Below, piece by piece: positions 1 through 64,000 of a DNA stretch of 64,000 nt. The position numbers and the translations under genes are program-made. The number at the start of each line of letters is the position of its first letter. Position 1 is the first letter of the stretch. Location of the stretch: assembly GCA_038153405.1 (NCBI GenBank), contig JAYOYH010000007.1:1-64000 (forward strand). Reading direction: 5' to 3'. The notes under the pieces were generated by a model. The model was not told the origin of the DNA. It did not search any database and saw only the letters and a program-made list of their open reading frames with translations. The DNA comes from Gemmatimonadota bacterium. Lineage in GTDB: Bacteria > Latescibacterota > UBA2968 > UBA8231.

Positions 1-7
1 AACGAGG

Positions 8-1090
8 GTGAAAAAGCCGGTGAATACATACGCAGCGCAGGGACGTGGGAAGCGAGTTAATCTGCCGAATGCCGAGGTCGGGCCGGGTTGTCCCATATAC
101 GTTATAGCAGAAATAGGCGGTAATTTTAGCACCTTTGATGAGGGTAAAGCACTCGTTGATGCGGCGGTAGAGGCTGGTTCGAATGCCGTAAAAATTCAGA
201 CGTATAAGGCACATACTGTTTCGAGTCGCAAGGCGATGTTTTCTGCTGACGGCATGGCGTTTACTGGAGATGCCTCCCAGTTCGAGATGTTTGTCCAATA
301 TCAGATTGACGATGGGGTGCAGCAGGAGATCTATGCTTATGCCCGTGAACGCGGAATCGTGCTGTTTTCCACGCCCGGTCACCAGACCGATGTCGATTTG
401 CTTGAGACGTTGGGAAACAGCATTTATAAGATCGGTTCGGACGATGCGGTCAATTTGCCCCTGCTGCGCGATGTCGCTCAACTGAAAAAACCCATCCTGC
501 TTTCAACCGGTATGTGCACGATGCGCGAGGTCGGACTGGCGGTGGATGCCGTCCTCAGCCAGGGCAATGATCAACTGATATTGCTGCACTGCGTAACCAA
601 TTATCCAGCAGAGCCCATCAGTGTAAACCTGTTGTCTATGAACGCGTTACAGGCTGAATTCGGTTTGCCTACGGGTTATTCCGACCACGTATTGGGCAAT
701 GAAATATGTCTGGCGGCGGCGGCGCTGGGCGCCTGCGTATTGGAAAAGCACTTCACGCTAGACAAAGCGGCTGATGGCCCGGACCATGCGCTCTCGGCTA
801 CCCCTGAAGAATGGACGCAACTCGTCGAGGGGGTGAGGAAAATTGAATTGGCCTTGGGGGATGGGGTCAAACGGCCGGCGGCTTCCGAAAAGACCACACG
901 CGTTAATAATCGCAAGAGCTTAGTATGCGTGCGCTCTGTTGCTGCAGGACAGCCCATAGAAGCAACGGCCGTCGACATAAAGCGACCTGGCTATGGTATC
1001 CCTCCCTGGGATTACGAGAATGTTATTGGCAAAGTGGCGCGCTGTGATATAGCTGAAGACGAAGTGATAACGTGGGATATGATCGGTTGA
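8..1090 (+). CDS. neuB: N-acetylneuraminate/nonulosonic acid synthase family protein (NeuB/PseI/LegI/SpsE) with C-terminal SAF domain
   Basis: Motifs IAEIGGN, AVKIQT, YKIGS, ILLSTGM, LLHCVTNYP, GYSDH, LEKHFTLD..GPDH and C-terminal RKS..KRPG.GI. The frame is open to the window edge, so the start is uncertain. Confidence 0.92.
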   Translation: MKKPVNTYAAQGRGKRVNLPNAEVGPGCPIYVIAEIGGNFSTFDEGKALVDAAVEAGSNAVKIQTYKAHTVSSRKAMFSADGMAFTGDASQFEMFVQYQIDDGVQQEIYAYARERGIVLFSTPGHQTDVDLLETLGNSIYKIGSDDAVNLPLLRDVAQLKKPILLSTGMCTMREVGLAVDAVLSQGNDQLILLHCVTNYPAEPISVNLLSMNALQAEFGLPTGYSDHVLGNEICLAAAALGACVLEKHFTLDKAADGPDHALSATPEEWTQLVEGVRKIELALGDGVKRPAASEKTTRVNNRKSLVCVRSVAAGQPIEATAVDIKRPGYGIPPWDYENVIGKVARCDIAEDEVITWDMIG

Positions 1091-1788
1091 TCGGCATCGT
1101 TTTACAGGCGCGGATGGGGTCGACCCGTTTGCCGGGAAAAATGCTCATGGAACTATGTGGGCACAGTGTCCTGTGGCACAATATGGAGCGCTTGCGTCGT
1201 GTTAAACGGGCGGATGAGCTTGTGGTGGCGGTGCCCGATGGGAAGGCAGACGATCCGCTTGTTGCCCATTGCAAAGCGTCGGGCTGGGCGGTATTCCGCG
1301 GGAGTGAAGAGGATGTATTGGGGCGGTATTTCGCCTGTGCCGAAGCCTGGGGATTTCAGCACGTAGTGCGCGCTACGGGAGATTGCCCCCTAGTCGATCC
1401 GGAAGTCGTAGACGCGATGATCGAACTGCATATGCACGAAGGGGCTGATTATTCGAGCAGCAAGGATGAAGTGGGATGCCGCGTGCCCAATGGTACAGGG
1501 TTGGAGATGTTTTCATTCGAGGCGCTTCGGCGTGCGCACGAGGAGGGCAAGGCGCACAATCACCGCGAGCACATAAACGAGTACATCATGGAAAACCGGG
1601 CAGATTTTCGCATTGCTGCCTATTGTGAACCCTCCGAAAAGCGCTGTCCCGATCTCGATTTGACGGTGGATACGATAGAGGATTTTCTCTTTGTAAAAGG
1701 GATCATAGAGGCATTTGATGGAGATCACGATCGCCTGACGACGGAGGCACTTATTGCCCACTGGTCTACAGCGCGGGTGTCCTCGTGA
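1072..1788 (+). CDS. SpsF-like cytidylyltransferase (CTP_transf_3 family)
   Basis: QARMGSTRLPGK, FRGSEEDVLGRY, RATGDCP and REH motifs. An alternative TTG start at 1087 overlaps the neuB stop. Confidence 0.85.
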   Translation: MGYDRLIGIVLQARMGSTRLPGKMLMELCGHSVLWHNMERLRRVKRADELVVAVPDGKADDPLVAHCKASGWAVFRGSEEDVLGRYFACAEAWGFQHVVRATGDCPLVDPEVVDAMIELHMHEGADYSSSKDEVGCRVPNGTGLEMFSFEALRRAHEEGKAHNHREHINEYIMENRADFRIAAYCEPSEKRCPDLDLTVDTIEDFLFVKGIIEAFDGDHDRLTTEALIAHWSTARVSS

Positions 1789-2834
1789 GATGTGCGATTT
1801 ACACCTATGGTGGCCACGAACGCGGCATGGGACACATTTACCAGTCGCGTGCAATTGCCCAGGCTCTATCATGCAACGGCTCTGAGGTGCGCTTTATCGT
1901 TCCCGATGTGCCAGAGGGCGTCGCCAAACTGCGCCAATGGGGGATGGATGTCCGTGAAATCCCCCATAGTATTCCCGATGGGGAAAAGATTGCCCATATA
2001 GACGCGGTCTTGGGGGTATGGTCCCCTGATGTCGTGATCGTCGATATACTTGAAAGCTCCCCGGAACTGATGGCCTACATGGCGCGTATTTCCAGCGCGC
2101 TGATTAGCTTGGATGATATTGGGGAAGGGCGCATATACGCCGATGTATTGGTCAATGTCATACATCATCCCAAGCGGCCCGAAGGAGCGACCTACCAAGA
2201 GGTAAACGACCTAAACTACGTAGTGCTGCGCCCAGAGTTTGAGCTAGTCTGCCGTGCTGACAAACAGATACCAGAGCGAGGGACGAAACTACTCGTAAGT
2301 CAAGGTGGAAGCGATACTTTTGGCGGGGTTGTTGAGCTGGCTAAGGCACTGCAGGTACTGCCCGAATGCGTCGATATCCACCTTGTTCTAGGGTCAGCCT
2401 TTCGCCATGAAGAGACCCTTTCTGAAGTCATCCGACAGAGCAAGCGGCGCTTTGTATTAGAGCGGGATGTGCAGGATATGGCTGGCCTGATGCAGAAGAT
2501 GGATCTAGCTATAACGGGTGGAGGGAAAACCCTCTTTGAACTGGCCGCGGTCGGGGTGCCGATAGTCGCCGTGACAGAAGAGCCGCGCGAGGTGGAGACC
2601 ATGAATATTTTGGCACGCCATGTGCTCTGTGAGAATATGGGTTGGCGTCGCCAGATTGGGGCAGATCGAATCGCACAAATGGTCGATTCTCTCCTCCGAG
2701 ATCGAGAGCGCCGTCTCGCAATGAGTCAATCGGGTAAAAAGGCAGTTGATGGGTGCGGTGCGTGGCGCACGGCCGAATTGATTGCCCAAACCGTATCTGA
2801 AAAGAGAGTTGCTGTCCGTGAACGTACGCTTTGA
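1785..2834 (+). CDS. PseG/SpsG family UDP-sugar hydrolase / GT28-like GT-B protein
   Basis: GMGH motif, SQGGSD, DLAITGGGKTLFELAAVGVP, VDGCGAWR; GTGA overlap with the upstream gene. Confidence 0.8.
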   Translation: MRCAIYTYGGHERGMGHIYQSRAIAQALSCNGSEVRFIVPDVPEGVAKLRQWGMDVREIPHSIPDGEKIAHIDAVLGVWSPDVVIVDILESSPELMAYMARISSALISLDDIGEGRIYADVLVNVIHHPKRPEGATYQEVNDLNYVVLRPEFELVCRADKQIPERGTKLLVSQGGSDTFGGVVELAKALQVLPECVDIHLVLGSAFRHEETLSEVIRQSKRRFVLERDVQDMAGLMQKMDLAITGGGKTLFELAAVGVPIVAVTEEPREVETMNILARHVLCENMGWRRQIGADRIAQMVDSLLRDRERRLAMSQSGKKAVDGCGAWRTAELIAQTVSEKRVAVRERTL

Positions 2835-3471
2835 GCGCGCCCTCTTTGCCGGGGCGCATTTAGACGATGTTGAATTTGGTTGTGGGGCATCGGTTGCGGG
2901 GTGGGCTGAGTCGGGGTGCGATATCCGCTTTTTAACGCTTACCCAAAAGAACCGCAATGCGGCTGGCGAAGTGCAGCTAGTGCGCGATGTAGAAGAGCCG
3001 ATGCAGGCTGCGCGTGTGCTTGGCGTGCCTGACGAATGCGTATGGATAGAGGACTTGGACGGCCAAATTTTGCAGTATCAAGCACAAGCCGTGCGTGAAG
3101 TGTTGTTGCGAGTGCGCCGCGAGTTTGACCCAGAAATAGTCTTTGTTCCAGCCGCAGATGACATCCACCAGGACCATCGAGTCGTTTACGAAGAGGCGAT
3201 GCGGATCTTTCGCGAGCGAACCGTCGTGGGATTTGAGATAGTCCGTAGTTCCTTGGCCTTCCGGCCCAACCTTTTTGTGGAAGTCAATGCGGTAAATCTC
3301 CACAAGAAGGCGGAAGCCATACTGTGTTATAAAAGTCAGTTAGAACAAAGTGCGGGCTATTACTTTAACGCGGATATCATTGAGGGACAGGCTCGCTTTC
3401 GAGGTGGCCAATGTGGCAAAAAACTGGCCGAAGCATTTGAGGTTTACACCATGCAGTGGGATGGGCCATGA
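2818..3471 (+). CDS. PIG-L/LmbE family N-deacetylase
   Basis: AHLDD and HQDH metal motifs, KK..AI.CYKSQ, AEAF. Start set at GTG 2818. Confidence 0.85.
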   Translation: MNVRFERALFAGAHLDDVEFGCGASVAGWAESGCDIRFLTLTQKNRNAAGEVQLVRDVEEPMQAARVLGVPDECVWIEDLDGQILQYQAQAVREVLLRVRREFDPEIVFVPAADDIHQDHRVVYEEAMRIFRERTVVGFEIVRSSLAFRPNLFVEVNAVNLHKKAEAILCYKSQLEQSAGYYFNADIIEGQARFRGGQCGKKLAEAFEVYTMQWDGP

Positions 3472-4400
3472 CTTCCACTATTAGTTGCTTAGTTACAGGT
3501 GGGGCGGGATTTATCGGTTCCCATATCGTCGATGCCTTGGTGGCCGCAGGGCACCATGTTACCGTGGTAGATAATTTAAGCACCGGTGACCGCGCTCAGG
3601 TCAATTCGGGAGCTCGCTTTATTGAATGCGACATTTGCTCACCCGAACTTGCCCATGTATTTGCTGAGGGGGCTTTTGAGGTCGTCTATCACTTAGCGGC
3701 TCAAACCGACGTTATGACTTCTGTTGCGGACCCGGCAGATGACGCTCAAATCAATATTGTAGGTGGTATCGCGCTGTTAGAACTCTGTCGTAGGTACGGT
3801 GTGCGCAAAGTTATTTACTCCTCGTCGAGTGCCGTATTTGGCGAGCCCGACTACCTTCCGATGAACGAGGCCCATCCGATACGACCTCTGTGTCCGTATG
3901 CTGCTTCAAAGCACACATTTGAACACTATTTGTATTTGTACCATGCCATTCACGATCTCGATTATACGGTGCTCCGCTATGCCAACGCGTACGGACCGCG
4001 CCAAGACCCGCACCACGAAGGCGGCGTTGTAGCCATATTCGCCTATAAACTGCTGTCGGGCGAAGTGCCCATAATCTACGGGGATGGTCAGCAAACGCGC
4101 GATTTTGTGCACGTGAATGATTTAGTTCGAGCCAACCTCAGTTGTCTCAGGGCGGGTGATAATGCCTGCTATAACTTAGGGACGGGAATCGAAGTTACTG
4201 TCAATGAACTCACGGATCTGCTTTGCGAACTCACGGGAGCAGATAAAAACATAGAATACGCGGACGAACGAAGGGGCGAAATGCGGCGGCTGAGCCTGGA
4301 CAGCACCCAAGCGCGAGAGGTGTTGCAGTGGGTGCCTATGACGGGTTTACGTGATGGCGTTCAAAGTGTGGTCGATTTCTTTAAAGAGAGAAGTCTTTAA
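3468..4400 (+). CDS. NAD-dependent epimerase/dehydratase (UDP-glucose 4-epimerase-like)
   Basis: TGGAGFIGS, HLAAQ, YAASK, LRYANAYGPRQ, GDGQQTRDF; ATGA coupling at 3468. Confidence 0.9.
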   Translation: MTSTISCLVTGGAGFIGSHIVDALVAAGHHVTVVDNLSTGDRAQVNSGARFIECDICSPELAHVFAEGAFEVVYHLAAQTDVMTSVADPADDAQINIVGGIALLELCRRYGVRKVIYSSSSAVFGEPDYLPMNEAHPIRPLCPYAASKHTFEHYLYLYHAIHDLDYTVLRYANAYGPRQDPHHEGGVVAIFAYKLLSGEVPIIYGDGQQTRDFVHVNDLVRANLSCLRAGDNACYNLGTGIEVTVNELTDLLCELTGADKNIEYADERRGEMRRLSLDSTQAREVLQWVPMTGLRDGVQSVVDFFKERSL

Positions 4401-4401
4401 T

Positions 4402-5487
4402 ATGCCTAAAATAGAGTTCAAAAATTCAATCATTCAATACAAAAAAGCCGTTAAAAAATTACCAACCAATGATGCTGTACGTGCTATTTGTGCGCAAGAA
4501 GTCATTAGGGCATATCAATTCTTAGAAATAGTCTTCTGGGAATTAGAATGTGACCCAATGCCACTTTTGACTTCTGAAATTCAACGTCTAACATCTAGTT
4601 TTGAAGGCATTAGCTCGCATTATAATGAAAAATTCTATAGCCAGCGCGTCATGCATAGAGATAATAGTAAAAGTAGAATTGCCAATAGTCGTGCAAAATT
4701 AGATGTAAAGGAAGTAACGGGTCGCCTTTATAGCAGCCTATTCACTAAATTTGATGCTGCAAGCTATTTTAATGAGGCGACCGATTTGCTCAAGGAGCGA
4801 ATTGAAAGAAACGATGTTGGTTTTGAATGGTTTAAGGGAAAGAAAGGGTTAGATGCAGGCTGTGGTGGAGGAAGGTATACTGTTGCACTTTCCCAATTAG
4901 GGGCAAAAAAAATGACGGGGATAGACTATGGAAAAGACAATATAGCAGATGCAAAAAGTAGAATAAAAAAAGCTAAAGTAGATGGGGTAAATTTTCGGCG
5001 ATGTGATGTCTTAGAAATACCTTATAAAAATTCAACTTTTGATTTTGCATTTTCTAATGGCGTCCTCCACCATACGACAGATCCTCAAAAAGGTTTAGAA
5101 GAACTCTACCGCGTTATTAAGCCAAAAGGAACGCTTTGGATCTTTCTCTATGGGAAAAGCCTTTGGTGGGAAATGATGGAATTATTGCGTCTGGTAAGTT
5201 TGAAAGTACCGCGCGAGCTTACCCAAAATTTGATGCAGCTAATGGGATATGCACCCAACCGTATTTTTAAATTCCTAGATAGTTTGCATGTGCCGATTAT
5301 CGAATCATATTCGGCTATAGAAATGAAGTCAATGCTAAGAAAAGCTGGCTTTACTGATTTAGTTCAACTTAATCGAGGTGTTAGAACGCAGTTTTTTCGC
5401 GGTGTGAATGAAATATTAAAGGACGGTGGCCCTTATGCAAAAACTCGTTGGGGTGCTGGCGAACTGCGTTTCATTGCAAAAAAATAA
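4402..5487 (+). CDS. Class I SAM-dependent methyltransferase (low GC)
   Basis: LDAGCGGGRY, FDFAFSNGVLHH, RVIKPKG; ATG 1 nt after the upstream stop. Confidence 0.85.
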   Translation: MPKIEFKNSIIQYKKAVKKLPTNDAVRAICAQEVIRAYQFLEIVFWELECDPMPLLTSEIQRLTSSFEGISSHYNEKFYSQRVMHRDNSKSRIANSRAKLDVKEVTGRLYSSLFTKFDAASYFNEATDLLKERIERNDVGFEWFKGKKGLDAGCGGGRYTVALSQLGAKKMTGIDYGKDNIADAKSRIKKAKVDGVNFRRCDVLEIPYKNSTFDFAFSNGVLHHTTDPQKGLEELYRVIKPKGTLWIFLYGKSLWWEMMELLRLVSLKVPRELTQNLMQLMGYAPNRIFKFLDSLHVPIIESYSAIEMKSMLRKAGFTDLVQLNRGVRTQFFRGVNEILKDGGPYAKTRWGAGELRFIAKK

Positions 5488-5548
5488 AGACTCAATATAC
5501 CTTGCTATAAGGTAAAAAGCCGTGCAAGATAATTTTGAAGGAGTAGAA

Positions 5549-6922
5549 ATGGAATCGTATAAGCAATTGATATTGGAAGAAGGATACCGGGTGGGTGTTT
5601 GGGGATTGGGATATATCGGCCTCTCTACGGCGGCTTATATGGCACAGCGCGGGGTGCGCTGCGTGGGATGCGATGTCAACGCCGAACGCGTTGACTACGT
5701 CCAACGCGGTGAGCACTTCATGCCAGGTATGGACTATTGGTTGGGTTTCGACCTAAAGCCGATGGTTAACGATGGGCATATTCAGGCGACCTCCAACTGG
5801 CGCGACCTGATTCACCCCGATGTCTTGGTGCACTTTATCGGTGTACCAACTGAACGTGATAACGAACCTTATTACGAGTATTTAGAAGACGTAATAACGA
5901 AAATTGCCCATGTCAGCGTGTTGGATACCGATTATCCTCCTCTGATCATTATCGAATCGACGCTGACGCCTAATACTACCGATAAGATTGTTATTCCGAT
6001 GTTGGAAAAGGCGGGTTTGGTCGTCGGTGAAGATGTGTTACTGGGCGTTGCCCCGCGTCGCGACTGGTTTTTGGAATCCGACAAGAATCTTACTCACTTG
6101 GATCGAGTGTATGGAGGAGCGGATGAAGACACGGCTGACGTCATGCAGGGCGTTCTTGGCATTGTTTGCAACAAATTACACCGCGCCCAGAACCACCGTC
6201 ACGCCGAAATAGTGAAGAGCGTAGAGAATGCTTATCGCCATATGGAAATCACGCTAGCCAATCAATTGGCGCTCGCTTATCCGTCGCTTGATATGATTGA
6301 AGTCCTCGAACTTGTGGGCACGAAGTGGAACATCGGCACCTTTCGCCCAGGCATTGGCACCGGCGGGTATTGCATACCGTTGTCGAGTAAATATGTGTTA
6401 GCCGGTGCCGAGCAACCTGACGAGCTATCTTTGCTAAAAGAGACGATTCGCACGGACGACAATATGCCGCACGCCGTAGCCAATCTCTTTGCGCAAAGTG
6501 GGTGCCGTTCCGTTGGGGTGTTGGGCATTTCTTATAAAGGCGATATAAAAGTGCCTCGAGTAAGTCGCTCCGCGCAAATTGCTACACTCCTGAAAAAACA
6601 GGGAATCGAGGTAGGCATACACGACCCCTATTTTACCGCGGGTGAAATAGAGGGTATGTGGGGATTGGAATCGTTTGCTTTTCCCGCTGACCTGGATCGT
6701 TTTGACGGCCTACTTGTAGCAGCAGACCATCGTGAGTATTCGTCCCTGCACTGGGATCAGATCTTTAAGTCATTAACTAATTGTAAGCTAATAGTGGATA
6801 ACCTCGGAGTGTGGAAGGACGTAGAATTCGCACGCCATGCCATCCGCTATACTCAGCCCGGCGAAGCGAGTTGGCTACAAATACCCAAAAGTATTGTTGA
6901 AGTTTCCCAAGAAATAAATTAG
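5549..6922 (+). CDS. Nucleotide-sugar dehydrogenase (UDP-ManNAc/GlcNAc/GDP-mannose dehydrogenase family, WecC/WbpA-like)
   Basis: GLGYIG, IIESTL, AEIVKSVENAYR, GGYCIP (catalytic Cys), LGISYK; AAGGAG RBS before ATG 5549. Confidence 0.88.
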   Translation: MESYKQLILEEGYRVGVWGLGYIGLSTAAYMAQRGVRCVGCDVNAERVDYVQRGEHFMPGMDYWLGFDLKPMVNDGHIQATSNWRDLIHPDVLVHFIGVPTERDNEPYYEYLEDVITKIAHVSVLDTDYPPLIIIESTLTPNTTDKIVIPMLEKAGLVVGEDVLLGVAPRRDWFLESDKNLTHLDRVYGGADEDTADVMQGVLGIVCNKLHRAQNHRHAEIVKSVENAYRHMEITLANQLALAYPSLDMIEVLELVGTKWNIGTFRPGIGTGGYCIPLSSKYVLAGAEQPDELSLLKETIRTDDNMPHAVANLFAQSGCRSVGVLGISYKGDIKVPRVSRSAQIATLLKKQGIEVGIHDPYFTAGEIEGMWGLESFAFPADLDRFDGLLVAADHREYSSLHWDQIFKSLTNCKLIVDNLGVWKDVEFARHAIRYTQPGEASWLQIPKSIVEVSQEIN

Positions 6923-6960
6923 GGTGAATGCAACTTTTCTTAGGAGAATATGAGGGAAGT

Positions 6961-7812
6961 ATGCTATACCTCAAAATCAAGTCGATAGGCATAGCGATTT
7001 ATATTTTATTGATAGAAATATGGACAATAGCTACAAGGGCTCTATACAAAAAAAAACAGGTACTTAGTTCAGAAGATTTGGCCGCTGCAAAAAAGCTACG
7101 CGATGACGGATATGTAGTAATACCGGGATATTATGATTCTTCAAAAGTAGAAAGTCTATCTGAAGTCATTGATAAATATATGAAAGACGGACAAGGCGAT
7201 TTTGATCATATAAATAGAGTCTCCTATTATAGATGCCCGAGAGCGTTGGCACGTTGGGACGGCGGAGTCTTCCGTCTATTCGGTGCTGAGGCAATCCACC
7301 ATTTGATAAACTCGTATCGTAATGATAAAAGACTAAAGTCTATTGTCGAAGAAGCCTTCTCTGTCCCCATGTCATGCGATATAACCATGGTTCAAGAAAA
7401 CTTGCCAATAGGAGCCGAAACAAGAGGTTTTCACATAGATATGTATGCTCCGTTAGAATGTAAAGCCTTTCTATTTTTGACAGACGTTAAAAAGAATGAG
7501 GATGGGCCATATTCGCTAGTTCGGAGCTCTCATAGAAAGTTCTGGTGGAGGTTAGGTAATTTTATCTCCCGCAGTTTAAGGGGGACTGAACCGGTAACGT
7601 CAGTCGACAACCTTAGTGCTGTGTTTGAAAAAGATGTAGTAAAACTACTACTTGATAAAGGTACTGTCGTTATTTCATGCCAGCAGGCAATACATCGGGG
7701 ATGGAAACATACGACCGGACGCCGAATCGCTATAGTAAACTACTACTATGCGCACTTGTATGGGCAAAATTTCAATAAAAATATTGAAAAACGTTTAGGT
7801 TATAACTACTAA
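6961..7812 (+). CDS. PhyH-family Fe(II)/2-oxoglutarate dioxygenase-like protein (low GC)
   Basis: LRDDGYVVI, FHID (HxD), FLFLTDV..DGP...SH, IHRG...R; GAGG RBS before 6961. Confidence 0.72.
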   Translation: MLYLKIKSIGIAIYILLIEIWTIATRALYKKKQVLSSEDLAAAKKLRDDGYVVIPGYYDSSKVESLSEVIDKYMKDGQGDFDHINRVSYYRCPRALARWDGGVFRLFGAEAIHHLINSYRNDKRLKSIVEEAFSVPMSCDITMVQENLPIGAETRGFHIDMYAPLECKAFLFLTDVKKNEDGPYSLVRSSHRKFWWRLGNFISRSLRGTEPVTSVDNLSAVFEKDVVKLLLDKGTVVISCQQAIHRGWKHTTGRRIAIVNYYYAHLYGQNFNKNIEKRLGYNY

Positions 7813-7815
7813 AAA

Positions 7816-8835
7816 ATGACAAAATACCTTCAAATTTACCGGAACGCAGTTTCCACTTTGGAGCGTGAGACACGGGCTAATATAGATCGTTTAGTTAGTG
7901 ATTTTGAAGCTTATTTTGATATTGATGGTAAAATGAATGAAAGGGTCGCCCTGTATCGTACGTGTAATGTTTGTACGGGTGATGAAAAGATTCCATTCTT
8001 AGGCCCAAATCCATACACATATGTTGAGTGCGCTACATGTGGTTTCCGGTATATGGATCCAATAATTGACCCACAAAAAACTACAATTCTCAGGGATGGT
8101 ATATCAAAATTACGTGAGACTGATATAAAAAACCCAAAGTTAGAAAAGCGTCATCAAAAGATGACGCAGCAGGTTCGAGAGATTATAGCCCATCACAAAG
8201 GAGGCAATTTTCTCGATATTGGTTGTGGATTAGGTCGCCATATGCAATTGGCTACTCCTTACTTTGACAGTCTCGAAGGAATCGAGCTTGACAAAATCTC
8301 GCGGAAATATTGTCAAGGAATTGGTTTGAAGGTTTATGGTGAGTCCTTAGAAAGGCTGAATTTACCTTCAAATAAGTATGATGTTATTCTATTAAATCAA
8401 GTTTTAGAACATTTAGTTGATCCTAAGAATTTATGTTTAGAAGTATTGCGGATTCTTCGGCCGGGAGGAATTTTTTATATAGATACACCGAACTTTGAAT
8501 CACTTTCGCTCCGTCTATTTAAGGAGAACTGTAGCGTAGTACAAGGAAGCAGCCATATTTCATTATTTACAGTAAAGACAGTTCGATCCTTGCTAGAACC
8601 CCTGGGGTTCGAAACCATATCTGCTCGGACTTATCAAACAGATCTTTTCCCTCTTGATATTTTTGCATTTAAATTTTTCAATAATAAATTTCACCATAGA
8701 AGAAACTTATTTATTCCACTTTATTTGGCTTTTTATAGAGTATTTCATGAGATATTTGAAGAAAAAGTATTTCGTAATCTGGGTACAAGTATGGGTTCCT
8801 ATATGCGTATTGTCGTTAAAAAAAAGCTTGAATAA
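7816..8835 (+). CDS. SAM-dependent methyltransferase with N-terminal Cys pairs (putative Zn site)
   Basis: CNVC...CATC, LDIGCGLG, VLEHLVDP, LRPGG...TPN. Confidence 0.85.
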   Translation: MTKYLQIYRNAVSTLERETRANIDRLVSDFEAYFDIDGKMNERVALYRTCNVCTGDEKIPFLGPNPYTYVECATCGFRYMDPIIDPQKTTILRDGISKLRETDIKNPKLEKRHQKMTQQVREIIAHHKGGNFLDIGCGLGRHMQLATPYFDSLEGIELDKISRKYCQGIGLKVYGESLERLNLPSNKYDVILLNQVLEHLVDPKNLCLEVLRILRPGGIFYIDTPNFESLSLRLFKENCSVVQGSSHISLFTVKTVRSLLEPLGFETISARTYQTDLFPLDIFAFKFFNNKFHHRRNLFIPLYLAFYRVFHEIFEEKVFRNLGTSMGSYMRIVVKKKLE

Positions 8836-8909
8836 ATGATATTGATGTCGTCGCTATAAAATATCTTATTTCTATTTAACCACGTTACTATGGCTTTTAG
8901 AATACTTTT

Positions 8910-10082
8910 ATGACTTCTACTTTTATCGAAAAAGTGAAAAATTCAAGGGTAGACTCACGGTTGAGAATTGAGGCAAGAAACCTCAGATTCGAAGATTGGG
9001 ATTCAATCTTAGTAAGTCATATAGAAAATGGATCCTGGTATCAGACTGCGCACTATAACGAGGATATGCGAACTAAACGCTTTGAGGAGTTGTTTTATTT
9101 ACGCCAATGGCAGGGAAATAGTCAATTAGCTGCTCAAGCAATTGTTAGGTTGACTCATCCATACGAATGGGGCTTTTACAGGCGAGGGTGGACTAAACTA
9201 ACCCCACGTGCGATGAAGCTGTTCCCAGTTTTACTTTGTAATCAAGCCCCCGGCATCATAGATGAAACTCATGGGGTTGAGATTTACCAGAATTTCGCAA
9301 ATTGGGTATCGAATGAAGGTAATAAAATTGGCTGTGTTTTTGCAAAGTTAACGCCTGCGTATTATCAAAATATTTATGTTGAAAAGCGTCATGAAATTAG
9401 AACAGCTTTGGAGCTTTTAGGGTATCGGTCTACTCCTAAAGCAACTCTTATAGTTGACCTTAAGCAGGACGAAGATACTCTTTTCTCAAATTTAAAAAAA
9501 GAAGCGCGAAACAAAGTTAGGAAAGCTCAAAAACAAGGAGTAGAAAATGTCGAAGTAGGGACAGATGATAGTGCAGTGTCACAACTATGTCATATAATGA
9601 GCGAAACATCTATGAGAAATGGTGTACCTGCGCTTACCAGTGGGGATTTAAAAGATTCTCAATGGTTTAAGTTTCAAAAGAGCGGATTTTTCCGTGCTTT
9701 TGTTTCTCTTCATAACGGAAACCTAGTTTCTTCCCAAATGGCGTTAATTTACAACGGAGCAATTACCTTAGGTGGAGTATCCTACACCGATTATAGTCGA
9801 AAGAATGGTATTTACGGTAACGACTTAATGCAGTGGCATATGATTAAATGGGGGCGAGAACAGGGTTTATCCACTCTTGACTTTGCTGGGATTGAGCCAT
9901 TATCGAATTCACCGAAACTGCGTGCTATATATGATTTCAAAACCAAATGGGGTGGGAGACAATTGGATTACGATGAGTTTAACTTGAACTTTGCGAATTT
10001 TAAAAGTTCTATGTATCGATTTTTCAATGGAACTATAGGATCTAAGTTAAATTTCCGGTTAACTAATTTGTTGAGAAAATAG
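8910..10082 (+). CDS. FemAB/GNAT-fold peptidoglycan-bridge-like aminoacyl/acyltransferase
   Basis: TLIVDL...LFSNL...RNKVRKAQKQGV, MQWHMIKWG...LDFAG, FKTKWGG. Confidence 0.78.
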   Translation: MTSTFIEKVKNSRVDSRLRIEARNLRFEDWDSILVSHIENGSWYQTAHYNEDMRTKRFEELFYLRQWQGNSQLAAQAIVRLTHPYEWGFYRRGWTKLTPRAMKLFPVLLCNQAPGIIDETHGVEIYQNFANWVSNEGNKIGCVFAKLTPAYYQNIYVEKRHEIRTALELLGYRSTPKATLIVDLKQDEDTLFSNLKKEARNKVRKAQKQGVENVEVGTDDSAVSQLCHIMSETSMRNGVPALTSGDLKDSQWFKFQKSGFFRAFVSLHNGNLVSSQMALIYNGAITLGGVSYTDYSRKNGIYGNDLMQWHMIKWGREQGLSTLDFAGIEPLSNSPKLRAIYDFKTKWGGRQLDYDEFNLNFANFKSSMYRFFNGTIGSKLNFRLTNLLRK

Positions 10083-10110
10083 ATAAATCATTTTCTGATT
10101 CGAGATTCAA

Positions 10111-11037
10111 ATGAAAAAGCTAATGGTAGATTATAGTAAGCTTTTTTCCGGCTTAAAAAGTAAACCTACAAGTTATAAAACCTTGGCAGATAAGTATGAA
10201 TGGGAGAAACGGGATGTTGAACAGAATTATAAAGGGCGGCGCTATGACGAATTCAACAATTATATGGACAATGTTTTACGAGGAGAAGAGGGTAAATTAA
10301 TCGTCGAATGTGGGTGTGGCTTGGGCCCCAATTTGTTGCGTTTCGCAGATAAAAATATTTGCATCGGCTTTGATTTTAGTAAGGTTGCACTCAATAAGTT
10401 ACATTCCCATACGGATAAAGTGAGAGTTGCGCGCACAGACATATTGCATCTACCCGTACGTGAAGATAGTGTTGATTTCGTAGTTTTTTCACTTGTGCTT
10501 TTTGTTTTTGAAGACCTGAAAATGACGTCCAGACTTCTCATGGAGGCACAGCGTATTTTACGTCCAGGTGGGAAAGTCATCATTGTAAACGACTATTGTA
10601 ACTATGGTGTTAATTTATGCAACATTTTTAGTCGAACCATAATTGACTTTTTTTATAGTGTTATTTCTTGGGTTTATCCTCAGCGGAGAGAGTTCATTTG
10701 TTATTATTTTTCACTATGCGATATGCGTTCTCTTTTGGACGAAGCAAATTTGACTTTGAAGGATTCAAAACTATGTGACTTGCACCAAGGAATTTATCAT
10801 TTAACATACTTAAATTTTGCTTTCGCAGTATTATTTCGTAGTTATCGAAAACACAAAATGCTCAAAGATAAGGACCATTGGCAGCGGGTAGAAAATGCTC
10901 GTGACATAAACGATGCTTATCCTTTAAATTGGCTAGGGCGACAGTTTCGAGACACTATCGTTCAGAGGTTTCCTCAAGTTGCAGCCCTGAGGTTATGTTG
11001 TTTAGCTGAAAAGAAAATTGATGTCAAAAAAATCTAA
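10111..11037 (+). CDS. Class I SAM-dependent methyltransferase (low GC)
   Basis: VECGCGLG, GFDFS, DILHLP...SVD, RILRPGG. Confidence 0.82.
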   Translation: MKKLMVDYSKLFSGLKSKPTSYKTLADKYEWEKRDVEQNYKGRRYDEFNNYMDNVLRGEEGKLIVECGCGLGPNLLRFADKNICIGFDFSKVALNKLHSHTDKVRVARTDILHLPVREDSVDFVVFSLVLFVFEDLKMTSRLLMEAQRILRPGGKVIIVNDYCNYGVNLCNIFSRTIIDFFYSVISWVYPQRREFICYYFSLCDMRSLLDEANLTLKDSKLCDLHQGIYHLTYLNFAFAVLFRSYRKHKMLKDKDHWQRVENARDINDAYPLNWLGRQFRDTIVQRFPQVAALRLCCLAEKKIDVKKI

Positions 11038-11135
11038 GCTTTAGATATTGTTATTTTTTATATATGACAATACTGCTTTTGGCAGTTTTGCAAATTTAAA
11101 TTGTTATTTCCTTGTAGGAGGGTAATGTATAAAAT

Positions 11136-12224
11136 TTGCTGAATGGAAGCACATTGCCAATTCGTGATAAGAAAATATGGTACTCTGTTGCAATATTGGA
11201 GATTTTGGCTGTTTCCATTAGTATTTTCTTTACTTTCTCAAACCCTTCTCTAATTCTTTTCCTTCTCTTCTTCTTTTTTATCGCATTATTGGTTATTGTG
11301 AGTCTGCATCTTTTTAAACTTCCCATTTTTCCCTATGACCGTATTCTTAGTGCTGTTTCTACCGGTGACTTATCGAATTGGGAAAAAGAAAGTGGGATTC
11401 GTATAGATATTGCTGAGAATTATCAGGTCTACTATCCCAAAGTTGTTTCTTTGGATGATGGTTGGCGTATGTACTATAGAGGGGGTGGAAAAAGGGGAGG
11501 GATAGTTAGTGCCTTTTCCAGAGATGGTCTCAAGTGGAATCCCGAACCTGGGTTTAGGGTCAACGTAGAATGTTGTGCCAATAGTATTGTAAGAGTAGAA
11601 GGGTGCGAAGTAATAAAAAATTGTGAAAATAGTTGGCGATTATACTACTCTGCGACCGATGGTAATCGTTGGCGCATATATCTATGTCATTCAAATGATG
11701 GGTTATATTGGGATAATCATAGTTTGTGTATAAACACTCCCAACAATGATGAATATCAAGGTGTTAAGGCTCCAAGCATTGTGTATTCAAATGGTATATG
11801 GAAAATGTTTTTTATGAGATTTTTTAAATCAAACATACGCATATATACAAGTTTTTCCACCGATGGTATAAGTTGGTCAAAAATGTCAGAGTGTGTGGGT
11901 ATTTGTTCCCCTTTAGCTTGGGTTCGAAACCCTTTCGTAATATCTAACCCCGACGGTACGCTTCGCATGTTTTTTTCAGAGCGAGAATATAGTTCAGATC
12001 CACTGAATGCAAAGATCATGAGTGCAGTCTCATCTGATGGAATACACTGGCATCGTGAAGAGGGAGTTCGTATCGCTTCTGGTACTGGCTATGATCGCCA
12101 CGGTATCTTTAATGTCGATATTGTACCAATTGAGACAGGCTATAGAATGTACTACACAGGTTATTGGGGCCGCCACTTACTCGAACCATTGACCCTACGC
12201 TATTACCGCAAAAGGCGGGAATGA
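11136..12224 (+). CDS. Membrane-anchored beta-propeller protein, glycoside hydrolase 43/32/130-like fold
   Basis: Two N-terminal hydrophobic segments and about five repeats of (W/Y)RMYY...S.DG..W..E.G.RI. The start codon is uncertain. Confidence 0.6.
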   Translation: MLNGSTLPIRDKKIWYSVAILEILAVSISIFFTFSNPSLILFLLFFFFIALLVIVSLHLFKLPIFPYDRILSAVSTGDLSNWEKESGIRIDIAENYQVYYPKVVSLDDGWRMYYRGGGKRGGIVSAFSRDGLKWNPEPGFRVNVECCANSIVRVEGCEVIKNCENSWRLYYSATDGNRWRIYLCHSNDGLYWDNHSLCINTPNNDEYQGVKAPSIVYSNGIWKMFFMRFFKSNIRIYTSFSTDGISWSKMSECVGICSPLAWVRNPFVISNPDGTLRMFFSEREYSSDPLNAKIMSAVSSDGIHWHREEGVRIASGTGYDRHGIFNVDIVPIETGYRMYYTGYWGRHLLEPLTLRYYRKRRE

Positions 12225-12228
12225 GTTA

Positions 12229-12972
12229 ATGAACCAACCTAATTTGGAGGATGGGATTTGCACTGGGGTTCCAGGCAGCAACAACCAAGATTTCCGTACG
12301 ATTCCTTCCCTGTGGCCGGACCTTTCAGGCCGGGTCGTTTTGGATCTGGGATGTGGTAGTGGACTCTACAGCCATGAGTTCGCTAGGCGAGGCGCAAGAA
12401 TGGTTGTAGGAATTGATCTGAATCGGAATACTCTAAAACAAATAAGCAAACAGGAGCGACTTCAAGGGGCCTATTTTATTTGTGCCGATGCTGAATTTTT
12501 ACCCTTCAGCAAAGAAGTTTTTGATGTAGTCTTGTCAGTCGAAGTATTGACGCATATTCCACCTACTGTGCGATATGGCGTTTTTGCTGCTGTGCAGAAA
12601 GTTCTGAAAGAAGATGCCTATGCATTCTTCAGCTTGCACAACCGATTTCGCTTGCATTTAGGTCGTTGGCTGCGTTTGCAAAAGGCAAGAGAATCCTACC
12701 CAACGAGTAATCTAACGGTTTGGCCCTTATCGCCAGAAAAGGCTAAGAGCGTACTCGCAGGACTTGGATTTCTACGGTTTGAACCGATTCGCTACTTAAA
12801 CTACCACAGCCGTTTTAGTCACGCTTTTTACGTGGCCCATCCCCATTGGTCCAGATTACTAATCGCAGTGGAGGGATTACTCTGTCACCTACCTTTCTTG
12901 CGTCGCTTAGCCATTACTTTTTTGATAACAGCTCGCAAGATGAATCCGAAATCTAAATATTCTCCAATATGA
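12229..12972 (+). CDS. Class I SAM-dependent methyltransferase
   Basis: VLDLGCGSG, DAEFLPF...FDVVLSVEVLTH. Confidence 0.85.
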   Translation: MNQPNLEDGICTGVPGSNNQDFRTIPSLWPDLSGRVVLDLGCGSGLYSHEFARRGARMVVGIDLNRNTLKQISKQERLQGAYFICADAEFLPFSKEVFDVVLSVEVLTHIPPTVRYGVFAAVQKVLKEDAYAFFSLHNRFRLHLGRWLRLQKARESYPTSNLTVWPLSPEKAKSVLAGLGFLRFEPIRYLNYHSRFSHAFYVAHPHWSRLLIAVEGLLCHLPFLRRLAITFLITARKMNPKSKYSPI

Positions 12973-14117
12973 AACGTCTCGTTGTTTTTCCCGCCGACCC
13001 TCTGTATAAATATGTGGCGAAAGGCGAAATAAAAACCCGTTATTGGAATCCGTGTGGAATTTTTGATGAAGTGCATATTGTTTCTCTTGCCGAAAGCGAC
13101 GTCGACGCCGATCAAGTTCAAGAAGTAGTGGGTAATGCTCGTCTGCATGTGCACTCAGTGGGCCGACCTCGGGCGTGGTCCCTATGGGCCTACTACGCGC
13201 GCGTAAAACGACTTGTTAAAGATATTTCTCCAGATCTGATACGTGCCCATGGACCATGGCATACGGGAAGTTTGGCGGTGTTTGCTGGCAAATCTTTGGG
13301 TATTCCCTGCGTCGTATCTGTACATAACGATCGCGATGCGCAGCGATCTTACGATCGACGTCCGATTTTACGGATGGTCAAGCCGTTGGAAAATTACACA
13401 CTAAGCAACGCAACGGTAGTGATATGCGTCAGTAACTATTTGCACCACTATGCGCGGCGACATGGGGCTAAAAATACGTTCACCGTCTATAACAAAGTCT
13501 ATATGGAGCAATTCCTCCATGAGCGATCTGATCTTAAGACCGACCAATTGCCCACGGTCCTTTCCGTTATGCGACTAGATCGCCAAAAATATCCGGAATG
13601 CATTATAGAGGCACTGGTTGACTTACCTATTAAATTGAAACTCATCGGCCAGGGAGAATTGCAGGACAGTCTGGACAAATTGGTTCGCTCGCTGGGCATG
13701 GATGAGCGCGTGACATTCATACCCATGGTGCCGAATCGCGAAATCCACGAGCACTACCACCAGGCAGATATATTTGCTATGGCTACGCACTACGAGGGAT
13801 TTTGCATTCCGATATTAGAAGCCATGGCCGCTGGTTTGCCGATTGTAGCCTGTGATACGGAGCCAATCCCCGAACTCATCGGAGAGGCCGGTTTAATCGC
13901 TGAGAAGACTCCCGAGGCCTTTGCTGCCGCGTTCGAAAAATTGCTTAACGATCCGGTTGAAGCCGCGAGGTTTGGTTCTAGTGCGCGCGATCGTGCGCGC
14001 CAATTGGCTGGAGATCGCATGGAAGAGCGCGAAGCAATGCTCTACGATGCAATTATTTCACAACGCCAGGGTGCGCTCGAAGATTTACTCGACGATGCTA
14101 ACCGATTTATTTACTAA
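12969..14117 (+). CDS. Glycosyltransferase family 4 (GT-B)
   Basis: RLDRQK, EGFCIPILEAMAAGLPIV (EX7E motif); ATGA coupling. Confidence 0.9.
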   Translation: MKRLVVFPADPLYKYVAKGEIKTRYWNPCGIFDEVHIVSLAESDVDADQVQEVVGNARLHVHSVGRPRAWSLWAYYARVKRLVKDISPDLIRAHGPWHTGSLAVFAGKSLGIPCVVSVHNDRDAQRSYDRRPILRMVKPLENYTLSNATVVICVSNYLHHYARRHGAKNTFTVYNKVYMEQFLHERSDLKTDQLPTVLSVMRLDRQKYPECIIEALVDLPIKLKLIGQGELQDSLDKLVRSLGMDERVTFIPMVPNREIHEHYHQADIFAMATHYEGFCIPILEAMAAGLPIVACDTEPIPELIGEAGLIAEKTPEAFAAAFEKLLNDPVEAARFGSSARDRARQLAGDRMEEREAMLYDAIISQRQGALEDLLDDANRFIY

Positions 14118-15894
14118 TACGGTAGCAACTAACAACACTCTTTTCTCAGGACAGCTGGGTTGGAAGCACTGGGTAGGAGTGTCCTTTCTCCTTTTTGTTG
14201 TGTTATTGGCCGCCTACGGTCAAAGTCTGAGCAACCCCTTCCACTACGACGACCTGCATTCTATACGTGACAATCCACACATCCGTACCCTAGAAAACAT
14301 CCCCGCCTTTTTTGTGCGCCCAGACTATTTTACCGCCGACCCACGCTCGGCGATGTACCGGCCGCTGGTGCTCGTTAGCTATGCGCTCAACTATGCCTTG
14401 GACAAATTACAAGTCCAATCGTATCATTGGGTTAACATAGGTATTCACGCATTCAATAGCGCCCTGTTGGTCGCGTTGGCGCGGATGCTGTTGGGCGGAC
14501 TGCTGGCGCCCCTGCTGGCCGGATTCATCTTTGCGCTGCATCCGGTAAACAGCGAGGTCGTCAATTATATCAGCAGTCGCTCGGAATCGCTCTGTGCGTC
14601 GTTTTTTCTGAGCAGCTGTATCGCCTATTTTCAGGCACGGCAAGCAACGCGTTGGCCAGTACCGCTCTTTGGCCTATCTCTCCTGGCCTTTGTCGGCGCG
14701 CTGCTGTGTAAATCGGTTGCCGTCGTTTTGGTGCCGCTGTTGGTGCTTGGCGAGTGGCTTCTGCGCGGCCCAAAGCCGTCTCTGCGCACCCTGACGGCGC
14801 GTCTTTCTCCCTTTCTCCTCGTTGCTGTTGTATACGTTGCCGGCATGCGCCACATGCTGCACACCGCGCTAGTGGATGCGCCGGTGCGCGATCTATGGAC
14901 GCAGTGGGCGACGCAGACCAAGGCGCTGGTATACTATGCTAAACTGTTGGCCTTTCCTTGGGCGCTCAATGTCGAGCACCAGTTTTTCCTAGGCCGATGG
15001 GATTGGGCTGTTGGGCTAAGCGCCGCAGTTGTGTTGGCCGCTCTTGTCTTTATTGGGCGCAGCGGGCCACTGGCGCGCGGCATGGCGCTGGGTTTTTTGC
15101 TGGTGCTGGCGCCGACGTTTTTCGTGCCGCTCAACGTATTGGTCAACGAGCATCGCCTCTACATTCCCTCGGCGGCTTTTGCCGTGGGGCTGGCTGCAGC
15201 CATGCAGGGCCTGGTGCGGAGCACGCGCTGGGGCGCCGTTTGCGTAGTGCTTTGGTTGCTGGTCTATGCGGGGTTGGATATTCGGCGGACGGCGCAGTGG
15301 AACAGCGCCGAAGCCCTTTGGGGGGCTTCGCTTGCCCGCTCGCCGCAGATGCCGCGTCCGCATATATACATGGGCAATGCGCTGCGCGAGAGCGGTCGCA
15401 ACAGAGAGGCGCTGCAGCACTATGCGCGGGCGCTAACGGTAAATCCGCGCGTGCTCAGCGGGGGCGATATGGTGGCGGTATTCAACAATATGGGAGCTGT
15501 CTATTTGGCCATGCAGCAGCTGGATGCGTCGATTGCAGCCTACGAGCGGGCCCTGCAAATTGATTCGGATTATGCCCCGGCCAGAGCGGGCTTGGAAGGG
15601 GCTCTTGCGCTCCGGGCAGGCCGCGAGCGTGCAGGCGCTGTGGCCCTGCAAAAACAGGGCCTTCTCGCCCTCGTGCAAGGCGAATTGGACAAAGCCGTTG
15701 CGCTGCTGGAGCGCTCCGTGCAAGAGCAACCCTTGGCGCAGACCTATAGGGCGCTGGTCCAGGCCTATGAGCGCATGGGCGACGAAGAGGGCATGCGCAG
15801 GGCGTATCGCAGGCTTATAGAACTAGATCCGAACGGCGAGCGGGGGGCCGAAGCGCGCTCAACGCTGCGCACCCTCGGGGAACGCGCAGAGTAG
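14095..15894 (+). CDS. TMTC-like GT-C membrane glycosyltransferase with C-terminal TPRs, paralog 1
   Basis: FHYDD, MYRPL, HPVNSEVVNYISSRSE, PLNVLVNEHRLY, many hydrophobic helices and TPR (NNMG) repeats. Start estimated at ATG 14095. Confidence 0.82.
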   Translation: MLTDLFTNTVATNNTLFSGQLGWKHWVGVSFLLFVVLLAAYGQSLSNPFHYDDLHSIRDNPHIRTLENIPAFFVRPDYFTADPRSAMYRPLVLVSYALNYALDKLQVQSYHWVNIGIHAFNSALLVALARMLLGGLLAPLLAGFIFALHPVNSEVVNYISSRSESLCASFFLSSCIAYFQARQATRWPVPLFGLSLLAFVGALLCKSVAVVLVPLLVLGEWLLRGPKPSLRTLTARLSPFLLVAVVYVAGMRHMLHTALVDAPVRDLWTQWATQTKALVYYAKLLAFPWALNVEHQFFLGRWDWAVGLSAAVVLAALVFIGRSGPLARGMALGFLLVLAPTFFVPLNVLVNEHRLYIPSAAFAVGLAAAMQGLVRSTRWGAVCVVLWLLVYAGLDIRRTAQWNSAEALWGASLARSPQMPRPHIYMGNALRESGRNREALQHYARALTVNPRVLSGGDMVAVFNNMGAVYLAMQQLDASIAAYERALQIDSDYAPARAGLEGALALRAGRERAGAVALQKQGLLALVQGELDKAVALLERSVQEQPLAQTYRALVQAYERMGDEEGMRRAYRRLIELDPNGERGAEARSTLRTLGERAE

Positions 15895-15896
15895 GG

Positions 15897-17675
15897 GTGA
15901 GTGCGCCATCGGTCAGGGCATTTATCTTGATGGCCCTCGTGGGGGGAGGGCTCTATTGGGGTGCACTTAACAATCCGTTCCACTTTGACGATCTGCACTC
16001 CATTCGCCACAATCCCCATATCCGCTCGCTGGCCAATGTGCCGAGTTTTTTCGTCGATTTACACACGTTTTCCAGCGAGCGCGCGGGAACGATGTTTCGT
16101 CCCCTGCTGCTGTGCTCGTATGCCCTCAACTATGCGCTGCACGGGGAGTGGGTTGGCGGCTTTCGCCTTGTTAACCTAGGGCTGCACATCGCCTGTGCAC
16201 TCCTCGTCTGGCGCTTGGTGCAGGTATGGGGTGGTGTTCGCGGGATGGCCCACGTGGTGGGCGGCTTGGTCCTCTTACATCCGCTTGCCGCCGAGCCGGT
16301 TAATTACATCAGCAGTCGCTCCGATATGCTAGCGGCCTTTTTCGTCCTTTGCGCTCTCCAGAGTATCCATATCGGTGCTGGGCCGAGAGCGTGGAAGGTG
16401 CTGGCACCCTTTCTGTGCGGGCTGCTGGTCAAGTCGGTAGCCATCGTCCTGCCCGGACTGGGCTTGTTGGGCCTGCGCGGTGACTGGCGCCGGCGCGCAA
16501 AGAATTATTGGGGAATCTTTGCCGGGATGGGCGGGCTGGCGTTGGTCTACGTTGGCGTGATTACTGCCAACCGCTTCCTGTCTAGCTCGCTGGCGAAGGC
16601 GCCGCGCGCCTTTGACGTCAACGCGTGGACGCAGATCAAGGCCTGGGTATATGCGCTGTGGCTGGTCGTCGCGCCTGTCCACCTAAGCGTAGACCACCTC
16701 TTTTTCGAAGCGCGCAGCCTTGGCGATGCCGCGGTGCTCAGCGCCGGCTGCCTGCTGCTATCGCTGCTCGTCGTTGGCGCCAATAGCTATCGGCGCTGGT
16801 GGGGGATGGGGCTACTGTGGTGGTTTATCGCCCTGGCGCCCTACGCCTTTATTCCCCTCAACATCATGGTGAGCGAGCGGAGGGTATACTTGGCCAGCGC
16901 AGGGCTTATGTTGGTTATCGGGTGGGCTCTGTGGGACCTAGTGCAACGGCATGGATCTACTGGGCGTGCGGTGTTGTGCGCAGCAGCCGTTTCCTTTATC
17001 GCCCTCGTATCGGCGCGCAATGCGGTATGGGCCAGTGATATTGCCCTGTGGGAGGACGCGCTGCGCGACGGGGCCATACAGCCGCGGGCGCGGGTAAACC
17101 TCGCCCTAGCCTACGGGCGTGCCGACCGCTGGGACGACGCCCATACGCAGCTCGTAGAGGCGCTCCGACAGTCGCCTGACTTTGCCGATGCTTGGGTCGA
17201 ATTAGGCAATATTGAACATCAAATGGGGCGGTTGGACGCGGCACAGCAGGCCTATGAGCGGGCCATTGCCGCGCAGTCCTGGCTAGCTGGAGCCCACTAC
17301 AATTTGGGCAATGTATACTTAGCTAAGGGCGAAGCGGCGCGTGCGGTCAAAAGCTATGCGCGCGCCCTTGAGTTAAACCCCAATTTCGCCATGGCCCATA
17401 ACAACTGGGCGCAGGCAACGGAAGCGCTGGGCGCCGAAGGCGATGCGCTAGGGGGCTACCGACGCGCGCTGGCCATTGACCCGCAGCAGCCGCAGGCGTG
17501 GTTTAACCTAGCTCAGTCGCTCGAAGCGCAGGGAGCGAGCGCCGATGCGGTGCGCTCGTATGAGAAGGCCTATGAGCTTTTGCTGGCCGCGGAGGACTAC
17601 GATGAAAATGCCCAGTATCGCGAATTTGCCGCCCGCGCCCGCGCGGCAGCGCGACGCTTGGGCGTGGAAGAATAG
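15897..17675 (+). CDS. TMTC-like GT-C/TPR protein, paralog 2
   Basis: FHFDD, MFRPL, HPLAAEPVNYISSRSD, PLNIMVSERRVY, RNAVW; TPRs. Confidence 0.82.
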   Translation: MSAPSVRAFILMALVGGGLYWGALNNPFHFDDLHSIRHNPHIRSLANVPSFFVDLHTFSSERAGTMFRPLLLCSYALNYALHGEWVGGFRLVNLGLHIACALLVWRLVQVWGGVRGMAHVVGGLVLLHPLAAEPVNYISSRSDMLAAFFVLCALQSIHIGAGPRAWKVLAPFLCGLLVKSVAIVLPGLGLLGLRGDWRRRAKNYWGIFAGMGGLALVYVGVITANRFLSSSLAKAPRAFDVNAWTQIKAWVYALWLVVAPVHLSVDHLFFEARSLGDAAVLSAGCLLLSLLVVGANSYRRWWGMGLLWWFIALAPYAFIPLNIMVSERRVYLASAGLMLVIGWALWDLVQRHGSTGRAVLCAAAVSFIALVSARNAVWASDIALWEDALRDGAIQPRARVNLALAYGRADRWDDAHTQLVEALRQSPDFADAWVELGNIEHQMGRLDAAQQAYERAIAAQSWLAGAHYNLGNVYLAKGEAARAVKSYARALELNPNFAMAHNNWAQATEALGAEGDALGGYRRALAIDPQQPQAWFNLAQSLEAQGASADAVRSYEKAYELLLAAEDYDENAQYREFAARARAAARRLGVEE

Positions 17676-17687
17676 GGGATAGAGCGC

Positions 17688-19559
17688 ATGTGTGGAATTG
17701 CAGGGATCGCGCATAGGGACTGGGACAGGGCCGTCGACGAGACCCTGCTGCGCGCCATGGCCGATACGATGCACTACAGGGGCCCCGACGACAGCGGTAT
17801 TTGGTTGGGGAAGGGCGTTGGATTGGGTCACCGGAGACTCAGCATTATCGATATTGCTGGGGGGCATCAGCCAATGACGTCCGGTCAATCGGGACTGTGG
17901 ATTACCTACAACGGTGAGATATATAATTACCTAGAGCTGCGCCAAGAGCTCAGCGCGGAGGGCTACGAGGCCGTCTCGCGCTCCGATACGGAAGTGCTGC
18001 TGCACATGTTTCAGCGCTACGGCAAGGACTGCCTGCACCGCCTCAACGGCATGTTTGCCTTTGCCATTTGGGACAGCGCTCGGCGGCAGCTCTTTGCCGC
18101 GCGCGACCGCTTGGGCATCAAGCCGTTTTACTACGCGGAGATTGACGGCGCACTGCTCTTTGCTTCTGAGATCAAGGCGCTGCTGCAGCATCCGCAGGTG
18201 CAGGCGGAAATCGACTTTGAGGCACTGCAAGACTATTTGGATCTGCAGTACTGCCTTGGGGATAAAACCCTATTTAAAGGCATAAAGCGCCTGCTGCCCG
18301 GGCAGTGTCTTACCTGGAGCGACGGAACGCTCGCGATAGAGACCTACTGGGATTTGAGCTTTGAACCGGCGGCGCGTGCAGGGGAGCCCGAAGAGCTATT
18401 GGACCTGCTGCGCGACGCGGTGCGGCTGCGCTTGCGCAGCGATGTGCCGTTGGGCACGCACTTGAGCGGCGGGCTCGATTCGAGTGCCATCGCCTGTTTG
18501 GCCGCACCCCAACTCGGCGCGCCGCTGTCCGTTTTTACCGGCGGCTTTGCCGTGGCCGAGCGCTACGACGAATCGCGCTATGCCCGCCTCGTGGCCGAGT
18601 CGCTGGGGGCGCAGTACTACCAGGTATTTCCCTCGGCGTCCGATCTGGCCAACAGCTTTGCCGACATGGTCTACTACCTCGATGAGCCAGTGGCCGGTGC
18701 CGCGGTCTTCCCCCAGTATTTTCTTTCCAAACTAGCGGCCCAACACGTTAAGGTCGTGCTGGGAGGGCAGGGCGGTGACGAGCTCTTTTGCGGCTATACG
18801 CGCTATTTGATTGGCTATGTAGAAAGCTGTTTGCAAAAGGCGATCTACGGTCATGCGCCACTAGTGGGCGATGAGTCGCTGAGCCATATCGAGGACAGCC
18901 TGACCTACTTGCGCGGCTTTGAGCCGACGATGCAGAAGCTCTTTGCCAGCGATCTCTTTGCTGCACCGGGTGCCCGCTACTATCGACTCCTACAGCGCTC
19001 GCAGGATATGGAGGGCATTCTCGCCGACGATAGTTGGCGCGCTGGTGGCTATTCGACTGCCGAGGCCTTTTGCGCCGAGTTTGACGGCGTGCAGAGCGAT
19101 CACCTCATCGACCGGATGTTGTATATCGACATCAAGAACCACCTGCAATCGCTGCTGCACCTAGAAGACCGGACGAGCATGGCCGCTTCGCTCGAATCGC
19201 GCCTGCCGCTGCTCGACTACCGCATCGTAGAATACGCCCTCGCCCAACCCGCTGCGCTGCGCTTTGCCGGCGGCCGTCCCAAACACCTGCTAAAAGAGGC
19301 CGTGCGCGGCGTAGTGCCGCGAGCCATTGTCGAGCGCAAAGACAAGATGGGCTTTCCCGTGCCCATATTCGAGTGGTTTGGCGGTGAATTAAAAGAGTAT
19401 GTCGAGGATATCCTGCTGGGGCAGCGCACGCGCACGCGCGGATTTTTCGATATGGCCAGTGTTGAACGCAGCGTGCGCAGCGAGAAGCCCTTCGGGCGCA
19501 CGGTGTGGGGACTGCTATCCCTCGAACTGTGGTTTCGCCAGTTTTTTGATGGCCGTTGA
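17688..19559 (+). CDS. asnB: Asparagine synthase (glutamine-hydrolyzing) family amidotransferase, likely glycan-amidating
   Basis: N-terminal MCGIAG, HRRLSIID, YNGEIYNY, ARDRLGIKP, LSGGLDSS, GQGGDELF, KMGFPVP. Confidence 0.92.
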   Translation: MCGIAGIAHRDWDRAVDETLLRAMADTMHYRGPDDSGIWLGKGVGLGHRRLSIIDIAGGHQPMTSGQSGLWITYNGEIYNYLELRQELSAEGYEAVSRSDTEVLLHMFQRYGKDCLHRLNGMFAFAIWDSARRQLFAARDRLGIKPFYYAEIDGALLFASEIKALLQHPQVQAEIDFEALQDYLDLQYCLGDKTLFKGIKRLLPGQCLTWSDGTLAIETYWDLSFEPAARAGEPEELLDLLRDAVRLRLRSDVPLGTHLSGGLDSSAIACLAAPQLGAPLSVFTGGFAVAERYDESRYARLVAESLGAQYYQVFPSASDLANSFADMVYYLDEPVAGAAVFPQYFLSKLAAQHVKVVLGGQGGDELFCGYTRYLIGYVESCLQKAIYGHAPLVGDESLSHIEDSLTYLRGFEPTMQKLFASDLFAAPGARYYRLLQRSQDMEGILADDSWRAGGYSTAEAFCAEFDGVQSDHLIDRMLYIDIKNHLQSLLHLEDRTSMAASLESRLPLLDYRIVEYALAQPAALRFAGGRPKHLLKEAVRGVVPRAIVERKDKMGFPVPIFEWFGGELKEYVEDILLGQRTRTRGFFDMASVERSVRSEKPFGRTVWGLLSLELWFRQFFDGR

Positions 19560-21417
19560 GCTGAGCGTATACCGCCGCGACGGCGTGCTGCTATGGGCCG
19601 TGCTCTGCCTAGTCGGCTGGGTGTATGCCGGTGCGTTGGGGGGGGCGTTTCATTTTGACGACGAGCATTCGCTGCTCGACAATCCCCACGTGCGCGACCT
19701 AAACCATGCCTACGATTTCTTCACCGATTCACAGACCTTCTCGCGCAACGAAGGCAGCCAGATGTATCGGCCGCTGGTATTGCTCAGCTACGCGCTGACC
19801 TATCGCTGGCACGGCTACGAAGCGGGCGCATTCCTCGCAGTGAACTGGCTGCTGCACCTGGCCGTGGTGGCGGTGGCCTTCCTATGCCATCGCAGCATTG
19901 GCTTAGATGCCGGGCGCGCGGCGCTGGCCGTCTTGCTCTTTGGGCTGCACCCGGTGGTGGCCGAGCCGGTAAACTACGTCAGCGCGCGCTCCGAATCGCT
20001 GGCGGCCCTGTTTTCCGTGGGCGCGGTGGCGCTCTATCTACGTGAGTATAGGTGGGCAGCGCTGGGTTCGCTGGCGCTCTTCGCGCTGGCGCTCATGGCT
20101 AAGGCCAGCGCAGCCGTTGTGCCCATCGCGCTCATTGTGGCCGAACTGAGCCTGCTCGGTAGTTGGAGGAGCTTGCGCTGGCAGCGCCTATCGGGTTTTG
20201 CGCTGGTATTGGGGTGTTATATATGGGGGACTCAATCGCTGGTCAGCGAGGCGCTCATCGATGCGCCGGTGCGCTCGCTTGCCCAGCAGGCCGCTACCCA
20301 GACCATGGCGCTGATGTACTACGCCAAATTGGCGGTGGGCCTGCAGGGCCAAACGGTCGAGCATCAATTTTTTGTCGCCCATTGGCATGCCCTAGCCGTT
20401 TGGCTGAGCGCGGCCTGTGTATTATCGGCAGGGGCGCTGGGCGGCTGTTGGCTATGGCACTACCAGCGGCGGGCTTTCTTCTATGGGGTTTGGGCCGTTT
20501 TGGCGCTGCTGCCGACCCTAGTGGTGCCGCTTAATACGCTGGTCAACGAGCGTCGACTCTATCTCCCTCTCGTCGCCCTAACGGCGCTAGTAGCGCTGCT
20601 CCCCCTGCGCTGGTCGCGGCGCGCTAAGGGCCTTGCTGCGGTGGTCGTAGCCTGTGCGTGGGCACTGATGGCAGCACAGCGCTGTGCGGTTTGGCAAAGC
20701 GAGTGGACCCTGTGGACCGAAGCGCGCGAAAGGGCACCGCTCATGGCGCGTCCGCACGTAAAAATCGGGGTGCAGCTGCGCGCGCGCGGCGATTTTCAAG
20801 GCGCGCTGCGCGCCTATGAGCAGGCGCTGCAAATCGATGGGCAATACGCCCCGGCTCTCAACAATATGGGCAATGTGTATCGCCAGATGGGCGACGAACA
20901 AGGCGCGGAAGCGGCCTACCGGCGCGCCTTAGCTATTTGGCCGCACTACGTGGATGCGCTGATCAACTTGGCTACTCTCTACAGCGAGGGTGCGCGCCTA
21001 GAGGAAGCGCACGCCCTGTACGCGCGCGCGCTGCAGTTTGGTAACGGGCGCGCCGAATTGCACAACAATATGGGCACAAATTTTCTGCGCATGGGCGATT
21101 ATGCGTCCGCAGAACAGGCGCTGCGCCAGGCGCTGGTGCTGGCCGGTGAAACGCCGCGTATCCACTACAATTTGGGCGGGGCCTTGGAGGGAATGGATCG
21201 CTTGGTAGAGGCGCTCGACCACTACGGTTGGGCGGTGGCACTCGATTCGACCTACGCGCCGCCCTATGCCAAGATGGGAGCTGTGTCCGAGCGACTGGGC
21301 GACGGGGCGGCGGCACGGGTCCACTATGCGGCTTTCCTGCGCCACTGGAGCGGTGCTCGCGCCGTCGCTAGCGATGTTGCCCAGCGCATGGCTAGTTTGC
21401 CCAGCGGGGAGGAATAG
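19549..21417 (+). CDS. TMTC-like GT-C/TPR protein, paralog 3
   Basis: FHFDD, MYRPL, HPVVAEPVNYVSARSE, PLNTLVNERRLYLP; TPRs. ATG 19549 overlaps the end of asnB. Confidence 0.82.
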   Translation: MAVELSVYRRDGVLLWAVLCLVGWVYAGALGGAFHFDDEHSLLDNPHVRDLNHAYDFFTDSQTFSRNEGSQMYRPLVLLSYALTYRWHGYEAGAFLAVNWLLHLAVVAVAFLCHRSIGLDAGRAALAVLLFGLHPVVAEPVNYVSARSESLAALFSVGAVALYLREYRWAALGSLALFALALMAKASAAVVPIALIVAELSLLGSWRSLRWQRLSGFALVLGCYIWGTQSLVSEALIDAPVRSLAQQAATQTMALMYYAKLAVGLQGQTVEHQFFVAHWHALAVWLSAACVLSAGALGGCWLWHYQRRAFFYGVWAVLALLPTLVVPLNTLVNERRLYLPLVALTALVALLPLRWSRRAKGLAAVVVACAWALMAAQRCAVWQSEWTLWTEARERAPLMARPHVKIGVQLRARGDFQGALRAYEQALQIDGQYAPALNNMGNVYRQMGDEQGAEAAYRRALAIWPHYVDALINLATLYSEGARLEEAHALYARALQFGNGRAELHNNMGTNFLRMGDYASAEQALRQALVLAGETPRIHYNLGGALEGMDRLVEALDHYGWAVALDSTYAPPYAKMGAVSERLGDGAAARVHYAAFLRHWSGARAVASDVAQRMASLPSGEE

Positions 21418-21422
21418 GAAGG

Positions 21423-23315
21423 ATGGCAATGGGCCGGATGGACTGGTCGACCATATCCTTGCGAAGGGGATGGATCCTGCTGTGTGCGGTGACCTGTGCC
21501 GTCTATGCCAACGCCATCGACAATCCATTCCACTACGACGATTTTCATTCTATCGTCGACAATGGACGACTGCGCTCGCTAGCCGAAGTGCCGAAGTTTT
21601 TTTTGGATCCAACCGCCTTTTCGGCTGAGCCGCAAAATGCCATGTATCGGCCCCTCCTATTGGCTTCGTTTGCGCTAAACTATGCGGTGAGTGGCTATGA
21701 TACTTGGAGCTATCATCTCCTTTCACTGCTGCTGCACCTGGGCTGCGTCGGTCTGGTCGCAGCGGTGGGGCGCGCACTGCTCGGACCGAGCGGTGGGGCT
21801 TGGTGGGCGGCTTGCCTATTTGCCATCCATCCGATAAACAGCGAGCCGCTCAACTACATCAGCAGCCGCTCAGAAATTATGGCGGCGCTGTTCTTTCTCC
21901 TCGCCTTTTGGTCCTATCTGCAGGAGCATTGGCGCGTTGAGCGCTGGGTCGTATGTATTGCGCTTGCCTATGCCTGTGCGCTCTTGAGCAAGTCCATTGC
22001 CATTGTCTTGCCGGCTGTGATTCTAGTACATGCGCTGCTTTTCAGCCCTCGTCGACGCGCGCTGCCTGCGCTGTTTGCGGTGCTGGCAGGGGTAGCTTTG
22101 TCCTATCTGGCCTTCGTCTGGACGTTTCTCGCCCGGGCAACGCTGGGCGCGCCCGTGCGTTCCTACCAAGAGCAGGTATGGACCCAGGTCAAAGCGCTCG
22201 TCTTTTATCTCAAGATGATACTGTGGCCGAGCGGACAGAGCATCGACCACCAATTTCTCATTTCTGATAGTCTATTCGATCCGATTGCCGCCGCTGCCTT
22301 CCTCTTGCTGCTTTCGCTGCTGGCTATGGCCTTGCGCTATCGTTGCGGCCATCCGGCTCCGGCTTTTTTTCTCGCCTGGTTTCTACTTGTGCTGGCACCG
22401 TCGTCGCTGGTGCCCCTGAACGTATTGGTCAACGAACACAGGCTCTACCTGCCGGGGGTGGCCTTTTTTCTGGCCTTGGGCTATGGGCTCAATCGGCTCG
22501 TGCAATACTGGCCTACCTGGCGCAGAGGAATAGAAGCGGTAGCCTTGGTCATCGCCGTGGGCATGGCAGTGGCGACCGTGCAGCGCAATGGACTTTGGTC
22601 CAGTCCACTGGCGCTGTGGCAGTCGGCAGCAGCGCGCGCTCCGCTCATGGCGCGTCCGCACATATACTGGGGCGCGGCGCTGGAGGCACGCGGTCAATTT
22701 GACCAGGCCATCTACGCCTACGAGCACGCCCTCCGCCGCGATCCGGCCTTTGCACCGCTGCACCGGCGCCTTGGATCTGCATATGTCGCGGTCGACCGAC
22801 CCAAAGAGGCCATTGCAATCTATGCGCGAGGAGTGAAACTGGACGCGGCCGATGGGGCCATGTGGCTGGGCTTTGGCGAGGCGCTGCGCATGGATGGACG
22901 CTGGCAAGAGAGTTTGAGTGCCTACCGACGCGCCGTCGACCTGCTGCCGGACGACAGCGCCGCGCACAACAATTTGGGCAATACCTACCAAGTGTTAGAG
23001 CAGCCGCGGCAGGCCCTTGCGCACCATCTGCGCGCCCGCGAGTTAACGCCGGACGACGCGCAGACGCTGCTCAATCTGGGCAATGCCTATGCCATGCTAA
23101 GCGACGGAGAAAAAGCGATAGAAGCCTATGCAAAAGCCGTAGAAATCGATCCGAAGTACGACGGGGCCTGGTTGAATTTGGCCGGCGCGTTGGAGCGGGC
23201 TGGGCGCATCGGGCAAGCGCTTGAGGCCTACGAACGGGCGCTATTACTCGCTGCGGAAAATCGTCCCTACCTGCAGACTAAGATCGCCAAACTGCGCGAG
23301 GGGATCTATGAATAG
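21423..23315 (+). CDS. TMTC-like GT-C/TPR protein, paralog 4
   Basis: FHYDD, MYRPL, HPINSEPLNYISSRSE, PLNVLVNEHRLYLP, QRN..W; TPRs. Confidence 0.82.
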   Translation: MAMGRMDWSTISLRRGWILLCAVTCAVYANAIDNPFHYDDFHSIVDNGRLRSLAEVPKFFLDPTAFSAEPQNAMYRPLLLASFALNYAVSGYDTWSYHLLSLLLHLGCVGLVAAVGRALLGPSGGAWWAACLFAIHPINSEPLNYISSRSEIMAALFFLLAFWSYLQEHWRVERWVVCIALAYACALLSKSIAIVLPAVILVHALLFSPRRRALPALFAVLAGVALSYLAFVWTFLARATLGAPVRSYQEQVWTQVKALVFYLKMILWPSGQSIDHQFLISDSLFDPIAAAAFLLLLSLLAMALRYRCGHPAPAFFLAWFLLVLAPSSLVPLNVLVNEHRLYLPGVAFFLALGYGLNRLVQYWPTWRRGIEAVALVIAVGMAVATVQRNGLWSSPLALWQSAAARAPLMARPHIYWGAALEARGQFDQAIYAYEHALRRDPAFAPLHRRLGSAYVAVDRPKEAIAIYARGVKLDAADGAMWLGFGEALRMDGRWQESLSAYRRAVDLLPDDSAAHNNLGNTYQVLEQPRQALAHHLRARELTPDDAQTLLNLGNAYAMLSDGEKAIEAYAKAVEIDPKYDGAWLNLAGALERAGRIGQALEAYERALLLAAENRPYLQTKIAKLREGIYE

Positions 23316-25467
23316 GGCGCTGTGTCTGGTCGGCGTATGCGGACTGCTCTATGCCAATGCGCTGGGCGGCGCGTTTCACTACGACGACTTCCACTCCATC
23401 GTCGATAATCCCCATCTGCGCTCGCTGGCCAACGCGCCTGTTTTTTTTGCTGATCCCGATATGTTTTCCGCTGATCCCGACAAGAGCATGTATCGCCCGT
23501 TGCTCTTGCTGACCTATGCGCTCAACTACGCGCTAGGCGGCTACCAACCCTGGGGCTACCTGCTGGTTAATCTGCTCTTGCACGCTATGGTCAGCGCACT
23601 CGTCGCCCTGCTGGCCGAGGGGATGCTGGGCAGTGTGCGCGCCGGCTGGGTTGCCGGGCTGTTCTTTGCCGTTCACCCGCTGGCCACGGAGTTGGTTAAC
23701 TACGTCAGCAGCCGATCGGAGTCGCTGGCCGCTTGCTTGTACCTGTTGGCGCTGGCCGCGCACTGGGGCCTAGTGAGGGGCCGGAGCGGTGCAGCTTTGA
23801 GTGCCTATGGCGGTGCGCTGCTGGCCAAATCCGTCGCGATCAGCGCACCGCTGGCCGCCCTGGGATGGGATCGGCTGCAGGGGCACGCCCTGCGCCTGCG
23901 GGTCTATGCTCCCTATGGCGCGGTGGCCCTTTGCTATGTGGCAATCGTTTACTACAACCGCTTTATCGGCGATTCGCTGGCGGCTCCGGTGCGGCCTTTT
24001 GCAATGCAGCTATGGACGCAGCTCAAGGCGCCGGCCTATTACAGCTACCTAGCTTTTATGCCGGTAAAACTCAACGTGCAGCACCAATTTTTCACTTCGT
24101 CTGGGCCTGCGGAGCCGGCCGTTTGGCTGGGGCTGTGTTTGGTTATGAGCCTACTGTATTTGTGCTGGTGCGGTCGGCGCTCACCCTTTGGCTGGTCTCT
24201 GCTATGGGCGGGGCTAGTGCTGGCTCCCACCTTTATCATGCCGCTCAATATGCTGGTCAACGAACGGCGCTTATATCTGCCTATGGCCGGTCTGGCGCTG
24301 GCGTTGGCGTGGGGGTTGCGGCGCACCTCGATGCCCACGGTGCTGGTCCTGTTGGTCGTGCTGTCCTACGCGGGGCTAACGGCGCAGCGCAATGCGGTAT
24401 GGGAAGACGAACTGCGGCTATGGATGGATGCTGAAAAGAAGGCACCGCAGATGCATGCGGTGCAAAACAACTTGGGAAAGGCCCTGCAGGAAGCCGGGCG
24501 CTGGGACGAGGCGTTGGTCGCCTACCAGCGCGCCGTGGCCATCAACCCGCGGCACGGCGACGCCTATAACAACGCGGCTACCATTTACCATCTGCGCGGC
24601 AAAGAGATGCTAGCGGAGGGGAGGAACGTAGAGGGTGTGGCGTCTTTGCGCTTGGCACAGAGCGAGTATCGCAAGGCCCTCGCTGCTTACCCGAACTACG
24701 AAGAGATTCATCAAAACTTAGCCGTCGCCTGCGCTGAACTCGGAGAAATAGATTCGGCCTTTGCCCATTATCGCCGGGCGCTCGAGCTGGATCCGGGCCG
24801 AGGCGACGTTTGGAATAACTACGGACAACTGCTCTACGACGGCGGTCACCTAGACCGAGCAGAGGAGGCCTTCATGCGCGCCGTCCAAACCATGCCCAAA
24901 CAGGCTGAACCCTTCAATAACTTGGGCAATATATACGCCGACCGGGGGGATTGGACTCAAAGTATTCGCCACTATGAGCAGGCACTGGAGCGAGCCGACA
25001 CGCAGCACCAGGCCGTTGCCATAAATCTGGTTTCCGCACTGCGCAACGGTGGGCACTACGATCGGGCACGCGCGTTTCTGCGGGAGCAGATGGCGATGGG
25101 TGGACAACGCGCGCTCTGGCTCTACCATCGCGCACTGGTCGAGCGCGCCGCCGGTCGCAGCGATGAGGCCGAACGAGTGCTGGCAGGAGTGGCGGTGGGG
25201 GGCAATGTGCAGGCGCTGGTGCTGTGGGGGGAAGTGCTGAGCGATTTGCAGCGCTACGGCGAAGCCGCCGAGCGCTTTCAAGCGGCGCTGGCTACCGATG
25301 GCCGCCATGCGCGCGCCTTGTTTGGCTTGGGCGTTGCGCAGATGCGCGGCGATCAGACGGAAGCAGCGCTAGGCACACTGCGCGCGTTTCTGATCCATTG
25401 GGGTCAGGACGACGCGCGCGCGCGGCAGGTGCGCGGGTGGATCGGCCAGTTGGAGGGCACCCCGTGA
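23308..25467 (+). CDS. TMTC-like GT-C/TPR protein, paralog 5 (longest TPR region)
   Basis: FHYDD, MYRPL, HPLATELVNYVSSRSE, PLNMLVNERRLYLP, QRNAVW; ATG 23308 follows GAGGGG. Confidence 0.82.
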   Translation: MNRALCLVGVCGLLYANALGGAFHYDDFHSIVDNPHLRSLANAPVFFADPDMFSADPDKSMYRPLLLLTYALNYALGGYQPWGYLLVNLLLHAMVSALVALLAEGMLGSVRAGWVAGLFFAVHPLATELVNYVSSRSESLAACLYLLALAAHWGLVRGRSGAALSAYGGALLAKSVAISAPLAALGWDRLQGHALRLRVYAPYGAVALCYVAIVYYNRFIGDSLAAPVRPFAMQLWTQLKAPAYYSYLAFMPVKLNVQHQFFTSSGPAEPAVWLGLCLVMSLLYLCWCGRRSPFGWSLLWAGLVLAPTFIMPLNMLVNERRLYLPMAGLALALAWGLRRTSMPTVLVLLVVLSYAGLTAQRNAVWEDELRLWMDAEKKAPQMHAVQNNLGKALQEAGRWDEALVAYQRAVAINPRHGDAYNNAATIYHLRGKEMLAEGRNVEGVASLRLAQSEYRKALAAYPNYEEIHQNLAVACAELGEIDSAFAHYRRALELDPGRGDVWNNYGQLLYDGGHLDRAEEAFMRAVQTMPKQAEPFNNLGNIYADRGDWTQSIRHYEQALERADTQHQAVAINLVSALRNGGHYDRARAFLREQMAMGGQRALWLYHRALVERAAGRSDEAERVLAGVAVGGNVQALVLWGEVLSDLQRYGEAAERFQAALATDGRHARALFGLGVAQMRGDQTEAALGTLRAFLIHWGQDDARARQVRGWIGQLEGTP

Positions 25468-27356
25468 GCACGGCGTGGATAGGTAGGGCTTTCGGCCTGA
25501 GTTTGGGAGTTTGGTTGGTCTACGGCCAGGCGCTGGGCGGTAGTTTTCACTACGACGACTTCCATTCGCTGGTATTCAATCCCCACCTGCGCGATTTGGG
25601 TAATATAGGGTCCTTCCTAATCGACCCATCCTTATTCTCGGTCGACCCCGACAAGGCGATGTACCGTCCGCTGGTATTGGTCAGCTATGCGCTCAATTAC
25701 GCCTGGGGCCAGTATAATCCCGCCGGCTATCTGCTCGTTAATGTATCGATCCACCTGGTCAATGTGCTGCTCGTTTGGGGCGTTGGGCGGCGGCTGGGGT
25801 TGAGTGAAAGTGGGGCGCTGTGGTCGGCCGTACTATTTTGCGTCCATCCATTGGTGGGCGAGCCGGTAAACTACGTCAGCAGCCGCTCGGAAAGCCTAGC
25901 CGTCGCAGGCCAGCTGGCCGCATTCTACTTCTACTTGGGTGACGGGCGAGACCGCTGGCAGTGGGCCAGCGGGGCGGCGCTGCTGTGCGCGCTGCTTTCC
26001 AAATCCATCGCCGCCGTGCTGCCGGCTGTGCTGCTGGCCTACGAAGTGCTATGGCGCAGGCAGGACATATCGTGGCGCCGCCACGCGCCCTATTGGTTGC
26101 TCACCGCTGCGTATATTGGGATAATTAGCGCCAATCGATTTTTGGGTCCTGCGCTGGCCAAGGCGCCGCGCGGCCTGTACGAGCAGTTGCTTACTCAAGG
26201 TAAGGCGCTGGTCTATTACGCTTATTTACTGGCTGAGCCGGTGCGCCTCAGCGTTGAGCATCCGTTTGGCGTGGCCGACCAATTGGGCACGGTGACCCTG
26301 TTGGCCTTGGCTGCGGTCGGCAGTTTGGTCGCTGTTGCGTTGGCTCAGGGCGATCGCCGCATGCGCTTTTTGCTGTGCTGGGGTGGGCTGTCGCTGCTGC
26401 CGACGCTGGTCGTACCGCTCAACGTGTTGGTCAACGAACACCGGCTTTACATGCTCGTCGCGGTCATGGCGATTGCCTTGGGTATGGGCTGGGAGCGGTG
26501 GGGGCGCGCCGTGCGGTGGAGCCTCTGTGCATGGGTGCTGGTCGCTGGTTTGCTTTCGCATCAGCGCATTGAGGTCTGGCGCGACGAGCTAAGTCTATGG
26601 CGGGATGCGGCAAATAAGGGGCCGCAGATGGTGCGGCCGCAGGTCTTTCTCGGCAATGCCTGGCGGGTGGCAGGAGATAGTGCCTCGGCGCGCTCGGCCT
26701 ACGAGCGCGCGCTAGAGCTCGATCCACTTCACCGTTCGGCGCGCACCAATTTGGCCAATCTCTTTCTCGAGGCCGCGCAGTCCGATCGCGTGCAGAGGCC
26801 GTCGCTGTTGGAGCGAGCAGAAGGGCACTATCGGCGGGTATTGGAACTTGAGCCGGGGTATCGCGAGGCCCTTACCAACTTGGGCAGCTTGTATATGCTG
26901 CGCGGAGAATGGGTGCCCGCTGCACACGTGCTCTCGGCCGCAGTAGAGCAGCATCCTTTCTACGCTGATGCCTATTTTAACTTGGGTCTGGTGCGCGTTG
27001 AACTCGGAGATTTCGCAGCGGCCGTCGAGCTGTTTAGACGTGCTGTGCAGTTGGAAGACGGGGTCGAAGTGTGGTATGAATTGGCCAATGCCCACGCGCG
27101 ACTGGGGCAGCTGGCCGAAGCGGCGGCGGCCTATCGGCAGGTGCTCGAGAGCGCGCGCCGCGATGAACGCGCCTTGTATAACTTGGCCGAAGTTTTGCTC
27201 GTGGCCGGTGAGCGAGCGGGTGCCGCTTCGGGTGATGTGAGAGGAGTCGCGATGTGGCGAGAAGGGCAGGAGGCATTGGAAGCGCTGCTCAAGGTTGATC
27301 CCGATCACGTGCGCGGAGCCCTGCGGCTGCGCCAGCTTCGCGAGCGCCTGCCGTGA
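25464..27356 (+). CDS. TMTC-like GT-C/TPR protein, paralog 6
   Basis: FHYDD, MYRPL, HPLVGEPVNYVSSRSE, PLNVLVNEHRLY; GTGA coupling with a GGAGG RBS. Confidence 0.82.
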   Translation: MSTAWIGRAFGLSLGVWLVYGQALGGSFHYDDFHSLVFNPHLRDLGNIGSFLIDPSLFSVDPDKAMYRPLVLVSYALNYAWGQYNPAGYLLVNVSIHLVNVLLVWGVGRRLGLSESGALWSAVLFCVHPLVGEPVNYVSSRSESLAVAGQLAAFYFYLGDGRDRWQWASGAALLCALLSKSIAAVLPAVLLAYEVLWRRQDISWRRHAPYWLLTAAYIGIISANRFLGPALAKAPRGLYEQLLTQGKALVYYAYLLAEPVRLSVEHPFGVADQLGTVTLLALAAVGSLVAVALAQGDRRMRFLLCWGGLSLLPTLVVPLNVLVNEHRLYMLVAVMAIALGMGWERWGRAVRWSLCAWVLVAGLLSHQRIEVWRDELSLWRDAANKGPQMVRPQVFLGNAWRVAGDSASARSAYERALELDPLHRSARTNLANLFLEAAQSDRVQRPSLLERAEGHYRRVLELEPGYREALTNLGSLYMLRGEWVPAAHVLSAAVEQHPFYADAYFNLGLVRVELGDFAAAVELFRRAVQLEDGVEVWYELANAHARLGQLAEAAAAYRQVLESARRDERALYNLAEVLLVAGERAGAASGDVRGVAMWREGQEALEALLKVDPDHVRGALRLRQLRERLP

Positions 27357-29344
27357 GGAGGCTGTACGGGGTGCTCATTGCGCACAGGAGCGCCTCAGCG
27401 CTCCTATTGGTAGTGTGCTCAGCGCTGGTCTTTATAAACGCGCTCGACAATGGCTTTCAATACGATGACCGCCATTCGATCGTAGAAAATCCCCACATCC
27501 GCGAGTTGGGCAATATCGGCGCGTTTTTTTCCGATCCTACCTTTTTTTCGCGCGATGCCGATAAGGCGATGTACCGCCCCCTGCTGCTGGTGACGCTGGC
27601 GCTAAATTACGCTTGGAGCGGCTACGAACCCTATTCCTATCACCTGGTCAGTTGGGCGCTGCATGCACTTGGCGGGCTGCTGGTATGGGGCATCTTACTG
27701 TGTGCGCATAGGCCGCCGTGCCTAGCCCTGTTGGGCGGACTGCTCTTTGTCGTGCATCCGCTGTGCAGCGAACCTGTTAACTACATTAGCTCGCGCTCTG
27801 AACTGCTCGCCGCGGTGGGAGCTCTGGCCGCACTTTGGCTCTATATGCGGAGTGCACAAACCAGTGTATCTTGGTCGCTGGCCCTTTCCCTGCTCTGCTT
27901 TGCCGGCGGGCTGCTCGCCAAATCGGTGGCCATTGTCGCGCCTGTGTGGCTAGTGGTCTGGGACGTGCAGCGAGGAGCGGGGTTGCGCTGGCGGCGCTAT
28001 CTGCCCTACGGCGTGGTCGCGCTGGGCTATCTCGCATTGGTGCGTCAGGCCCTCGCGCGCGCCGTGCTCAGCGAGCCGGTGCGCGCGCTCGACGTGCAGT
28101 TGGCCACGCAGGTCAAGGCGCTGGCCTATTACGTCTATCTGGCATGGGCGCCCATTCATCTCAGCGTTGATCATGCCTTCGCCGAGTCCGGACCGGGCGA
28201 TCCGCTGGTTTGGCTCGCGCTATTGGCCCTAATGTCGGGTGTTGTCCTCGCGCTGTGTAACCGGAGTGAATATCTGGGGCTAGTACTGGCGCTCAGCGCG
28301 CTGCTACCAACGCTTATTGTACCCCTCAACGTGCTGGTAAACGAGCACCGGCTCTACCTGCCCGTCGCCGGGTTGGCCATCGCGCTGACGGGTATGCGCG
28401 GGCTAGAAAGGGTGCCCGGTATGAGCTTGGGCGCGCCGCTGATGCTGTGTCTACTGTCGGCGATGACCCTACAGCGCAATGTCGATTGGCGCGACGAGTT
28501 CAGCCTGTGGAGTGCGGCTCACCGCACCAATCCTCGCTCTGTGCGCCCCCTGGTCTATATGGGCAATGCTGCGCGGGCAGATGGCAATGCTGACGGCGCG
28601 CGCACGGCTTATCGCAAGGCGCTCGATCTGGATCCGCACAACGCCGTTGCCCTGGCGGGCTTGGGTGGGGTTTTTATGGATGGAGGGCAAATGGCCCAGT
28701 CGATCGCGCTCTATGATCGCGCGCTGCAAGCGCAGCCGCAGATGACGGATTTGCACTACAGTTTGGCACGGGCGCTGCAGGAGGACGGTCGCTTGTTCGA
28801 GGCACGCGCGCACTACGCCGCCCTAGGCGAGGACAGCCCCCATCGCCCGATCGCGCTCAACAATATCGGCACGACGTTTGAATTAGAGGACGAGGTGGAC
28901 AGCGCGTTGACATACTATCGCCGGGCGGCAGCAGGGGGGGCTATCGACGGGCGCGGCAATCTCGAACGGTTGGTGGGGCGCTTGGTCGGCCAAGCTGAAC
29001 AAGCGGTAGAGGCCGGCGATTGGCGGCGCGTCGAGTGGGCCGCGCGCGCCGCACTGCGGGGCCATGATGGGCATATATACGCGCGTTTTTTCCTCAGCGT
29101 CAGTCTGCTGCAGCAGGGGCGTGGGGAAGAGAGCATCACCGAAAACGAGCGCTTGCTGCGCGCTCAACCCGATTTCGACGAAGGGTGGCTACAGCTGGCC
29201 AATGCCTACGAGACCGTTGGTCGGCCGGATAGGGCGCGTGCTGCCTATCAACAGCTCATCGATCGCGGGCAGCGTGTATCCATGCAAAAGCTGGCCCAGC
29301 AGCGTCTACAGCGCCTGCAAGGCCGCGTGGAAGGAACGCCATGA
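27353..29344 (+). CDS. TMTC-like GT-C/TPR protein, paralog 7
   Basis: FQYDD, MYRPL, HPLCSEPVNYISSRSE, PLNVLVNEHRLYLP, QRN..W; GTGA coupling. Confidence 0.82.
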   Translation: MRRLYGVLIAHRSASALLLVVCSALVFINALDNGFQYDDRHSIVENPHIRELGNIGAFFSDPTFFSRDADKAMYRPLLLVTLALNYAWSGYEPYSYHLVSWALHALGGLLVWGILLCAHRPPCLALLGGLLFVVHPLCSEPVNYISSRSELLAAVGALAALWLYMRSAQTSVSWSLALSLLCFAGGLLAKSVAIVAPVWLVVWDVQRGAGLRWRRYLPYGVVALGYLALVRQALARAVLSEPVRALDVQLATQVKALAYYVYLAWAPIHLSVDHAFAESGPGDPLVWLALLALMSGVVLALCNRSEYLGLVLALSALLPTLIVPLNVLVNEHRLYLPVAGLAIALTGMRGLERVPGMSLGAPLMLCLLSAMTLQRNVDWRDEFSLWSAAHRTNPRSVRPLVYMGNAARADGNADGARTAYRKALDLDPHNAVALAGLGGVFMDGGQMAQSIALYDRALQAQPQMTDLHYSLARALQEDGRLFEARAHYAALGEDSPHRPIALNNIGTTFELEDEVDSALTYYRRAAAGGAIDGRGNLERLVGRLVGQAEQAVEAGDWRRVEWAARAALRGHDGHIYARFFLSVSLLQQGRGEESITENERLLRAQPDFDEGWLQLANAYETVGRPDRARAAYQQLIDRGQRVSMQKLAQQRLQRLQGRVEGTP

Positions 29345-31212
29345 AGCGCAGTTGGATTTGGATTGTTGCGGCGTGTCTGCTGGTCTACGCCAATTCGTTT
29401 GAAAATAGCTTTCACTACGACGACGAGCACTCCGTTTACGACAATATCCACATTCGCGACTTGGGTCATATCGGTCGCTTTTTTACCGATCCTGCGACTT
29501 TTTCGGTCGACCACGACAAGGGCATGTATCGACCGCTGCTGTTGGTCAGCTATGCGCTCAACTACGCCGTTGGTGGTTATGAGGTGGGCGGTTACCACTT
29601 GGTCAATATCCTACTGCACGCAGCTAATGCCTGCCTGCTGTGGGCGCTGGTATGGGCGATGGGGGGCGGGCGCCGGGCCGCTCTGATGGCCGGTTTGCTC
29701 TTTGCCCTACACCCACTGGGCAGCGAGCCTGTAAACTACATCAGCTCGCGCTCAGAGAGCCTGGCCGCGCTCTTCTACCTAGGCGGGCTGTGGTCCTTTG
29801 TAATGGCCTCTCAGAGGGAAGATCGCGCCTATCGAGTGTTTTCCTGGTGCTGTTTGCTGTGCGGGCTCTTGAGCAAGTCGAGCGCCATTACTTTACCCGC
29901 CGTGCTCCTGCTGTATGAAATACTCGTCCTTCGAGGCAAAGGGGGCTGGCGTTTGGGGCGCGATGTGCTGCGGCGCCACGGGCCCTATTGGATTGCGGTG
30001 TTCGGCTATATCCTAATTATTGTGGCCAACCGCTTTTTAACTACTTCGCTGTCCAAGCGCGTGCGTGGGATGGACGAGCAGCTACCGACGCAGATCAAGG
30101 CGCTGGCCTACTACGCCAAGTTGTTGGTCTGGCCTCATGGGTTGAACGTGGAGCACCAATTCGCCGTTTCAACCGGGGCTGACGCGGCCGTATGGCCGGC
30201 GGCGCTGCTGTTGGCCACAGTTGCCCTGGGCCTGCTGTGGCTGCAGCGCAAAAACATGCGGGCCCTGCTGTTTTTCAACAGTTGGGCCTTGGTCGCGCTC
30301 CTTCCGGTAGTCGTTATGCCTCTCAATGTGCTAGTCAACGAGCGCCGCCTCTATTTACCCGCTGCCGCTTTCTGTGCGGCGCTGGCCCTTCTGCTGCACC
30401 GGCCTGCCATGCGCCGGTATACACTAACGATTGGCGGTGCCGTGCTGGTAGTCTATGCCGCCCTAACCTGGCAGCGCAATGCGGCTTGGAAAAATGACTT
30501 TACTCTGTGGGAAGATGCCGTATCCAAGGCGCCGCAGATGCCGCGCGTCCACGTGTATATGGGGAATGCCCACAAAGATGCTGCGTTTTTTCAACGGGCA
30601 GGTAGCTCGCAGGCCAACGCGCACTGGGATCAGGCCCGTGCGGCCTACCGCCGCGCCCTCGAACTGCAGCCCAGCGGCGAACTGGCCCTGCGCGCCTTAA
30701 ACAATTTGGGTGCGGTGAGCTTTGTGCTGCGCGATATCGAGGGCGCCGAACGAGCCTATCTGCGCGCCGTCGAACTTAATCCGGACTTTGCCGATGCGTT
30801 GGTCAATCTGGGCACGGTCTATCACGAGCGCGGGCGCAATACCAGCGGTATCCAGGGAAGGGAACTGCTCGGTACGTCCGTTGAATACTATCGCCGCGCG
30901 CTTAAGCAGTTGCCCAACCACGCCGATGCATGGGCCAATCTGGGGTTGGCCTATTTCGATATGGGCGATTTGGAAGGGGCGCGGCGGGCCTATGACCGGG
31001 CCCTGTTTCTCAATCCGCGCAACGAGCGCCTAGTGCATAACTTCGGCAATTACTACGCCGCACTGGCGCAGCAATCCCAAGGAGCGGAACGGCAGCGCAA
31101 TCTATTAGAAGCCCGCAAGCAGTTTCAGCAGGCCCTGCGCCTCAATCCGGCCTATAATGCTCCGCGCAGTGGGTTGCAATATATCGAAGAAGCCCTAAAG
31201 CAACGGCCATGA
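29341..31212 (+). CDS. TMTC-like GT-C/TPR protein, paralog 8
   Basis: FHYDD, MYRPL, HPLGSEPVNYISSRSE, PLNVLVNERRLYLP, QRNAAW; ATGA coupling. Confidence 0.82.
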   Translation: MKRSWIWIVAACLLVYANSFENSFHYDDEHSVYDNIHIRDLGHIGRFFTDPATFSVDHDKGMYRPLLLVSYALNYAVGGYEVGGYHLVNILLHAANACLLWALVWAMGGGRRAALMAGLLFALHPLGSEPVNYISSRSESLAALFYLGGLWSFVMASQREDRAYRVFSWCCLLCGLLSKSSAITLPAVLLLYEILVLRGKGGWRLGRDVLRRHGPYWIAVFGYILIIVANRFLTTSLSKRVRGMDEQLPTQIKALAYYAKLLVWPHGLNVEHQFAVSTGADAAVWPAALLLATVALGLLWLQRKNMRALLFFNSWALVALLPVVVMPLNVLVNERRLYLPAAAFCAALALLLHRPAMRRYTLTIGGAVLVVYAALTWQRNAAWKNDFTLWEDAVSKAPQMPRVHVYMGNAHKDAAFFQRAGSSQANAHWDQARAAYRRALELQPSGELALRALNNLGAVSFVLRDIEGAERAYLRAVELNPDFADALVNLGTVYHERGRNTSGIQGRELLGTSVEYYRRALKQLPNHADAWANLGLAYFDMGDLEGARRAYDRALFLNPRNERLVHNFGNYYAALAQQSQGAERQRNLLEARKQFQQALRLNPAYNAPRSGLQYIEEALKQRP

Positions 31213-33131
31213 AGGCGCAATATACCTCGGTGTTGAGCATTCTACTGCTGGCCTTGCTCGGTCACGTAAATAGCTTTCCCGGGGCCTTTCACTACGACGA
31301 TGCCCACTCCATTGTCGAGAACGCATCGATTCGCTCCTTTGCCCGCATCGCGGAGCTCTTCTTCGATCCCGCGCTGTTTTCCAGTGAAAAAGACATGGCC
31401 ATGTATCGGCCGCTGGTGGTGCTCAGCTATAGGGTCAACTACGCGTTAGGTGGTCTCGAGGCGGCAGGCTATATCGCCGTCAATCTGCTCTTGCACGCCT
31501 GCACAGCCGTTGTCGTGCTACTCCTACTGCAGCGCTGGTTGGCCAATGGCATCAATGCCTGGGCGCCGGCCGCCGTTTTTGCCCTGCACCCGGTGAATGG
31601 GCAGGTGGTCAACTATGTTAGCTCGCGTTCGGAAAGCATGGCTGCACTGGCCGTGTGCGCGGCGCTCTACTTTGTATTGGGCAACCGCGATCGGGCCGCC
31701 TGGTGCAGCTATGCGCTGGGTCTATTGGCCAAGTCGCAGGCCATCGTGCTGATGCCGCTGCTGCTAGTCGTGCAGTGGGGGCGCCGCCAATGGCCGACGC
31801 TGGTGCGCAGTGCTCTGCCGTTTGCCGCCATGTCTAGCGGGTATTTGGCACTCATCTACGCGAATGATTTCCTTCCGCACTCGCTGGCCCAGGATGTGCG
31901 GGCCCCCTTCGTTCAGGCCTATGCGCAGATCAAGGGGCTCGTCTATTACGTCTATCTATTTGCCTGGCCAGTGCCTTTGAGTATTGAGCATCCGCTGGAA
32001 GAATCGCAGCGGGTTGACGGAGCAGTCCTCTGCGCCGGCGCGGCGCTGTCCTCTGCGGTGTATTTGGTCTTGCGCACGCGCCATTGGCTGGGACGGGGAG
32101 TGCTGTTCTGGCTGGCGGCAATGAGTCTGACTAGCGTAGTGCCGCTCAACGTGGTAGTCAACGAACACCGACTCTATCTCGGCTCGGTTGGGCTATGTGC
32201 CCTACTGGCGGGGCTGCCCATGGGGCCCGGGCGCCGCATGGTGCGCCGTCTCGGCGTGGTCTACTTGCTCTTCCTTGCCGCTCTTGGGTGGCAGCGCAAT
32301 GCCGTATGGCAAGACGAGTATAGCCTGTGGAGCGATGCGGTAGACAAGGCGCCGAACTCATTTCGCGCTCTGAGCAATTTAGGTTTGGCCCAGCTCGAGC
32401 GCGGAGATCTGGAGGCGGCGCGCCAAACGCTGGAGCGCGCCCTCGATCTCAACCCGGAATACGGACGCACTTGGAGCAATATGGGCTTGGTCTACGAGGA
32501 GCTAGGCGCCTATGATAGAGCCGAGTCTGCCTATCGAAAGGCCGTTGCGCTGCGCCCCGATTGGACGGGATTTCGCCTCCAACTAGGGCGTCTGTACTTA
32601 GGATTGGGGCGCTATGGAGAGGCGATTGCCCTGCTGGCAGACGCTGCTGTGGGCGATGTGCACTCGGGGGCCGTGCACGCGCTGCTGGGGTTGGCCCATC
32701 AGCGTGCAGGGAGGATACAACTTGCTGTAGAGCAATATGATAAAGCAATAACATTAGGTAATTTATCAATTGAGTTATTCAATAATTTGGGGTTGGCCCG
32801 GCAGGATATTGGCGATTGGGATGGCGCGCGTCGAGCGTTTAGCCAGGCGCTAGAGCGGGCACCGGAAGATGGTCCGACTCACATCAACCTGCGCATGCTA
32901 GCATTGCGGCGATCGGGGCGGTCGCTGCTCGAGTGCTATGAGCAGCTGGTCGTGGAGTTCCCACGGCAGGCCGATCTGTGGCGCGCCTTGGCCAGCGAAT
33001 TGGCCGGCGTCGGCCGCCTTGGCGAGGCCATAGACGCCTGTCAGAAAGTGTTAGAGATCCATCCACAAGACCGCCGGGCGAGGGACAATATAATGCGCCT
33101 GCGGGCGCTGGATTCAACGCCTTCCGATTGA
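31209..33131 (+). CDS. TMTC-like GT-C/TPR protein, paralog 9
   Basis: FHYDD, MYRPL, HPVNGQVVNYVSSRSE, PLNVVVNEHRLY, QRNAVW; ATGA coupling. Confidence 0.82.
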   Translation: MKAQYTSVLSILLLALLGHVNSFPGAFHYDDAHSIVENASIRSFARIAELFFDPALFSSEKDMAMYRPLVVLSYRVNYALGGLEAAGYIAVNLLLHACTAVVVLLLLQRWLANGINAWAPAAVFALHPVNGQVVNYVSSRSESMAALAVCAALYFVLGNRDRAAWCSYALGLLAKSQAIVLMPLLLVVQWGRRQWPTLVRSALPFAAMSSGYLALIYANDFLPHSLAQDVRAPFVQAYAQIKGLVYYVYLFAWPVPLSIEHPLEESQRVDGAVLCAGAALSSAVYLVLRTRHWLGRGVLFWLAAMSLTSVVPLNVVVNEHRLYLGSVGLCALLAGLPMGPGRRMVRRLGVVYLLFLAALGWQRNAVWQDEYSLWSDAVDKAPNSFRALSNLGLAQLERGDLEAARQTLERALDLNPEYGRTWSNMGLVYEELGAYDRAESAYRKAVALRPDWTGFRLQLGRLYLGLGRYGEAIALLADAAVGDVHSGAVHALLGLAHQRAGRIQLAVEQYDKAITLGNLSIELFNNLGLARQDIGDWDGARRAFSQALERAPEDGPTHINLRMLALRRSGRSLLECYEQLVVEFPRQADLWRALASELAGVGRLGEAIDACQKVLEIHPQDRRARDNIMRLRALDSTPSD

Positions 33132-33134
33132 CAG

Positions 33135-33172
33135 AAAGGACGGTGAATCCGTTCTTTGACAGACGCTTTTTT
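33135..33172 (+). terminator. Possible weak hairpin/terminator after the TMTC-like array
   Basis: AAAGGACGG-tgaat-CCGTTCTTT stem (one G-U pair) with a T6 run shortly after. TTGACAGA occurs twice (33128, 33156), so the region may instead be the lepA promoter. Confidence 0.3.
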
Positions 33173-33210
33173 CTCCTGAATTTACAACCTGTTGAGGCAC
33201 TTACCAGAGC

Positions 33211-35010
33211 ATGGACGCATCGCGCATCCGCAACTTTTCGATTATCGCTCACATAGATCACGGCAAGTCGACGCTGGCCGATCGCCTGCTCGAAAAAACG
33301 GCCACGCTCACGCAAAAACAGATGCAGGAACAGGTCCTCGACAGCATGGACCTTGAGCGTGAACGCGGCATTACGATCAAGGCGCATGCCGTGCGCATGA
33401 ACTACCAGGCTCGCAGCGGCGAAATTTACCAGTTTAACCTTATCGACACGCCGGGTCACGTCGATTTCACCTACGAAGTGTCGCGCAGCCTGGCCGCCTG
33501 TGAGGGTGCGCTGCTCGTAGTAGACGCTACGCAGGGGGTCGAGGCGCAAACCGTGAGCAACCTGCTGCTGGCCATGAATAACGATCTGGCCATCATTCCC
33601 GTGCTCAATAAAATCGATATGCCTGCGGCACAGGTCGACTCGGTCAAGCAGCAAGTGTTGGATTTACTCGGGGGCAGCGAAGACGAGATTCTCTGCATCA
33701 GCGCCAAATCCGGGATCGGCATAGACGATGTATTGGAGGCGGTGGTCGAACGCATACCGGCGCCTACCGGCCGGCGCGAAGCGCCTCTGCGCGCGCTGAT
33801 CTTCGACTCGCTCTACGACCAGTACCGCGGTGTGATATGCTTTATTCGCGTGGTGGATGGAACCCTGCGCAAGGGGCAGAAAGTGCGCTTTTACTCGACG
33901 GGAGTCGTCTACGAAGTGGAGGAAGTGGGCACGCTGGTGCTCGATCGAGTCGCGACGCCGGAGCTGCTGGCCGGCGAAGTGGGCTATCTGACGGCCAATA
34001 TCAAGGAGCTTGACGAGGCCGGGGTGGGCGATACCGTGATGAATGTCGGCGGGGAGGACGTGCCGCCCCTACCCGGTTACCAACCGCTCAAGCCCATGGT
34101 GTTTAGCGGCATTTATCCGGTTAACCCGGATGTCTACGAGGAACTGCGCGACGCATTGGAGCGGCTCAAGCTCAACGACGCGGCCTTCTCCTACGAACCG
34201 GAGACCTCGCCCGCGCTTGGCTTTGGCTTCCGCTGCGGGTTTCTCGGCCTGCTGCACATGGAAATTATTCAGGAGCGCCTCGACCGCGAGTACCAAGTTG
34301 AAATCATCACTACGCTGCCCAATGTGCGCTACGAAGTCCTCAAGAAAAACGGCGAATTAATCGAGGTGGAAAACCCCTCTTTACTACCGCCCGCCGTAGA
34401 GATCGACGAGGTGCGCGAACCCATTCTATCGGTGCAAATACTGGCGCCGAGCGAGTTTATTGGCGCGGTGATGAAGATTTGCAACGATCGTCGAGGCCAC
34501 TATCTCAACACCGAGTATCTCGATGGCAGCCGCGCCATCCTCAGCTTTGAGCTGCCCCTTTCAGAGGTGGTTATCGACTTCTATGATCGCCTTAAGTCGT
34601 CTACGCGCGGCTACGCTTCCTTCGACTATGAGCACAAGGAAATGCGCGCTGGGCCGTTGGCCAAGCTCGATATACTCATCAACGGCGAACCACTCGACGC
34701 GCTTTCGGCCATTATTCACCGGGACAACGCCCCTGTGTGGGGTCGCAAGCTCTGTCTCAAGCTGAAAGAGCTGATTCCGCGCCAGATGTTCGAGGTCATT
34801 ATTCAGGGAGCAGTGGGCAATAAGATCATCGCGCGCGAAGTGGTGCGGCCCTTCCGCAAGAACGTCATTGCCAAGTGCTATGGGGGCGATATAACGCGCA
34901 AGCGCAAATTGCTCGAGAAGCAAAAGGAAGGCAAGAAGCGCGCCAAGCAGTTCGGCAAGGTCGAAATCCCTCAGGAGGCCTTTCTGGCCGCGCTCAAAAT
35001 GGAAGATTGA
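33211..35010 (+). CDS. lepA: Translation elongation factor 4 (LepA)
   Basis: IRNFSIIAHIDHGKSTLADR, DTPGHVDF, GFRCGFLGLLH, KCYGGDITRKRKLLEKQKEGK. Confidence 0.98.
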   Translation: MDASRIRNFSIIAHIDHGKSTLADRLLEKTATLTQKQMQEQVLDSMDLERERGITIKAHAVRMNYQARSGEIYQFNLIDTPGHVDFTYEVSRSLAACEGALLVVDATQGVEAQTVSNLLLAMNNDLAIIPVLNKIDMPAAQVDSVKQQVLDLLGGSEDEILCISAKSGIGIDDVLEAVVERIPAPTGRREAPLRALIFDSLYDQYRGVICFIRVVDGTLRKGQKVRFYSTGVVYEVEEVGTLVLDRVATPELLAGEVGYLTANIKELDEAGVGDTVMNVGGEDVPPLPGYQPLKPMVFSGIYPVNPDVYEELRDALERLKLNDAAFSYEPETSPALGFGFRCGFLGLLHMEIIQERLDREYQVEIITTLPNVRYEVLKKNGELIEVENPSLLPPAVEIDEVREPILSVQILAPSEFIGAVMKICNDRRGHYLNTEYLDGSRAILSFELPLSEVVIDFYDRLKSSTRGYASFDYEHKEMRAGPLAKLDILINGEPLDALSAIIHRDNAPVWGRKLCLKLKELIPRQMFEVIIQGAVGNKIIAREVVRPFRKNVIAKCYGGDITRKRKLLEKQKEGKKRAKQFGKVEIPQEAFLAALKMED

Positions 35011-35013
35011 GCA

Positions 35014-35721
35014 ATGGGCAAGAAGGGGGCGACCAAAGCGGCTAAGGGAACCGTTCGCCGCTCCGGTACTCGCGCGGGTCGCGCGGGTTGGCTCGGTGCC
35101 GCGCTAGCGGTTTTGGCCCTGCTTGGTGCGGTGCTGTACCTGTCTATCGCCCTGCCCTACCGCGTTCCCTCGCGCGCCATGGAAGATACCCTATTGGCGG
35201 GGGATTACCTACTGATAGAAAAGCTCAGCTATGGGGCTCGGTTGCCCTTTGCCACTGGGCGGTTTCCTGCCATGGGGCAAGTCGATGTCGGCGACGTCGT
35301 CGCATTTCACCTGCCCGAAGATCCCCAGCGGATCTATATCAAGCGCTGTATGGCTACGCAGGGACAGGTCGTGGAGATCATCGACAAAGTGCTCTACGTC
35401 GATGGCCTACGCGTCCCCGATCCGCCCTTTTCAAAATACATCGATGCGCGCGTATTGGCCCCCGAGCGCAGCACGCGCGACCATTGGGGCCCGGTTGAAG
35501 TGCCCGCCGGTAGCATCTTTCTCGTGGGCGACAACCGCGATAATAGCCGCGATAGCCGCGCTTGGGGATTTGTGCCCGTCGAAGCGTTGGTCGGACGGGC
35601 CGTTGCGGTGCTCTTTTCCCTGTATCCGCAGCCCGGCGCCGATGACGTGCCGCTGTGGGCTGCGCTGGGTGGACTCGCCGAGCGCGTGCGCTGGGAGCGT
35701 CCCGGAACCTGGGTTGATTGA
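35014..35721 (+). CDS. lepB: Signal peptidase I
   Basis: N-terminal TM, PSRAMEDTL (catalytic Ser), YIKRC (Lys), GDNRDNSRDSR; directly after lepA. Confidence 0.92.
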   Translation: MGKKGATKAAKGTVRRSGTRAGRAGWLGAALAVLALLGAVLYLSIALPYRVPSRAMEDTLLAGDYLLIEKLSYGARLPFATGRFPAMGQVDVGDVVAFHLPEDPQRIYIKRCMATQGQVVEIIDKVLYVDGLRVPDPPFSKYIDARVLAPERSTRDHWGPVEVPAGSIFLVGDNRDNSRDSRAWGFVPVEALVGRAVAVLFSLYPQPGADDVPLWAALGGLAERVRWERPGTWVD

Positions 35722-36905
35722 GCGTGCTGCGCGGCCTCTATATTCACATACCTTTCTGCCCGCAAATCTGTCCCTACTGCGCCTTCGCATCGCTGCGCGG
35801 CCGCGATCATCTACACGAACCCTATATGGCCGCTCTGCGCCTGGAACTGGAGCGCTGGGCCGAGATGCGTCCGCCCTTGCCGCTGGACACCGTATTTATC
35901 GGCGGCGGAACGCCCACTCAGATTGCCCCGGCCCTACTGGCTGATCTAATAGAAGCCGTTGACGCCGTGTTGGGCGTGGGCGACAGAGCGGAAATAACGA
36001 TTGAGGCCAATCCAGGTACCGTCGATGAGAAGGCCTTTGCCGACCTGCGCGCGGCCGGCTGCACGCGCCTGAGTTTGGGCGTGCAGTCTTTTGACGATGG
36101 CGCTCTCAAGCGGCTGGGGCGCGTGCACAGCGCCGCCGATGCCGAGCGCGCCTTTGAAAGGGCGCGCCGGGCGGGTTTTGACAACGTCAGCATAGATCTC
36201 ATCTTCAGCGTGCCCGGCGTGGGACGGGAGGTCTGGCAGAGCAGCGTGGTTAGGGCCATAGACTTGGGACCGGAGCACATATCGGCCTATGCGCTGACCA
36301 TAGAAGAGGGCACGACGTTCGCCCAACGCCAGCGCGATGGGCTCCTAATCGCACTGGGTGAAGACGAGGATGCCGAGCAGTACGAATGGACGCGTCGGCG
36401 CCTGATCGAAGCGGGATTCGATCAGTACGAAGTATCGAACTTCGCCCGCGGCGGGTTCCATTCGCGCCACAATTGGGGCTATTGGACGGGAGTTGAGTAC
36501 CTTGGCCTCGGTCTTTCGTCCCACAGTTATTTGGGGGGAGAACGCTTTTGGAATACGCGCGAAATAGATGCGTACATAGACCGGCTCAAAGGCGGTCTGT
36601 CGCCGATTGTCGGGAGCGAGCGGGTCGACGAGCAGACGGCGCGTCGCGAGCGCTTTTGGCTGGGTTTGCGGACGAGCCAAGGCGTTGCGTTGAGCGTCGA
36701 TGAAAGTGCTCTATTGGCGTCGAGTATGCGCTTTGGTCAGCTGGTCGGAGCCGGTTATCTCGCCGTGGTTGGGGGGTATTTATCCCTCGAGGAGGCGGGC
36801 TGGAGTCTGGCCGATTTGCTGGCGGTGGAAGTGACTGATATACTAGAAGAGGCACCCCTTTGCCGCGCCGCAACTTCGCAGGAAAACGGGATTAGAGGAT
36901 ATTGA
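35718..36905 (+). CDS. hemW: Radical SAM heme chaperone HemW (HemN-like)
   Basis: LYIHIPFCPQICPYC, GGGTP, TIEANP, SLGVQSF, YEVSNFA...HNWGYW. Confidence 0.92.
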   Translation: MSVLRGLYIHIPFCPQICPYCAFASLRGRDHLHEPYMAALRLELERWAEMRPPLPLDTVFIGGGTPTQIAPALLADLIEAVDAVLGVGDRAEITIEANPGTVDEKAFADLRAAGCTRLSLGVQSFDDGALKRLGRVHSAADAERAFERARRAGFDNVSIDLIFSVPGVGREVWQSSVVRAIDLGPEHISAYALTIEEGTTFAQRQRDGLLIALGEDEDAEQYEWTRRRLIEAGFDQYEVSNFARGGFHSRHNWGYWTGVEYLGLGLSSHSYLGGERFWNTREIDAYIDRLKGGLSPIVGSERVDEQTARRERFWLGLRTSQGVALSVDESALLASSMRFGQLVGAGYLAVVGGYLSLEEAGWSLADLLAVEVTDILEEAPLCRAATSQENGIRGY

Positions 36906-38605
36906 ATAAAACACTTTGTATATGGCTTCTGATCGGTTTGGCCCTAGGGTCTCCGGTCCGCGCTCAACAAGCGGAGCGGGAAGGAGAAGGAGAAGATGAA
37001 CTGCGCCAGGAGCCGAGCGATATGTCCGCGAACGACGCACCTCTCATCGGTATGGAAGCATATCGCGAAGTGCTGGAGTCCGGCGCGTATTTGGTGGGCC
37101 CGGGAGACGAGTTTCTCGTTTACGTGCCGGGCATGATGTCGCCGATGTATAACCGCGTGTTGGCTGAAGGAGGGGTATTTATTCCCCAAGTGGGCATTAT
37201 CAGCGTCGGTGGACTAAGTTTGGGCGAGGCGAGGCGCCGCGTGCAGCAGCGCTTTGCCGAAGTAGTGCACCTGGGAGAGCTGAGCTTTGAACTGAGTGAG
37301 GCGCGACAATTCCCCGTTCCCGTTCTCGGGCTGGTCTCCGAACCGGGGATATATAAGGCCAGCGGAATAGAGCGGGTAAGCCAGATCATAGACAAGGCCG
37401 GTGAACTAGAGGAAAAGGCAACGACGCGCAATATTCACCTCATAAAAACGGCCGGTGTATCGGCCGAAGACCGCGTGCAACTCAGCAAACGCCTCGCCCT
37501 CGGCCTCAGTGCTGAGGGAATGGATGGGGTGGAGATTGGAAGGGTGGATATCGACATGTATCGGATAACGGGTGAATCGCAGTATAACCCGTTTATCGAA
37601 GACGGTGATATTATTCTCGTCACTGCTTCTCTCGGCCGCATGGCCTGCTTTGGTGCGATAAATCGCTCGGGGTTTTACGAGTATGTGAAGGGAGACCGCT
37701 TGAGTGACCTATTGAGCCTAGCGCTTGGCCCGACTGTTGATATCGACTTTTCCAACACCTCGCTGTTTCGCTTTGAAAACGATCTTGAGGGGCGAGTGGC
37801 TCTCTCGGTCGATTTGCAAGCGGTATTGGATGGTGACCCGGAGGCCGATATCGAACTGCAAGCCGACGACTGGCTTAACGTGCGTTCCATTCCTGAATTC
37901 CACAAGAGGAGCGAGGTCTCCATTTTAGGTGAAGTGGCCTATCCGGGGTATTACGTTACCGATGTGGAAGGCATGGATCTGCGCTCGTTGGTGGCCAAGG
38001 CCGGCGGCTTCACTGAGCAGGCCGCCTTAGCAGAGGCGCGTATCGTGCGCCAACAAAGCGTAGAGGGGCAAAATCAACAAAGCAGGGTCGAGGAAATCGA
38101 TCCGGAATTTGAACGCATTCGCTTTATACCCGTAGTTGACCGCACGGAAGACGAAAACCAGTACTTCATTATGAAGTCGCGCGAGCGCGCTGGTCAGATG
38201 TCGGTCGATTGGGTCAAGCTCTTTATCGAGGGGGACGATTCGCACAACATAACGCTCTTGCCCGGTGATGTCATCGTGGTGCCTACGCTGCTGCGCACCG
38301 TGACGGTAAGCGGTGCCGTCGCCCAGCCCGGGACGGTTACATACGATGCGTCCTATACCGTGGAGGACTATATAGAGCGGACGGGGGGATTGGGATGGCG
38401 CGCCTCCGATGATGTGCGCATCATTAAGGGGTTAACTGGCGAGGTAAAACGCGCAAAGGATTATGTTGAGATCCAACCGGGCGATCGAATTTGGGTCAAG
38501 GAGAAGCCCGAGCGAGACTATTGGGAAATCTTTACGCAGGGCATGAACGTGATTGGCGAGGTGACGACAGTGGTGCTGCTCTTTGTAACGATTACGGGAA
38601 ACTGA
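36902..38605 (+). CDS. SLBB-domain polysaccharide export protein (Wza/KpsD-like)
   Basis: Signal peptide, YLVGPGD Poly_export motif, repeated GEVAYPG/GAVAQPG...AGG SLBB units, hydrophobic C-terminal helix. Confidence 0.85.
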   Translation: MNKTLCIWLLIGLALGSPVRAQQAEREGEGEDELRQEPSDMSANDAPLIGMEAYREVLESGAYLVGPGDEFLVYVPGMMSPMYNRVLAEGGVFIPQVGIISVGGLSLGEARRRVQQRFAEVVHLGELSFELSEARQFPVPVLGLVSEPGIYKASGIERVSQIIDKAGELEEKATTRNIHLIKTAGVSAEDRVQLSKRLALGLSAEGMDGVEIGRVDIDMYRITGESQYNPFIEDGDIILVTASLGRMACFGAINRSGFYEYVKGDRLSDLLSLALGPTVDIDFSNTSLFRFENDLEGRVALSVDLQAVLDGDPEADIELQADDWLNVRSIPEFHKRSEVSILGEVAYPGYYVTDVEGMDLRSLVAKAGGFTEQAALAEARIVRQQSVEGQNQQSRVEEIDPEFERIRFIPVVDRTEDENQYFIMKSRERAGQMSVDWVKLFIEGDDSHNITLLPGDVIVVPTLLRTVTVSGAVAQPGTVTYDASYTVEDYIERTGGLGWRASDDVRIIKGLTGEVKRAKDYVEIQPGDRIWVKEKPERDYWEIFTQGMNVIGEVTTVVLLFVTITGN

Positions 38606-38609
38606 GCGC

Positions 38610-39800
38610 ATGCAAAGCGAAAAGACCCTGCTCGACTACGTCTACGTGTTGGTTAAATGGCGGCGCTTGATCCTCTGGCCTGTGCTTGTCGTCTCGCTGT
38701 GTGCGGCCGTCGTGGCCTTGCTGCTACCGGAGCGCTGGCAGGCCGACACCGTGCTCTTGCCCAGTGAGGAGAAACCGGGAAGCATTGAGATGTCGATGTT
38801 ATTGGGGCCCACTATGCCTGGCGGATTGGGCGGGTTATTGGGGCAGGCGACGCCGGGGGAACGCCTGCTGACCGTGCTGAAGAGTCGGCGCGTCTTAGGG
38901 GCGATGGTCGACCGCTTTGACCTCGTCGACGACTTCGACGTGCCCAATCGCGATTTGGCCATTGAGACGCTCCGCGAAATTGTTGAAGCGGAGCTGAGCC
39001 GCGACGGGGCACTCTTTGTGCAGGTCGAGGCGTCGAGCCCGCAGTTGGCGGCTGATTTAGCCAATGCCCTTGCGGCAGAGCTCGACGTAGTTGTGCGCCA
39101 AAACAAGCGGGAGCAGGCCGACGAACTGCGCGGCTTTTTGGAGAGCCGAATGGAGGCGGTGCAGGGGGAGATCGAGACCAAGGCGCTCCATATGCGCCGC
39201 TTTCAGGAGGAAAGGGGTGTCGTCGATCTGGAAGCACAGACGGCGGCCATGGTCGAGCTCACCCAGCACATCGTCCAAGAGCTGGCCATGCTCGAAGTAA
39301 AACTGGGCATTGCCCAGCGCCGCTTAAACCCCGATCACGAAGAGCGCCTGCTGCTAGAAATGGAGGCCGACGAACTGCGTCGACAGCTGCGGCGGGCCGT
39401 CGGCGATTTGGGGGGGACCGGCGTTGAGCAGCGCGGCCGAGATGACGCTTTTGCCGCATTGGGTCCCCCGCTGCGCCAGTGGCCGAGCCTAGGCTTGGAA
39501 TATGCCCAACTCAGCCTAGAGATGAAAGTGGCCGAACAAGTGCTGGTCTTCCTCGCCGCTCAGCTGGAAGACGCTAAATATCGCCAGGCACAGGACGCGC
39601 CCACGTTGCAAGTACTCGATCCGGCTTCCATTCCCGAGTTTCGCAGCGCGCCGGGCCGCACCCTCATCGTATTGATAGCGGCTGGGCTCAGCTTGGCTAT
39701 TGGCATCGTCTTGGCATTTTTCTGCGAGGCGCTGGGGGGGCTATCCAGCAATAACCGCGACAAAGTGCTGGCCATTCGCCAGGCGTGGGGCAATAATTAG
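38610..39800 (+). CDS. Wzz/GumC-like chain-length determinant (polysaccharide co-polymerase), no kinase domain
   Basis: LLDYVYVLVKWRRLI plus TM, coiled-coil core, LQVLDPA..PE.RSAP.R plus C-terminal TM. Confidence 0.85.
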   Translation: MQSEKTLLDYVYVLVKWRRLILWPVLVVSLCAAVVALLLPERWQADTVLLPSEEKPGSIEMSMLLGPTMPGGLGGLLGQATPGERLLTVLKSRRVLGAMVDRFDLVDDFDVPNRDLAIETLREIVEAELSRDGALFVQVEASSPQLAADLANALAAELDVVVRQNKREQADELRGFLESRMEAVQGEIETKALHMRRFQEERGVVDLEAQTAAMVELTQHIVQELAMLEVKLGIAQRRLNPDHEERLLLEMEADELRRQLRRAVGDLGGTGVEQRGRDDAFAALGPPLRQWPSLGLEYAQLSLEMKVAEQVLVFLAAQLEDAKYRQAQDAPTLQVLDPASIPEFRSAPGRTLIVLIAAGLSLAIGIVLAFFCEALGGLSSNNRDKVLAIRQAWGNN

Positions 39801-39861
39801 TTCGTAATTTTTCTGGCCGGAATGGTGGCCGTGCCGATACAATAATTAGGTGGATTATTGT

Positions 39862-40053
39862 ATGAACTTTAAGAAAAATTACCCATTGCCCGAACATCTC
39901 AGCAGTGAAGATGCCCTGCCGCGCAGCCAAGAAGAGCGCTTGATGTGGATTCGACTGCGCGTTGAAAAGGGATATTACGAGAGCGAACGGGTTAAAAAGG
40001 CCGTGGCGGAAGCGTTTTTAGACCCGCCGGCCTACCGACGTGCCGGGGATTGA
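39862..40053 (+). CDS. Small hypothetical protein resembling the FlgM C-terminal motif
   Basis: AGGTGG RBS before ATG 39862; ERLMWIRLRVEKGYYESERVKKAVAEAF; followed by a terminator. Confidence 0.55.
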   Translation: MNFKKNYPLPEHLSSEDALPRSQEERLMWIRLRVEKGYYESERVKKAVAEAFLDPPAYRRAGD

Positions 40054-40074
40054 GTCAGGAAAAAAATACACATT

Positions 40075-40113
40075 GAAAAAGCGCCGCATCTGTAGAAGAT
40101 GCGGCTCTTTTTC
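40075..40113. terminator. Bidirectional intrinsic terminator
   Basis: GAAAAAgc-GCCGCATCT-gtaga-AGATGCGGC-tcTTTTTC between the convergent small ORF and the tRNA. Confidence 0.85.
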
Positions 40114-40116
40114 TTA

Positions 40117-40201
40117 TGGTGGGGGGAGCAGGATTCGAACCTACGAAGGCTGAGCCAACAGATTTACAGTCTGCCCCGTTTGACCGCTTCGGTATCCCCC
40201 C
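40117..40201 (-). tRNA. tRNA-Tyr (GTA)
   Basis: Reverse complement GGGGGGATACCGAAGCGGTCAAACGGGGCAGACTGTAAATCTGTTGGCTCAGCCTTCGTAGGTTCGAATCCTGCTCCCCCCACCA: 7-bp acceptor stem, GTA anticodon, long variable arm, TTCGAAT T-loop, encoded CCA. Confidence 0.97.
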
Positions 40202-40258
40202 TAAAGTCGCAGCCAAGACTGCTAAAAAATAGGTGGGATTAGAAAACTGTCAATACTT

Positions 40259-41107
40259 TCACGACTCGCTGGACAGGCTTTTCAGCGCTCCGTTGCGCGC
40301 CGGGTGGCGCAGCTTGCTCAGGGCCCGCTCCTTGAGCTGGCGAATGCGCTCGCGCGTTAGGTTCATCATATCGCCAATCTCTTCCAGCGTTAGCGCCTCA
40401 TTGCCGTCTAGACCAAAGTAAAGACGGATGATGCGCAGCTCGCGCTCATCCAACGTATTGAGGGCATTTTCCAGTTGGACGCGCGCCGACTCGCGCAGGA
40501 CGTCGGCGTCGGGCGATTCCAGCGACTGATCGGCCAGCGTGTTGAGCAGGCTGCGTTCGTCGTCGTCGGTAAACGACTCGTCGAGGGAACACACGGAGCG
40601 CGCGCTGAGAATGGTCTCCAGCACCTCTTCGGCCGGCACGTCGAGTTCCTCGGCAATTTCTTCTACATCGGGCTCGCTTTCGCGATCCTGGCCCAATTTG
40701 CGCGAGGCTTTGGAGATGTCTTTGAGCAAGCTCACTTTGTTGAGGGGGAGGCGGACCGTGCGCACGTGCTCGGCCAGCGTTTGCAGGATGGATTGGCGAA
40801 TCCACCAAACGGCATAGGATATGAACTTGTACCCCTTAGTACCGTCAAAGCGATCAGCGGCCGTTATGAGGCCCAGGTTGCCGGCGCTGATCAGATCGGA
40901 AAGCGATAAACCGCGGTTTTGATACTTCTTAGCTACGTCGACGACAAAGCGCAAATTGGCGCGAATCATCTCGTCGCGGGCGCGCATGTCGCCGTTTTTA
41001 ATGCGTTCTGCTAGCTCTACTTCACGTTCGCGGCTAAGCGGCGTGGATTCGGCGATATCGTCGAAGTAGAGTCGTAGGGTACTCTCCTCGTCGTGCAGAT
41101 TCTGCAT
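40259..41107 (-). CDS. RNA polymerase sigma-70 factor, RpoD/SigA family, lacking region 1.1
   Basis: ANLRFVV.VAKKYQNRG, DLISAGNLGL, KFISYAVWWIRQSI, TLEEIG...LTRERIRQ; 282 aa. Confidence 0.93.
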   Translation of the reverse strand: MQNLHDEESTLRLYFDDIAESTPLSREREVELAERIKNGDMRARDEMIRANLRFVVDVAKKYQNRGLSLSDLISAGNLGLITAADRFDGTKGYKFISYAVWWIRQSILQTLAEHVRTVRLPLNKVSLLKDISKASRKLGQDRESEPDVEEIAEELDVPAEEVLETILSARSVCSLDESFTDDDERSLLNTLADQSLESPDADVLRESARVQLENALNTLDERELRIIRLYFGLDGNEALTLEEIGDMMNLTRERIRQLKERALSKLRHPARNGALKSLSSES

Positions 41108-41174
41108 AGTTCCTCTCGTTTATCGTGTAGGGTTAAACGGAGCGATTGTACATAAGTTGAGATGCTCGGTCAAG

Positions 41175-41405
41175 TTATTTATCGCTCGGCGCGGCGGGGT
41201 GCAACACGTCGACGATGTATTTGTGGGCGCCCTCGTAGGGCTGATTGCCCAATTCGCGCGCGACTAAGAGAGCGCTCTCGACCAAAAGGCGGTCGCCTAA
41301 AGCGAGGTCGAGCAGCTGCTGTACGTGATCGGGGCGCAGGGCAAAGCGATCGGTTAGTAGCTGTATTGCGTCTGTGTCTTCCGGTGTAATTCCTGTGTCG
41401 AGCAT
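41175..41405 (-). CDS. Small hypothetical protein
   Basis: 76-aa ORF co-oriented with and upstream of the sigma gene; fills the intergenic space. Confidence 0.5.
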   Translation of the reverse strand: MLDTGITPEDTDAIQLLTDRFALRPDHVQQLLDLALGDRLLVESALLVARELGNQPYEGAHKYIVDVLHPAAPSDK

Positions 41406-41637
41406 TGAAAAATCACTCTCGTAAATAAAGGGAAGGGGCGGAAGCTACCATTTGAAAACATACCAAGTGCCGCAGGTTTACGCCACCTGTTTGGCCCGCT
41501 CGGGGACAGGGCAAAGAAGGCCCCAAAGAGTTAGCCAATCGCCCCGATCTCCTGTAAGCAGAGCTAGTTAGCTGAAATTTATTGCGCGGGTATTACCGTG
41601 CCTTTGCAAAAGAAATTTTTAGTTTTAAATAAAAAAA

Positions 41638-41650
41638 AATCAATAAGTTA
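41638..41650. promoter_or_regulatory. Putative IHF-binding site
   Basis: AATCAATAAGTTA matches WATCAANNNNTTR exactly and has an adjacent A-tract, in an AT-rich intergenic region. Confidence 0.45.
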
Positions 41651-41762
41651 CCAATTTAATTCACAAAATGGGCAATTTGCCCTATTTCCCATCCGTATGG
41701 GCCCTTTAAACGGGGCGATCTCGGTCCACTGTGGGTCGAGATCGCCCTCGGTTCGTTTCGAT

Positions 41763-42923
41763 TCAGTCGATGCGGTGGTAGTGGCCGCTCTTATCCCAGT
41801 GCGGCCGCGAGCGCCCGTTGGGATCCCATACGATGCGACCCGAGCGCAGGGTGAGTTGGCAGTCGAGCAAGTGGCGGCCGTCGTGGCGCGCCCCGCCCGA
41901 ATCGACAAAGCCGAAGGCGCCCTCGCGCAGTTCAAATACGGCGATATCGGCTTCCGCCCCCACGGTCATGTGGCCGAGTTCGGGACGGCGAATCACCTTG
42001 GCCGCTTTGTGCGTGGAGCGGTAAACCACTTCCTGCAGGGGCATGCCCATAGCCAGAAACTTCGACATCGTCACGGGCATGGTTGCGTTGGGCCGCATGC
42101 GACTGCTCTTGTGCAGGTCGGTGCTGATGGTGTCGGGTGGAAAACCCTGTTGGATGGCGGGAACGGCGATGCGAAACCAGAACGAGCCCCCGCCGTGGCC
42201 GGTGTCGAAGATGATGCCGCGACGGCGTGCGGCCAGCACGTAGTCGTTGATCACCTTGTCGTCGTCGAGCAGGGGAATGTGCGCAGCATAGAGGTGGGTG
42301 TGGATATCGCCGGGGCTCATGTGTTCGAGCAGTTCTTCGTAGGAGCGCGTAGGTCGCGGGGCAAAGTCGATCATGGCGATAGAGTCGCTCAGACGAGCGG
42401 CTTCAATGGCGCCACCGGCCGACTCCCAGCCCGGTCCGCCGAAATGGGCAGACTTTGAGCCGACCACGTGTTCGCGGTACTGCTTTATGGTGGCAGCACA
42501 GGGCGTGGGGTCCATATCGCTTGTGTCCTGCTCTGGGGGACCTGTCATGCCGGCGCCCACAATATTGATAAAGGCCAGCACGCGCGTGGTGGAGCGGTCG
42601 ATGATGGTCGATTTGAAATCGGCGAAATCTTTCCAGCCGGCCCCGCCCGTGTCGACGACGGTGGTCACGCCGTTGGTTAGCGAGTGCTGATCGGGAAAGA
42701 GCCAGCCGTCGTAGCCACCGTAGACGTGCACGTGGATGTCGAGTAGGCCTGGAGTAACGTAGAGCCCGGTGACGTCGACTTCTTTTGTCGCGCTGCCCTC
42801 AACCTGGGGAGATACAGCGGCAACTACCCCGTCCTTGACGGCAATATCGGCAGGTCCGTCTATGTCGTTCCTGGGATCAATGACGTGCCCACCGCGCAGC
42901 AGCACATCGTAGGTTTCGCTCAT
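41763..42923 (-). CDS. Amidohydrolase/deacetylase family metallohydrolase (dihydroorotase-like)
   Basis: PGLLDIHVH, GVTTVVDTG, GDIHTH, DTGHGGGSF, TISTDLH, GAEADIAV. Confidence 0.85.
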   Translation of the reverse strand: MSETYDVLLRGGHVIDPRNDIDGPADIAVKDGVVAAVSPQVEGSATKEVDVTGLYVTPGLLDIHVHVYGGYDGWLFPDQHSLTNGVTTVVDTGGAGWKDFADFKSTIIDRSTTRVLAFINIVGAGMTGPPEQDTSDMDPTPCAATIKQYREHVVGSKSAHFGGPGWESAGGAIEAARLSDSIAMIDFAPRPTRSYEELLEHMSPGDIHTHLYAAHIPLLDDDKVINDYVLAARRRGIIFDTGHGGGSFWFRIAVPAIQQGFPPDTISTDLHKSSRMRPNATMPVTMSKFLAMGMPLQEVVYRSTHKAAKVIRRPELGHMTVGAEADIAVFELREGAFGFVDSGGARHDGRHLLDCQLTLRSGRIVWDPNGRSRPHWDKSGHYHRID

Positions 42924-43067
42924 GGCCGATCCTTTCGTCGATTTTGGGAGCGGCTAGCGGTTGCTGCCGGCGTGTTGCCCCCTAGTGGATTTTTGAGCAA
43001 ATTGTAGATGCTTGAACACTGTTTATTTCGATCAACTACTGCAATTTACAGCAAGGAGAATAAACAA

Positions 43068-44057
43068 ATGGCTCGCACTGTGAAAGTGGCTGTCACCGGC
43101 GCCGCTGGACAGATTGGTTACGCGCTGTTGCCGCGCCTGGCATCGGGAGCTGTATTCGGCCCCGACGTGCGCGTTTCGCTGCACCTCCTCGAAATCACGC
43201 CAGCGCTCAAAGCACTGGAGGGCGTGGTCATGGAGTTGGACGACTGCGCCTTTCCACTGCTCGACGATATCGTGCTTACAGACGACGCAGAGAAGGCGTT
43301 TGACGGCATTAATTGGGGTCTACTGGTGGGCTCCAAACCGCGCGGGAAGGGTATGGAGCGCGGCGATTTGATTCGCGAAAACGGGCCTATTTTCGTCGGG
43401 CAGGGCAAGGCGCTGGCGCGCGCAGCGTCCGATGTGCGGGTGCTAGTCGTGGGCAATCCGGCCAACACAAACTGCCTGATTGCCATGCACAATGCCGCGG
43501 GGGCCGGGGTGCCTAAGGAGCGCTTTCACGCCATGACGCGCCTCGATCAGAATCGCGCCCAGGCGCAGCTAGCCAAGAAGGCCGGCGTCAAAGTGGCCGA
43601 GGTGACCAATATGGCCATCTGGGGCAATCATAGCGCGACCCAGTACCCCGACGCGGAAAACGCGCGCATCGGTGGGCGCCCGGTTGCCGAAGTAATCGGC
43701 CACGTTTCGTGGCTACAGCAGGATTTTATAAAGATTGTCCAGCAGCGCGGGGCGGCCGTTATCGAAGCGCGCGGTCTGTCGTCGGCTGCTTCGGCTGCCA
43801 ATGCCGCCCTCGACCACGTAATGAGCATGGAGCGCGCCACGCCCGAGGGCGACTTTTTCTCGGCGGCCATTGTCTCTGACGGCAGCTATGGCGTTGAGGA
43901 GGGGCTGATTTACTCCTTCCCCGTTTGCAGCGATGGAAAGGGGAACTGGAGTATCGTACAGGGGCTCGAATTGAGCGGTTTTGCCCGCGAAAAGATTGCC
44001 GCCACCGAGGCCGAACTCAAAGAAGAGCGGGCCGTCATAGCCGATTTGCTTTCGTAA
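43068..44057 (+). CDS. mdh: Malate dehydrogenase
   Basis: [74 protein letters not shown]. Confidence 0.96.
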
Positions 44058-44828
44058 TTGTCTCCCTCTGCAGTGCAGTGGGACGCCCGTCTGTACGATG
44101 AGCACCACGGCTACGTGGCTCGCTTTGGGCGCGATCTGCTCGATGTGTTGCGCCCCCAGGTCGGTGAGTCCATCCTCGACCTGGGGTGCGGCACGGGCGA
44201 TTTGACGGTGCAGTTGGCCGCAGTTGGATCGCAGGTGCTGGGCGTGGATGCCTCGCCCGCGATGGTCGATGCGGCCCGCGCTAAGTATCCTCAGCAATCC
44301 TTTTTACAGGCCGATGTGCGCACGCTGGATCAGGTGCTCGGACAGCGTCGCTTCGACGCCGTTTTTTCCAATGCCGTTCTCCACTGGGTTCGCCAGCCCG
44401 AACTGGCGCTGGGCCAGATGGCCGCCCGGCTGAAAAAGGGCGGCCGCTTGGTGTTGGAAATGGGCGGTGCGCGCAATATTGCCGCCATACGCGATGGCTT
44501 GGATAGGGCCCGCCGTCACTTGGCACTGCCCGCAGTGCAATCCCCCTGGTATTTTCCCTCGCTAAGTCAGTACTGCGCCCTGGTAGAAGGGTGCGGCCTG
44601 CGCGTTGGCGCGGCGTGGCATTTTGCGCGCCCGACGCCGATGGAAGGGGAAGGGGGCCTGCGCGACTGGTTGTCCATGTTTGCCACCGCCTACCTAGACG
44701 ACGTGGATTTGTCGATGAGGGAAAAATTGGTCGAAGCCGTTGAAGGACACGCCCGTGCCCAACTCTACCGCGACGGCCAGTGGTGGGTCGACTACTGGCG
44801 GCTGCGCGTCGTCGCCCACGAGGGTTGA
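44058..44828 (+). CDS. Class I SAM methyltransferase (Tam-like)
   Basis: WDARLY, ILDLGCGTG, FDAVFSNAVLHW, DYWRLR. Confidence 0.85.
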   Translation: MSPSAVQWDARLYDEHHGYVARFGRDLLDVLRPQVGESILDLGCGTGDLTVQLAAVGSQVLGVDASPAMVDAARAKYPQQSFLQADVRTLDQVLGQRRFDAVFSNAVLHWVRQPELALGQMAARLKKGGRLVLEMGGARNIAAIRDGLDRARRHLALPAVQSPWYFPSLSQYCALVEGCGLRVGAAWHFARPTPMEGEGGLRDWLSMFATAYLDDVDLSMREKLVEAVEGHARAQLYRDGQWWVDYWRLRVVAHEG

Positions 44829-44834
44829 GCTCGA

Positions 44835-45599
44835 ATGGAAGCCTACCGAGCGCGGTTTTACGACGCCTATTTTACTGGAGTGGATGGCGAAGTCGACTTT
44901 TACGTGGACGAGGCGGCCGAAGCCAGCGGTCCCGTGCTCGAATTGGGCTGCGGCACGGGGCGCGTATTATTGCCCATCGCCCGCAGCGGGGTGGAGGTCG
45001 TTGGGCTGGATCGATCGCCTGAATTGTTGGATGTGCTGAGAGAAAAACTGGCTGGCGAAGAGGATGCCGTCGTTGAGCGGGTTGGCCTCGTCGAAGCCGA
45101 TATGATTGATTTTTCCCTCGGGCAAAGAGTGGGCGCTGCCCTCATTCCCTACCGCTCGTTCCAGCACCTCTTGGATCGGAGCGACCAGGAGTGCGCGCTG
45201 CGCACTATCTGGCAGCATCTCGAGGTGGGGGGGCGACTGGTGTTCAATGCCTACGACCCGCTGGGCGATATTGCGCGCGAGGGGCTTTCCTGTCCGCTGC
45301 GCAAAGATATCGATTTCTTCGACAATCGCACCGGACACGCGGTGACCGTCTATTACAGTCGGCAAGTCGATCCCCAGGTGCAGATCATAGAGCAGGAATT
45401 CATCTATGAAGAGTTTGATGCGGAGGGCATTTCGCAGGGGCGCTGGATGAATTTGCTGCAGCTGCGCTGGACCCCGCAGGGAGAAATGGCGCATTTGTTG
45501 GAGCGCTGTGGATTTTGCATAGAGGCGCTGTACGGCGATTTCGAGGGAGCGCCCTATGCGGGATACGGCGAACAGGTATGGGTAGCCAGCCGAACATAA
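44835..45599 (+). CDS. Class I SAM methyltransferase
   Basis: GPVLELGCGTGRV, GLDRS, ADM, LYGDF. Confidence 0.85.
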   Translation: MEAYRARFYDAYFTGVDGEVDFYVDEAAEASGPVLELGCGTGRVLLPIARSGVEVVGLDRSPELLDVLREKLAGEEDAVVERVGLVEADMIDFSLGQRVGAALIPYRSFQHLLDRSDQECALRTIWQHLEVGGRLVFNAYDPLGDIAREGLSCPLRKDIDFFDNRTGHAVTVYYSRQVDPQVQIIEQEFIYEEFDAEGISQGRWMNLLQLRWTPQGEMAHLLERCGFCIEALYGDFEGAPYAGYGEQVWVASRT

Positions 45600-46258
45600 A
45601 AACCTACCGGCACTTGGTCTGGGATTGGAACGGCACGCTGATGGACGATGTGCAGCTGTGTCTCGAAATAACAAATCTGCTGCTAGCCCGTCGCGCCCTG
45701 CCCTCGGTCGATGTCGTTCGCTATCGCGATGTTTTTGGCTTTCCCCTGCGCGACTATTGCCTGCGACTGGGGTTTGACTTGCGCCGAGATTCCTTTGAGC
45801 AGATCAGCGACGAGTTTGCCGAAATCTACGAAGGGCGACGCTACGAGTGCCCGCTGCAGACCGGGAGCGCTCAGCGCTTGGCCGATCTTGAACGCAGAGG
45901 CGTAGAGCACTCGCTGCTTTCGGCCTACGGACAAGAACGGTTGGAAGAGATCGTGGACTACTACGAATTGACGCCCTTTTTCTCCGCGATTATTGGACTC
46001 GATAACGACTATGCTCAAGGCAAGGTCGAGCGCGGCCGTCGCTGCATGGCCGAAATGAATTGGGCTGCTGCCGACATGCTCTACATTGGGGACACGCTGC
46101 ACGACGCCGAGGTCGCACGGGCCATGGGCGTCGACTGTCTGCTCGTATCACAGGGACACCAGAGCCGTGCCAGACTGCTGTCTTCCGGTTTTCCAGTGGT
46201 AGACGATCTGGGCGCCGTGGGCCTTTTTTTAGCCGGTGGCCATGACGCCCGTCCGTGA
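45578..46258 (+). CDS. HAD-family hydrolase (phosphoglycolate phosphatase-like)
   Basis: WDWNGTL, LLSA, K, YIGDTLHD motifs. Start estimated. Confidence 0.85.
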   Translation: MGSQPNIKTYRHLVWDWNGTLMDDVQLCLEITNLLLARRALPSVDVVRYRDVFGFPLRDYCLRLGFDLRRDSFEQISDEFAEIYEGRRYECPLQTGSAQRLADLERRGVEHSLLSAYGQERLEEIVDYYELTPFFSAIIGLDNDYAQGKVERGRRCMAEMNWAAADMLYIGDTLHDAEVARAMGVDCLLVSQGHQSRARLLSSGFPVVDDLGAVGLFLAGGHDARP

Positions 46259-47447
46259 AGAATTTCTGCGGGCCTGGTGCGAGGTGAGCCGCGCTGCCCT
46301 GCGCACCAATGTGGCTACGCTGCGCTCGGGCTTGGCCGCCGGTGCGCTGCTGGGAATCGTGGTCAAAAGCGATGCCTACGGGCACGGACTCGTGCTGTGT
46401 GCCCGCGAATTTGTCGCTGCCGGTGCCGATTGGTTGGTGGTCAACTCGCTGGACGAGGCGGTGCGACTGCGCCGGGCCGGTTTGATGGTTCCGCTCTACA
46501 TCTGTGCGCAGGTTGCCCCCTTTGAGGCATCGCTCGCCGTTGAGAGCGGCGCGCGCATCGTGCTGTGCGATGCGGATACTGCTCGAGCACTGGCCGCCTC
46601 AGCACGTCAGAGCGGCGTTGTGCTTCGCTGTCATATAAAGGTAGAAACAGGCACGCACCGCCAGGGTATAGGGCGGGATGAGCTGCCGGAATTTGCCCGG
46701 CTGGTCAAAGGGCTTGATGGCCTCGAGATAGAGGGCCTGACGACGCACTTTGCCGATATTGAAGAGGCGGCCGATCGCAGTTTTTCCGAAGAGCAAATGC
46801 GCGCCCTATCCGCTGCGGCCTCTGACCTGCGCTCTATGGGGATCGACGTGCCCATGGTGCATGCGGCCAATTCCGCTGCAGCCCTGCTGTGGCCGGAAAC
46901 CCACGGCAGCCTCGTGCGGGCCGGCATTGCCGCCTATGGGTTATGGCCCTCCAACGCCACGCATGCGGTGGCCGAAGGGCGCTCAGCGCCGTTGCCTCGG
47001 CTCTACCCGGCGCTGAGCTGGAAGGCGCGCATCGCCCAAGTCAAAACGGTGCCAGTAGGGGGCACCATTGGCTATGGGCGCACCTTTCGCACGCGCCGTT
47101 CCATGCGCATTGGCATCGTGCCGGTTGGCTATTACGAGGGCTACGATCGCCGCATGTCGAACCGGGGCCACGTGCTGGTAGAGGGCGCGCGCGCGCCCGT
47201 GCGCGGTCGCGTTTGCATGAATATGTTTATGATCGATCTCACGGATGTTCCTCAGGTGCGCACCGGGCAGGTGGTGACGCTGCTGGGCGCCGAGGGAAGC
47301 GAGGACGTTGGTGCCCAACAGTGGGCGTCTTGGATGAACAGCATACACTACGAGGCAATCAGTCGGATTCACCCTGAACAGCCGCGTCTGCTGCGGGCAG
47401 AAGACGGGTTGCTCTATTTAGGAGAGGATGCAAAAGCATATGAGTGA
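46242..47447 (+). CDS. alr: Alanine racemase
   Basis: VVKSDAYGHG (PLP Lys), HIKVETGTHRQG, THFAD, HAANSAA, IGYG, GRVCMN. Confidence 0.93.
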   Translation: MTPVREEFLRAWCEVSRAALRTNVATLRSGLAAGALLGIVVKSDAYGHGLVLCAREFVAAGADWLVVNSLDEAVRLRRAGLMVPLYICAQVAPFEASLAVESGARIVLCDADTARALAASARQSGVVLRCHIKVETGTHRQGIGRDELPEFARLVKGLDGLEIEGLTTHFADIEEAADRSFSEEQMRALSAAASDLRSMGIDVPMVHAANSAAALLWPETHGSLVRAGIAAYGLWPSNATHAVAEGRSAPLPRLYPALSWKARIAQVKTVPVGGTIGYGRTFRTRRSMRIGIVPVGYYEGYDRRMSNRGHVLVEGARAPVRGRVCMNMFMIDLTDVPQVRTGQVVTLLGAEGSEDVGAQQWASWMNSIHYEAISRIHPEQPRLLRAEDGLLYLGEDAKAYE

Positions 47448-48339
47448 GACTTGGCGCGGAATTATGCCCATCGTGGCCACGCCCTTTACGCGCACGTACG
47501 AATTAGACGAAGCGGGATTGCGCAAGCTCGTGCACTTTTGCATCGATGCCGGGGCCACTGGACTGGTCGGGCCGGCCAATGCCAGCGAGTTTTCTACGCT
47601 GTCCGATGACGAGCGCCGGCGCTGGATCGAGATCGTCGTCGGCGAGGCGGGCGGCCAAGTGCCGGTGGTCGCCGCAGTGACCTCCGGTCATGTATTGCCG
47701 GCCGTGGCCCTATCCTGCTTTGCGCAGCGCGTCGGTGCAGAGGGAATTATGTCGATGCCGCCGCACGTTCTGCATCCCGATGCCGGCGGCTGTTATGCTT
47801 TTTACGATGCCTTGAGTACGGCGGTAGATATTCCGATATGCGTGCAGAATTTTAACCTGCCGATCGGCACGCCGATGAGCGCTGAACTGCTGGCGCGCAT
47901 GTGTGCTGAGTTGGACGGCGTGGACTATATAAAAGAGGAGACCGCGCCCGAACCGCGCCAGATAAGCCGCACCCTCGAAGCGGCCAAAGCCGGCTGCCGC
48001 GGGGTGCTGGGCGGACAGGGGGGTATTTACCTCATCGACGAATACCGCCGTGGAGCTTGCGGCAATATGCCGGGATGCCATACGACGGATGTGTTGGTGG
48101 ATTTGTGGACTAAGCTAGAATCCGATGACGAGTCGGGCGCCAGGCAACTCTTTAACCAACTCCTGCCGCTCATGAACTACGAACGGCTCTACGGCGTGGC
48201 CGTCTACAAGCTCATTTTACATCGGCGCGGCCTGATCGATACGCCGCTGCGCCGTGCCCCTGGTGTTGATCTCGATGCCTACGATATGACCGAGTTGGAC
48301 AGCGTTCTCAACAGCGTCGAAGCGCTGTTTCGCCTGTAG
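47440..48339 (+). CDS. Dihydrodipicolinate synthase family aldolase/dehydratase
   Basis: GIMPIVATPF, ASEF.TLS..ER, YIKEE. Confidence 0.85.
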   Translation: MSETWRGIMPIVATPFTRTYELDEAGLRKLVHFCIDAGATGLVGPANASEFSTLSDDERRRWIEIVVGEAGGQVPVVAAVTSGHVLPAVALSCFAQRVGAEGIMSMPPHVLHPDAGGCYAFYDALSTAVDIPICVQNFNLPIGTPMSAELLARMCAELDGVDYIKEETAPEPRQISRTLEAAKAGCRGVLGGQGGIYLIDEYRRGACGNMPGCHTTDVLVDLWTKLESDDESGARQLFNQLLPLMNYERLYGVAVYKLILHRRGLIDTPLRRAPGVDLDAYDMTELDSVLNSVEALFRL

Positions 48340-48345
48340 ATAGCC

Positions 48346-49191
48346 ATGGGGGCCGAGGCGGCGATAGGGGCGATTGCGCGCGACGGGTTTTGCCTGATTG
48401 AAGGCGTAGTGCCAAGCGATGCCCTGCCGGAGATTGGCCGCCAAGTAGTGGCTGCGCAGGGCGCGCACAACTCCGAGTCCGAAGCGCAAAAGCAGGCTAC
48501 GAGGGCGCGGGGGCATCGGGTCGGTGCACGCGGAGTCAGCAGCATGCGCCAGATAATAAACGCTTCGCAGGTTTTCGCTCCCTATTTGGCCGATCGCCGC
48601 ATACTCGATATCGTCGAGGCCTGCTTTGGTCCTTGGCCGCGCATCTCCTGCACCGACTGCGTCATAAACGAGCCGGGCAATGAACGCGGCTACTGGCACG
48701 CCGACTGGCCCTACAACCAGACCAATGCATCCCATGTGGCCGCGCCCTATCCGGACCTGCTAATGCACCTATCGACCATTTGGATGCTGAGCGATTTTAC
48801 CCGCGAAAACGGCGCTACCTGGATTTTGCCAGGCAGCCATCGACGGGGGGAAAATCCTTCGGCCGGGTCGATGAACGGCATCGACTGCGATCGGGCACTT
48901 CCCGGGCAAATGCAGGTTGAAGGAGAGGCGGGCAGCGTGCTGGTCTACGACAGCCGGCTATGGCACGCCGTGGCGGCCAACGTCAGTTCATCGCGCCGCT
49001 TGGCCCTGTTGGTGCGCTATGCCCCTTGGTGGCTCAATCTCAACCCGACGCATCCCGGCACGCCGGAATATCAGATGATGGTCGACGAGACGGAAGGGAA
49101 GAACTACGAAGTGCCTTCGCTGCGCCGCGAGGTATTTGACGGTCTACCGCCTGCCGTCCAGCCGCTTTACCGACATTGGGTTCACCCGTAG
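48346..49191 (+). CDS. Phytanoyl-CoA dioxygenase (PhyH) family protein
   Basis: RDGFCLI, WHAD, DFTRENGATWILPGSH, GSVLVYDSRLWH, R. Confidence 0.88.
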   Translation: MGAEAAIGAIARDGFCLIEGVVPSDALPEIGRQVVAAQGAHNSESEAQKQATRARGHRVGARGVSSMRQIINASQVFAPYLADRRILDIVEACFGPWPRISCTDCVINEPGNERGYWHADWPYNQTNASHVAAPYPDLLMHLSTIWMLSDFTRENGATWILPGSHRRGENPSAGSMNGIDCDRALPGQMQVEGEAGSVLVYDSRLWHAVAANVSSSRRLALLVRYAPWWLNLNPTHPGTPEYQMMVDETEGKNYEVPSLRREVFDGLPPAVQPLYRHWVHP

Positions 49192-49204
49192 CGAAAGGCC
49201 TGCC

Positions 49205-50710
49205 GTGCAGCGCGCTCCCAATATCCTCTATGTGATGACCGACCAGCAGCGCTTTGATACGATTGCGGCGCTGGGCAACAAACATATTTATACGCCTAAT
49301 TTCGATCGTCTCGTTGGTCGCGGATTGGCATTTACCAATGCCTATTCGACGTGTCCGGTGTGCGTTGCGGCCCGCTACACCATTCGCACGGGCTGCGAAC
49401 CGCTCAATACGCGCGTCTTTTCCAACGGGATAGACGACCCGGCGCCCGGGCAGGGGGCGACGATGGCCGAGCGCTGTGGACCCTATCTGGCTGAAGCGAT
49501 GGCTTCGAGGGGCTACCGCACGTTCGGCATTGGCAAGTTTCATACCAATCCCTGGGATGAAGAACTGGGCTATCAATCGCATCTGCGCAGCGAGGAATTG
49601 TACGGCAACCCCGAGCGGCGCCGCGGCGATGCCTATGCCCAGTTTATCGCCCAGCACTACCCGGCTTACGACTTTGTCGAAGGCCTAATGGGCGAGCGAA
49701 CAGAGATGTACTATATGCCGCAAATGAGTCCTATGCCCGCCGAGTGCACGGTCGAGGCATGGGCCGCCGATCGCGCCGTAGAGCGCATACGCCTAGACGA
49801 CGGCCGGCCCTTTTTTGGCTTTGTCTCCTTTATTGGTCCCCATCCACCGCTGGCCCCGCCCATTCCTTTTAACCGCATGTACGATCCCGATCGCATGCCC
49901 AGTCCGGTGCGCGGCGCCGTCGATTCAGACCATATGGACGAGCAAATTCCGTGGATGAACTACGCCATTTGGGCCGAAGATATTACCGACGCGCATGCCC
50001 GCATTTTAAAGGCGCGCTACTACGGAGAGATAAGTTATATCGACCAGTGCTTAGGCCGCATACTCGACGCGGTGGAAGCGCGCGCAGATGCCGAAGATAC
50101 GCTCATCTGCTTTTTTGCCGATCACGGCGACCACATGGGCGACCACGGCGCCTGGCAGAAGGAGAGCTTTTTCGACGTTTCGTGCCGCATTCCCTTTTTG
50201 CTCAGTTGGCCGGCGCGTTTACCGGCAGACCAGCGGCGCGAGGAGTTGGTTTGCCTAACGGACCTCTTTGCCATCGCAACGGGGGCCAGTGCCGAGGTTC
50301 AGGTGCGCGATGGGTGCGATATGCTGGGGGTAGTGAGGGGCGATGTAGCCCCCCGCAGTGCGCTCTTTGGCTACTACGGTTCACCGGGCACGCCCCGGTT
50401 TAAGATTATGGTCAGAGAAGGGGAGTGGAAGTATATCTACCTAGCCAACGGTGGGCGTCAACAGCTTTTTAATTTGCGGCAGGATCCGGCGGAAATGAGC
50501 GAGTGTGCGCGGGACAACCGAGGAAAGGTAGAGCAACTGCGAAGACTAGCTGCTGGTGCACTCGCTTGCAATGCCGGACGGGCGGCGCTTGACGGAGGCG
50601 ATCTGCGCGCCTTTGCGTTTGAGGCCCGGCCGCTGCAGCGCATCTACCAATTTGACCGCTCGCGCGGCGTTGTCGGCTTTCCCACACGCCCTGAGGACGC
50701 TCTGAACTAG
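49205..50710 (+). CDS. Sulfatase family protein (choline/arylsulfatase-like)
   Basis: PNILYVMTDQQRFD, TPNFD, CVAAR..TG, GKFH, PHPP, ADHG..GDHG..K; GTG start at 49205. Confidence 0.88.
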   Translation: MQRAPNILYVMTDQQRFDTIAALGNKHIYTPNFDRLVGRGLAFTNAYSTCPVCVAARYTIRTGCEPLNTRVFSNGIDDPAPGQGATMAERCGPYLAEAMASRGYRTFGIGKFHTNPWDEELGYQSHLRSEELYGNPERRRGDAYAQFIAQHYPAYDFVEGLMGERTEMYYMPQMSPMPAECTVEAWAADRAVERIRLDDGRPFFGFVSFIGPHPPLAPPIPFNRMYDPDRMPSPVRGAVDSDHMDEQIPWMNYAIWAEDITDAHARILKARYYGEISYIDQCLGRILDAVEARADAEDTLICFFADHGDHMGDHGAWQKESFFDVSCRIPFLLSWPARLPADQRREELVCLTDLFAIATGASAEVQVRDGCDMLGVVRGDVAPRSALFGYYGSPGTPRFKIMVREGEWKYIYLANGGRQQLFNLRQDPAEMSECARDNRGKVEQLRRLAAGALACNAGRAALDGGDLRAFAFEARPLQRIYQFDRSRGVVGFPTRPEDALN

Positions 50711-50747
50711 CTGTCCTCAGGCGATGGGAAGCGGGCGCGATCTGCCT

Positions 50748-51986
50748 TTATAAATGCGTTTGCCCGGCGGAATGCAGGGCGCGCGCGCTGACCCCGAGAA
50801 CGCCGAGGAAACCCTCTGAGTCGCGGTGGTCAAAGTCGCCGACGGCCTCCATCGAGGCGGTGTCCTCGCTGTAGAGGGAGTGGGGTGCATCGTCGGCGGC
50901 GTGAAACGAGACCTGCCCTTTGTACAGCGACACGGAGATGGTGCCGGTGGCCAGGCCATTGAGGTGTTCGACGAATTTCCAGCAGGCCTGCGTCGCCGTG
51001 TCGAACCAATATCCCTGGTAAATCTGCTCGGCGATATAGTCGCTGATCGGGGCAAAAACGCGCCGTGCACGGCGGTCGAGGACGAGTTGGAGCAGATACT
51101 CGTAGCACTGTCCGAGCAGCTCGAGAGCCGGGGCTTCGTAAATACCGCGCGATTTGATCCCCACAAAGCGGTTTTCCACCGCGTGCAGTCCGATGCCGAT
51201 GCCGTGTCTTCCGCCAATGGCGTTGCTTTGGGCGATGGCCTCCAGCGCCGTGACAGGCGTGCCGTTGATGGCTATGGGCTGTCCCTGCTCAAAGCGCACC
51301 GTAAAGATTTCGGCCTCGTCCGGGGCTTGCACGGCAAAGACGCCCATACCGGGGTTGACGCGGTTCGTCGGCGTATGCAGGTCTTCCAATTCGCCGGCCT
51401 CGTGCGTTAGGCCGAGAATATTGGCGTCCGTCGAGTAGGGTTTGTCGTGCGTGGCGGTTATGGGCAGGTCGTGCGCTTGGCAGTAGTCGATCATTTCCCT
51501 GCGTCCGCCGAAGGAGCTGAGAAAGTGGCTGTCGCGCCAGGGCGCATAAACGGCAATGTGCGGGTCGAGCATTTGCGTGGCTAGCTGGAAGCGCACCTGG
51601 TCATTGCCCCGTCCAGTAGCGCCGTGTCCGAGAATGCGAATGCCGCGCTCCTGCATCAGCGGCACCATATCGGCGACGACGATGTGGCGGGCAAGGCCCG
51701 TCGTGTTCCAATAGCCGCCCTCGTAGCGGGCCTGTGCCTGCACCAGTTGAATGCCGGCCTGGCTTATGGCATCCTTTAGGTCGCCGATGATCATTTCGCT
51801 TGCGCCGCAGGCCAGCATGCGCGTGCGCACATCTTCGATATCGATCTCGTCGGGCTGTCCCAGATCGGCCGTATAGGCGATCACGTCGACGCCTTGTTGA
51901 CTCAGCCAGTGAGTAATGGTGCAGCTATCGAGTCCGCCGGAGACGGCCATCATAATTTTCTGTCCCACGAGATCGGCGACGTTCAT
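50748..51986 (-). CDS. argG: Argininosuccinate synthase
   Basis: AVSGGLDS, HGATGRGNDQVRF, APWR, YSTDANILG, VENRFVGIKSRGIYEAP; AGGAG RBS before the ATG at 51986. Confidence 0.95.
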   Translation of the reverse strand: MNVADLVGQKIMMAVSGGLDSCTITHWLSQQGVDVIAYTADLGQPDEIDIEDVRTRMLACGASEMIIGDLKDAISQAGIQLVQAQARYEGGYWNTTGLARHIVVADMVPLMQERGIRILGHGATGRGNDQVRFQLATQMLDPHIAVYAPWRDSHFLSSFGGRREMIDYCQAHDLPITATHDKPYSTDANILGLTHEAGELEDLHTPTNRVNPGMGVFAVQAPDEAEIFTVRFEQGQPIAINGTPVTALEAIAQSNAIGGRHGIGIGLHAVENRFVGIKSRGIYEAPALELLGQCYEYLLQLVLDRRARRVFAPISDYIAEQIYQGYWFDTATQACWKFVEHLNGLATGTISVSLYKGQVSFHAADDAPHSLYSEDTASMEAVGDFDHRDSEGFLGVLGVSARALHSAGQTHL

Positions 51987-52147
51987 TGCAGTAACTCCTG
52001 ATGGGTGCGATGTATTTTTTTGCAAAAAAAGGGGTCATGCGCGCAGAAACGCATTTGCTGAATGGATCTGAATTACCGCTAGCCCTCGAAAAATGTCAAG
52101 ATCGAGAGCGGGTTGGGATGAGTGGTTGCCGGGCAGGGGACAGGAGC

Positions 52148-52417
52148 TTAGTGGAGGCCTTCTTCAAAGCTGTAGAGCACGGTGCGCAAGCGCTCCATAT
52201 CTTGCGTTGGCACCGCAGCCAGGCGCCGCTCCGGGCCGATCTTAAGCCAGAGCGCGCGCCAAAGGGACAAATCAGAGGCCAAGGGCGAAGCTGGCGGCCG
52301 TTCCCCTTCTGCCCGCTTAGAGCGGCGCAGTGTGCCTAAGACAATATAGGCAATGGCACCTAGAACGTCTAGGACGATGACGATCTGTAGGAGGTGGGTG
52401 AGAAATTGATCCAACAT
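52148..52417 (-). CDS. Small membrane hypothetical protein
   Basis: 89 aa, N-terminal hydrophobic helix, GAGGA upstream. Confidence 0.55.
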   Translation of the reverse strand: MLDQFLTHLLQIVIVLDVLGAIAYIVLGTLRRSKRAEGERPPASPLASDLSLWRALWLKIGPERRLAAVPTQDMERLRTVLYSFEEGLH

Positions 52418-52534
52418 GCGCGCTGAAGGTCCTCGTATGAGCCGATGTCGACGATCGCTAGTGGCTCCAGTTTTTGTTAATATAATAAAACTTGATACTA
52501 AGTCATACTTTATATCGGCCTGCGCTGAGATAAC

Positions 52535-52563
52535 TTGACAGGTTTATGGGAGGTCGGTATCAT
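52535..52563 (+). promoter_or_regulatory. Sigma-70-type promoter
   Basis: TTGACA-17 bp-TATCAT about 80 bp upstream of the ATG at 52645. Confidence 0.65.
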
Positions 52564-52644
52564 TAAAAAAGTATTTCGGCGAAAAGAGACGAGTGTTTTG
52601 ACGCTCGATTTTTTTTGTAGGTAATAGTAAAAAAAGGGGCTTAT

Positions 52645-53508
52645 ATGCTGATCGATGCCCATAATCATCCCAATTGGCACGGCTTTAATGCGGATAAGAT
52701 CCTGCGCAATATGGACGAGCAGGGAATCGACCAAATGTGGCTCTTTAGCTGGGAAGTGCCCGAAGACGAATACGCTCCGTCCTACCACGCCGTGCTGCCG
52801 CCTACGGGGATGGGCATTCCACTCGAGGATGTGATTGAGGTTGGCAAGGCAGCCCCCGACCGCTTTGTATTGGGGTACATGCCGCATCCTAAGCGGCCCG
52901 ATGCCATAGACCGCCTCAAGGCGGCCGTCGAGATCCATGGGATTCGCCTCGCCTCTGAACTCAAGGTGCGCTTGCCCTTTGACGATCCGGACGCCCTGCG
53001 CCTGTACGCCTTTTGCGGCGAGCAAAAACTGCCCATCACCATTCACCTCGACTATCCCATCGATCACGGCCGCGGTCATTATCCGCGGCCCAACTGGTGG
53101 TACGGCGGCAGCTTGGACGCCTTTGAGCGGGCCGTTGTCGCCTGTCCGGAAACCGTTTTTATCGGCCACGCCCCCGGATTTTGGGCTCATATTTCGGGCG
53201 ACGATCAGTTTGATAAGGCCGCCTACCCCGAGGGGCCGGTCGTGCCCGGCGGACGCGTCGGCCAAATGCTGCGCACCCATGCCAACCTCTACGCCGATTT
53301 GTCGGCCGGTTCGGGGCTGCGCGCACTGCAGCGCGACGCGGAATTTGGCCGGCAGTTTCTCATCGAATTTCAGGATCGTCTGCTCTTTGGCCGAGATTAT
53401 TTCGATACCCGCCTTATGGATTTTCTCCTCGAAGCTAAACTGCCTCCGGAAGCCTTTGCCAAGATTACCCATCGCAATGCCGAGCACTTGCTACATGCCT
53501 ATCTCTAA
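52645..53508 (+). CDS. Amidohydrolase family 2 protein
   Basis: IDAHNH, ELK, TIH, FIGH, LYADLS, LLFGRDY. Confidence 0.85.
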   Translation: MLIDAHNHPNWHGFNADKILRNMDEQGIDQMWLFSWEVPEDEYAPSYHAVLPPTGMGIPLEDVIEVGKAAPDRFVLGYMPHPKRPDAIDRLKAAVEIHGIRLASELKVRLPFDDPDALRLYAFCGEQKLPITIHLDYPIDHGRGHYPRPNWWYGGSLDAFERAVVACPETVFIGHAPGFWAHISGDDQFDKAAYPEGPVVPGGRVGQMLRTHANLYADLSAGSGLRALQRDAEFGRQFLIEFQDRLLFGRDYFDTRLMDFLLEAKLPPEAFAKITHRNAEHLLHAYL

Positions 53509-53600
53509 ACGAGCGCTCTTTTGAATGAGCCTAGCGCTGCCTACCGACCGCATGTGCATTGCGTTGCCACGTTCTCTTCTCCCGTCCGGTATTAGGTGCG

Positions 53601-54542
53601 ATGAATCCCCTAGAAATCTTCTGGTTTATACTGGGTTTGGTTGGACTGTACTTCGGTGCAGAATGGATGGTCACAGGTGCTTCGCGCGCTGCCGGCAGCT
53701 TTGGCATACGGCCCATCGTCGTCGGCCTGACGGTGGTGGCTTTTGGCACCTCCAGCCCCGAGTTGGCGGTGAGTATGATTGCCGTTTTCGAGGAGAGCAA
53801 CGGCATTGCCATCGGTAATATCATCGGCAGCAATATTGCCAATGTGGGACTTATTTTGGGCGCTTCAGCCCTCGTTTCTCCGCTCAAGGTAGAGCTCAAT
53901 GTCCTGCGCAGAGAGCTGCCGATTATGGTCTTTGTATCCCTGCTTTTTATTGTTCTACTCTACGACGGCACTATAGGGTTTTGGGATGGATGCCTGCTCT
54001 TTGTCGGCCTCCTAGTCTACTTGGCTTACCAGCTGCGCGGTCTGTTTAAGGGTGGCCAACCAACGGCCGAGTTGCCGAAGGGCCAGGGAGTGGCACCGCG
54101 CCACGGATGGAATGCGCTGTTGATCGTCGTGGGGCTGGGTCTGTTGGTGGGGGGAGCGAACCTGATGATCGAGTCGGGTATTGTTATTGCCAAAATGTTC
54201 GGCATTAGCGAAATCGCTATTGGCATTGCGCTGGTAGCCGTCGGAACGTCACTGCCCGAATTGGCCACCTCTATGGTAAGCGCCTTTCGCGGCGAGAGCG
54301 ATATATCGGTTGGCAATATCATCGGTAGCAATATTTTCAACATCATGTGCGTCGTGGGGTTGGTCTCGATGATCGCCCCGTTGTCCGTAAGCGCGGAACT
54401 GCTTTATTTTGAACTACCCGTTATGATTGCGTTTAGTCTCGTGCTCTTTCCCTTTATGCGTTCGGGCTTTGTCCTCAGTCGCTTGGAGGGAGCGGCGCTA
54501 CTCGTCGGATATGCCGTATTCATGGTTTTTGTGTTTGACTGA
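53601..54542 (+). CDS. Calcium/sodium antiporter (YrbG/CaCA)
   Basis: Two alpha repeats: GTSSPE..GNIIGSNIAN and GTSLPE..GNIIGSNIFN. Confidence 0.92.
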   Translation: MNPLEIFWFILGLVGLYFGAEWMVTGASRAAGSFGIRPIVVGLTVVAFGTSSPELAVSMIAVFEESNGIAIGNIIGSNIANVGLILGASALVSPLKVELNVLRRELPIMVFVSLLFIVLLYDGTIGFWDGCLLFVGLLVYLAYQLRGLFKGGQPTAELPKGQGVAPRHGWNALLIVVGLGLLVGGANLMIESGIVIAKMFGISEIAIGIALVAVGTSLPELATSMVSAFRGESDISVGNIIGSNIFNIMCVVGLVSMIAPLSVSAELLYFELPVMIAFSLVLFPFMRSGFVLSRLEGAALLVGYAVFMVFVFD

Positions 54543-54650
54543 TTCAGATTGCGCACATCGGGTGGAAGAGGCAAGAGCGCGCAACCGAACTCAGGTTAGG
54601 CGTTGGCGCATCGGGCGCATAGGTGATTTAAAAAAGCAAAGGAGTTTGAC

Positions 54651-55421
54651 ATGGATCTGGGTTTAGGAGGCAAAGTCGCCATCGTCAGCGGTGCCAGTCG
54701 CGGGATTGGCCGCTCTATTGCGCTGGCACTAGCCGCCGAAGGCGCTAAGCTGTGCGTTTGTGCTCGCAATGAGGAGGGCCTCACCATAGCCGCAGAGGAG
54801 ATGCGCGTCGCCGGAGCAGAGGTTGAAGCGCTCGCGCTGGACGTGACGACGGCAGAGGGCGCCGACGCGCTGGTCGCCGGTGCGGTGGCCCGCTTTGGCG
54901 GCGTCGACATTCTCGTCAACAACGTCGGTGGCTCAGTATGGACCCCCTTTGCCGAAATAAGCGATGACGAGTGGAACCACGTGCTCAATTTGAGCTTTAT
55001 GTCGGCCGTGCGCGTAAGCCGAGCCGCGTTCCCGGTGATGGAGCGAAGAGGGGGCGGCAGCATCGTCAACATCTCGTCGATCTTTGGCCGCGAGACAGGG
55101 GGGCCCATTTCATACAACGCCGCTAAGTCGGCCATGATCAGCATGTCGTCCAATTTGGCCATAGAGGGTGCCGGCAAGAATATTCGCGTCAATTCGGTAG
55201 CGCCGGGATCCATTATCTTTCCCGGCGGCAGCTGGGAGCGCCGGCAGAAGGAAAACCCCGAGCAGATTGCCGCATTTATCGATGCCAATCTGCCCTTTGG
55301 GCGCTTCGGCAAGCCGGAAGAGGTAGCCGACGTCGTTGCTTTTCTCGTTTCCGAGCGCGGCAGTTGGGTCACGGGCGCGTGCATCAATGTCGACGGTGGC
55401 CAGTCCAAATCGAATACGTGA
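54651..55421 (+). CDS. SDR family oxidoreductase (FabG-like)
   Basis: SGASRGIG, DILVNNVG, NISS, YNAAK, VNSVAPG, VDGG; AAGGAG RBS. Confidence 0.92.
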   Translation: MDLGLGGKVAIVSGASRGIGRSIALALAAEGAKLCVCARNEEGLTIAAEEMRVAGAEVEALALDVTTAEGADALVAGAVARFGGVDILVNNVGGSVWTPFAEISDDEWNHVLNLSFMSAVRVSRAAFPVMERRGGGSIVNISSIFGRETGGPISYNAAKSAMISMSSNLAIEGAGKNIRVNSVAPGSIIFPGGSWERRQKENPEQIAAFIDANLPFGRFGKPEEVADVVAFLVSERGSWVTGACINVDGGQSKSNT

Positions 55422-56451
55422 TTGGGCCGTGGCGTTCGGGCTGGTTATCGCCTTGCTCGTTGCAGGGCCCCTACTCGTCGATAAAACCGATGCGCAATCG
55501 CGCAAACAGTCGATCGACTTTCTCAACGAGCGCCTGAAGATTCCCGATTCGTCGAGGTTTACCGAAGGCGAATACATCGAGAGCGGCGTGGGGGTGCCCT
55601 TTGGCGTGGACAAGCGCCTCAGCTATTTTAGCGGCAACTACGCCGAGTCCATTACGCGCTTTAGCGAGGCGCTGCGTCGCTACCCCTACAAAGCGGAAAT
55701 ATGGGTATTTCTGGCGCGCTCTTTTTTCTATGAAAAGGTACCCGAAGAAGCCAAGCGGACGATTGAGCGCGCCGCTGAAGTGATGCCCGATCTAGCGGAG
55801 AGCTTCTGGGATCCTCTTTTGGAAAGCATGCTGGGCGAAATTCACAATCGCGCCTTAGAGCAGCAGGCGCAGATCGATTTTTATACGAGGAGCCAAGAGG
55901 AGTTTCTCGAACTTTTCCGACTCTTTCGCTTCCTGGTCGATGAAAATGGCATGGTTGGTATCGTGCTGCGGGCCGATGCCAAAGCGGCGAAAATGTCGTT
56001 TTTGGCGACGATGGTCTCGGCCGACTCGCGCACGCGCTACCGGGCCGAATCGGATAAGTGGGTGGCGCTGGCCGAGCAGATGCGCGGTGAAATGCGCAAC
56101 TTGGGGTTTTCGCCGCCGGAGGCTGTCGAAGTGCCGGTATACCGGGAGGAGGAAGTGCCCCTCGACGATGCCGACCTCCTCGAGCAGACGCACCAGTTGC
56201 AGCTAAAAGTCGATTTTTACCAGCCACTGCTAGCTGATTTTAGCGCCCTTTTTGAAAACTATCTTGCCCTAGACCTGCCCGATGGAGCGCGCTTTGTCCT
56301 TGAGGGATTGCAGCGCGAAGCCGGGCGCGTGCGCCTGCAGGCCGATACTGCCAACGACTTTGCCATGGCCAGCCAGTACGGCGAAGAGGCCGATGCGCTC
56401 GATGCGCTGCGCGAGGAACTCCTTCAGCGCTTGCCTGATAGCGGGCCCTGA
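55387..56451 (+). CDS. Exported TPR-containing hypothetical protein
   Basis: Signal-like N-terminus, TPR-like YFSGNYAES...YPYKAEIWVFLARSF, helical remainder. Start uncertain (55387 or 55429). Confidence 0.62.
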   Translation: MSTVASPNRIRDWAVAFGLVIALLVAGPLLVDKTDAQSRKQSIDFLNERLKIPDSSRFTEGEYIESGVGVPFGVDKRLSYFSGNYAESITRFSEALRRYPYKAEIWVFLARSFFYEKVPEEAKRTIERAAEVMPDLAESFWDPLLESMLGEIHNRALEQQAQIDFYTRSQEEFLELFRLFRFLVDENGMVGIVLRADAKAAKMSFLATMVSADSRTRYRAESDKWVALAEQMRGEMRNLGFSPPEAVEVPVYREEEVPLDDADLLEQTHQLQLKVDFYQPLLADFSALFENYLALDLPDGARFVLEGLQREAGRVRLQADTANDFAMASQYGEEADALDALREELLQRLPDSGP

Positions 56452-57602
56452 TGAACTGGGTCGCCGCATTGCTGCTGCTGTGGTGCGCGGGCGAGTGCAT
56501 GGCGAATACCCCCCTTGCGTGGCGTCGCGAGTACAATCAGGTCGTCGCCAGCATCGATACGCTCACTCGCCTCAATGGCGATCAAGACGTTGAGGCCCTC
56601 GTGCGACAGCAGGGTAATCGGGGGGCGAACGTGCCGCTCGTGCTGCTGTTTTGGGCAGACGACGAGGCGGAAATATTCATCAACGGCTTTCGCATCGCCG
56701 AAACGCGCCTAACGCCGACGCAGGTGGAAATACCTGCTCTCTACCTGCGCGATATGAACCACATCCGCGCCCACTGCTGGGATACGGACAAGGTAGAGAG
56801 CGGGTTTATGGCGGGTTTATATGCGCGCGATGCTTCCGGCGGTCTGCGCCCGGTGCTGGTTACCAGCGAGGGGCCGTGGCGGATCGGTGAGAGACGCGCC
56901 GAAGTGCGCTTCTACTCCAACACGCAGCCCGATATCCCCGGTGCCGAGGTCATTTGGGGCGATGGGCTTTACGGCGAAGTGTGGTTGGAGGCCGAATTCA
57001 GCGCGCAGGCCATTCAGCAGGCGATGCAGCGTCCCGCGGTAGAGATGCCCGCGGCCAACCAGCAGTCGATGGAGGCACACGCCGTCCTGAGCCGCATAGT
57101 GCAGCTACAGACTCGGCAAAAAGAGCTTGAAGTGCGCTTGGGCGCTAGCGCTCAAGCGGCCGAAACGCCGCGCTATAAGGGCTATGTCAGCGGTCGTTTG
57201 GGGTTTAGTTTGGGGCGGGCGGGCAGGCTGGCCGAGCGGGAAAATCGCCTGCAGGCCGAAGCGCTGTACCAATGGGCGCAGGCGCTACCTGCCCAAGAGC
57301 GCGCGCTCGTTTTTCGCCCGCCGCGCCAGTTAAAAGGGGCCGAAGCCGCCGTGCAGCGCCAGTCGCTGGCCGCCGGCGGGAGCGAGGGACGCGCGGATCG
57401 CCGCAAAGACTACTTGCCGCCGCCGGAACGAGCACCGCAGCGCGCAGGGCAGACCGCGGCTGCCTTCGCCGTTTCCCTACCTGCTGCGGGTCGCGCTATG
57501 GCTTGGTTGAGTTGGACGGCATTGATCGGATTGCTGGGGTATGCCGCTGCGGCTGGAAGGCATTGGTGGTCCCTTTTTACAGCTGAGGATTGGAAGCGAT
57601 GA
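56451..57602 (+). CDS. Exported hypothetical protein with a C-terminal membrane anchor
   Basis: N-terminal signal peptide, beta-rich WADDEAEIFING segment, coiled coil, C-terminal TM; TGATG coupling. Confidence 0.62.
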   Translation: MNWVAALLLLWCAGECMANTPLAWRREYNQVVASIDTLTRLNGDQDVEALVRQQGNRGANVPLVLLFWADDEAEIFINGFRIAETRLTPTQVEIPALYLRDMNHIRAHCWDTDKVESGFMAGLYARDASGGLRPVLVTSEGPWRIGERRAEVRFYSNTQPDIPGAEVIWGDGLYGEVWLEAEFSAQAIQQAMQRPAVEMPAANQQSMEAHAVLSRIVQLQTRQKELEVRLGASAQAAETPRYKGYVSGRLGFSLGRAGRLAERENRLQAEALYQWAQALPAQERALVFRPPRQLKGAEAAVQRQSLAAGGSEGRADRRKDYLPPPERAPQRAGQTAAAFAVSLPAAGRAMAWLSWTALIGLLGYAAAAGRHWWSLFTAEDWKR

Positions 57603-58366
57603 ACGCATTGCTCATCGTAGTTGGTATTGCCCTTGTCGCCGCTGGCGGGATTAGCGGCAGCTTGCTGCAGCTAATGCGCGCGCGCCGGTTACATCTGCGC
57701 GATCGCGAGCACGGCGTAGCGGTAGAACCCCTACGCCACGTGGCCGGTGCCATAGGAGCGGTGGCCGGGGTAATCGTCGGTGCGTTAGTCGCCTATTACC
57801 TATCGCTTAACCAGCGCGCCGATCTGATCGCCTGGGTCGGACGCTGCTCATATGTACTCATCGCCTGGTCGGCCAGCGGCCACCTGATTACGCTGGCGCA
57901 TATGGGATTGCATCTGGTGCGGGAGGAACGAGCCCTGCGCAAATTAGGATCGGACCCATCGCTGACCGCGCGTCGGTTGCACCTGCTGCAGGAAGAGCGC
58001 AGGACGCACCGCCACTACATCGATTTCAAGACGCGCGATGAAGAGGTAATGGATGGGTTGATCGGATTCTTTGCCGAACCGCTGCTCAACGCACGGCGGG
58101 ATATGGCCCGCCTGCCCCTCTACGGCTATCTGGGCACGGTGTGCGGCATTTTACTCATGGCGCAGGAGTTGGGCCAGATCGACGAGGCTTCCCAGACGTT
58201 TAAGGTGCTATCCTCTATGGCCGAGGGATTGGCCTTGGCTTTTAAGACGACGCTGGTCGCTCTGGTTTCTTACCTACCGCTGCGCAAGGCCGTCGACTAC
58301 ATGTTGCAGCGCGTTGCCGTTGTCGAGGGAGCCTGGCGGCGCATGCGCGAGGATGCGAACGCATGA
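57599..58366 (+). CDS. MotA/TolQ/ExbB proton channel family protein
   Basis: LPLYGYLGTVCGI and GLALAFKTTLVAL helices; three extra N-terminal TMs. Confidence 0.75.
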   Translation: MNALLIVVGIALVAAGGISGSLLQLMRARRLHLRDREHGVAVEPLRHVAGAIGAVAGVIVGALVAYYLSLNQRADLIAWVGRCSYVLIAWSASGHLITLAHMGLHLVREERALRKLGSDPSLTARRLHLLQEERRTHRHYIDFKTRDEEVMDGLIGFFAEPLLNARRDMARLPLYGYLGTVCGILLMAQELGQIDEASQTFKVLSSMAEGLALAFKTTLVALVSYLPLRKAVDYMLQRVAVVEGAWRRMREDANA

Positions 58367-58782
58367 GCCGTTTACTGCGGCGTTGGGAAGAGGAGGTCGA
58401 AGAGCACGATATTAGCAAAGAGCTCTTTCTCGGCATTATGATGCTCATGCTCTGTTTGGGTATTATGATTCTCAACGCGACGCAGCCGGTCTGGCGCGTC
58501 CACCGACACGATCCGCAGCCCGATGATATTGTCGTACTCTACACGCGCGATGGGCTTGGTCTTTCGCAGGACGGCTACACGATTGTCCAGCCGCTGGCCG
58601 AGGCTAGCTTTCGCAAACTGGTGCAGGGAATGGTCAGCGATCCCGAAGCGGATTTGCATCTCTTCTTAAAGGGAGGCAGCCGCGACCAATTGGTGCGCCA
58701 TGCATCGTTTGCCGATTCGCTGCTGTCGACGGATCAGGCGGGCAACAAAGTGCGCACCGCCGTATACGTCCATACGTGGTAG
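58363..58782 (+). CDS. ExbD/MotB-like single-TM partner protein (divergent)
   Basis: Acidic N-terminus, one TM (DISKELFLGIMMLMLCLGIMIL), small soluble domain; ATGA coupled to the ExbB-like gene. Confidence 0.55.
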   Translation: MSRLLRRWEEEVEEHDISKELFLGIMMLMLCLGIMILNATQPVWRVHRHDPQPDDIVVLYTRDGLGLSQDGYTIVQPLAEASFRKLVQGMVSDPEADLHLFLKGGSRDQLVRHASFADSLLSTDQAGNKVRTAVYVHTW

Positions 58783-58784
58783 AA

Positions 58785-58828
58785 CAAAAAAGGGGCTGGA
58801 GGCCGCTCGGCTCCAACCCCTTTTTTTG
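58785..58828. terminator. Bidirectional intrinsic terminator
   Basis: AAAAAAGGGG-cTGGAgGCCG-ct-CGGCTCCAa-CCCCTTTTTTT between convergent genes. Confidence 0.8.
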
Positions 58829-58843
58829 CGGTTGATCTATGCG

Positions 58844-59662
58844 CTAATTCCCAATTACAGCGAGGACGTCAGTGCCCGCGACCATTTCGTTTAAAAAGGT
58901 GATGGTCGTTTGCCCATCGGCCGTTTTGAGTTTGTAATCATCGCCTTTTTTCAACGTGCCATAGCGGTCGGCCAGAGCGTTTACCTTGCCCGCCACGACG
59001 ACTTCAGTGCCGACGGGTACTAACTGCACGCCGGGGTCTTCAGGGTCGACCTTCTTGACTAGCTTATACTGCTTGCGGAAGGCGCTGCCAAAAGGGCGGC
59101 TGGTATCGAGGTAGCCGTTTTCCTGCAGAAATTGCTCGCTTGCCACATATAGGCGTACCGAAGTTTGCGCAGCCTTGAGCGTCGAGACTTGGTCTTGGGT
59201 TTTGGCCAGGTCCATTTCCAACTGGCGAATGTGGTCGCTCTGGCGGCGGATGGAGGTGTGGGCTTCCAAGAGCACCGTATTGAGGCTGTCGGCTTGTCCG
59301 CGCAGGCTGGCAATGGTGCGGCTATCGGCCTGCTTATCCTCTTTAAGACGGCGGATTTCGGCCTGCAGTCGGTCGTTCTGCTGTCGGCGCTGCTCGGCCA
59401 AATTGCGGAACTCGCGCAGCGATTTATTGAGGCCCTGCACGTCGCTGATGAGCTTCTCGTTGACGTGCTGTGCGCTATCGGCTTTGGCGCGCATGGCGTC
59501 GAGCAGCAGGTTGGAGTCGTCGAGCGTATAGGTTAGCGAATCAATGGCCGAGTTGGCCGAGTTGAGGTCGGTCTGCAGCTGGGCCAGCATCTGCTCCTGC
59601 TCTTCGTTGGCGCAGGCCGTCAACGAAACTGCAGTGCAGACAAGGGCGATATAGCGTAGCAT
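58844..59662 (-). CDS. Coiled-coil lipoprotein
   Basis: Lipobox SLTAC, long heptad region, beta-rich C-terminal domain; AAGGAG RBS. Confidence 0.75.
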   Translation of the reverse strand: MLRYIALVCTAVSLTACANEEQEQMLAQLQTDLNSANSAIDSLTYTLDDSNLLLDAMRAKADSAQHVNEKLISDVQGLNKSLREFRNLAEQRRQQNDRLQAEIRRLKEDKQADSRTIASLRGQADSLNTVLLEAHTSIRRQSDHIRQLEMDLAKTQDQVSTLKAAQTSVRLYVASEQFLQENGYLDTSRPFGSAFRKQYKLVKKVDPEDPGVQLVPVGTEVVVAGKVNALADRYGTLKKGDDYKLKTADGQTTITFLNEMVAGTDVLAVIGN

Positions 59663-59679
59663 GAGAGCTCCTTTGTGCG

Positions 59680-60456
59680 TTATTTAAACTCTTTTGTGTA
59701 CAGGCTATCGACTTCGGCCATGGTCTTGTTCAAGTCGTCGTAGAGCGAGGCTTGGTTGCGCGCCAATGCGTCGATCTTCTGCGCTGTCAAATCCTGTATC
59801 TCGCGGGTGGTGTTGACCTTTCCAAGCAGCGTATTCTGCCTTGAGTCGAGGGATGCCGTCGTCGTATTGAGCTTGGCCAAGTCGCTCTGCACCGCACTGA
59901 GTTGCTGTTGCATGGTTTGCTGCCAGCGGCGCTGTGCTTCAGTAAATTCGCGATAGCGCGCATCTTCCTGAACAAAGCGATCTTCGAGCGTTTTATTGGT
60001 CTGCTGCTGGTAGGCCAGCCTAGCGCGTCGTTCGGCTTCGAGCTTAGATTCGAGAGCGTCAGTGGCCTCGCTTTGGTCGGCCAACGCTTGGCGCGTCCGC
60101 TCGTGGTTGCTGCGTTCGTTTTGTAGGTCGCGCCGCACTTCGAATTCCGACTGAGTCAGATTGGCTTTTTCCTCCAATTGGGCGGCGAGCCGTACGCTGA
60201 GGGCATTGAGTCGCGACGAAAACTCATTCATCTGTTCGTTGAGCTCTTGGCGATGCTCTTTTTGGCGTTCGTGATTGGTGTAGAGCACCAGGCCCATAAC
60301 GCTGCCGGCCACCAGCGTGGCATAGGCGCCGAGTAGGAAGATATGTTTGCGTTCAAACATATCGACGACGCGCAGCAGGCCGATTATACCGCCCCAAATC
60401 AGAACAATGCCGCCCGCGATTGCGGCGATGATTACGTTCAACGGGCTAATCCTCAC
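59680..60456 (-). CDS. Membrane-anchored coiled-coil protein
   Basis: Two N-terminal TMs followed by a Q/E/R-rich coiled coil. Start estimated at GTG 60456. Confidence 0.68.
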   Translation of the reverse strand: MRISPLNVIIAAIAGGIVLIWGGIIGLLRVVDMFERKHIFLLGAYATLVAGSVMGLVLYTNHERQKEHRQELNEQMNEFSSRLNALSVRLAAQLEEKANLTQSEFEVRRDLQNERSNHERTRQALADQSEATDALESKLEAERRARLAYQQQTNKTLEDRFVQEDARYREFTEAQRRWQQTMQQQLSAVQSDLAKLNTTTASLDSRQNTLLGKVNTTREIQDLTAQKIDALARNQASLYDDLNKTMAEVDSLYTKEFK

Positions 60457-60634
60457 TTGCCATGTGTAAGGGGATACAAAAGAAAAAATAACATGCTCTA
60501 CAGTGCGGCGCAAACGCCAATGTGTAGCGGTCGCCATTCGCCGTGCCGTTGCAAAAAGGGCGATTGCCCGTAATGTTTAATGAAGTGATTTAAAGGAAAT
60601 TTTTTTGAGCGAACGGTTAACGGGGGAGCGGGCT

Positions 60635-62290
60635 TTGCCGCGTAAAAAAGTCTCATATGGATTTGGGCATATGCTGTGGACCATCGCACTGTCGGGCACT
60701 GTGGCGACTGTGCTCAGTGCACAGCAGGTCCATTTCGTCGACGTGACGCGGGCCGTCGGCATTGAATTTACCCATTACAATGGCGTTAGCGAAGAAAAGC
60801 GCCTGCCCGAGACGGACGGTTCCGGTGGGGCTTTTCTCGACTACGATAACGACGGCGACCTCGATCTCTACCTGGTCAACAGCGGCGATCTCATAGAGGG
60901 ACGCGGACCGTGGCACAATGCGCTCTACCGCAACGATGGGTCACTTTTTGCCGACGTTACCCAAGCTACAAACACGGCCGGTGAGCGCTATGGCATGGGG
61001 GTGGTTGCCGCCGACTACGACAACGACGGCGACGCCGATATGTATCTGACCAACTGGGGTGAGGATGCGCTCTACCGCAACGATGGGGGGTCTTTTACCA
61101 ATGCGACGGGTGCGGCGGGTATTTCCAATGAGGCGTGGGGCAGCAGTGCGGCTTTTTTCGATTACGATAACGACGGCGACCTCGATCTATTTGTCGTCAA
61201 CTACGTCGACTTTAGCCTTCAGACGCACAAGTGGTGTGGGCACGAGGCGCTGGGGCTGCGCTTTTACTGCGATCCACGTCAGCACAACCCCACTGTCGAT
61301 CTGCTTTTTCGCAACAACGGCGATGGGACCTTTAGCGATATTGGACAGCAGGCAGGCATTGTCGAAAAGGGCAACGGCTTGGGATTGGCGTGCTGGGACT
61401 ACGACAACGACGGCGATCAGGATGTCTACGTAGCCAATGATATGGAGGCCAATTTCCTATACGAAAACCAGGGGAACGGCCAGTTTTTGGAAGCCGGTTT
61501 GCTCTCGGGCACGGCGCTGAGCGCCGACGGCGCGGCGCAGGCGGGCATGGGCGTGGATACGGGTGACTTTGACGGCGACGGCGATCTCGATCTATTTGTG
61601 ACCAACTACCAATTGGAAAACAACGCGCTCTACCGCAACGACGGTCTGATGTTTAGCGACGTTAGCTTCCGCACGGGATTGGGAGAAATCAGCCTGAACT
61701 ACTTGGGGTTTGGCGCTCTATTTACGGATTTCGATAACGACGGGTGGTTGGATCTATTTGTAGCCAATGGACACGTGCACGACAATATCGAGGCATACGA
61801 TAAGCTGGTTACCTATGCGCAGAAAGCGCAGCTTTTCCGCAACGAAATGGGTTCCTTTCGCGAGTTGACGGTCGATGCTGGACCGGCCTTTCAGGCAGAA
61901 TACGTCGGACGCGGCACGGCGCAGGGCGACTACGATAGCGATGGAGATATGGATCTACTGTTGACCAATTCGGGCGGCGCAGCCGCGCTGCTGCGCAACG
62001 AGGGGGGCAACGCCGGAAATTGGCTGCAGGTCGATCTACGGGGAACGCTAAGCAACCGCGACGGGATAGGCGCGATTGTGCGCCTAGAGGCGGGGGGCAT
62101 GCAGCGCATGCAGCAGGTCAAAGCCGGATCGGGCTATCAGTCGAGCAGCCAGAAGGCGCTCTTTTTCGGATTGGGCCGCATCGAGCGCGTTGAACGTATT
62201 GGCATCGAGTGGCCTTCCGGGGTCAGGCAATACATACGCGATATCGCGGCAAATCAGGCGATATACATCGTCGAAGAGACGGCTCCCTAA
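60635..62290 (+). CDS. CRTAC1 family protein (FG-GAP/VCBS repeats plus ASPIC/UnbV)
   Basis: Multiple DYDNDGDLD repeats, LYRN.G..F.DV, C-terminal SNRDGIGA...GSGYQS...FGLG...WPSG; GGGGGA RBS before TTG 60635. Confidence 0.92.
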   Translation: MPRKKVSYGFGHMLWTIALSGTVATVLSAQQVHFVDVTRAVGIEFTHYNGVSEEKRLPETDGSGGAFLDYDNDGDLDLYLVNSGDLIEGRGPWHNALYRNDGSLFADVTQATNTAGERYGMGVVAADYDNDGDADMYLTNWGEDALYRNDGGSFTNATGAAGISNEAWGSSAAFFDYDNDGDLDLFVVNYVDFSLQTHKWCGHEALGLRFYCDPRQHNPTVDLLFRNNGDGTFSDIGQQAGIVEKGNGLGLACWDYDNDGDQDVYVANDMEANFLYENQGNGQFLEAGLLSGTALSADGAAQAGMGVDTGDFDGDGDLDLFVTNYQLENNALYRNDGLMFSDVSFRTGLGEISLNYLGFGALFTDFDNDGWLDLFVANGHVHDNIEAYDKLVTYAQKAQLFRNEMGSFRELTVDAGPAFQAEYVGRGTAQGDYDSDGDMDLLLTNSGGAAALLRNEGGNAGNWLQVDLRGTLSNRDGIGAIVRLEAGGMQRMQQVKAGSGYQSSSQKALFFGLGRIERVERIGIEWPSGVRQYIRDIAANQAIYIVEETAP

Positions 62291-62311
62291 TGGGAAGGTC
62301 CGGTCTTGCCG

Positions 62312-63628
62312 CTATTTCTGCCCGTTGAGCTGGGCCAGCCGCTGCTGTATTTGTTCGTGCAGCGGATGGCCCGGTCCCGCGCGCTCGAGGCTTTTTTGCC
62401 ACGCTTGCCGAGCGCGCACAGGGCGGCCCGCATTGAATTCACTCAGTCCGTAGGCGTACCATCCGCGCGGGTCGTCAGGCGCTAGGTGCTGCACGCGTTC
62501 GTAATAAGCGCGCGCCTCCTGGCCGCGCTTAAGCAGCTCGAGTGCCACGCCGGCGTTGAGCAGCGTGGGGATGTGCTGTGGCTGTGTGCGCAGGGCCGCT
62601 TTAAACAGGCGGAGAGCGGATAGGGGGCGTTTGTAGCGCAGCATAAGGGCGCCCATTCTTCTGTGTTGTTCGACCTCTGCACCGGGCAGTTCGCTGGCCA
62701 GATCAAACAGGTTTTCCGCTTCGTCTAAGAAACCGTGCTGGGCGAAAAAAGCGCCCAAGCGCTCGTGGTACAGGGGGGATTCCGGGGCGTTGAGTATGGA
62801 TGCACGCAGCTTTTTCATTTGCTTTGGCACGTCTGGATCGCCGGCGCCGATACGCTGTAACCGCTGGAACTTTTGCATGCTCAGTCGAGCTAGGTCGGCC
62901 CGGCCAGCGCGGCGCGCTAGCTGGGCTAAGCGGTAAAAGCCTTCGGCAAAGCCGCTGTCCAATTGAGTGGATTCAGCGAAGGCGACTAGCGCGTCGTCGT
63001 CGTTGCCTGCTCCTTCGTAGGCGCGTCCCAGATAGTAGTGCAGCGTGGAGGCATTGGGGAAGAGGCGGATGGCCTCATTGAATTGCGCAGCGGCCTCGGC
63101 AAAGCGCTCGGTTCCCAGGTATACTTCTCCCAGGCGCCGGTGGACTTCCGGTTGGTTTGGGGCATGGGTCAGCGCTTGCAATAAGTAGTGCTCGGCCGAT
63201 TCGTACTGGCCGAGTTTGGTGTAAATCCCGCCCAGATTGAGATAGGTTAGGGCAAAATCAGGTCGCAGCCCGCGTATGCGTTCCAATGCGGCAATGGCAA
63301 GCGCATAGCGCCCTTCAGAGGCGTGCGCTGTAGCCATGATATTGAGAAGGTCAACGGAGGTCGAATCGATCGCCAACCCCGCTTGGCAAGCGCTTACCGC
63401 TTCGAGATACTGCCCGTTGACCATGTGCTCCTGCGCGCGCTGCAGGTGGTTTATAGAGGATTGACTTGGGGGCAGGGGGACCGGGGCGGTTTGCTCCGTC
63501 TGCTGGGGGGCGTCGTCGCAGGAGCAGTAGGCGATGGCCAGCAGTAGGAAGATGGTCCACTGCAGAGGCGTACGGGTCCGTTGGGGTGGTCGGCGCAATA
63601 GGGCGTGCAGTGCGTTGGCGTTGGGCAA
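62312..63628 (-). CDS. TPR-repeat (lipo)protein
   Basis: Hydrophobic segment ending AYCSC, then many TPRs (YLNLGGIY, HRRLGEVY, YYLGRAY). Start uncertain. Confidence 0.8.
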   Translation of the reverse strand: MPNANALHALLRRPPQRTRTPLQWTIFLLLAIAYCSCDDAPQQTEQTAPVPLPPSQSSINHLQRAQEHMVNGQYLEAVSACQAGLAIDSTSVDLLNIMATAHASEGRYALAIAALERIRGLRPDFALTYLNLGGIYTKLGQYESAEHYLLQALTHAPNQPEVHRRLGEVYLGTERFAEAAAQFNEAIRLFPNASTLHYYLGRAYEGAGNDDDALVAFAESTQLDSGFAEGFYRLAQLARRAGRADLARLSMQKFQRLQRIGAGDPDVPKQMKKLRASILNAPESPLYHERLGAFFAQHGFLDEAENLFDLASELPGAEVEQHRRMGALMLRYKRPLSALRLFKAALRTQPQHIPTLLNAGVALELLKRGQEARAYYERVQHLAPDDPRGWYAYGLSEFNAGRPVRARQAWQKSLERAGPGHPLHEQIQQRLAQLNGQK

Positions 63629-63759
63629 AAGAAGAAAACCGTGGTTCTTTTATCGTAGACGGAATGCGTACGGAGTCGGATCAGCCAAGCAATATAAGCT
63701 ATTTTGGAGTGTATATTGAACTGCAAGGGTAGAAAAGTGCGTGGAGAATCAACTTTCTC

Positions 63760-64000
63760 ATGAGCGCAAAACAAAGAAAACTTGAACAGCACCAGCGCGA
63801 TCAGCGCCAGCGTCGGCGGTGGATGGCCATCGGCTTACTCGCGGCGATTGGCCTGGGAGCCGGCTACTGGCAGTGGCAGCGCACCGTCGATGAGCGCGAG
63901 GCTGCCGAGGCGTTGCGCCGCGGAGATCAGCTTATGGCGCAGGGAAGTGTGCTACAAGCCATTGCCGTCTACCGACGGGCTGTGGAAAGGGCACCCGAAC
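63760..64000 (+). CDS. Membrane-anchored TPR protein, truncated by the window end
   Basis: Not in the ORF track. ATG 63760 after GGAG reads MSAKQRK...WMAIGLLAAIGLGAGYWQW...GDQLMAQG..AIAVYRRAVERAPE and is open to the edge. Confidence 0.7.
   Translation, partial: MSAKQRKLEQHQRDQRQRRRWMAIGLLAAIGLGAGYWQWQRTVDEREAAEALRRGDQLMAQGSVLQAIAVYRRAVERAPE

Follow-up and report, generated by a model that had tools for sequence, protein, structure and literature searches.

The DNA analyzed here, a 64,000-nucleotide stretch from a bacterium of the Latescibacterota (the window), carries nine tandem genes for TMTC-like proteins (a GT-C membrane domain followed by TPRs) downstream of a nonulosonate cassette. A sequence-only reading had proposed that both constitute one 33-kb operon for nonulosonate-containing glycoproteins. 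The question is whether the array depends on this cassette and, if not, which donors and acceptors it is likely to use.

Gene run in the window and extent of the island

ORF analysis of the window placed 24 genes between positions 8 and 33131, every one on the + strand (Table 1). With curated starts, 20 of the 23 junctions overlapped or had gaps of 30 bp or less, and the three widest intergenic gaps were 98, 74, and 61 bp, in agreement with the strand and spacing described earlier. The reported overlap of the GT4 gene with paralog 1 also held; it is probably 23 nt because the conserved ATG 14095, located 48 codons 5′ of the FHYDD motif, is the probable start. G001 and G002 retain this ATG, the latter with no other start in that range; candidate starts of the orthologs in other genomes were mostly 31–45 codons 5′ of the motif. 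TTG 13921 was a mechanical longest-ORF call, and an ORF-calling artefact (start 14179) as the cause of the overlap was dropped after comparison of the ortholog starts. asnB, which was absent from the sequence-only reading, divides the array into two and seven genes.

Terminator-like matches numbered 16 in 1–20000 (shuffles, 22.5 ± 4.5) and 26 in 20001–40000 (shuffles, 18.3 ± 3.8). As had been claimed, no terminator was seen before 33131: all + strand matches in this range, including a 5-bp stem at 14175–14192 within paralog 1, were in coding sequence. An independent promoter was looked for at the junction, and no TTGACA or promoter-like match was found upstream of paralog 1 in 13/13 genomes. 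The 98-bp gap at 11038–11135 folds strongly (z −2.9; 2 of 200 shuffles were equally good), and is a possible weak internal break of the gene run. One metatranscriptome, in which 0.06 of the words matched, gave five short contigs, none crossing the 14.0–14.2 kb junction, and was too sparse to inform. The + strand run goes on past the array into the lepA flank. In 17 of 24 loci, TTGACA was no more than 110 nt from lepA, against a background of 0.013 per 110 nt; therefore, lepA probably has its own promoter.

Table 1 Features of the window, with predicted functions and supporting matches.
Feature	Position	Strand	Basis or remark
NeuB-family nonulosonate synthase with SAF domain	8..1090	+	PF03102 E 1.5e-81; NeuB_NnaB 333.3 vs cut-off 399.65, PseI 273.5 vs 340.25
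SpsF-like cytidylyltransferase, predicted CMP-nonulosonate synthetase	1072..1788	+	PF02348 73.4 bits, cut-off 22.6
PseG/SpsG-like UDP-sugar hydrolase	1785..2834	+	TIGR03590 108.3 bits, under cut-off 153.55
PIG-L family de-N-acetylase	2818..3471	+	PF02585
GalE-like NDP-sugar epimerase	3468..4400	+	PF01370; TIGR01179 196 bits, under cut-off
Low-GC tailoring block	4402..12972	+	mean GC3 0.37 vs array 0.71; four methyltransferases, FemAB/GNAT protein, beta-propeller protein, unassigned ORF 6928-7812
NDP-sugar dehydrogenase in tailoring block	5549-6922	+	TIGR03026 over cut-off; GGYCIP motif
GT4 glycosyltransferase	12969..14117	+	PF00534; directly 5′ of paralog 1 in this genome, G001, G003, and G073
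TMTC-like GT-C + TPR paralog 1	14095..15894	+	probable start ATG 14095
TMTC-like paralog 2	15897..17675	+	
AsnB-family amidotransferase within array	17688..19559	+	TIGR01536 over cut-off
TMTC-like paralog 3	19549..21417	+	
TMTC-like paralog 4	21423..23315	+	
TMTC-like paralog 5	23308..25467	+	
TMTC-like paralog 6	25464..27356	+	
TMTC-like paralog 7	27353..29344	+	
TMTC-like paralog 8	29341..31212	+	modelled GT-C fold + TPRs, pLDDT 94
TMTC-like paralog 9, final gene of the island	31209..33131	+	
TTGACA, predicted -35 of lepA promoter, at 3′ end of the island	33128..33133	+	overlaps paralog 9 stop codon
lepA-lepB-hemW-wza-wzz conserved flank	33211..39800	+	retained where island lost

Since the window begins at a contig end, the cluster starts further upstream. 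Rather than a 33-kb unit, the run is the tail of an island of about 85 kb, which lies between cysK and lepA and ranges from 55 to 85 kb. Its upstream part carries a variable sugar cassette, together with genes for two giant secreted proteins and for predicted synthases of polyprenyl-phosphate sugars. Contig C61 was joined to C46 by an overlap of 55 exact bases; the join between C46 and C7 was inferred from G045, a genome of another genus, with ca. 2.5 kb unassembled between them. In G045, the same neuB cassette starts with a radical-SAM gene to which the end of C46 is 80% identical. C46 encodes four GT2s (AglJ was the best NCBIfam match of each, all under the cut-off), a flippase-like protein (over the cut-off), and a PMT_2-type GT-C, and for one GT2 of the island, the solved structure matched best was ArnC. 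With two upstream copies, the TMTC-like genes of this island number eleven. A sugar-biosynthesis cluster was located directly 5′ of the array in 13 of the 14 genomes with a visible upstream side; the exception was G076, in which transposase and sulfatase-like genes intervene. The whole island is missing from G017 and G037, where cysK adjoins lepA. Because wza–wzz were retained in genomes without the island, they are outside it, and their role as its export system was rejected.

Distribution of the array and of the nonulosonate cassette

We compared 76 genomes of the family, 38 array-positive and 38 array-negative; these are related, and the counts are not independent. The cadherin-like family was found in 37/38 array-positive and 0/38 array-negative genomes, and the first GT2 (predicted polyprenyl-phosphate sugar synthase) in 33/38 and 0/38, respectively. 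This split repeats within three genera, and conserved sugar genes disappear along with the array. Such joint loss of neighboring genes can stem from a single deletion. Loss of all secreted FlgD-Ig proteins from island-negative genomes was rejected, as this control was retained in 76/76 genomes. In G078 and G008, the giants were lost and paralog 8 was the sole array gene seen before lepA. G081 had 12 TMTC matches although the giants are gone from its locus; G034 and G018 had 12 each, with only paralog-level matches to the giant. A complete absence of TMTC from island-negative genomes was also rejected because 70 of 75 relatives had distant TMTC-like genes in a profile search. These genomes lack only the array subfamily (best E value, 1e-114 or better with the array vs 1e-53 or weaker).

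NeuB was found in 13/38 array-positive and 0/38 array-negative genomes, leaving 25/38 array-positive genomes without a match. Seven contiguous islands (G003, G013, G015, G033, G038, G075, and G078) lacked neuB, and the same nine paralogs were present with or without it, the set being constant whatever the sugar cassette; the proposed link of neuB clusters to the arrays of relatives does not hold. Membership of the array in a glycan locus is borne out by the 5′ sugar clusters, whereas a dedicated nonulosonate-glycoprotein operon is not. neuB was within the island in G073 too. The cassette DNA was 67–72% identical to that of G045, where two radical SAM-SPASM enzymes and WbqC accompany it. No neuB was found in six of the seven congeners (73–94% complete); the neuB cluster of the seventh differs and is located on another contig.

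The NeuB-family synthase (PF03102) and CMP-transferase (PF02348) scored over the cut-offs, while the PseI, NeuB_NnaB, and PseG equivalogs were all under. No clear precursor dehydratase, aminotransferase, or acetyltransferase was found in the window or C46 of this genome, which is 93% complete. Its best PF02719 match (E value, 1e-19) was a GalE/LegB-like SDR under the cut-offs, and DegT homologs were located elsewhere. A KpsS/Glyphos-like transferase gene and wzx adjoin the cassette. The KpsS-like transferase was found in only 4/76 genomes, 3 of them with NeuB, and not in G045; its candidacy as a tight companion of neuB was rejected on these grounds. STT3 was not found in this genome (0/1), nor was Wzy_C in C46 or the array region; seven Wzy_C/ligase-like proteins encoded on other contigs could accept a Wzx-flipped glycan. 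Joint inheritance of Wzx/Wzy/Wzz/Wza with the sugar genes was not observed: Wzx is in the island, Wzy_C elsewhere, and wza–wzz are island-independent. Judged from these distributions, the nonulosonate genes are an ordinary, variable part of the island, an exchangeable module that the array apparently does not need.

Predicted activity of the paralogs and candidate acceptors

In the model of paralog 8 (residues 1–406), ArnT (5f15) was the best structural match (Z 22.3, rmsd 4.1, 325 aligned), followed by AglB (Z 21.8) and Pmt4 (Z 21.3). PglB was also among the top matches, and ALG12 and ArnT, with non-protein acceptors, scored as high as or nearly as high as Pmt4. Foldseek results with the full model were swamped by TPR matches, and TPR Pfam families matched 9/9 paralogs. 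No solved structure was matched when the membrane domain, its profile, or the KpsS-like protein was searched by sequence. In the excerpted text of PMC7801869, 5ezm/5f15 is the structural template for human TMTCs as well, and the prokaryotic homologs known are all uncharacterised BLAST matches. Our literature search, chiefly of open-access main texts, retrieved nothing published on this island or on TMTC arrays in bacteria.

The paralogs were compared with motifs M1–M7 of TMTCs (Table 4 of PMC7801869). M1 (DD, first outer loop) was conserved in 9/9 paralogs and 123/126 homologs (the other three are gapped), and M3 (RxD/E) occurred as RSE in 8/9 and RSD in 1/9. In M2 (SHKSYRP), RP was conserved in 9/9 and YRP in 8/9, with an invariant Met in place of Ser and HKS missing, and M4 (KE(T/Q)xxT) retained Lys in 9/9, with Glu in 0/9 paralogs and 21/126 homologs. 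At M5 (DW), matched by position and motif order rather than by alignment with human sequences, an acidic residue (8/9) was followed by His (9/9), as in ArnT. One Pro of M6 (PxxP) was retained in 8/9, and Glu and Tyr of M7 (ERxxY) were correctly spaced in 9/9, with Arg beside Glu in 4/9 and an invariant Arg one position later. DUF1736 gave no match in 9/9 membrane domains at E values up to 10 (filters removed most above 0.1, and the model was assumed to be in the library). The altered M2, M4, and M5 and the lack of a DUF1736 match suggest that the donor need not be mannose. Six of the 120 homologs listed are named 'protein O-mannosyl-transferase' by JGI. In a tree of 13 genomes from eight genera, the paralogs formed nine ortholog clades in an order matching array position (support, 0.90–1.0), among which the catalytic-loop residues were near-identical. 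The slot between paralogs 2 and 3 held asnB or a GT4 gene in 13/13 of these arrays, with GT4 in several other genera.

The 1426-aa giant was modeled as an N-terminal cohesin (Z 14.9) and eight β-sandwich repeats, which matched cadherins and dystroglycan with modest Z of 9–10; in Foldseek, protocadherins were at ranks 4–7 and non-cadherin Ig arrays at ranks 1–3. The candidate acceptors have predicted cohesin, dockerin, and cadherin-like modules, with conserved Ser/Thr on β-strands. D-S/T-[AILMVT] occurred 19 times in the giant versus 6.5 ± 2.5 (O/E 2.9), and the median O/E of 58 giant orthologs was 2.79 (E control, 1.03). Sequon-enriched secreted proteins of this genome bear a T9SS-like C-terminal domain; O/E was 1.34 in 84 exported proteins with this domain vs 0.94 in cytoplasmic-like proteins. 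Enrichment as a structural by-product was unsupported by five distant bacterial cadherin-repeat proteins (O/E 0–0.96), although four other distant, FlgD-tailed matches (P0184, P0187, P0189, and P0190, one named KSB1) had O/E of 1.55–2.13. In secreted proteins of island-negative genomes, the sequon was underrepresented (O/E 0.50), which would be expected of a separate general system still at work there. Between island-positive and -negative genomes, sequon numbers in five matched ortholog pairs did not differ (5 vs 4 sites); this comparison was uninformative, as was one of Wza/Wzz. The D-S/T sequon is a Bacteroidota motif whose transferase is unknown there according to excerpts of PMC8729774. 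A TMEM260-like GT-C was present in 76/76 genomes and Bacteroides thetaiotaomicron; the present genome has only a weaker match (E value, 3.7e-24) and retains sequons. This GT-C could act on D-S/T sites in place of the array.

From sequences and models, we propose with moderate confidence that the array O-glycosylates the giant secreted proteins from lipid-phosphate monosaccharides, and that nonulosonate is handled via the separate KpsS-like transferase beside Wzx. The nine enzymes would be periplasm-facing protein O-glycosyltransferases that move single sugars from polyprenyl-phosphate donors to Ser/Thr residues in secreted Ig/cadherin-like proteins. The giants, whose genes open the island, are the most likely acceptors. 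The AglJ/PpgS/ArnC-like conserved GT2s would make these donors, and the flippase-like protein would flip them outward. TMTC2 and TMTC3 act on different cadherin strands, B and G; each paralog may likewise have its own site or domain. The variable cassette would provide strain-specific outer sugars, and in this genome, the KpsS/Glyphos-like protein encoded beside Wzx would transfer CMP-nonulosonate in the cytoplasm; the sugar could end up on either island glycoproteins or a surface polysaccharide.

The sequence-only reading had the array attach or prime a glycan; priming accords with our proposal. Because a separate CMP-donor-type transferase and Wzx flank the cassette, en-bloc attachment of a whole nonulosonate/uronate oligosaccharide made by the upstream genes is unlikely, even with an unbroken junction, Wzx in the island, neither STT3 in the genome nor Wzy_C nearby, AglB and PglB among the top fold matches, and NeuB confined to array-positive genomes. 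In 25 of the 38 array-positive genomes NeuB has no match, the array is the same with or without it, the Wzy_C/ligase-like proteins elsewhere could take the flipped glycan, and characterised TMTCs move a single mannose from a lipid monophosphate (excerpts of PMC11292533). Tentatively, the cassette might instead feed an O-antigen or capsule and have no more than a hypervariable location in common with an array for protein glycosylation: the adjoining transferase and Wzx, wza–wzz 4 kb beyond the array, and the low GC3 and exchange between genera, as is typical of serotype loci, point this way, but wza–wzz survive island loss and conserved sugar genes are lost with the array. This alternative is about where the nonulosonate goes and does not conflict with our proposal for the array.

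Two other alternatives concern the array itself. It is rather doubtful that a TMEM260-like enzyme primes D-S/T and the nine paralogs extend the glycan by sequential addition of sugars outside the membrane from lipid-phosphate donors. The universal TMEM260-like family, sequons enriched in giants and depleted in island-negative secreted proteins, the island's four GT2s resembling polyprenyl-phosphate synthases, and the fold scores of ArnT and ALG12 fit such extension; near-identical catalytic loops in nine clades, constancy across sugar cassettes, long TPR tails suggestive of protein recognition, and sequons in a genome with only the weaker TMEM260-like match do not. Modification of a lipid acceptor, with lipid A or a glycolipid decorated in the manner of ArnT, is highly improbable: ArnT is the top fold match, ArnC that of one island GT2, and M5 is acidic-His as in ArnT, but ArnT is the best match of human TMTCs too (excerpts of PMC7801869), and nine TPR-bearing paralogs that collapse when the giants are lost better fit protein acceptors.

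Comparison with known glycosylation systems

S-layer glycosylation loci (Tannerella forsythia and archaeal agl clusters) carry surface-protein genes by a variable sugar cluster, AglJ-like glycosyltransferases, and optional outer nonulosonate. The island shares the abundant surface-protein genes beside a variable sugar cluster, the AglJ-like lipid-phosphate GTs, and nonulosonate as an optional, here predicted, outer sugar; unlike those loci, it has eleven TMTC-like and further GT-C-like proteins, candidate acceptors with cohesin, dockerin, and cadherin-like modules, and no AglB/STT3 found. The cassette shares a NeuB-SAF synthase, cytidylyltransferase, and PseG-like hydrolase in a row with Pse/Leg pathways, but all are under the equivalog cut-offs, PseB/LegB, PseC/LegC, and acetyltransferase are not clear in it, and a PIG-L deacetylase is present. 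Bacteroidota general O-glycosylation, as excerpted from PMC8729774, similarly involves a sequon in secreted proteins with T9SS-like C-terminal domains and a conserved core with outer glycan genes that differ between species; that system is genome-wide, whereas the present one is an island-encoded, lineage-restricted set lost as a block, the TMEM260-like candidate being independent of it.

Possibly, though with less confidence than in the proposal above, the self-contained island is the bacterial equivalent of the TMTC-cadherin system of animals: nine non-redundant enzymes, each with its own D-S/T site or domain on secreted cohesin/cadherin-repeat proteins, would build a glycosylated cohesin-dockerin surface coat whose outer sugars (nonulosonate in this strain) are swapped serotype-like. 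If so, TMTC enzymes would be tied to cadherin-fold acceptors outside animals, and a first enzyme family would be named for the FCB-type D-S/T sequon. Domain-specific TMTC glycosylation of cadherin folds would then be no animal invention, and the nine-enzyme set would be a model for site choice by TPR tails. Predicted donors, a cadherin-like candidate acceptor, and natural deletions make the function of TMTC homologs testable by heterologous expression. Unlike the four dispersed metazoan TMTC1-4 (CAZy GT105; cadherin O-mannosyltransferases), the bacterial genes are nine in tandem plus two upstream, have altered M2, M4, and M5 without a DUF1736 match, and are co-encoded with predicted donor synthases and candidate acceptors. 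Both share a GT-C domain followed by TPRs, the DD, RxD/E, Lys, and E..Y residues, ArnT as the best template, several non-redundant paralogs, and acceptors, here candidates, having cadherin-like repeats with Ser/Thr on β-strands.

Organization of the gene run

Contig C7, the first 64 kb of which form the window, belongs to a genome that is 93% complete; the source names of close homologs are Candidatus Latescibacterota or Gemmatimonadota. All 24 genes of the run lie on one strand, and 20 of the 23 junctions are overlaps or gaps of 30 bp or less (the widest gaps are 98, 74, and 61 bp). The unbroken, co-oriented layout described in the sequence-only reading was thus confirmed. The overlap of the GT4 gene with the first paralog is probably 23 nt, since the probable ATG start of paralog 1 is kept in two congeners. 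Terminator-like matches were near shuffle levels (16 against 22.5 ± 4.5 and 26 against 18.3 ± 3.8). On the + strand, every such match before the end of the run was within coding sequence. None of 13 genomes had a promoter-like match upstream of paralog 1. The single RNA run analysed gave no coverage of the junction between GT4 and paralog 1. TTGACA was present upstream of lepA in 17 of the 24 loci, and the end of the array is a sensible 3′ end of the run. The array itself is split by an asnB gene.

Within the run, a strong AGGAGG is followed by ATG, yet the frame that begins there is only five codons long. The TTG start of the 362-aa beta-propeller ORF lies in a different frame, and the gap upstream of it folds (z −2.9). 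A frameshift, an assembly error, or a short leader is possible at this site.

Coordinates of features in the window (C7) and at related loci
Feature	Location	Coordinates
Gene run ending with the array	C7, + strand	8-33131
294-aa ORF	C7	6928-7812
AGGAGG-ATG	C7	11125-11142
Beta-propeller ORF, TTG start	C7	11136
GT4 gene	C7	12969-14117
Paralog 1, probable ATG start	C7	14095
TPR protein with MotA/ExbB-like and small ExbD-sized genes	C7	55336-58782
FG-GAP/ASPIC-UnbV gene facing TPR gene	C7	60605-63628
1426-aa FlgD-Ig protein (1.4 kaa)	L052 (G000:C46)	817-5097
Conserved 493-aa island protein	L052 (G000:C46)	5816-7297
Most conserved GT2	C46	8339-9214
Two further array-subfamily paralogs	L054 (G000:C61)	5139-9339
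2.2-kaa dockerin/FlgD-Ig protein	L054 (G000:C61)	11410-17631
Two radical SAM-SPASM genes and WbqC	L048 (G045)	7258-9998

The island and its sugar genes

In the same genome, contigs C61 and C46 overlap by 55 exact bases. At its end, C46 matches the gene opening the neuB cassette of G045, from which the C46-C7 join was inferred, with ca. 2.5 kb before C7 unassembled. The resulting island begins with two TMTC-like genes, cysK, and the 2.2-kaa and 1426-aa proteins (giants), followed by TPR and unknown envelope proteins. Next come four AglJ/PpgS/ArnC-like GT2s accompanied by a flippase-like gene, then GT4s, AsnB, a PMT_2-type GT-C, and two unassigned multi-pass membrane proteins. A KpsS/Glyphos-like transferase and Wzx precede the neuB cassette, which is followed by the array and, last, lepA. 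The same frame with different middles is contiguous in the relatives G003, G013, G015, G033, G038, and G075, and G078 has a reduced form; neuB was found inside the island in none of them. In G017 and G037, cysK lies ca. 1 kb from lepA, and wza-wzz is kept. The 493-aa island protein matches no family, has an Atlas cluster that is mostly Latescibacterota, and gives weak leads to a MetA-pathway barrel and LpoB; it is possibly an outer-membrane anchor of the giants.

The cassette encodes NeuB, a cytidylyltransferase, and a PseG-like hydrolase, all of which score below the Pse or Neu equivalog cut-offs. For the dehydrogenase, only the general NDP-sugar dehydrogenase model was passed, and no clear candidate for a precursor dehydratase or aminotransferase was found within the cassette. 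GC3 was highest in the array (0.71), lower in neuB-galE (0.56), and lowest in the tailoring block (0.37). The first 7 kb showed 67–72% DNA identity with the cassette of another genus (G045), neuB was not found in six of the seven congeners, and the array contig of G073 carries both a different neuB cassette (protein 38% identical) and a gene homologous to the KpsS-like one. In G045, the same cassette is headed by radical SAM-SPASM genes and WbqC, which suggest an unusual nonulosonate derivative. The 294-aa ORF has no match in Pfam or NCBIfam; by eye, it contains HxD and distal His motifs, which we take to be those of a putative PhyH-like dioxygenase.

Genes tracking the array and candidate acceptors

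The array subfamily was found in 38 of the 76 genomes of the family and in none of 92 genomes from elsewhere in the phylum, despite distant TMTC-like genes being common. Among the 38 genomes with the array, 37 have the 1426-aa protein family and 33 the first GT2, the five in which this GT2 is missing being fragmented assemblies (78–91% complete); neither was found in the 38 genomes without the array. This split repeats inside three genera, although kin are not independent and one deletion can remove neighbours. FlgD-Ig proteins occurred in 76 of 76. In G078, where the locus is contiguous, and in G008, where it is spread over two contigs of an 86% complete genome, the giants are lost and only paralog 8 was seen. 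In G081, the giants are gone at the locus, yet 12 matches and a paralogous giant are kept, which weakens the dose argument. NeuB, proposed to co-occur with the array, was found in 13 of the 38 array-positive genomes and in none of the 38 array-negative ones. The sequence-only interpretation is partly supported: the array belongs to a glycan locus, but a dedicated nonulosonate-glycoprotein operon is not supported, and the nonulosonate genes are a variable, ordinary part of the locus. What stands out is a conserved island that combines nine TMTC-like enzymes with predicted donors and cadherin-like secreted proteins, which was not described in any paper found in literature searches.

In the model of residues 24–1030 of the 1426-aa protein (pLDDT 87), a cohesin (Z 14.9) is followed by eight beta-sandwich repeats that match dystroglycan and cadherins (Z 9–10). 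Foldseek placed protocadherins at ranks 4–7, after other Ig arrays, and distant homologs bear Pfam Cadherin_4/5. The protein has 19 D-S/T-[AILMVT] sites against 6.5 expected, the motif given as the Bacteroidota O-glycosylation sequon in a passage of PMC8729774. Conservation in 84–100% of up to 61 homologs was observed for 13 of the 17 sites in the modelled part, and several conserved sites sit where predicted strands begin. The enrichment was absent from five distant cadherin-repeat proteins and present in four other distant matches. The larger giant bears a dockerin and the smaller the predicted cohesin; the two may assemble with each other. In island-negative genomes (L105–L124 and the flank loci), a set of 72 secreted proteins of the FlgD-Ig type, with families unmatched, was depleted in the sequon (O/E 0.50), as is P. 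gingivalis T9SS cargo according to a passage of PMC8729774.

Possible mechanisms and resemblance to TMTCs

The nine membrane domains are 31–46% identical to one another, and the paralog 8 model (pLDDT 94) matches ArnT, AglB, and Pmt4 at Z 21–22. When 126 domains, taken from 13 arrays and five upstream regions, were placed in a tree, nine clades tracked gene position across eight genera (support 0.90–1.0), except that G012 deviates at three positions; contig ends truncate the arrays of G011 and G018. Two further paralogs, located immediately before the giants with a JAB-domain gene on one side and cysK on the other, fall into clades of their own. Genomes in which the island is deleted lack them too.

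In the most likely mechanism, to which we give about an even chance, the conserved GT2s would load monosaccharides onto polyprenyl phosphate, and the nine paralogs would then transfer these to different sites on secreted repeat proteins; we infer all of these chemical steps. In the main rival, which we consider rather unlikely, a TMEM260-like enzyme adds the first sugar at the sequons and the array then lengthens the glycan. The presence of this enzyme in 76 of 76 genomes favours such priming, and the low sequon content seen in island-negative genomes (O/E 0.50) speaks for a general system that is independent. This DUF2723 GT-C, universal in the family, was matched among 14 controls only in Bacteroides thetaiotaomicron and is a candidate transferase for O-glycosylation in Bacteroidota. 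That the array transfers a nonulosonate glycan en bloc, close to one of the two roles first proposed for it, is quite improbable. The nonulosonate route probably involves the KpsS-like transferase and Wzx, ending on the giants or a polysaccharide; the KpsS-like transferase occurs in only four of the 76 genomes and was not found in G045, and seven Wzy_C-like genes lie elsewhere in the genome.

The paralogs were also compared with TMTCs. Against the seven motifs in Table 4 of PMC7801869, a passage of which mentions prokaryotic TMTC homologs solely as uncharacterised, the array has M1 and M3 and variants of M6–M7, while M2, M4, and M5 differ; no DUF1736 match was seen in the paralogs. The paralogs are predicted to work like TMTCs, but we stop short of assigning them to GT105. 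Animal TMTC2 and TMTC3, as described in passages of PMC13123603 and PMC11292533, put single mannoses on the B and G strands of cadherin domains.
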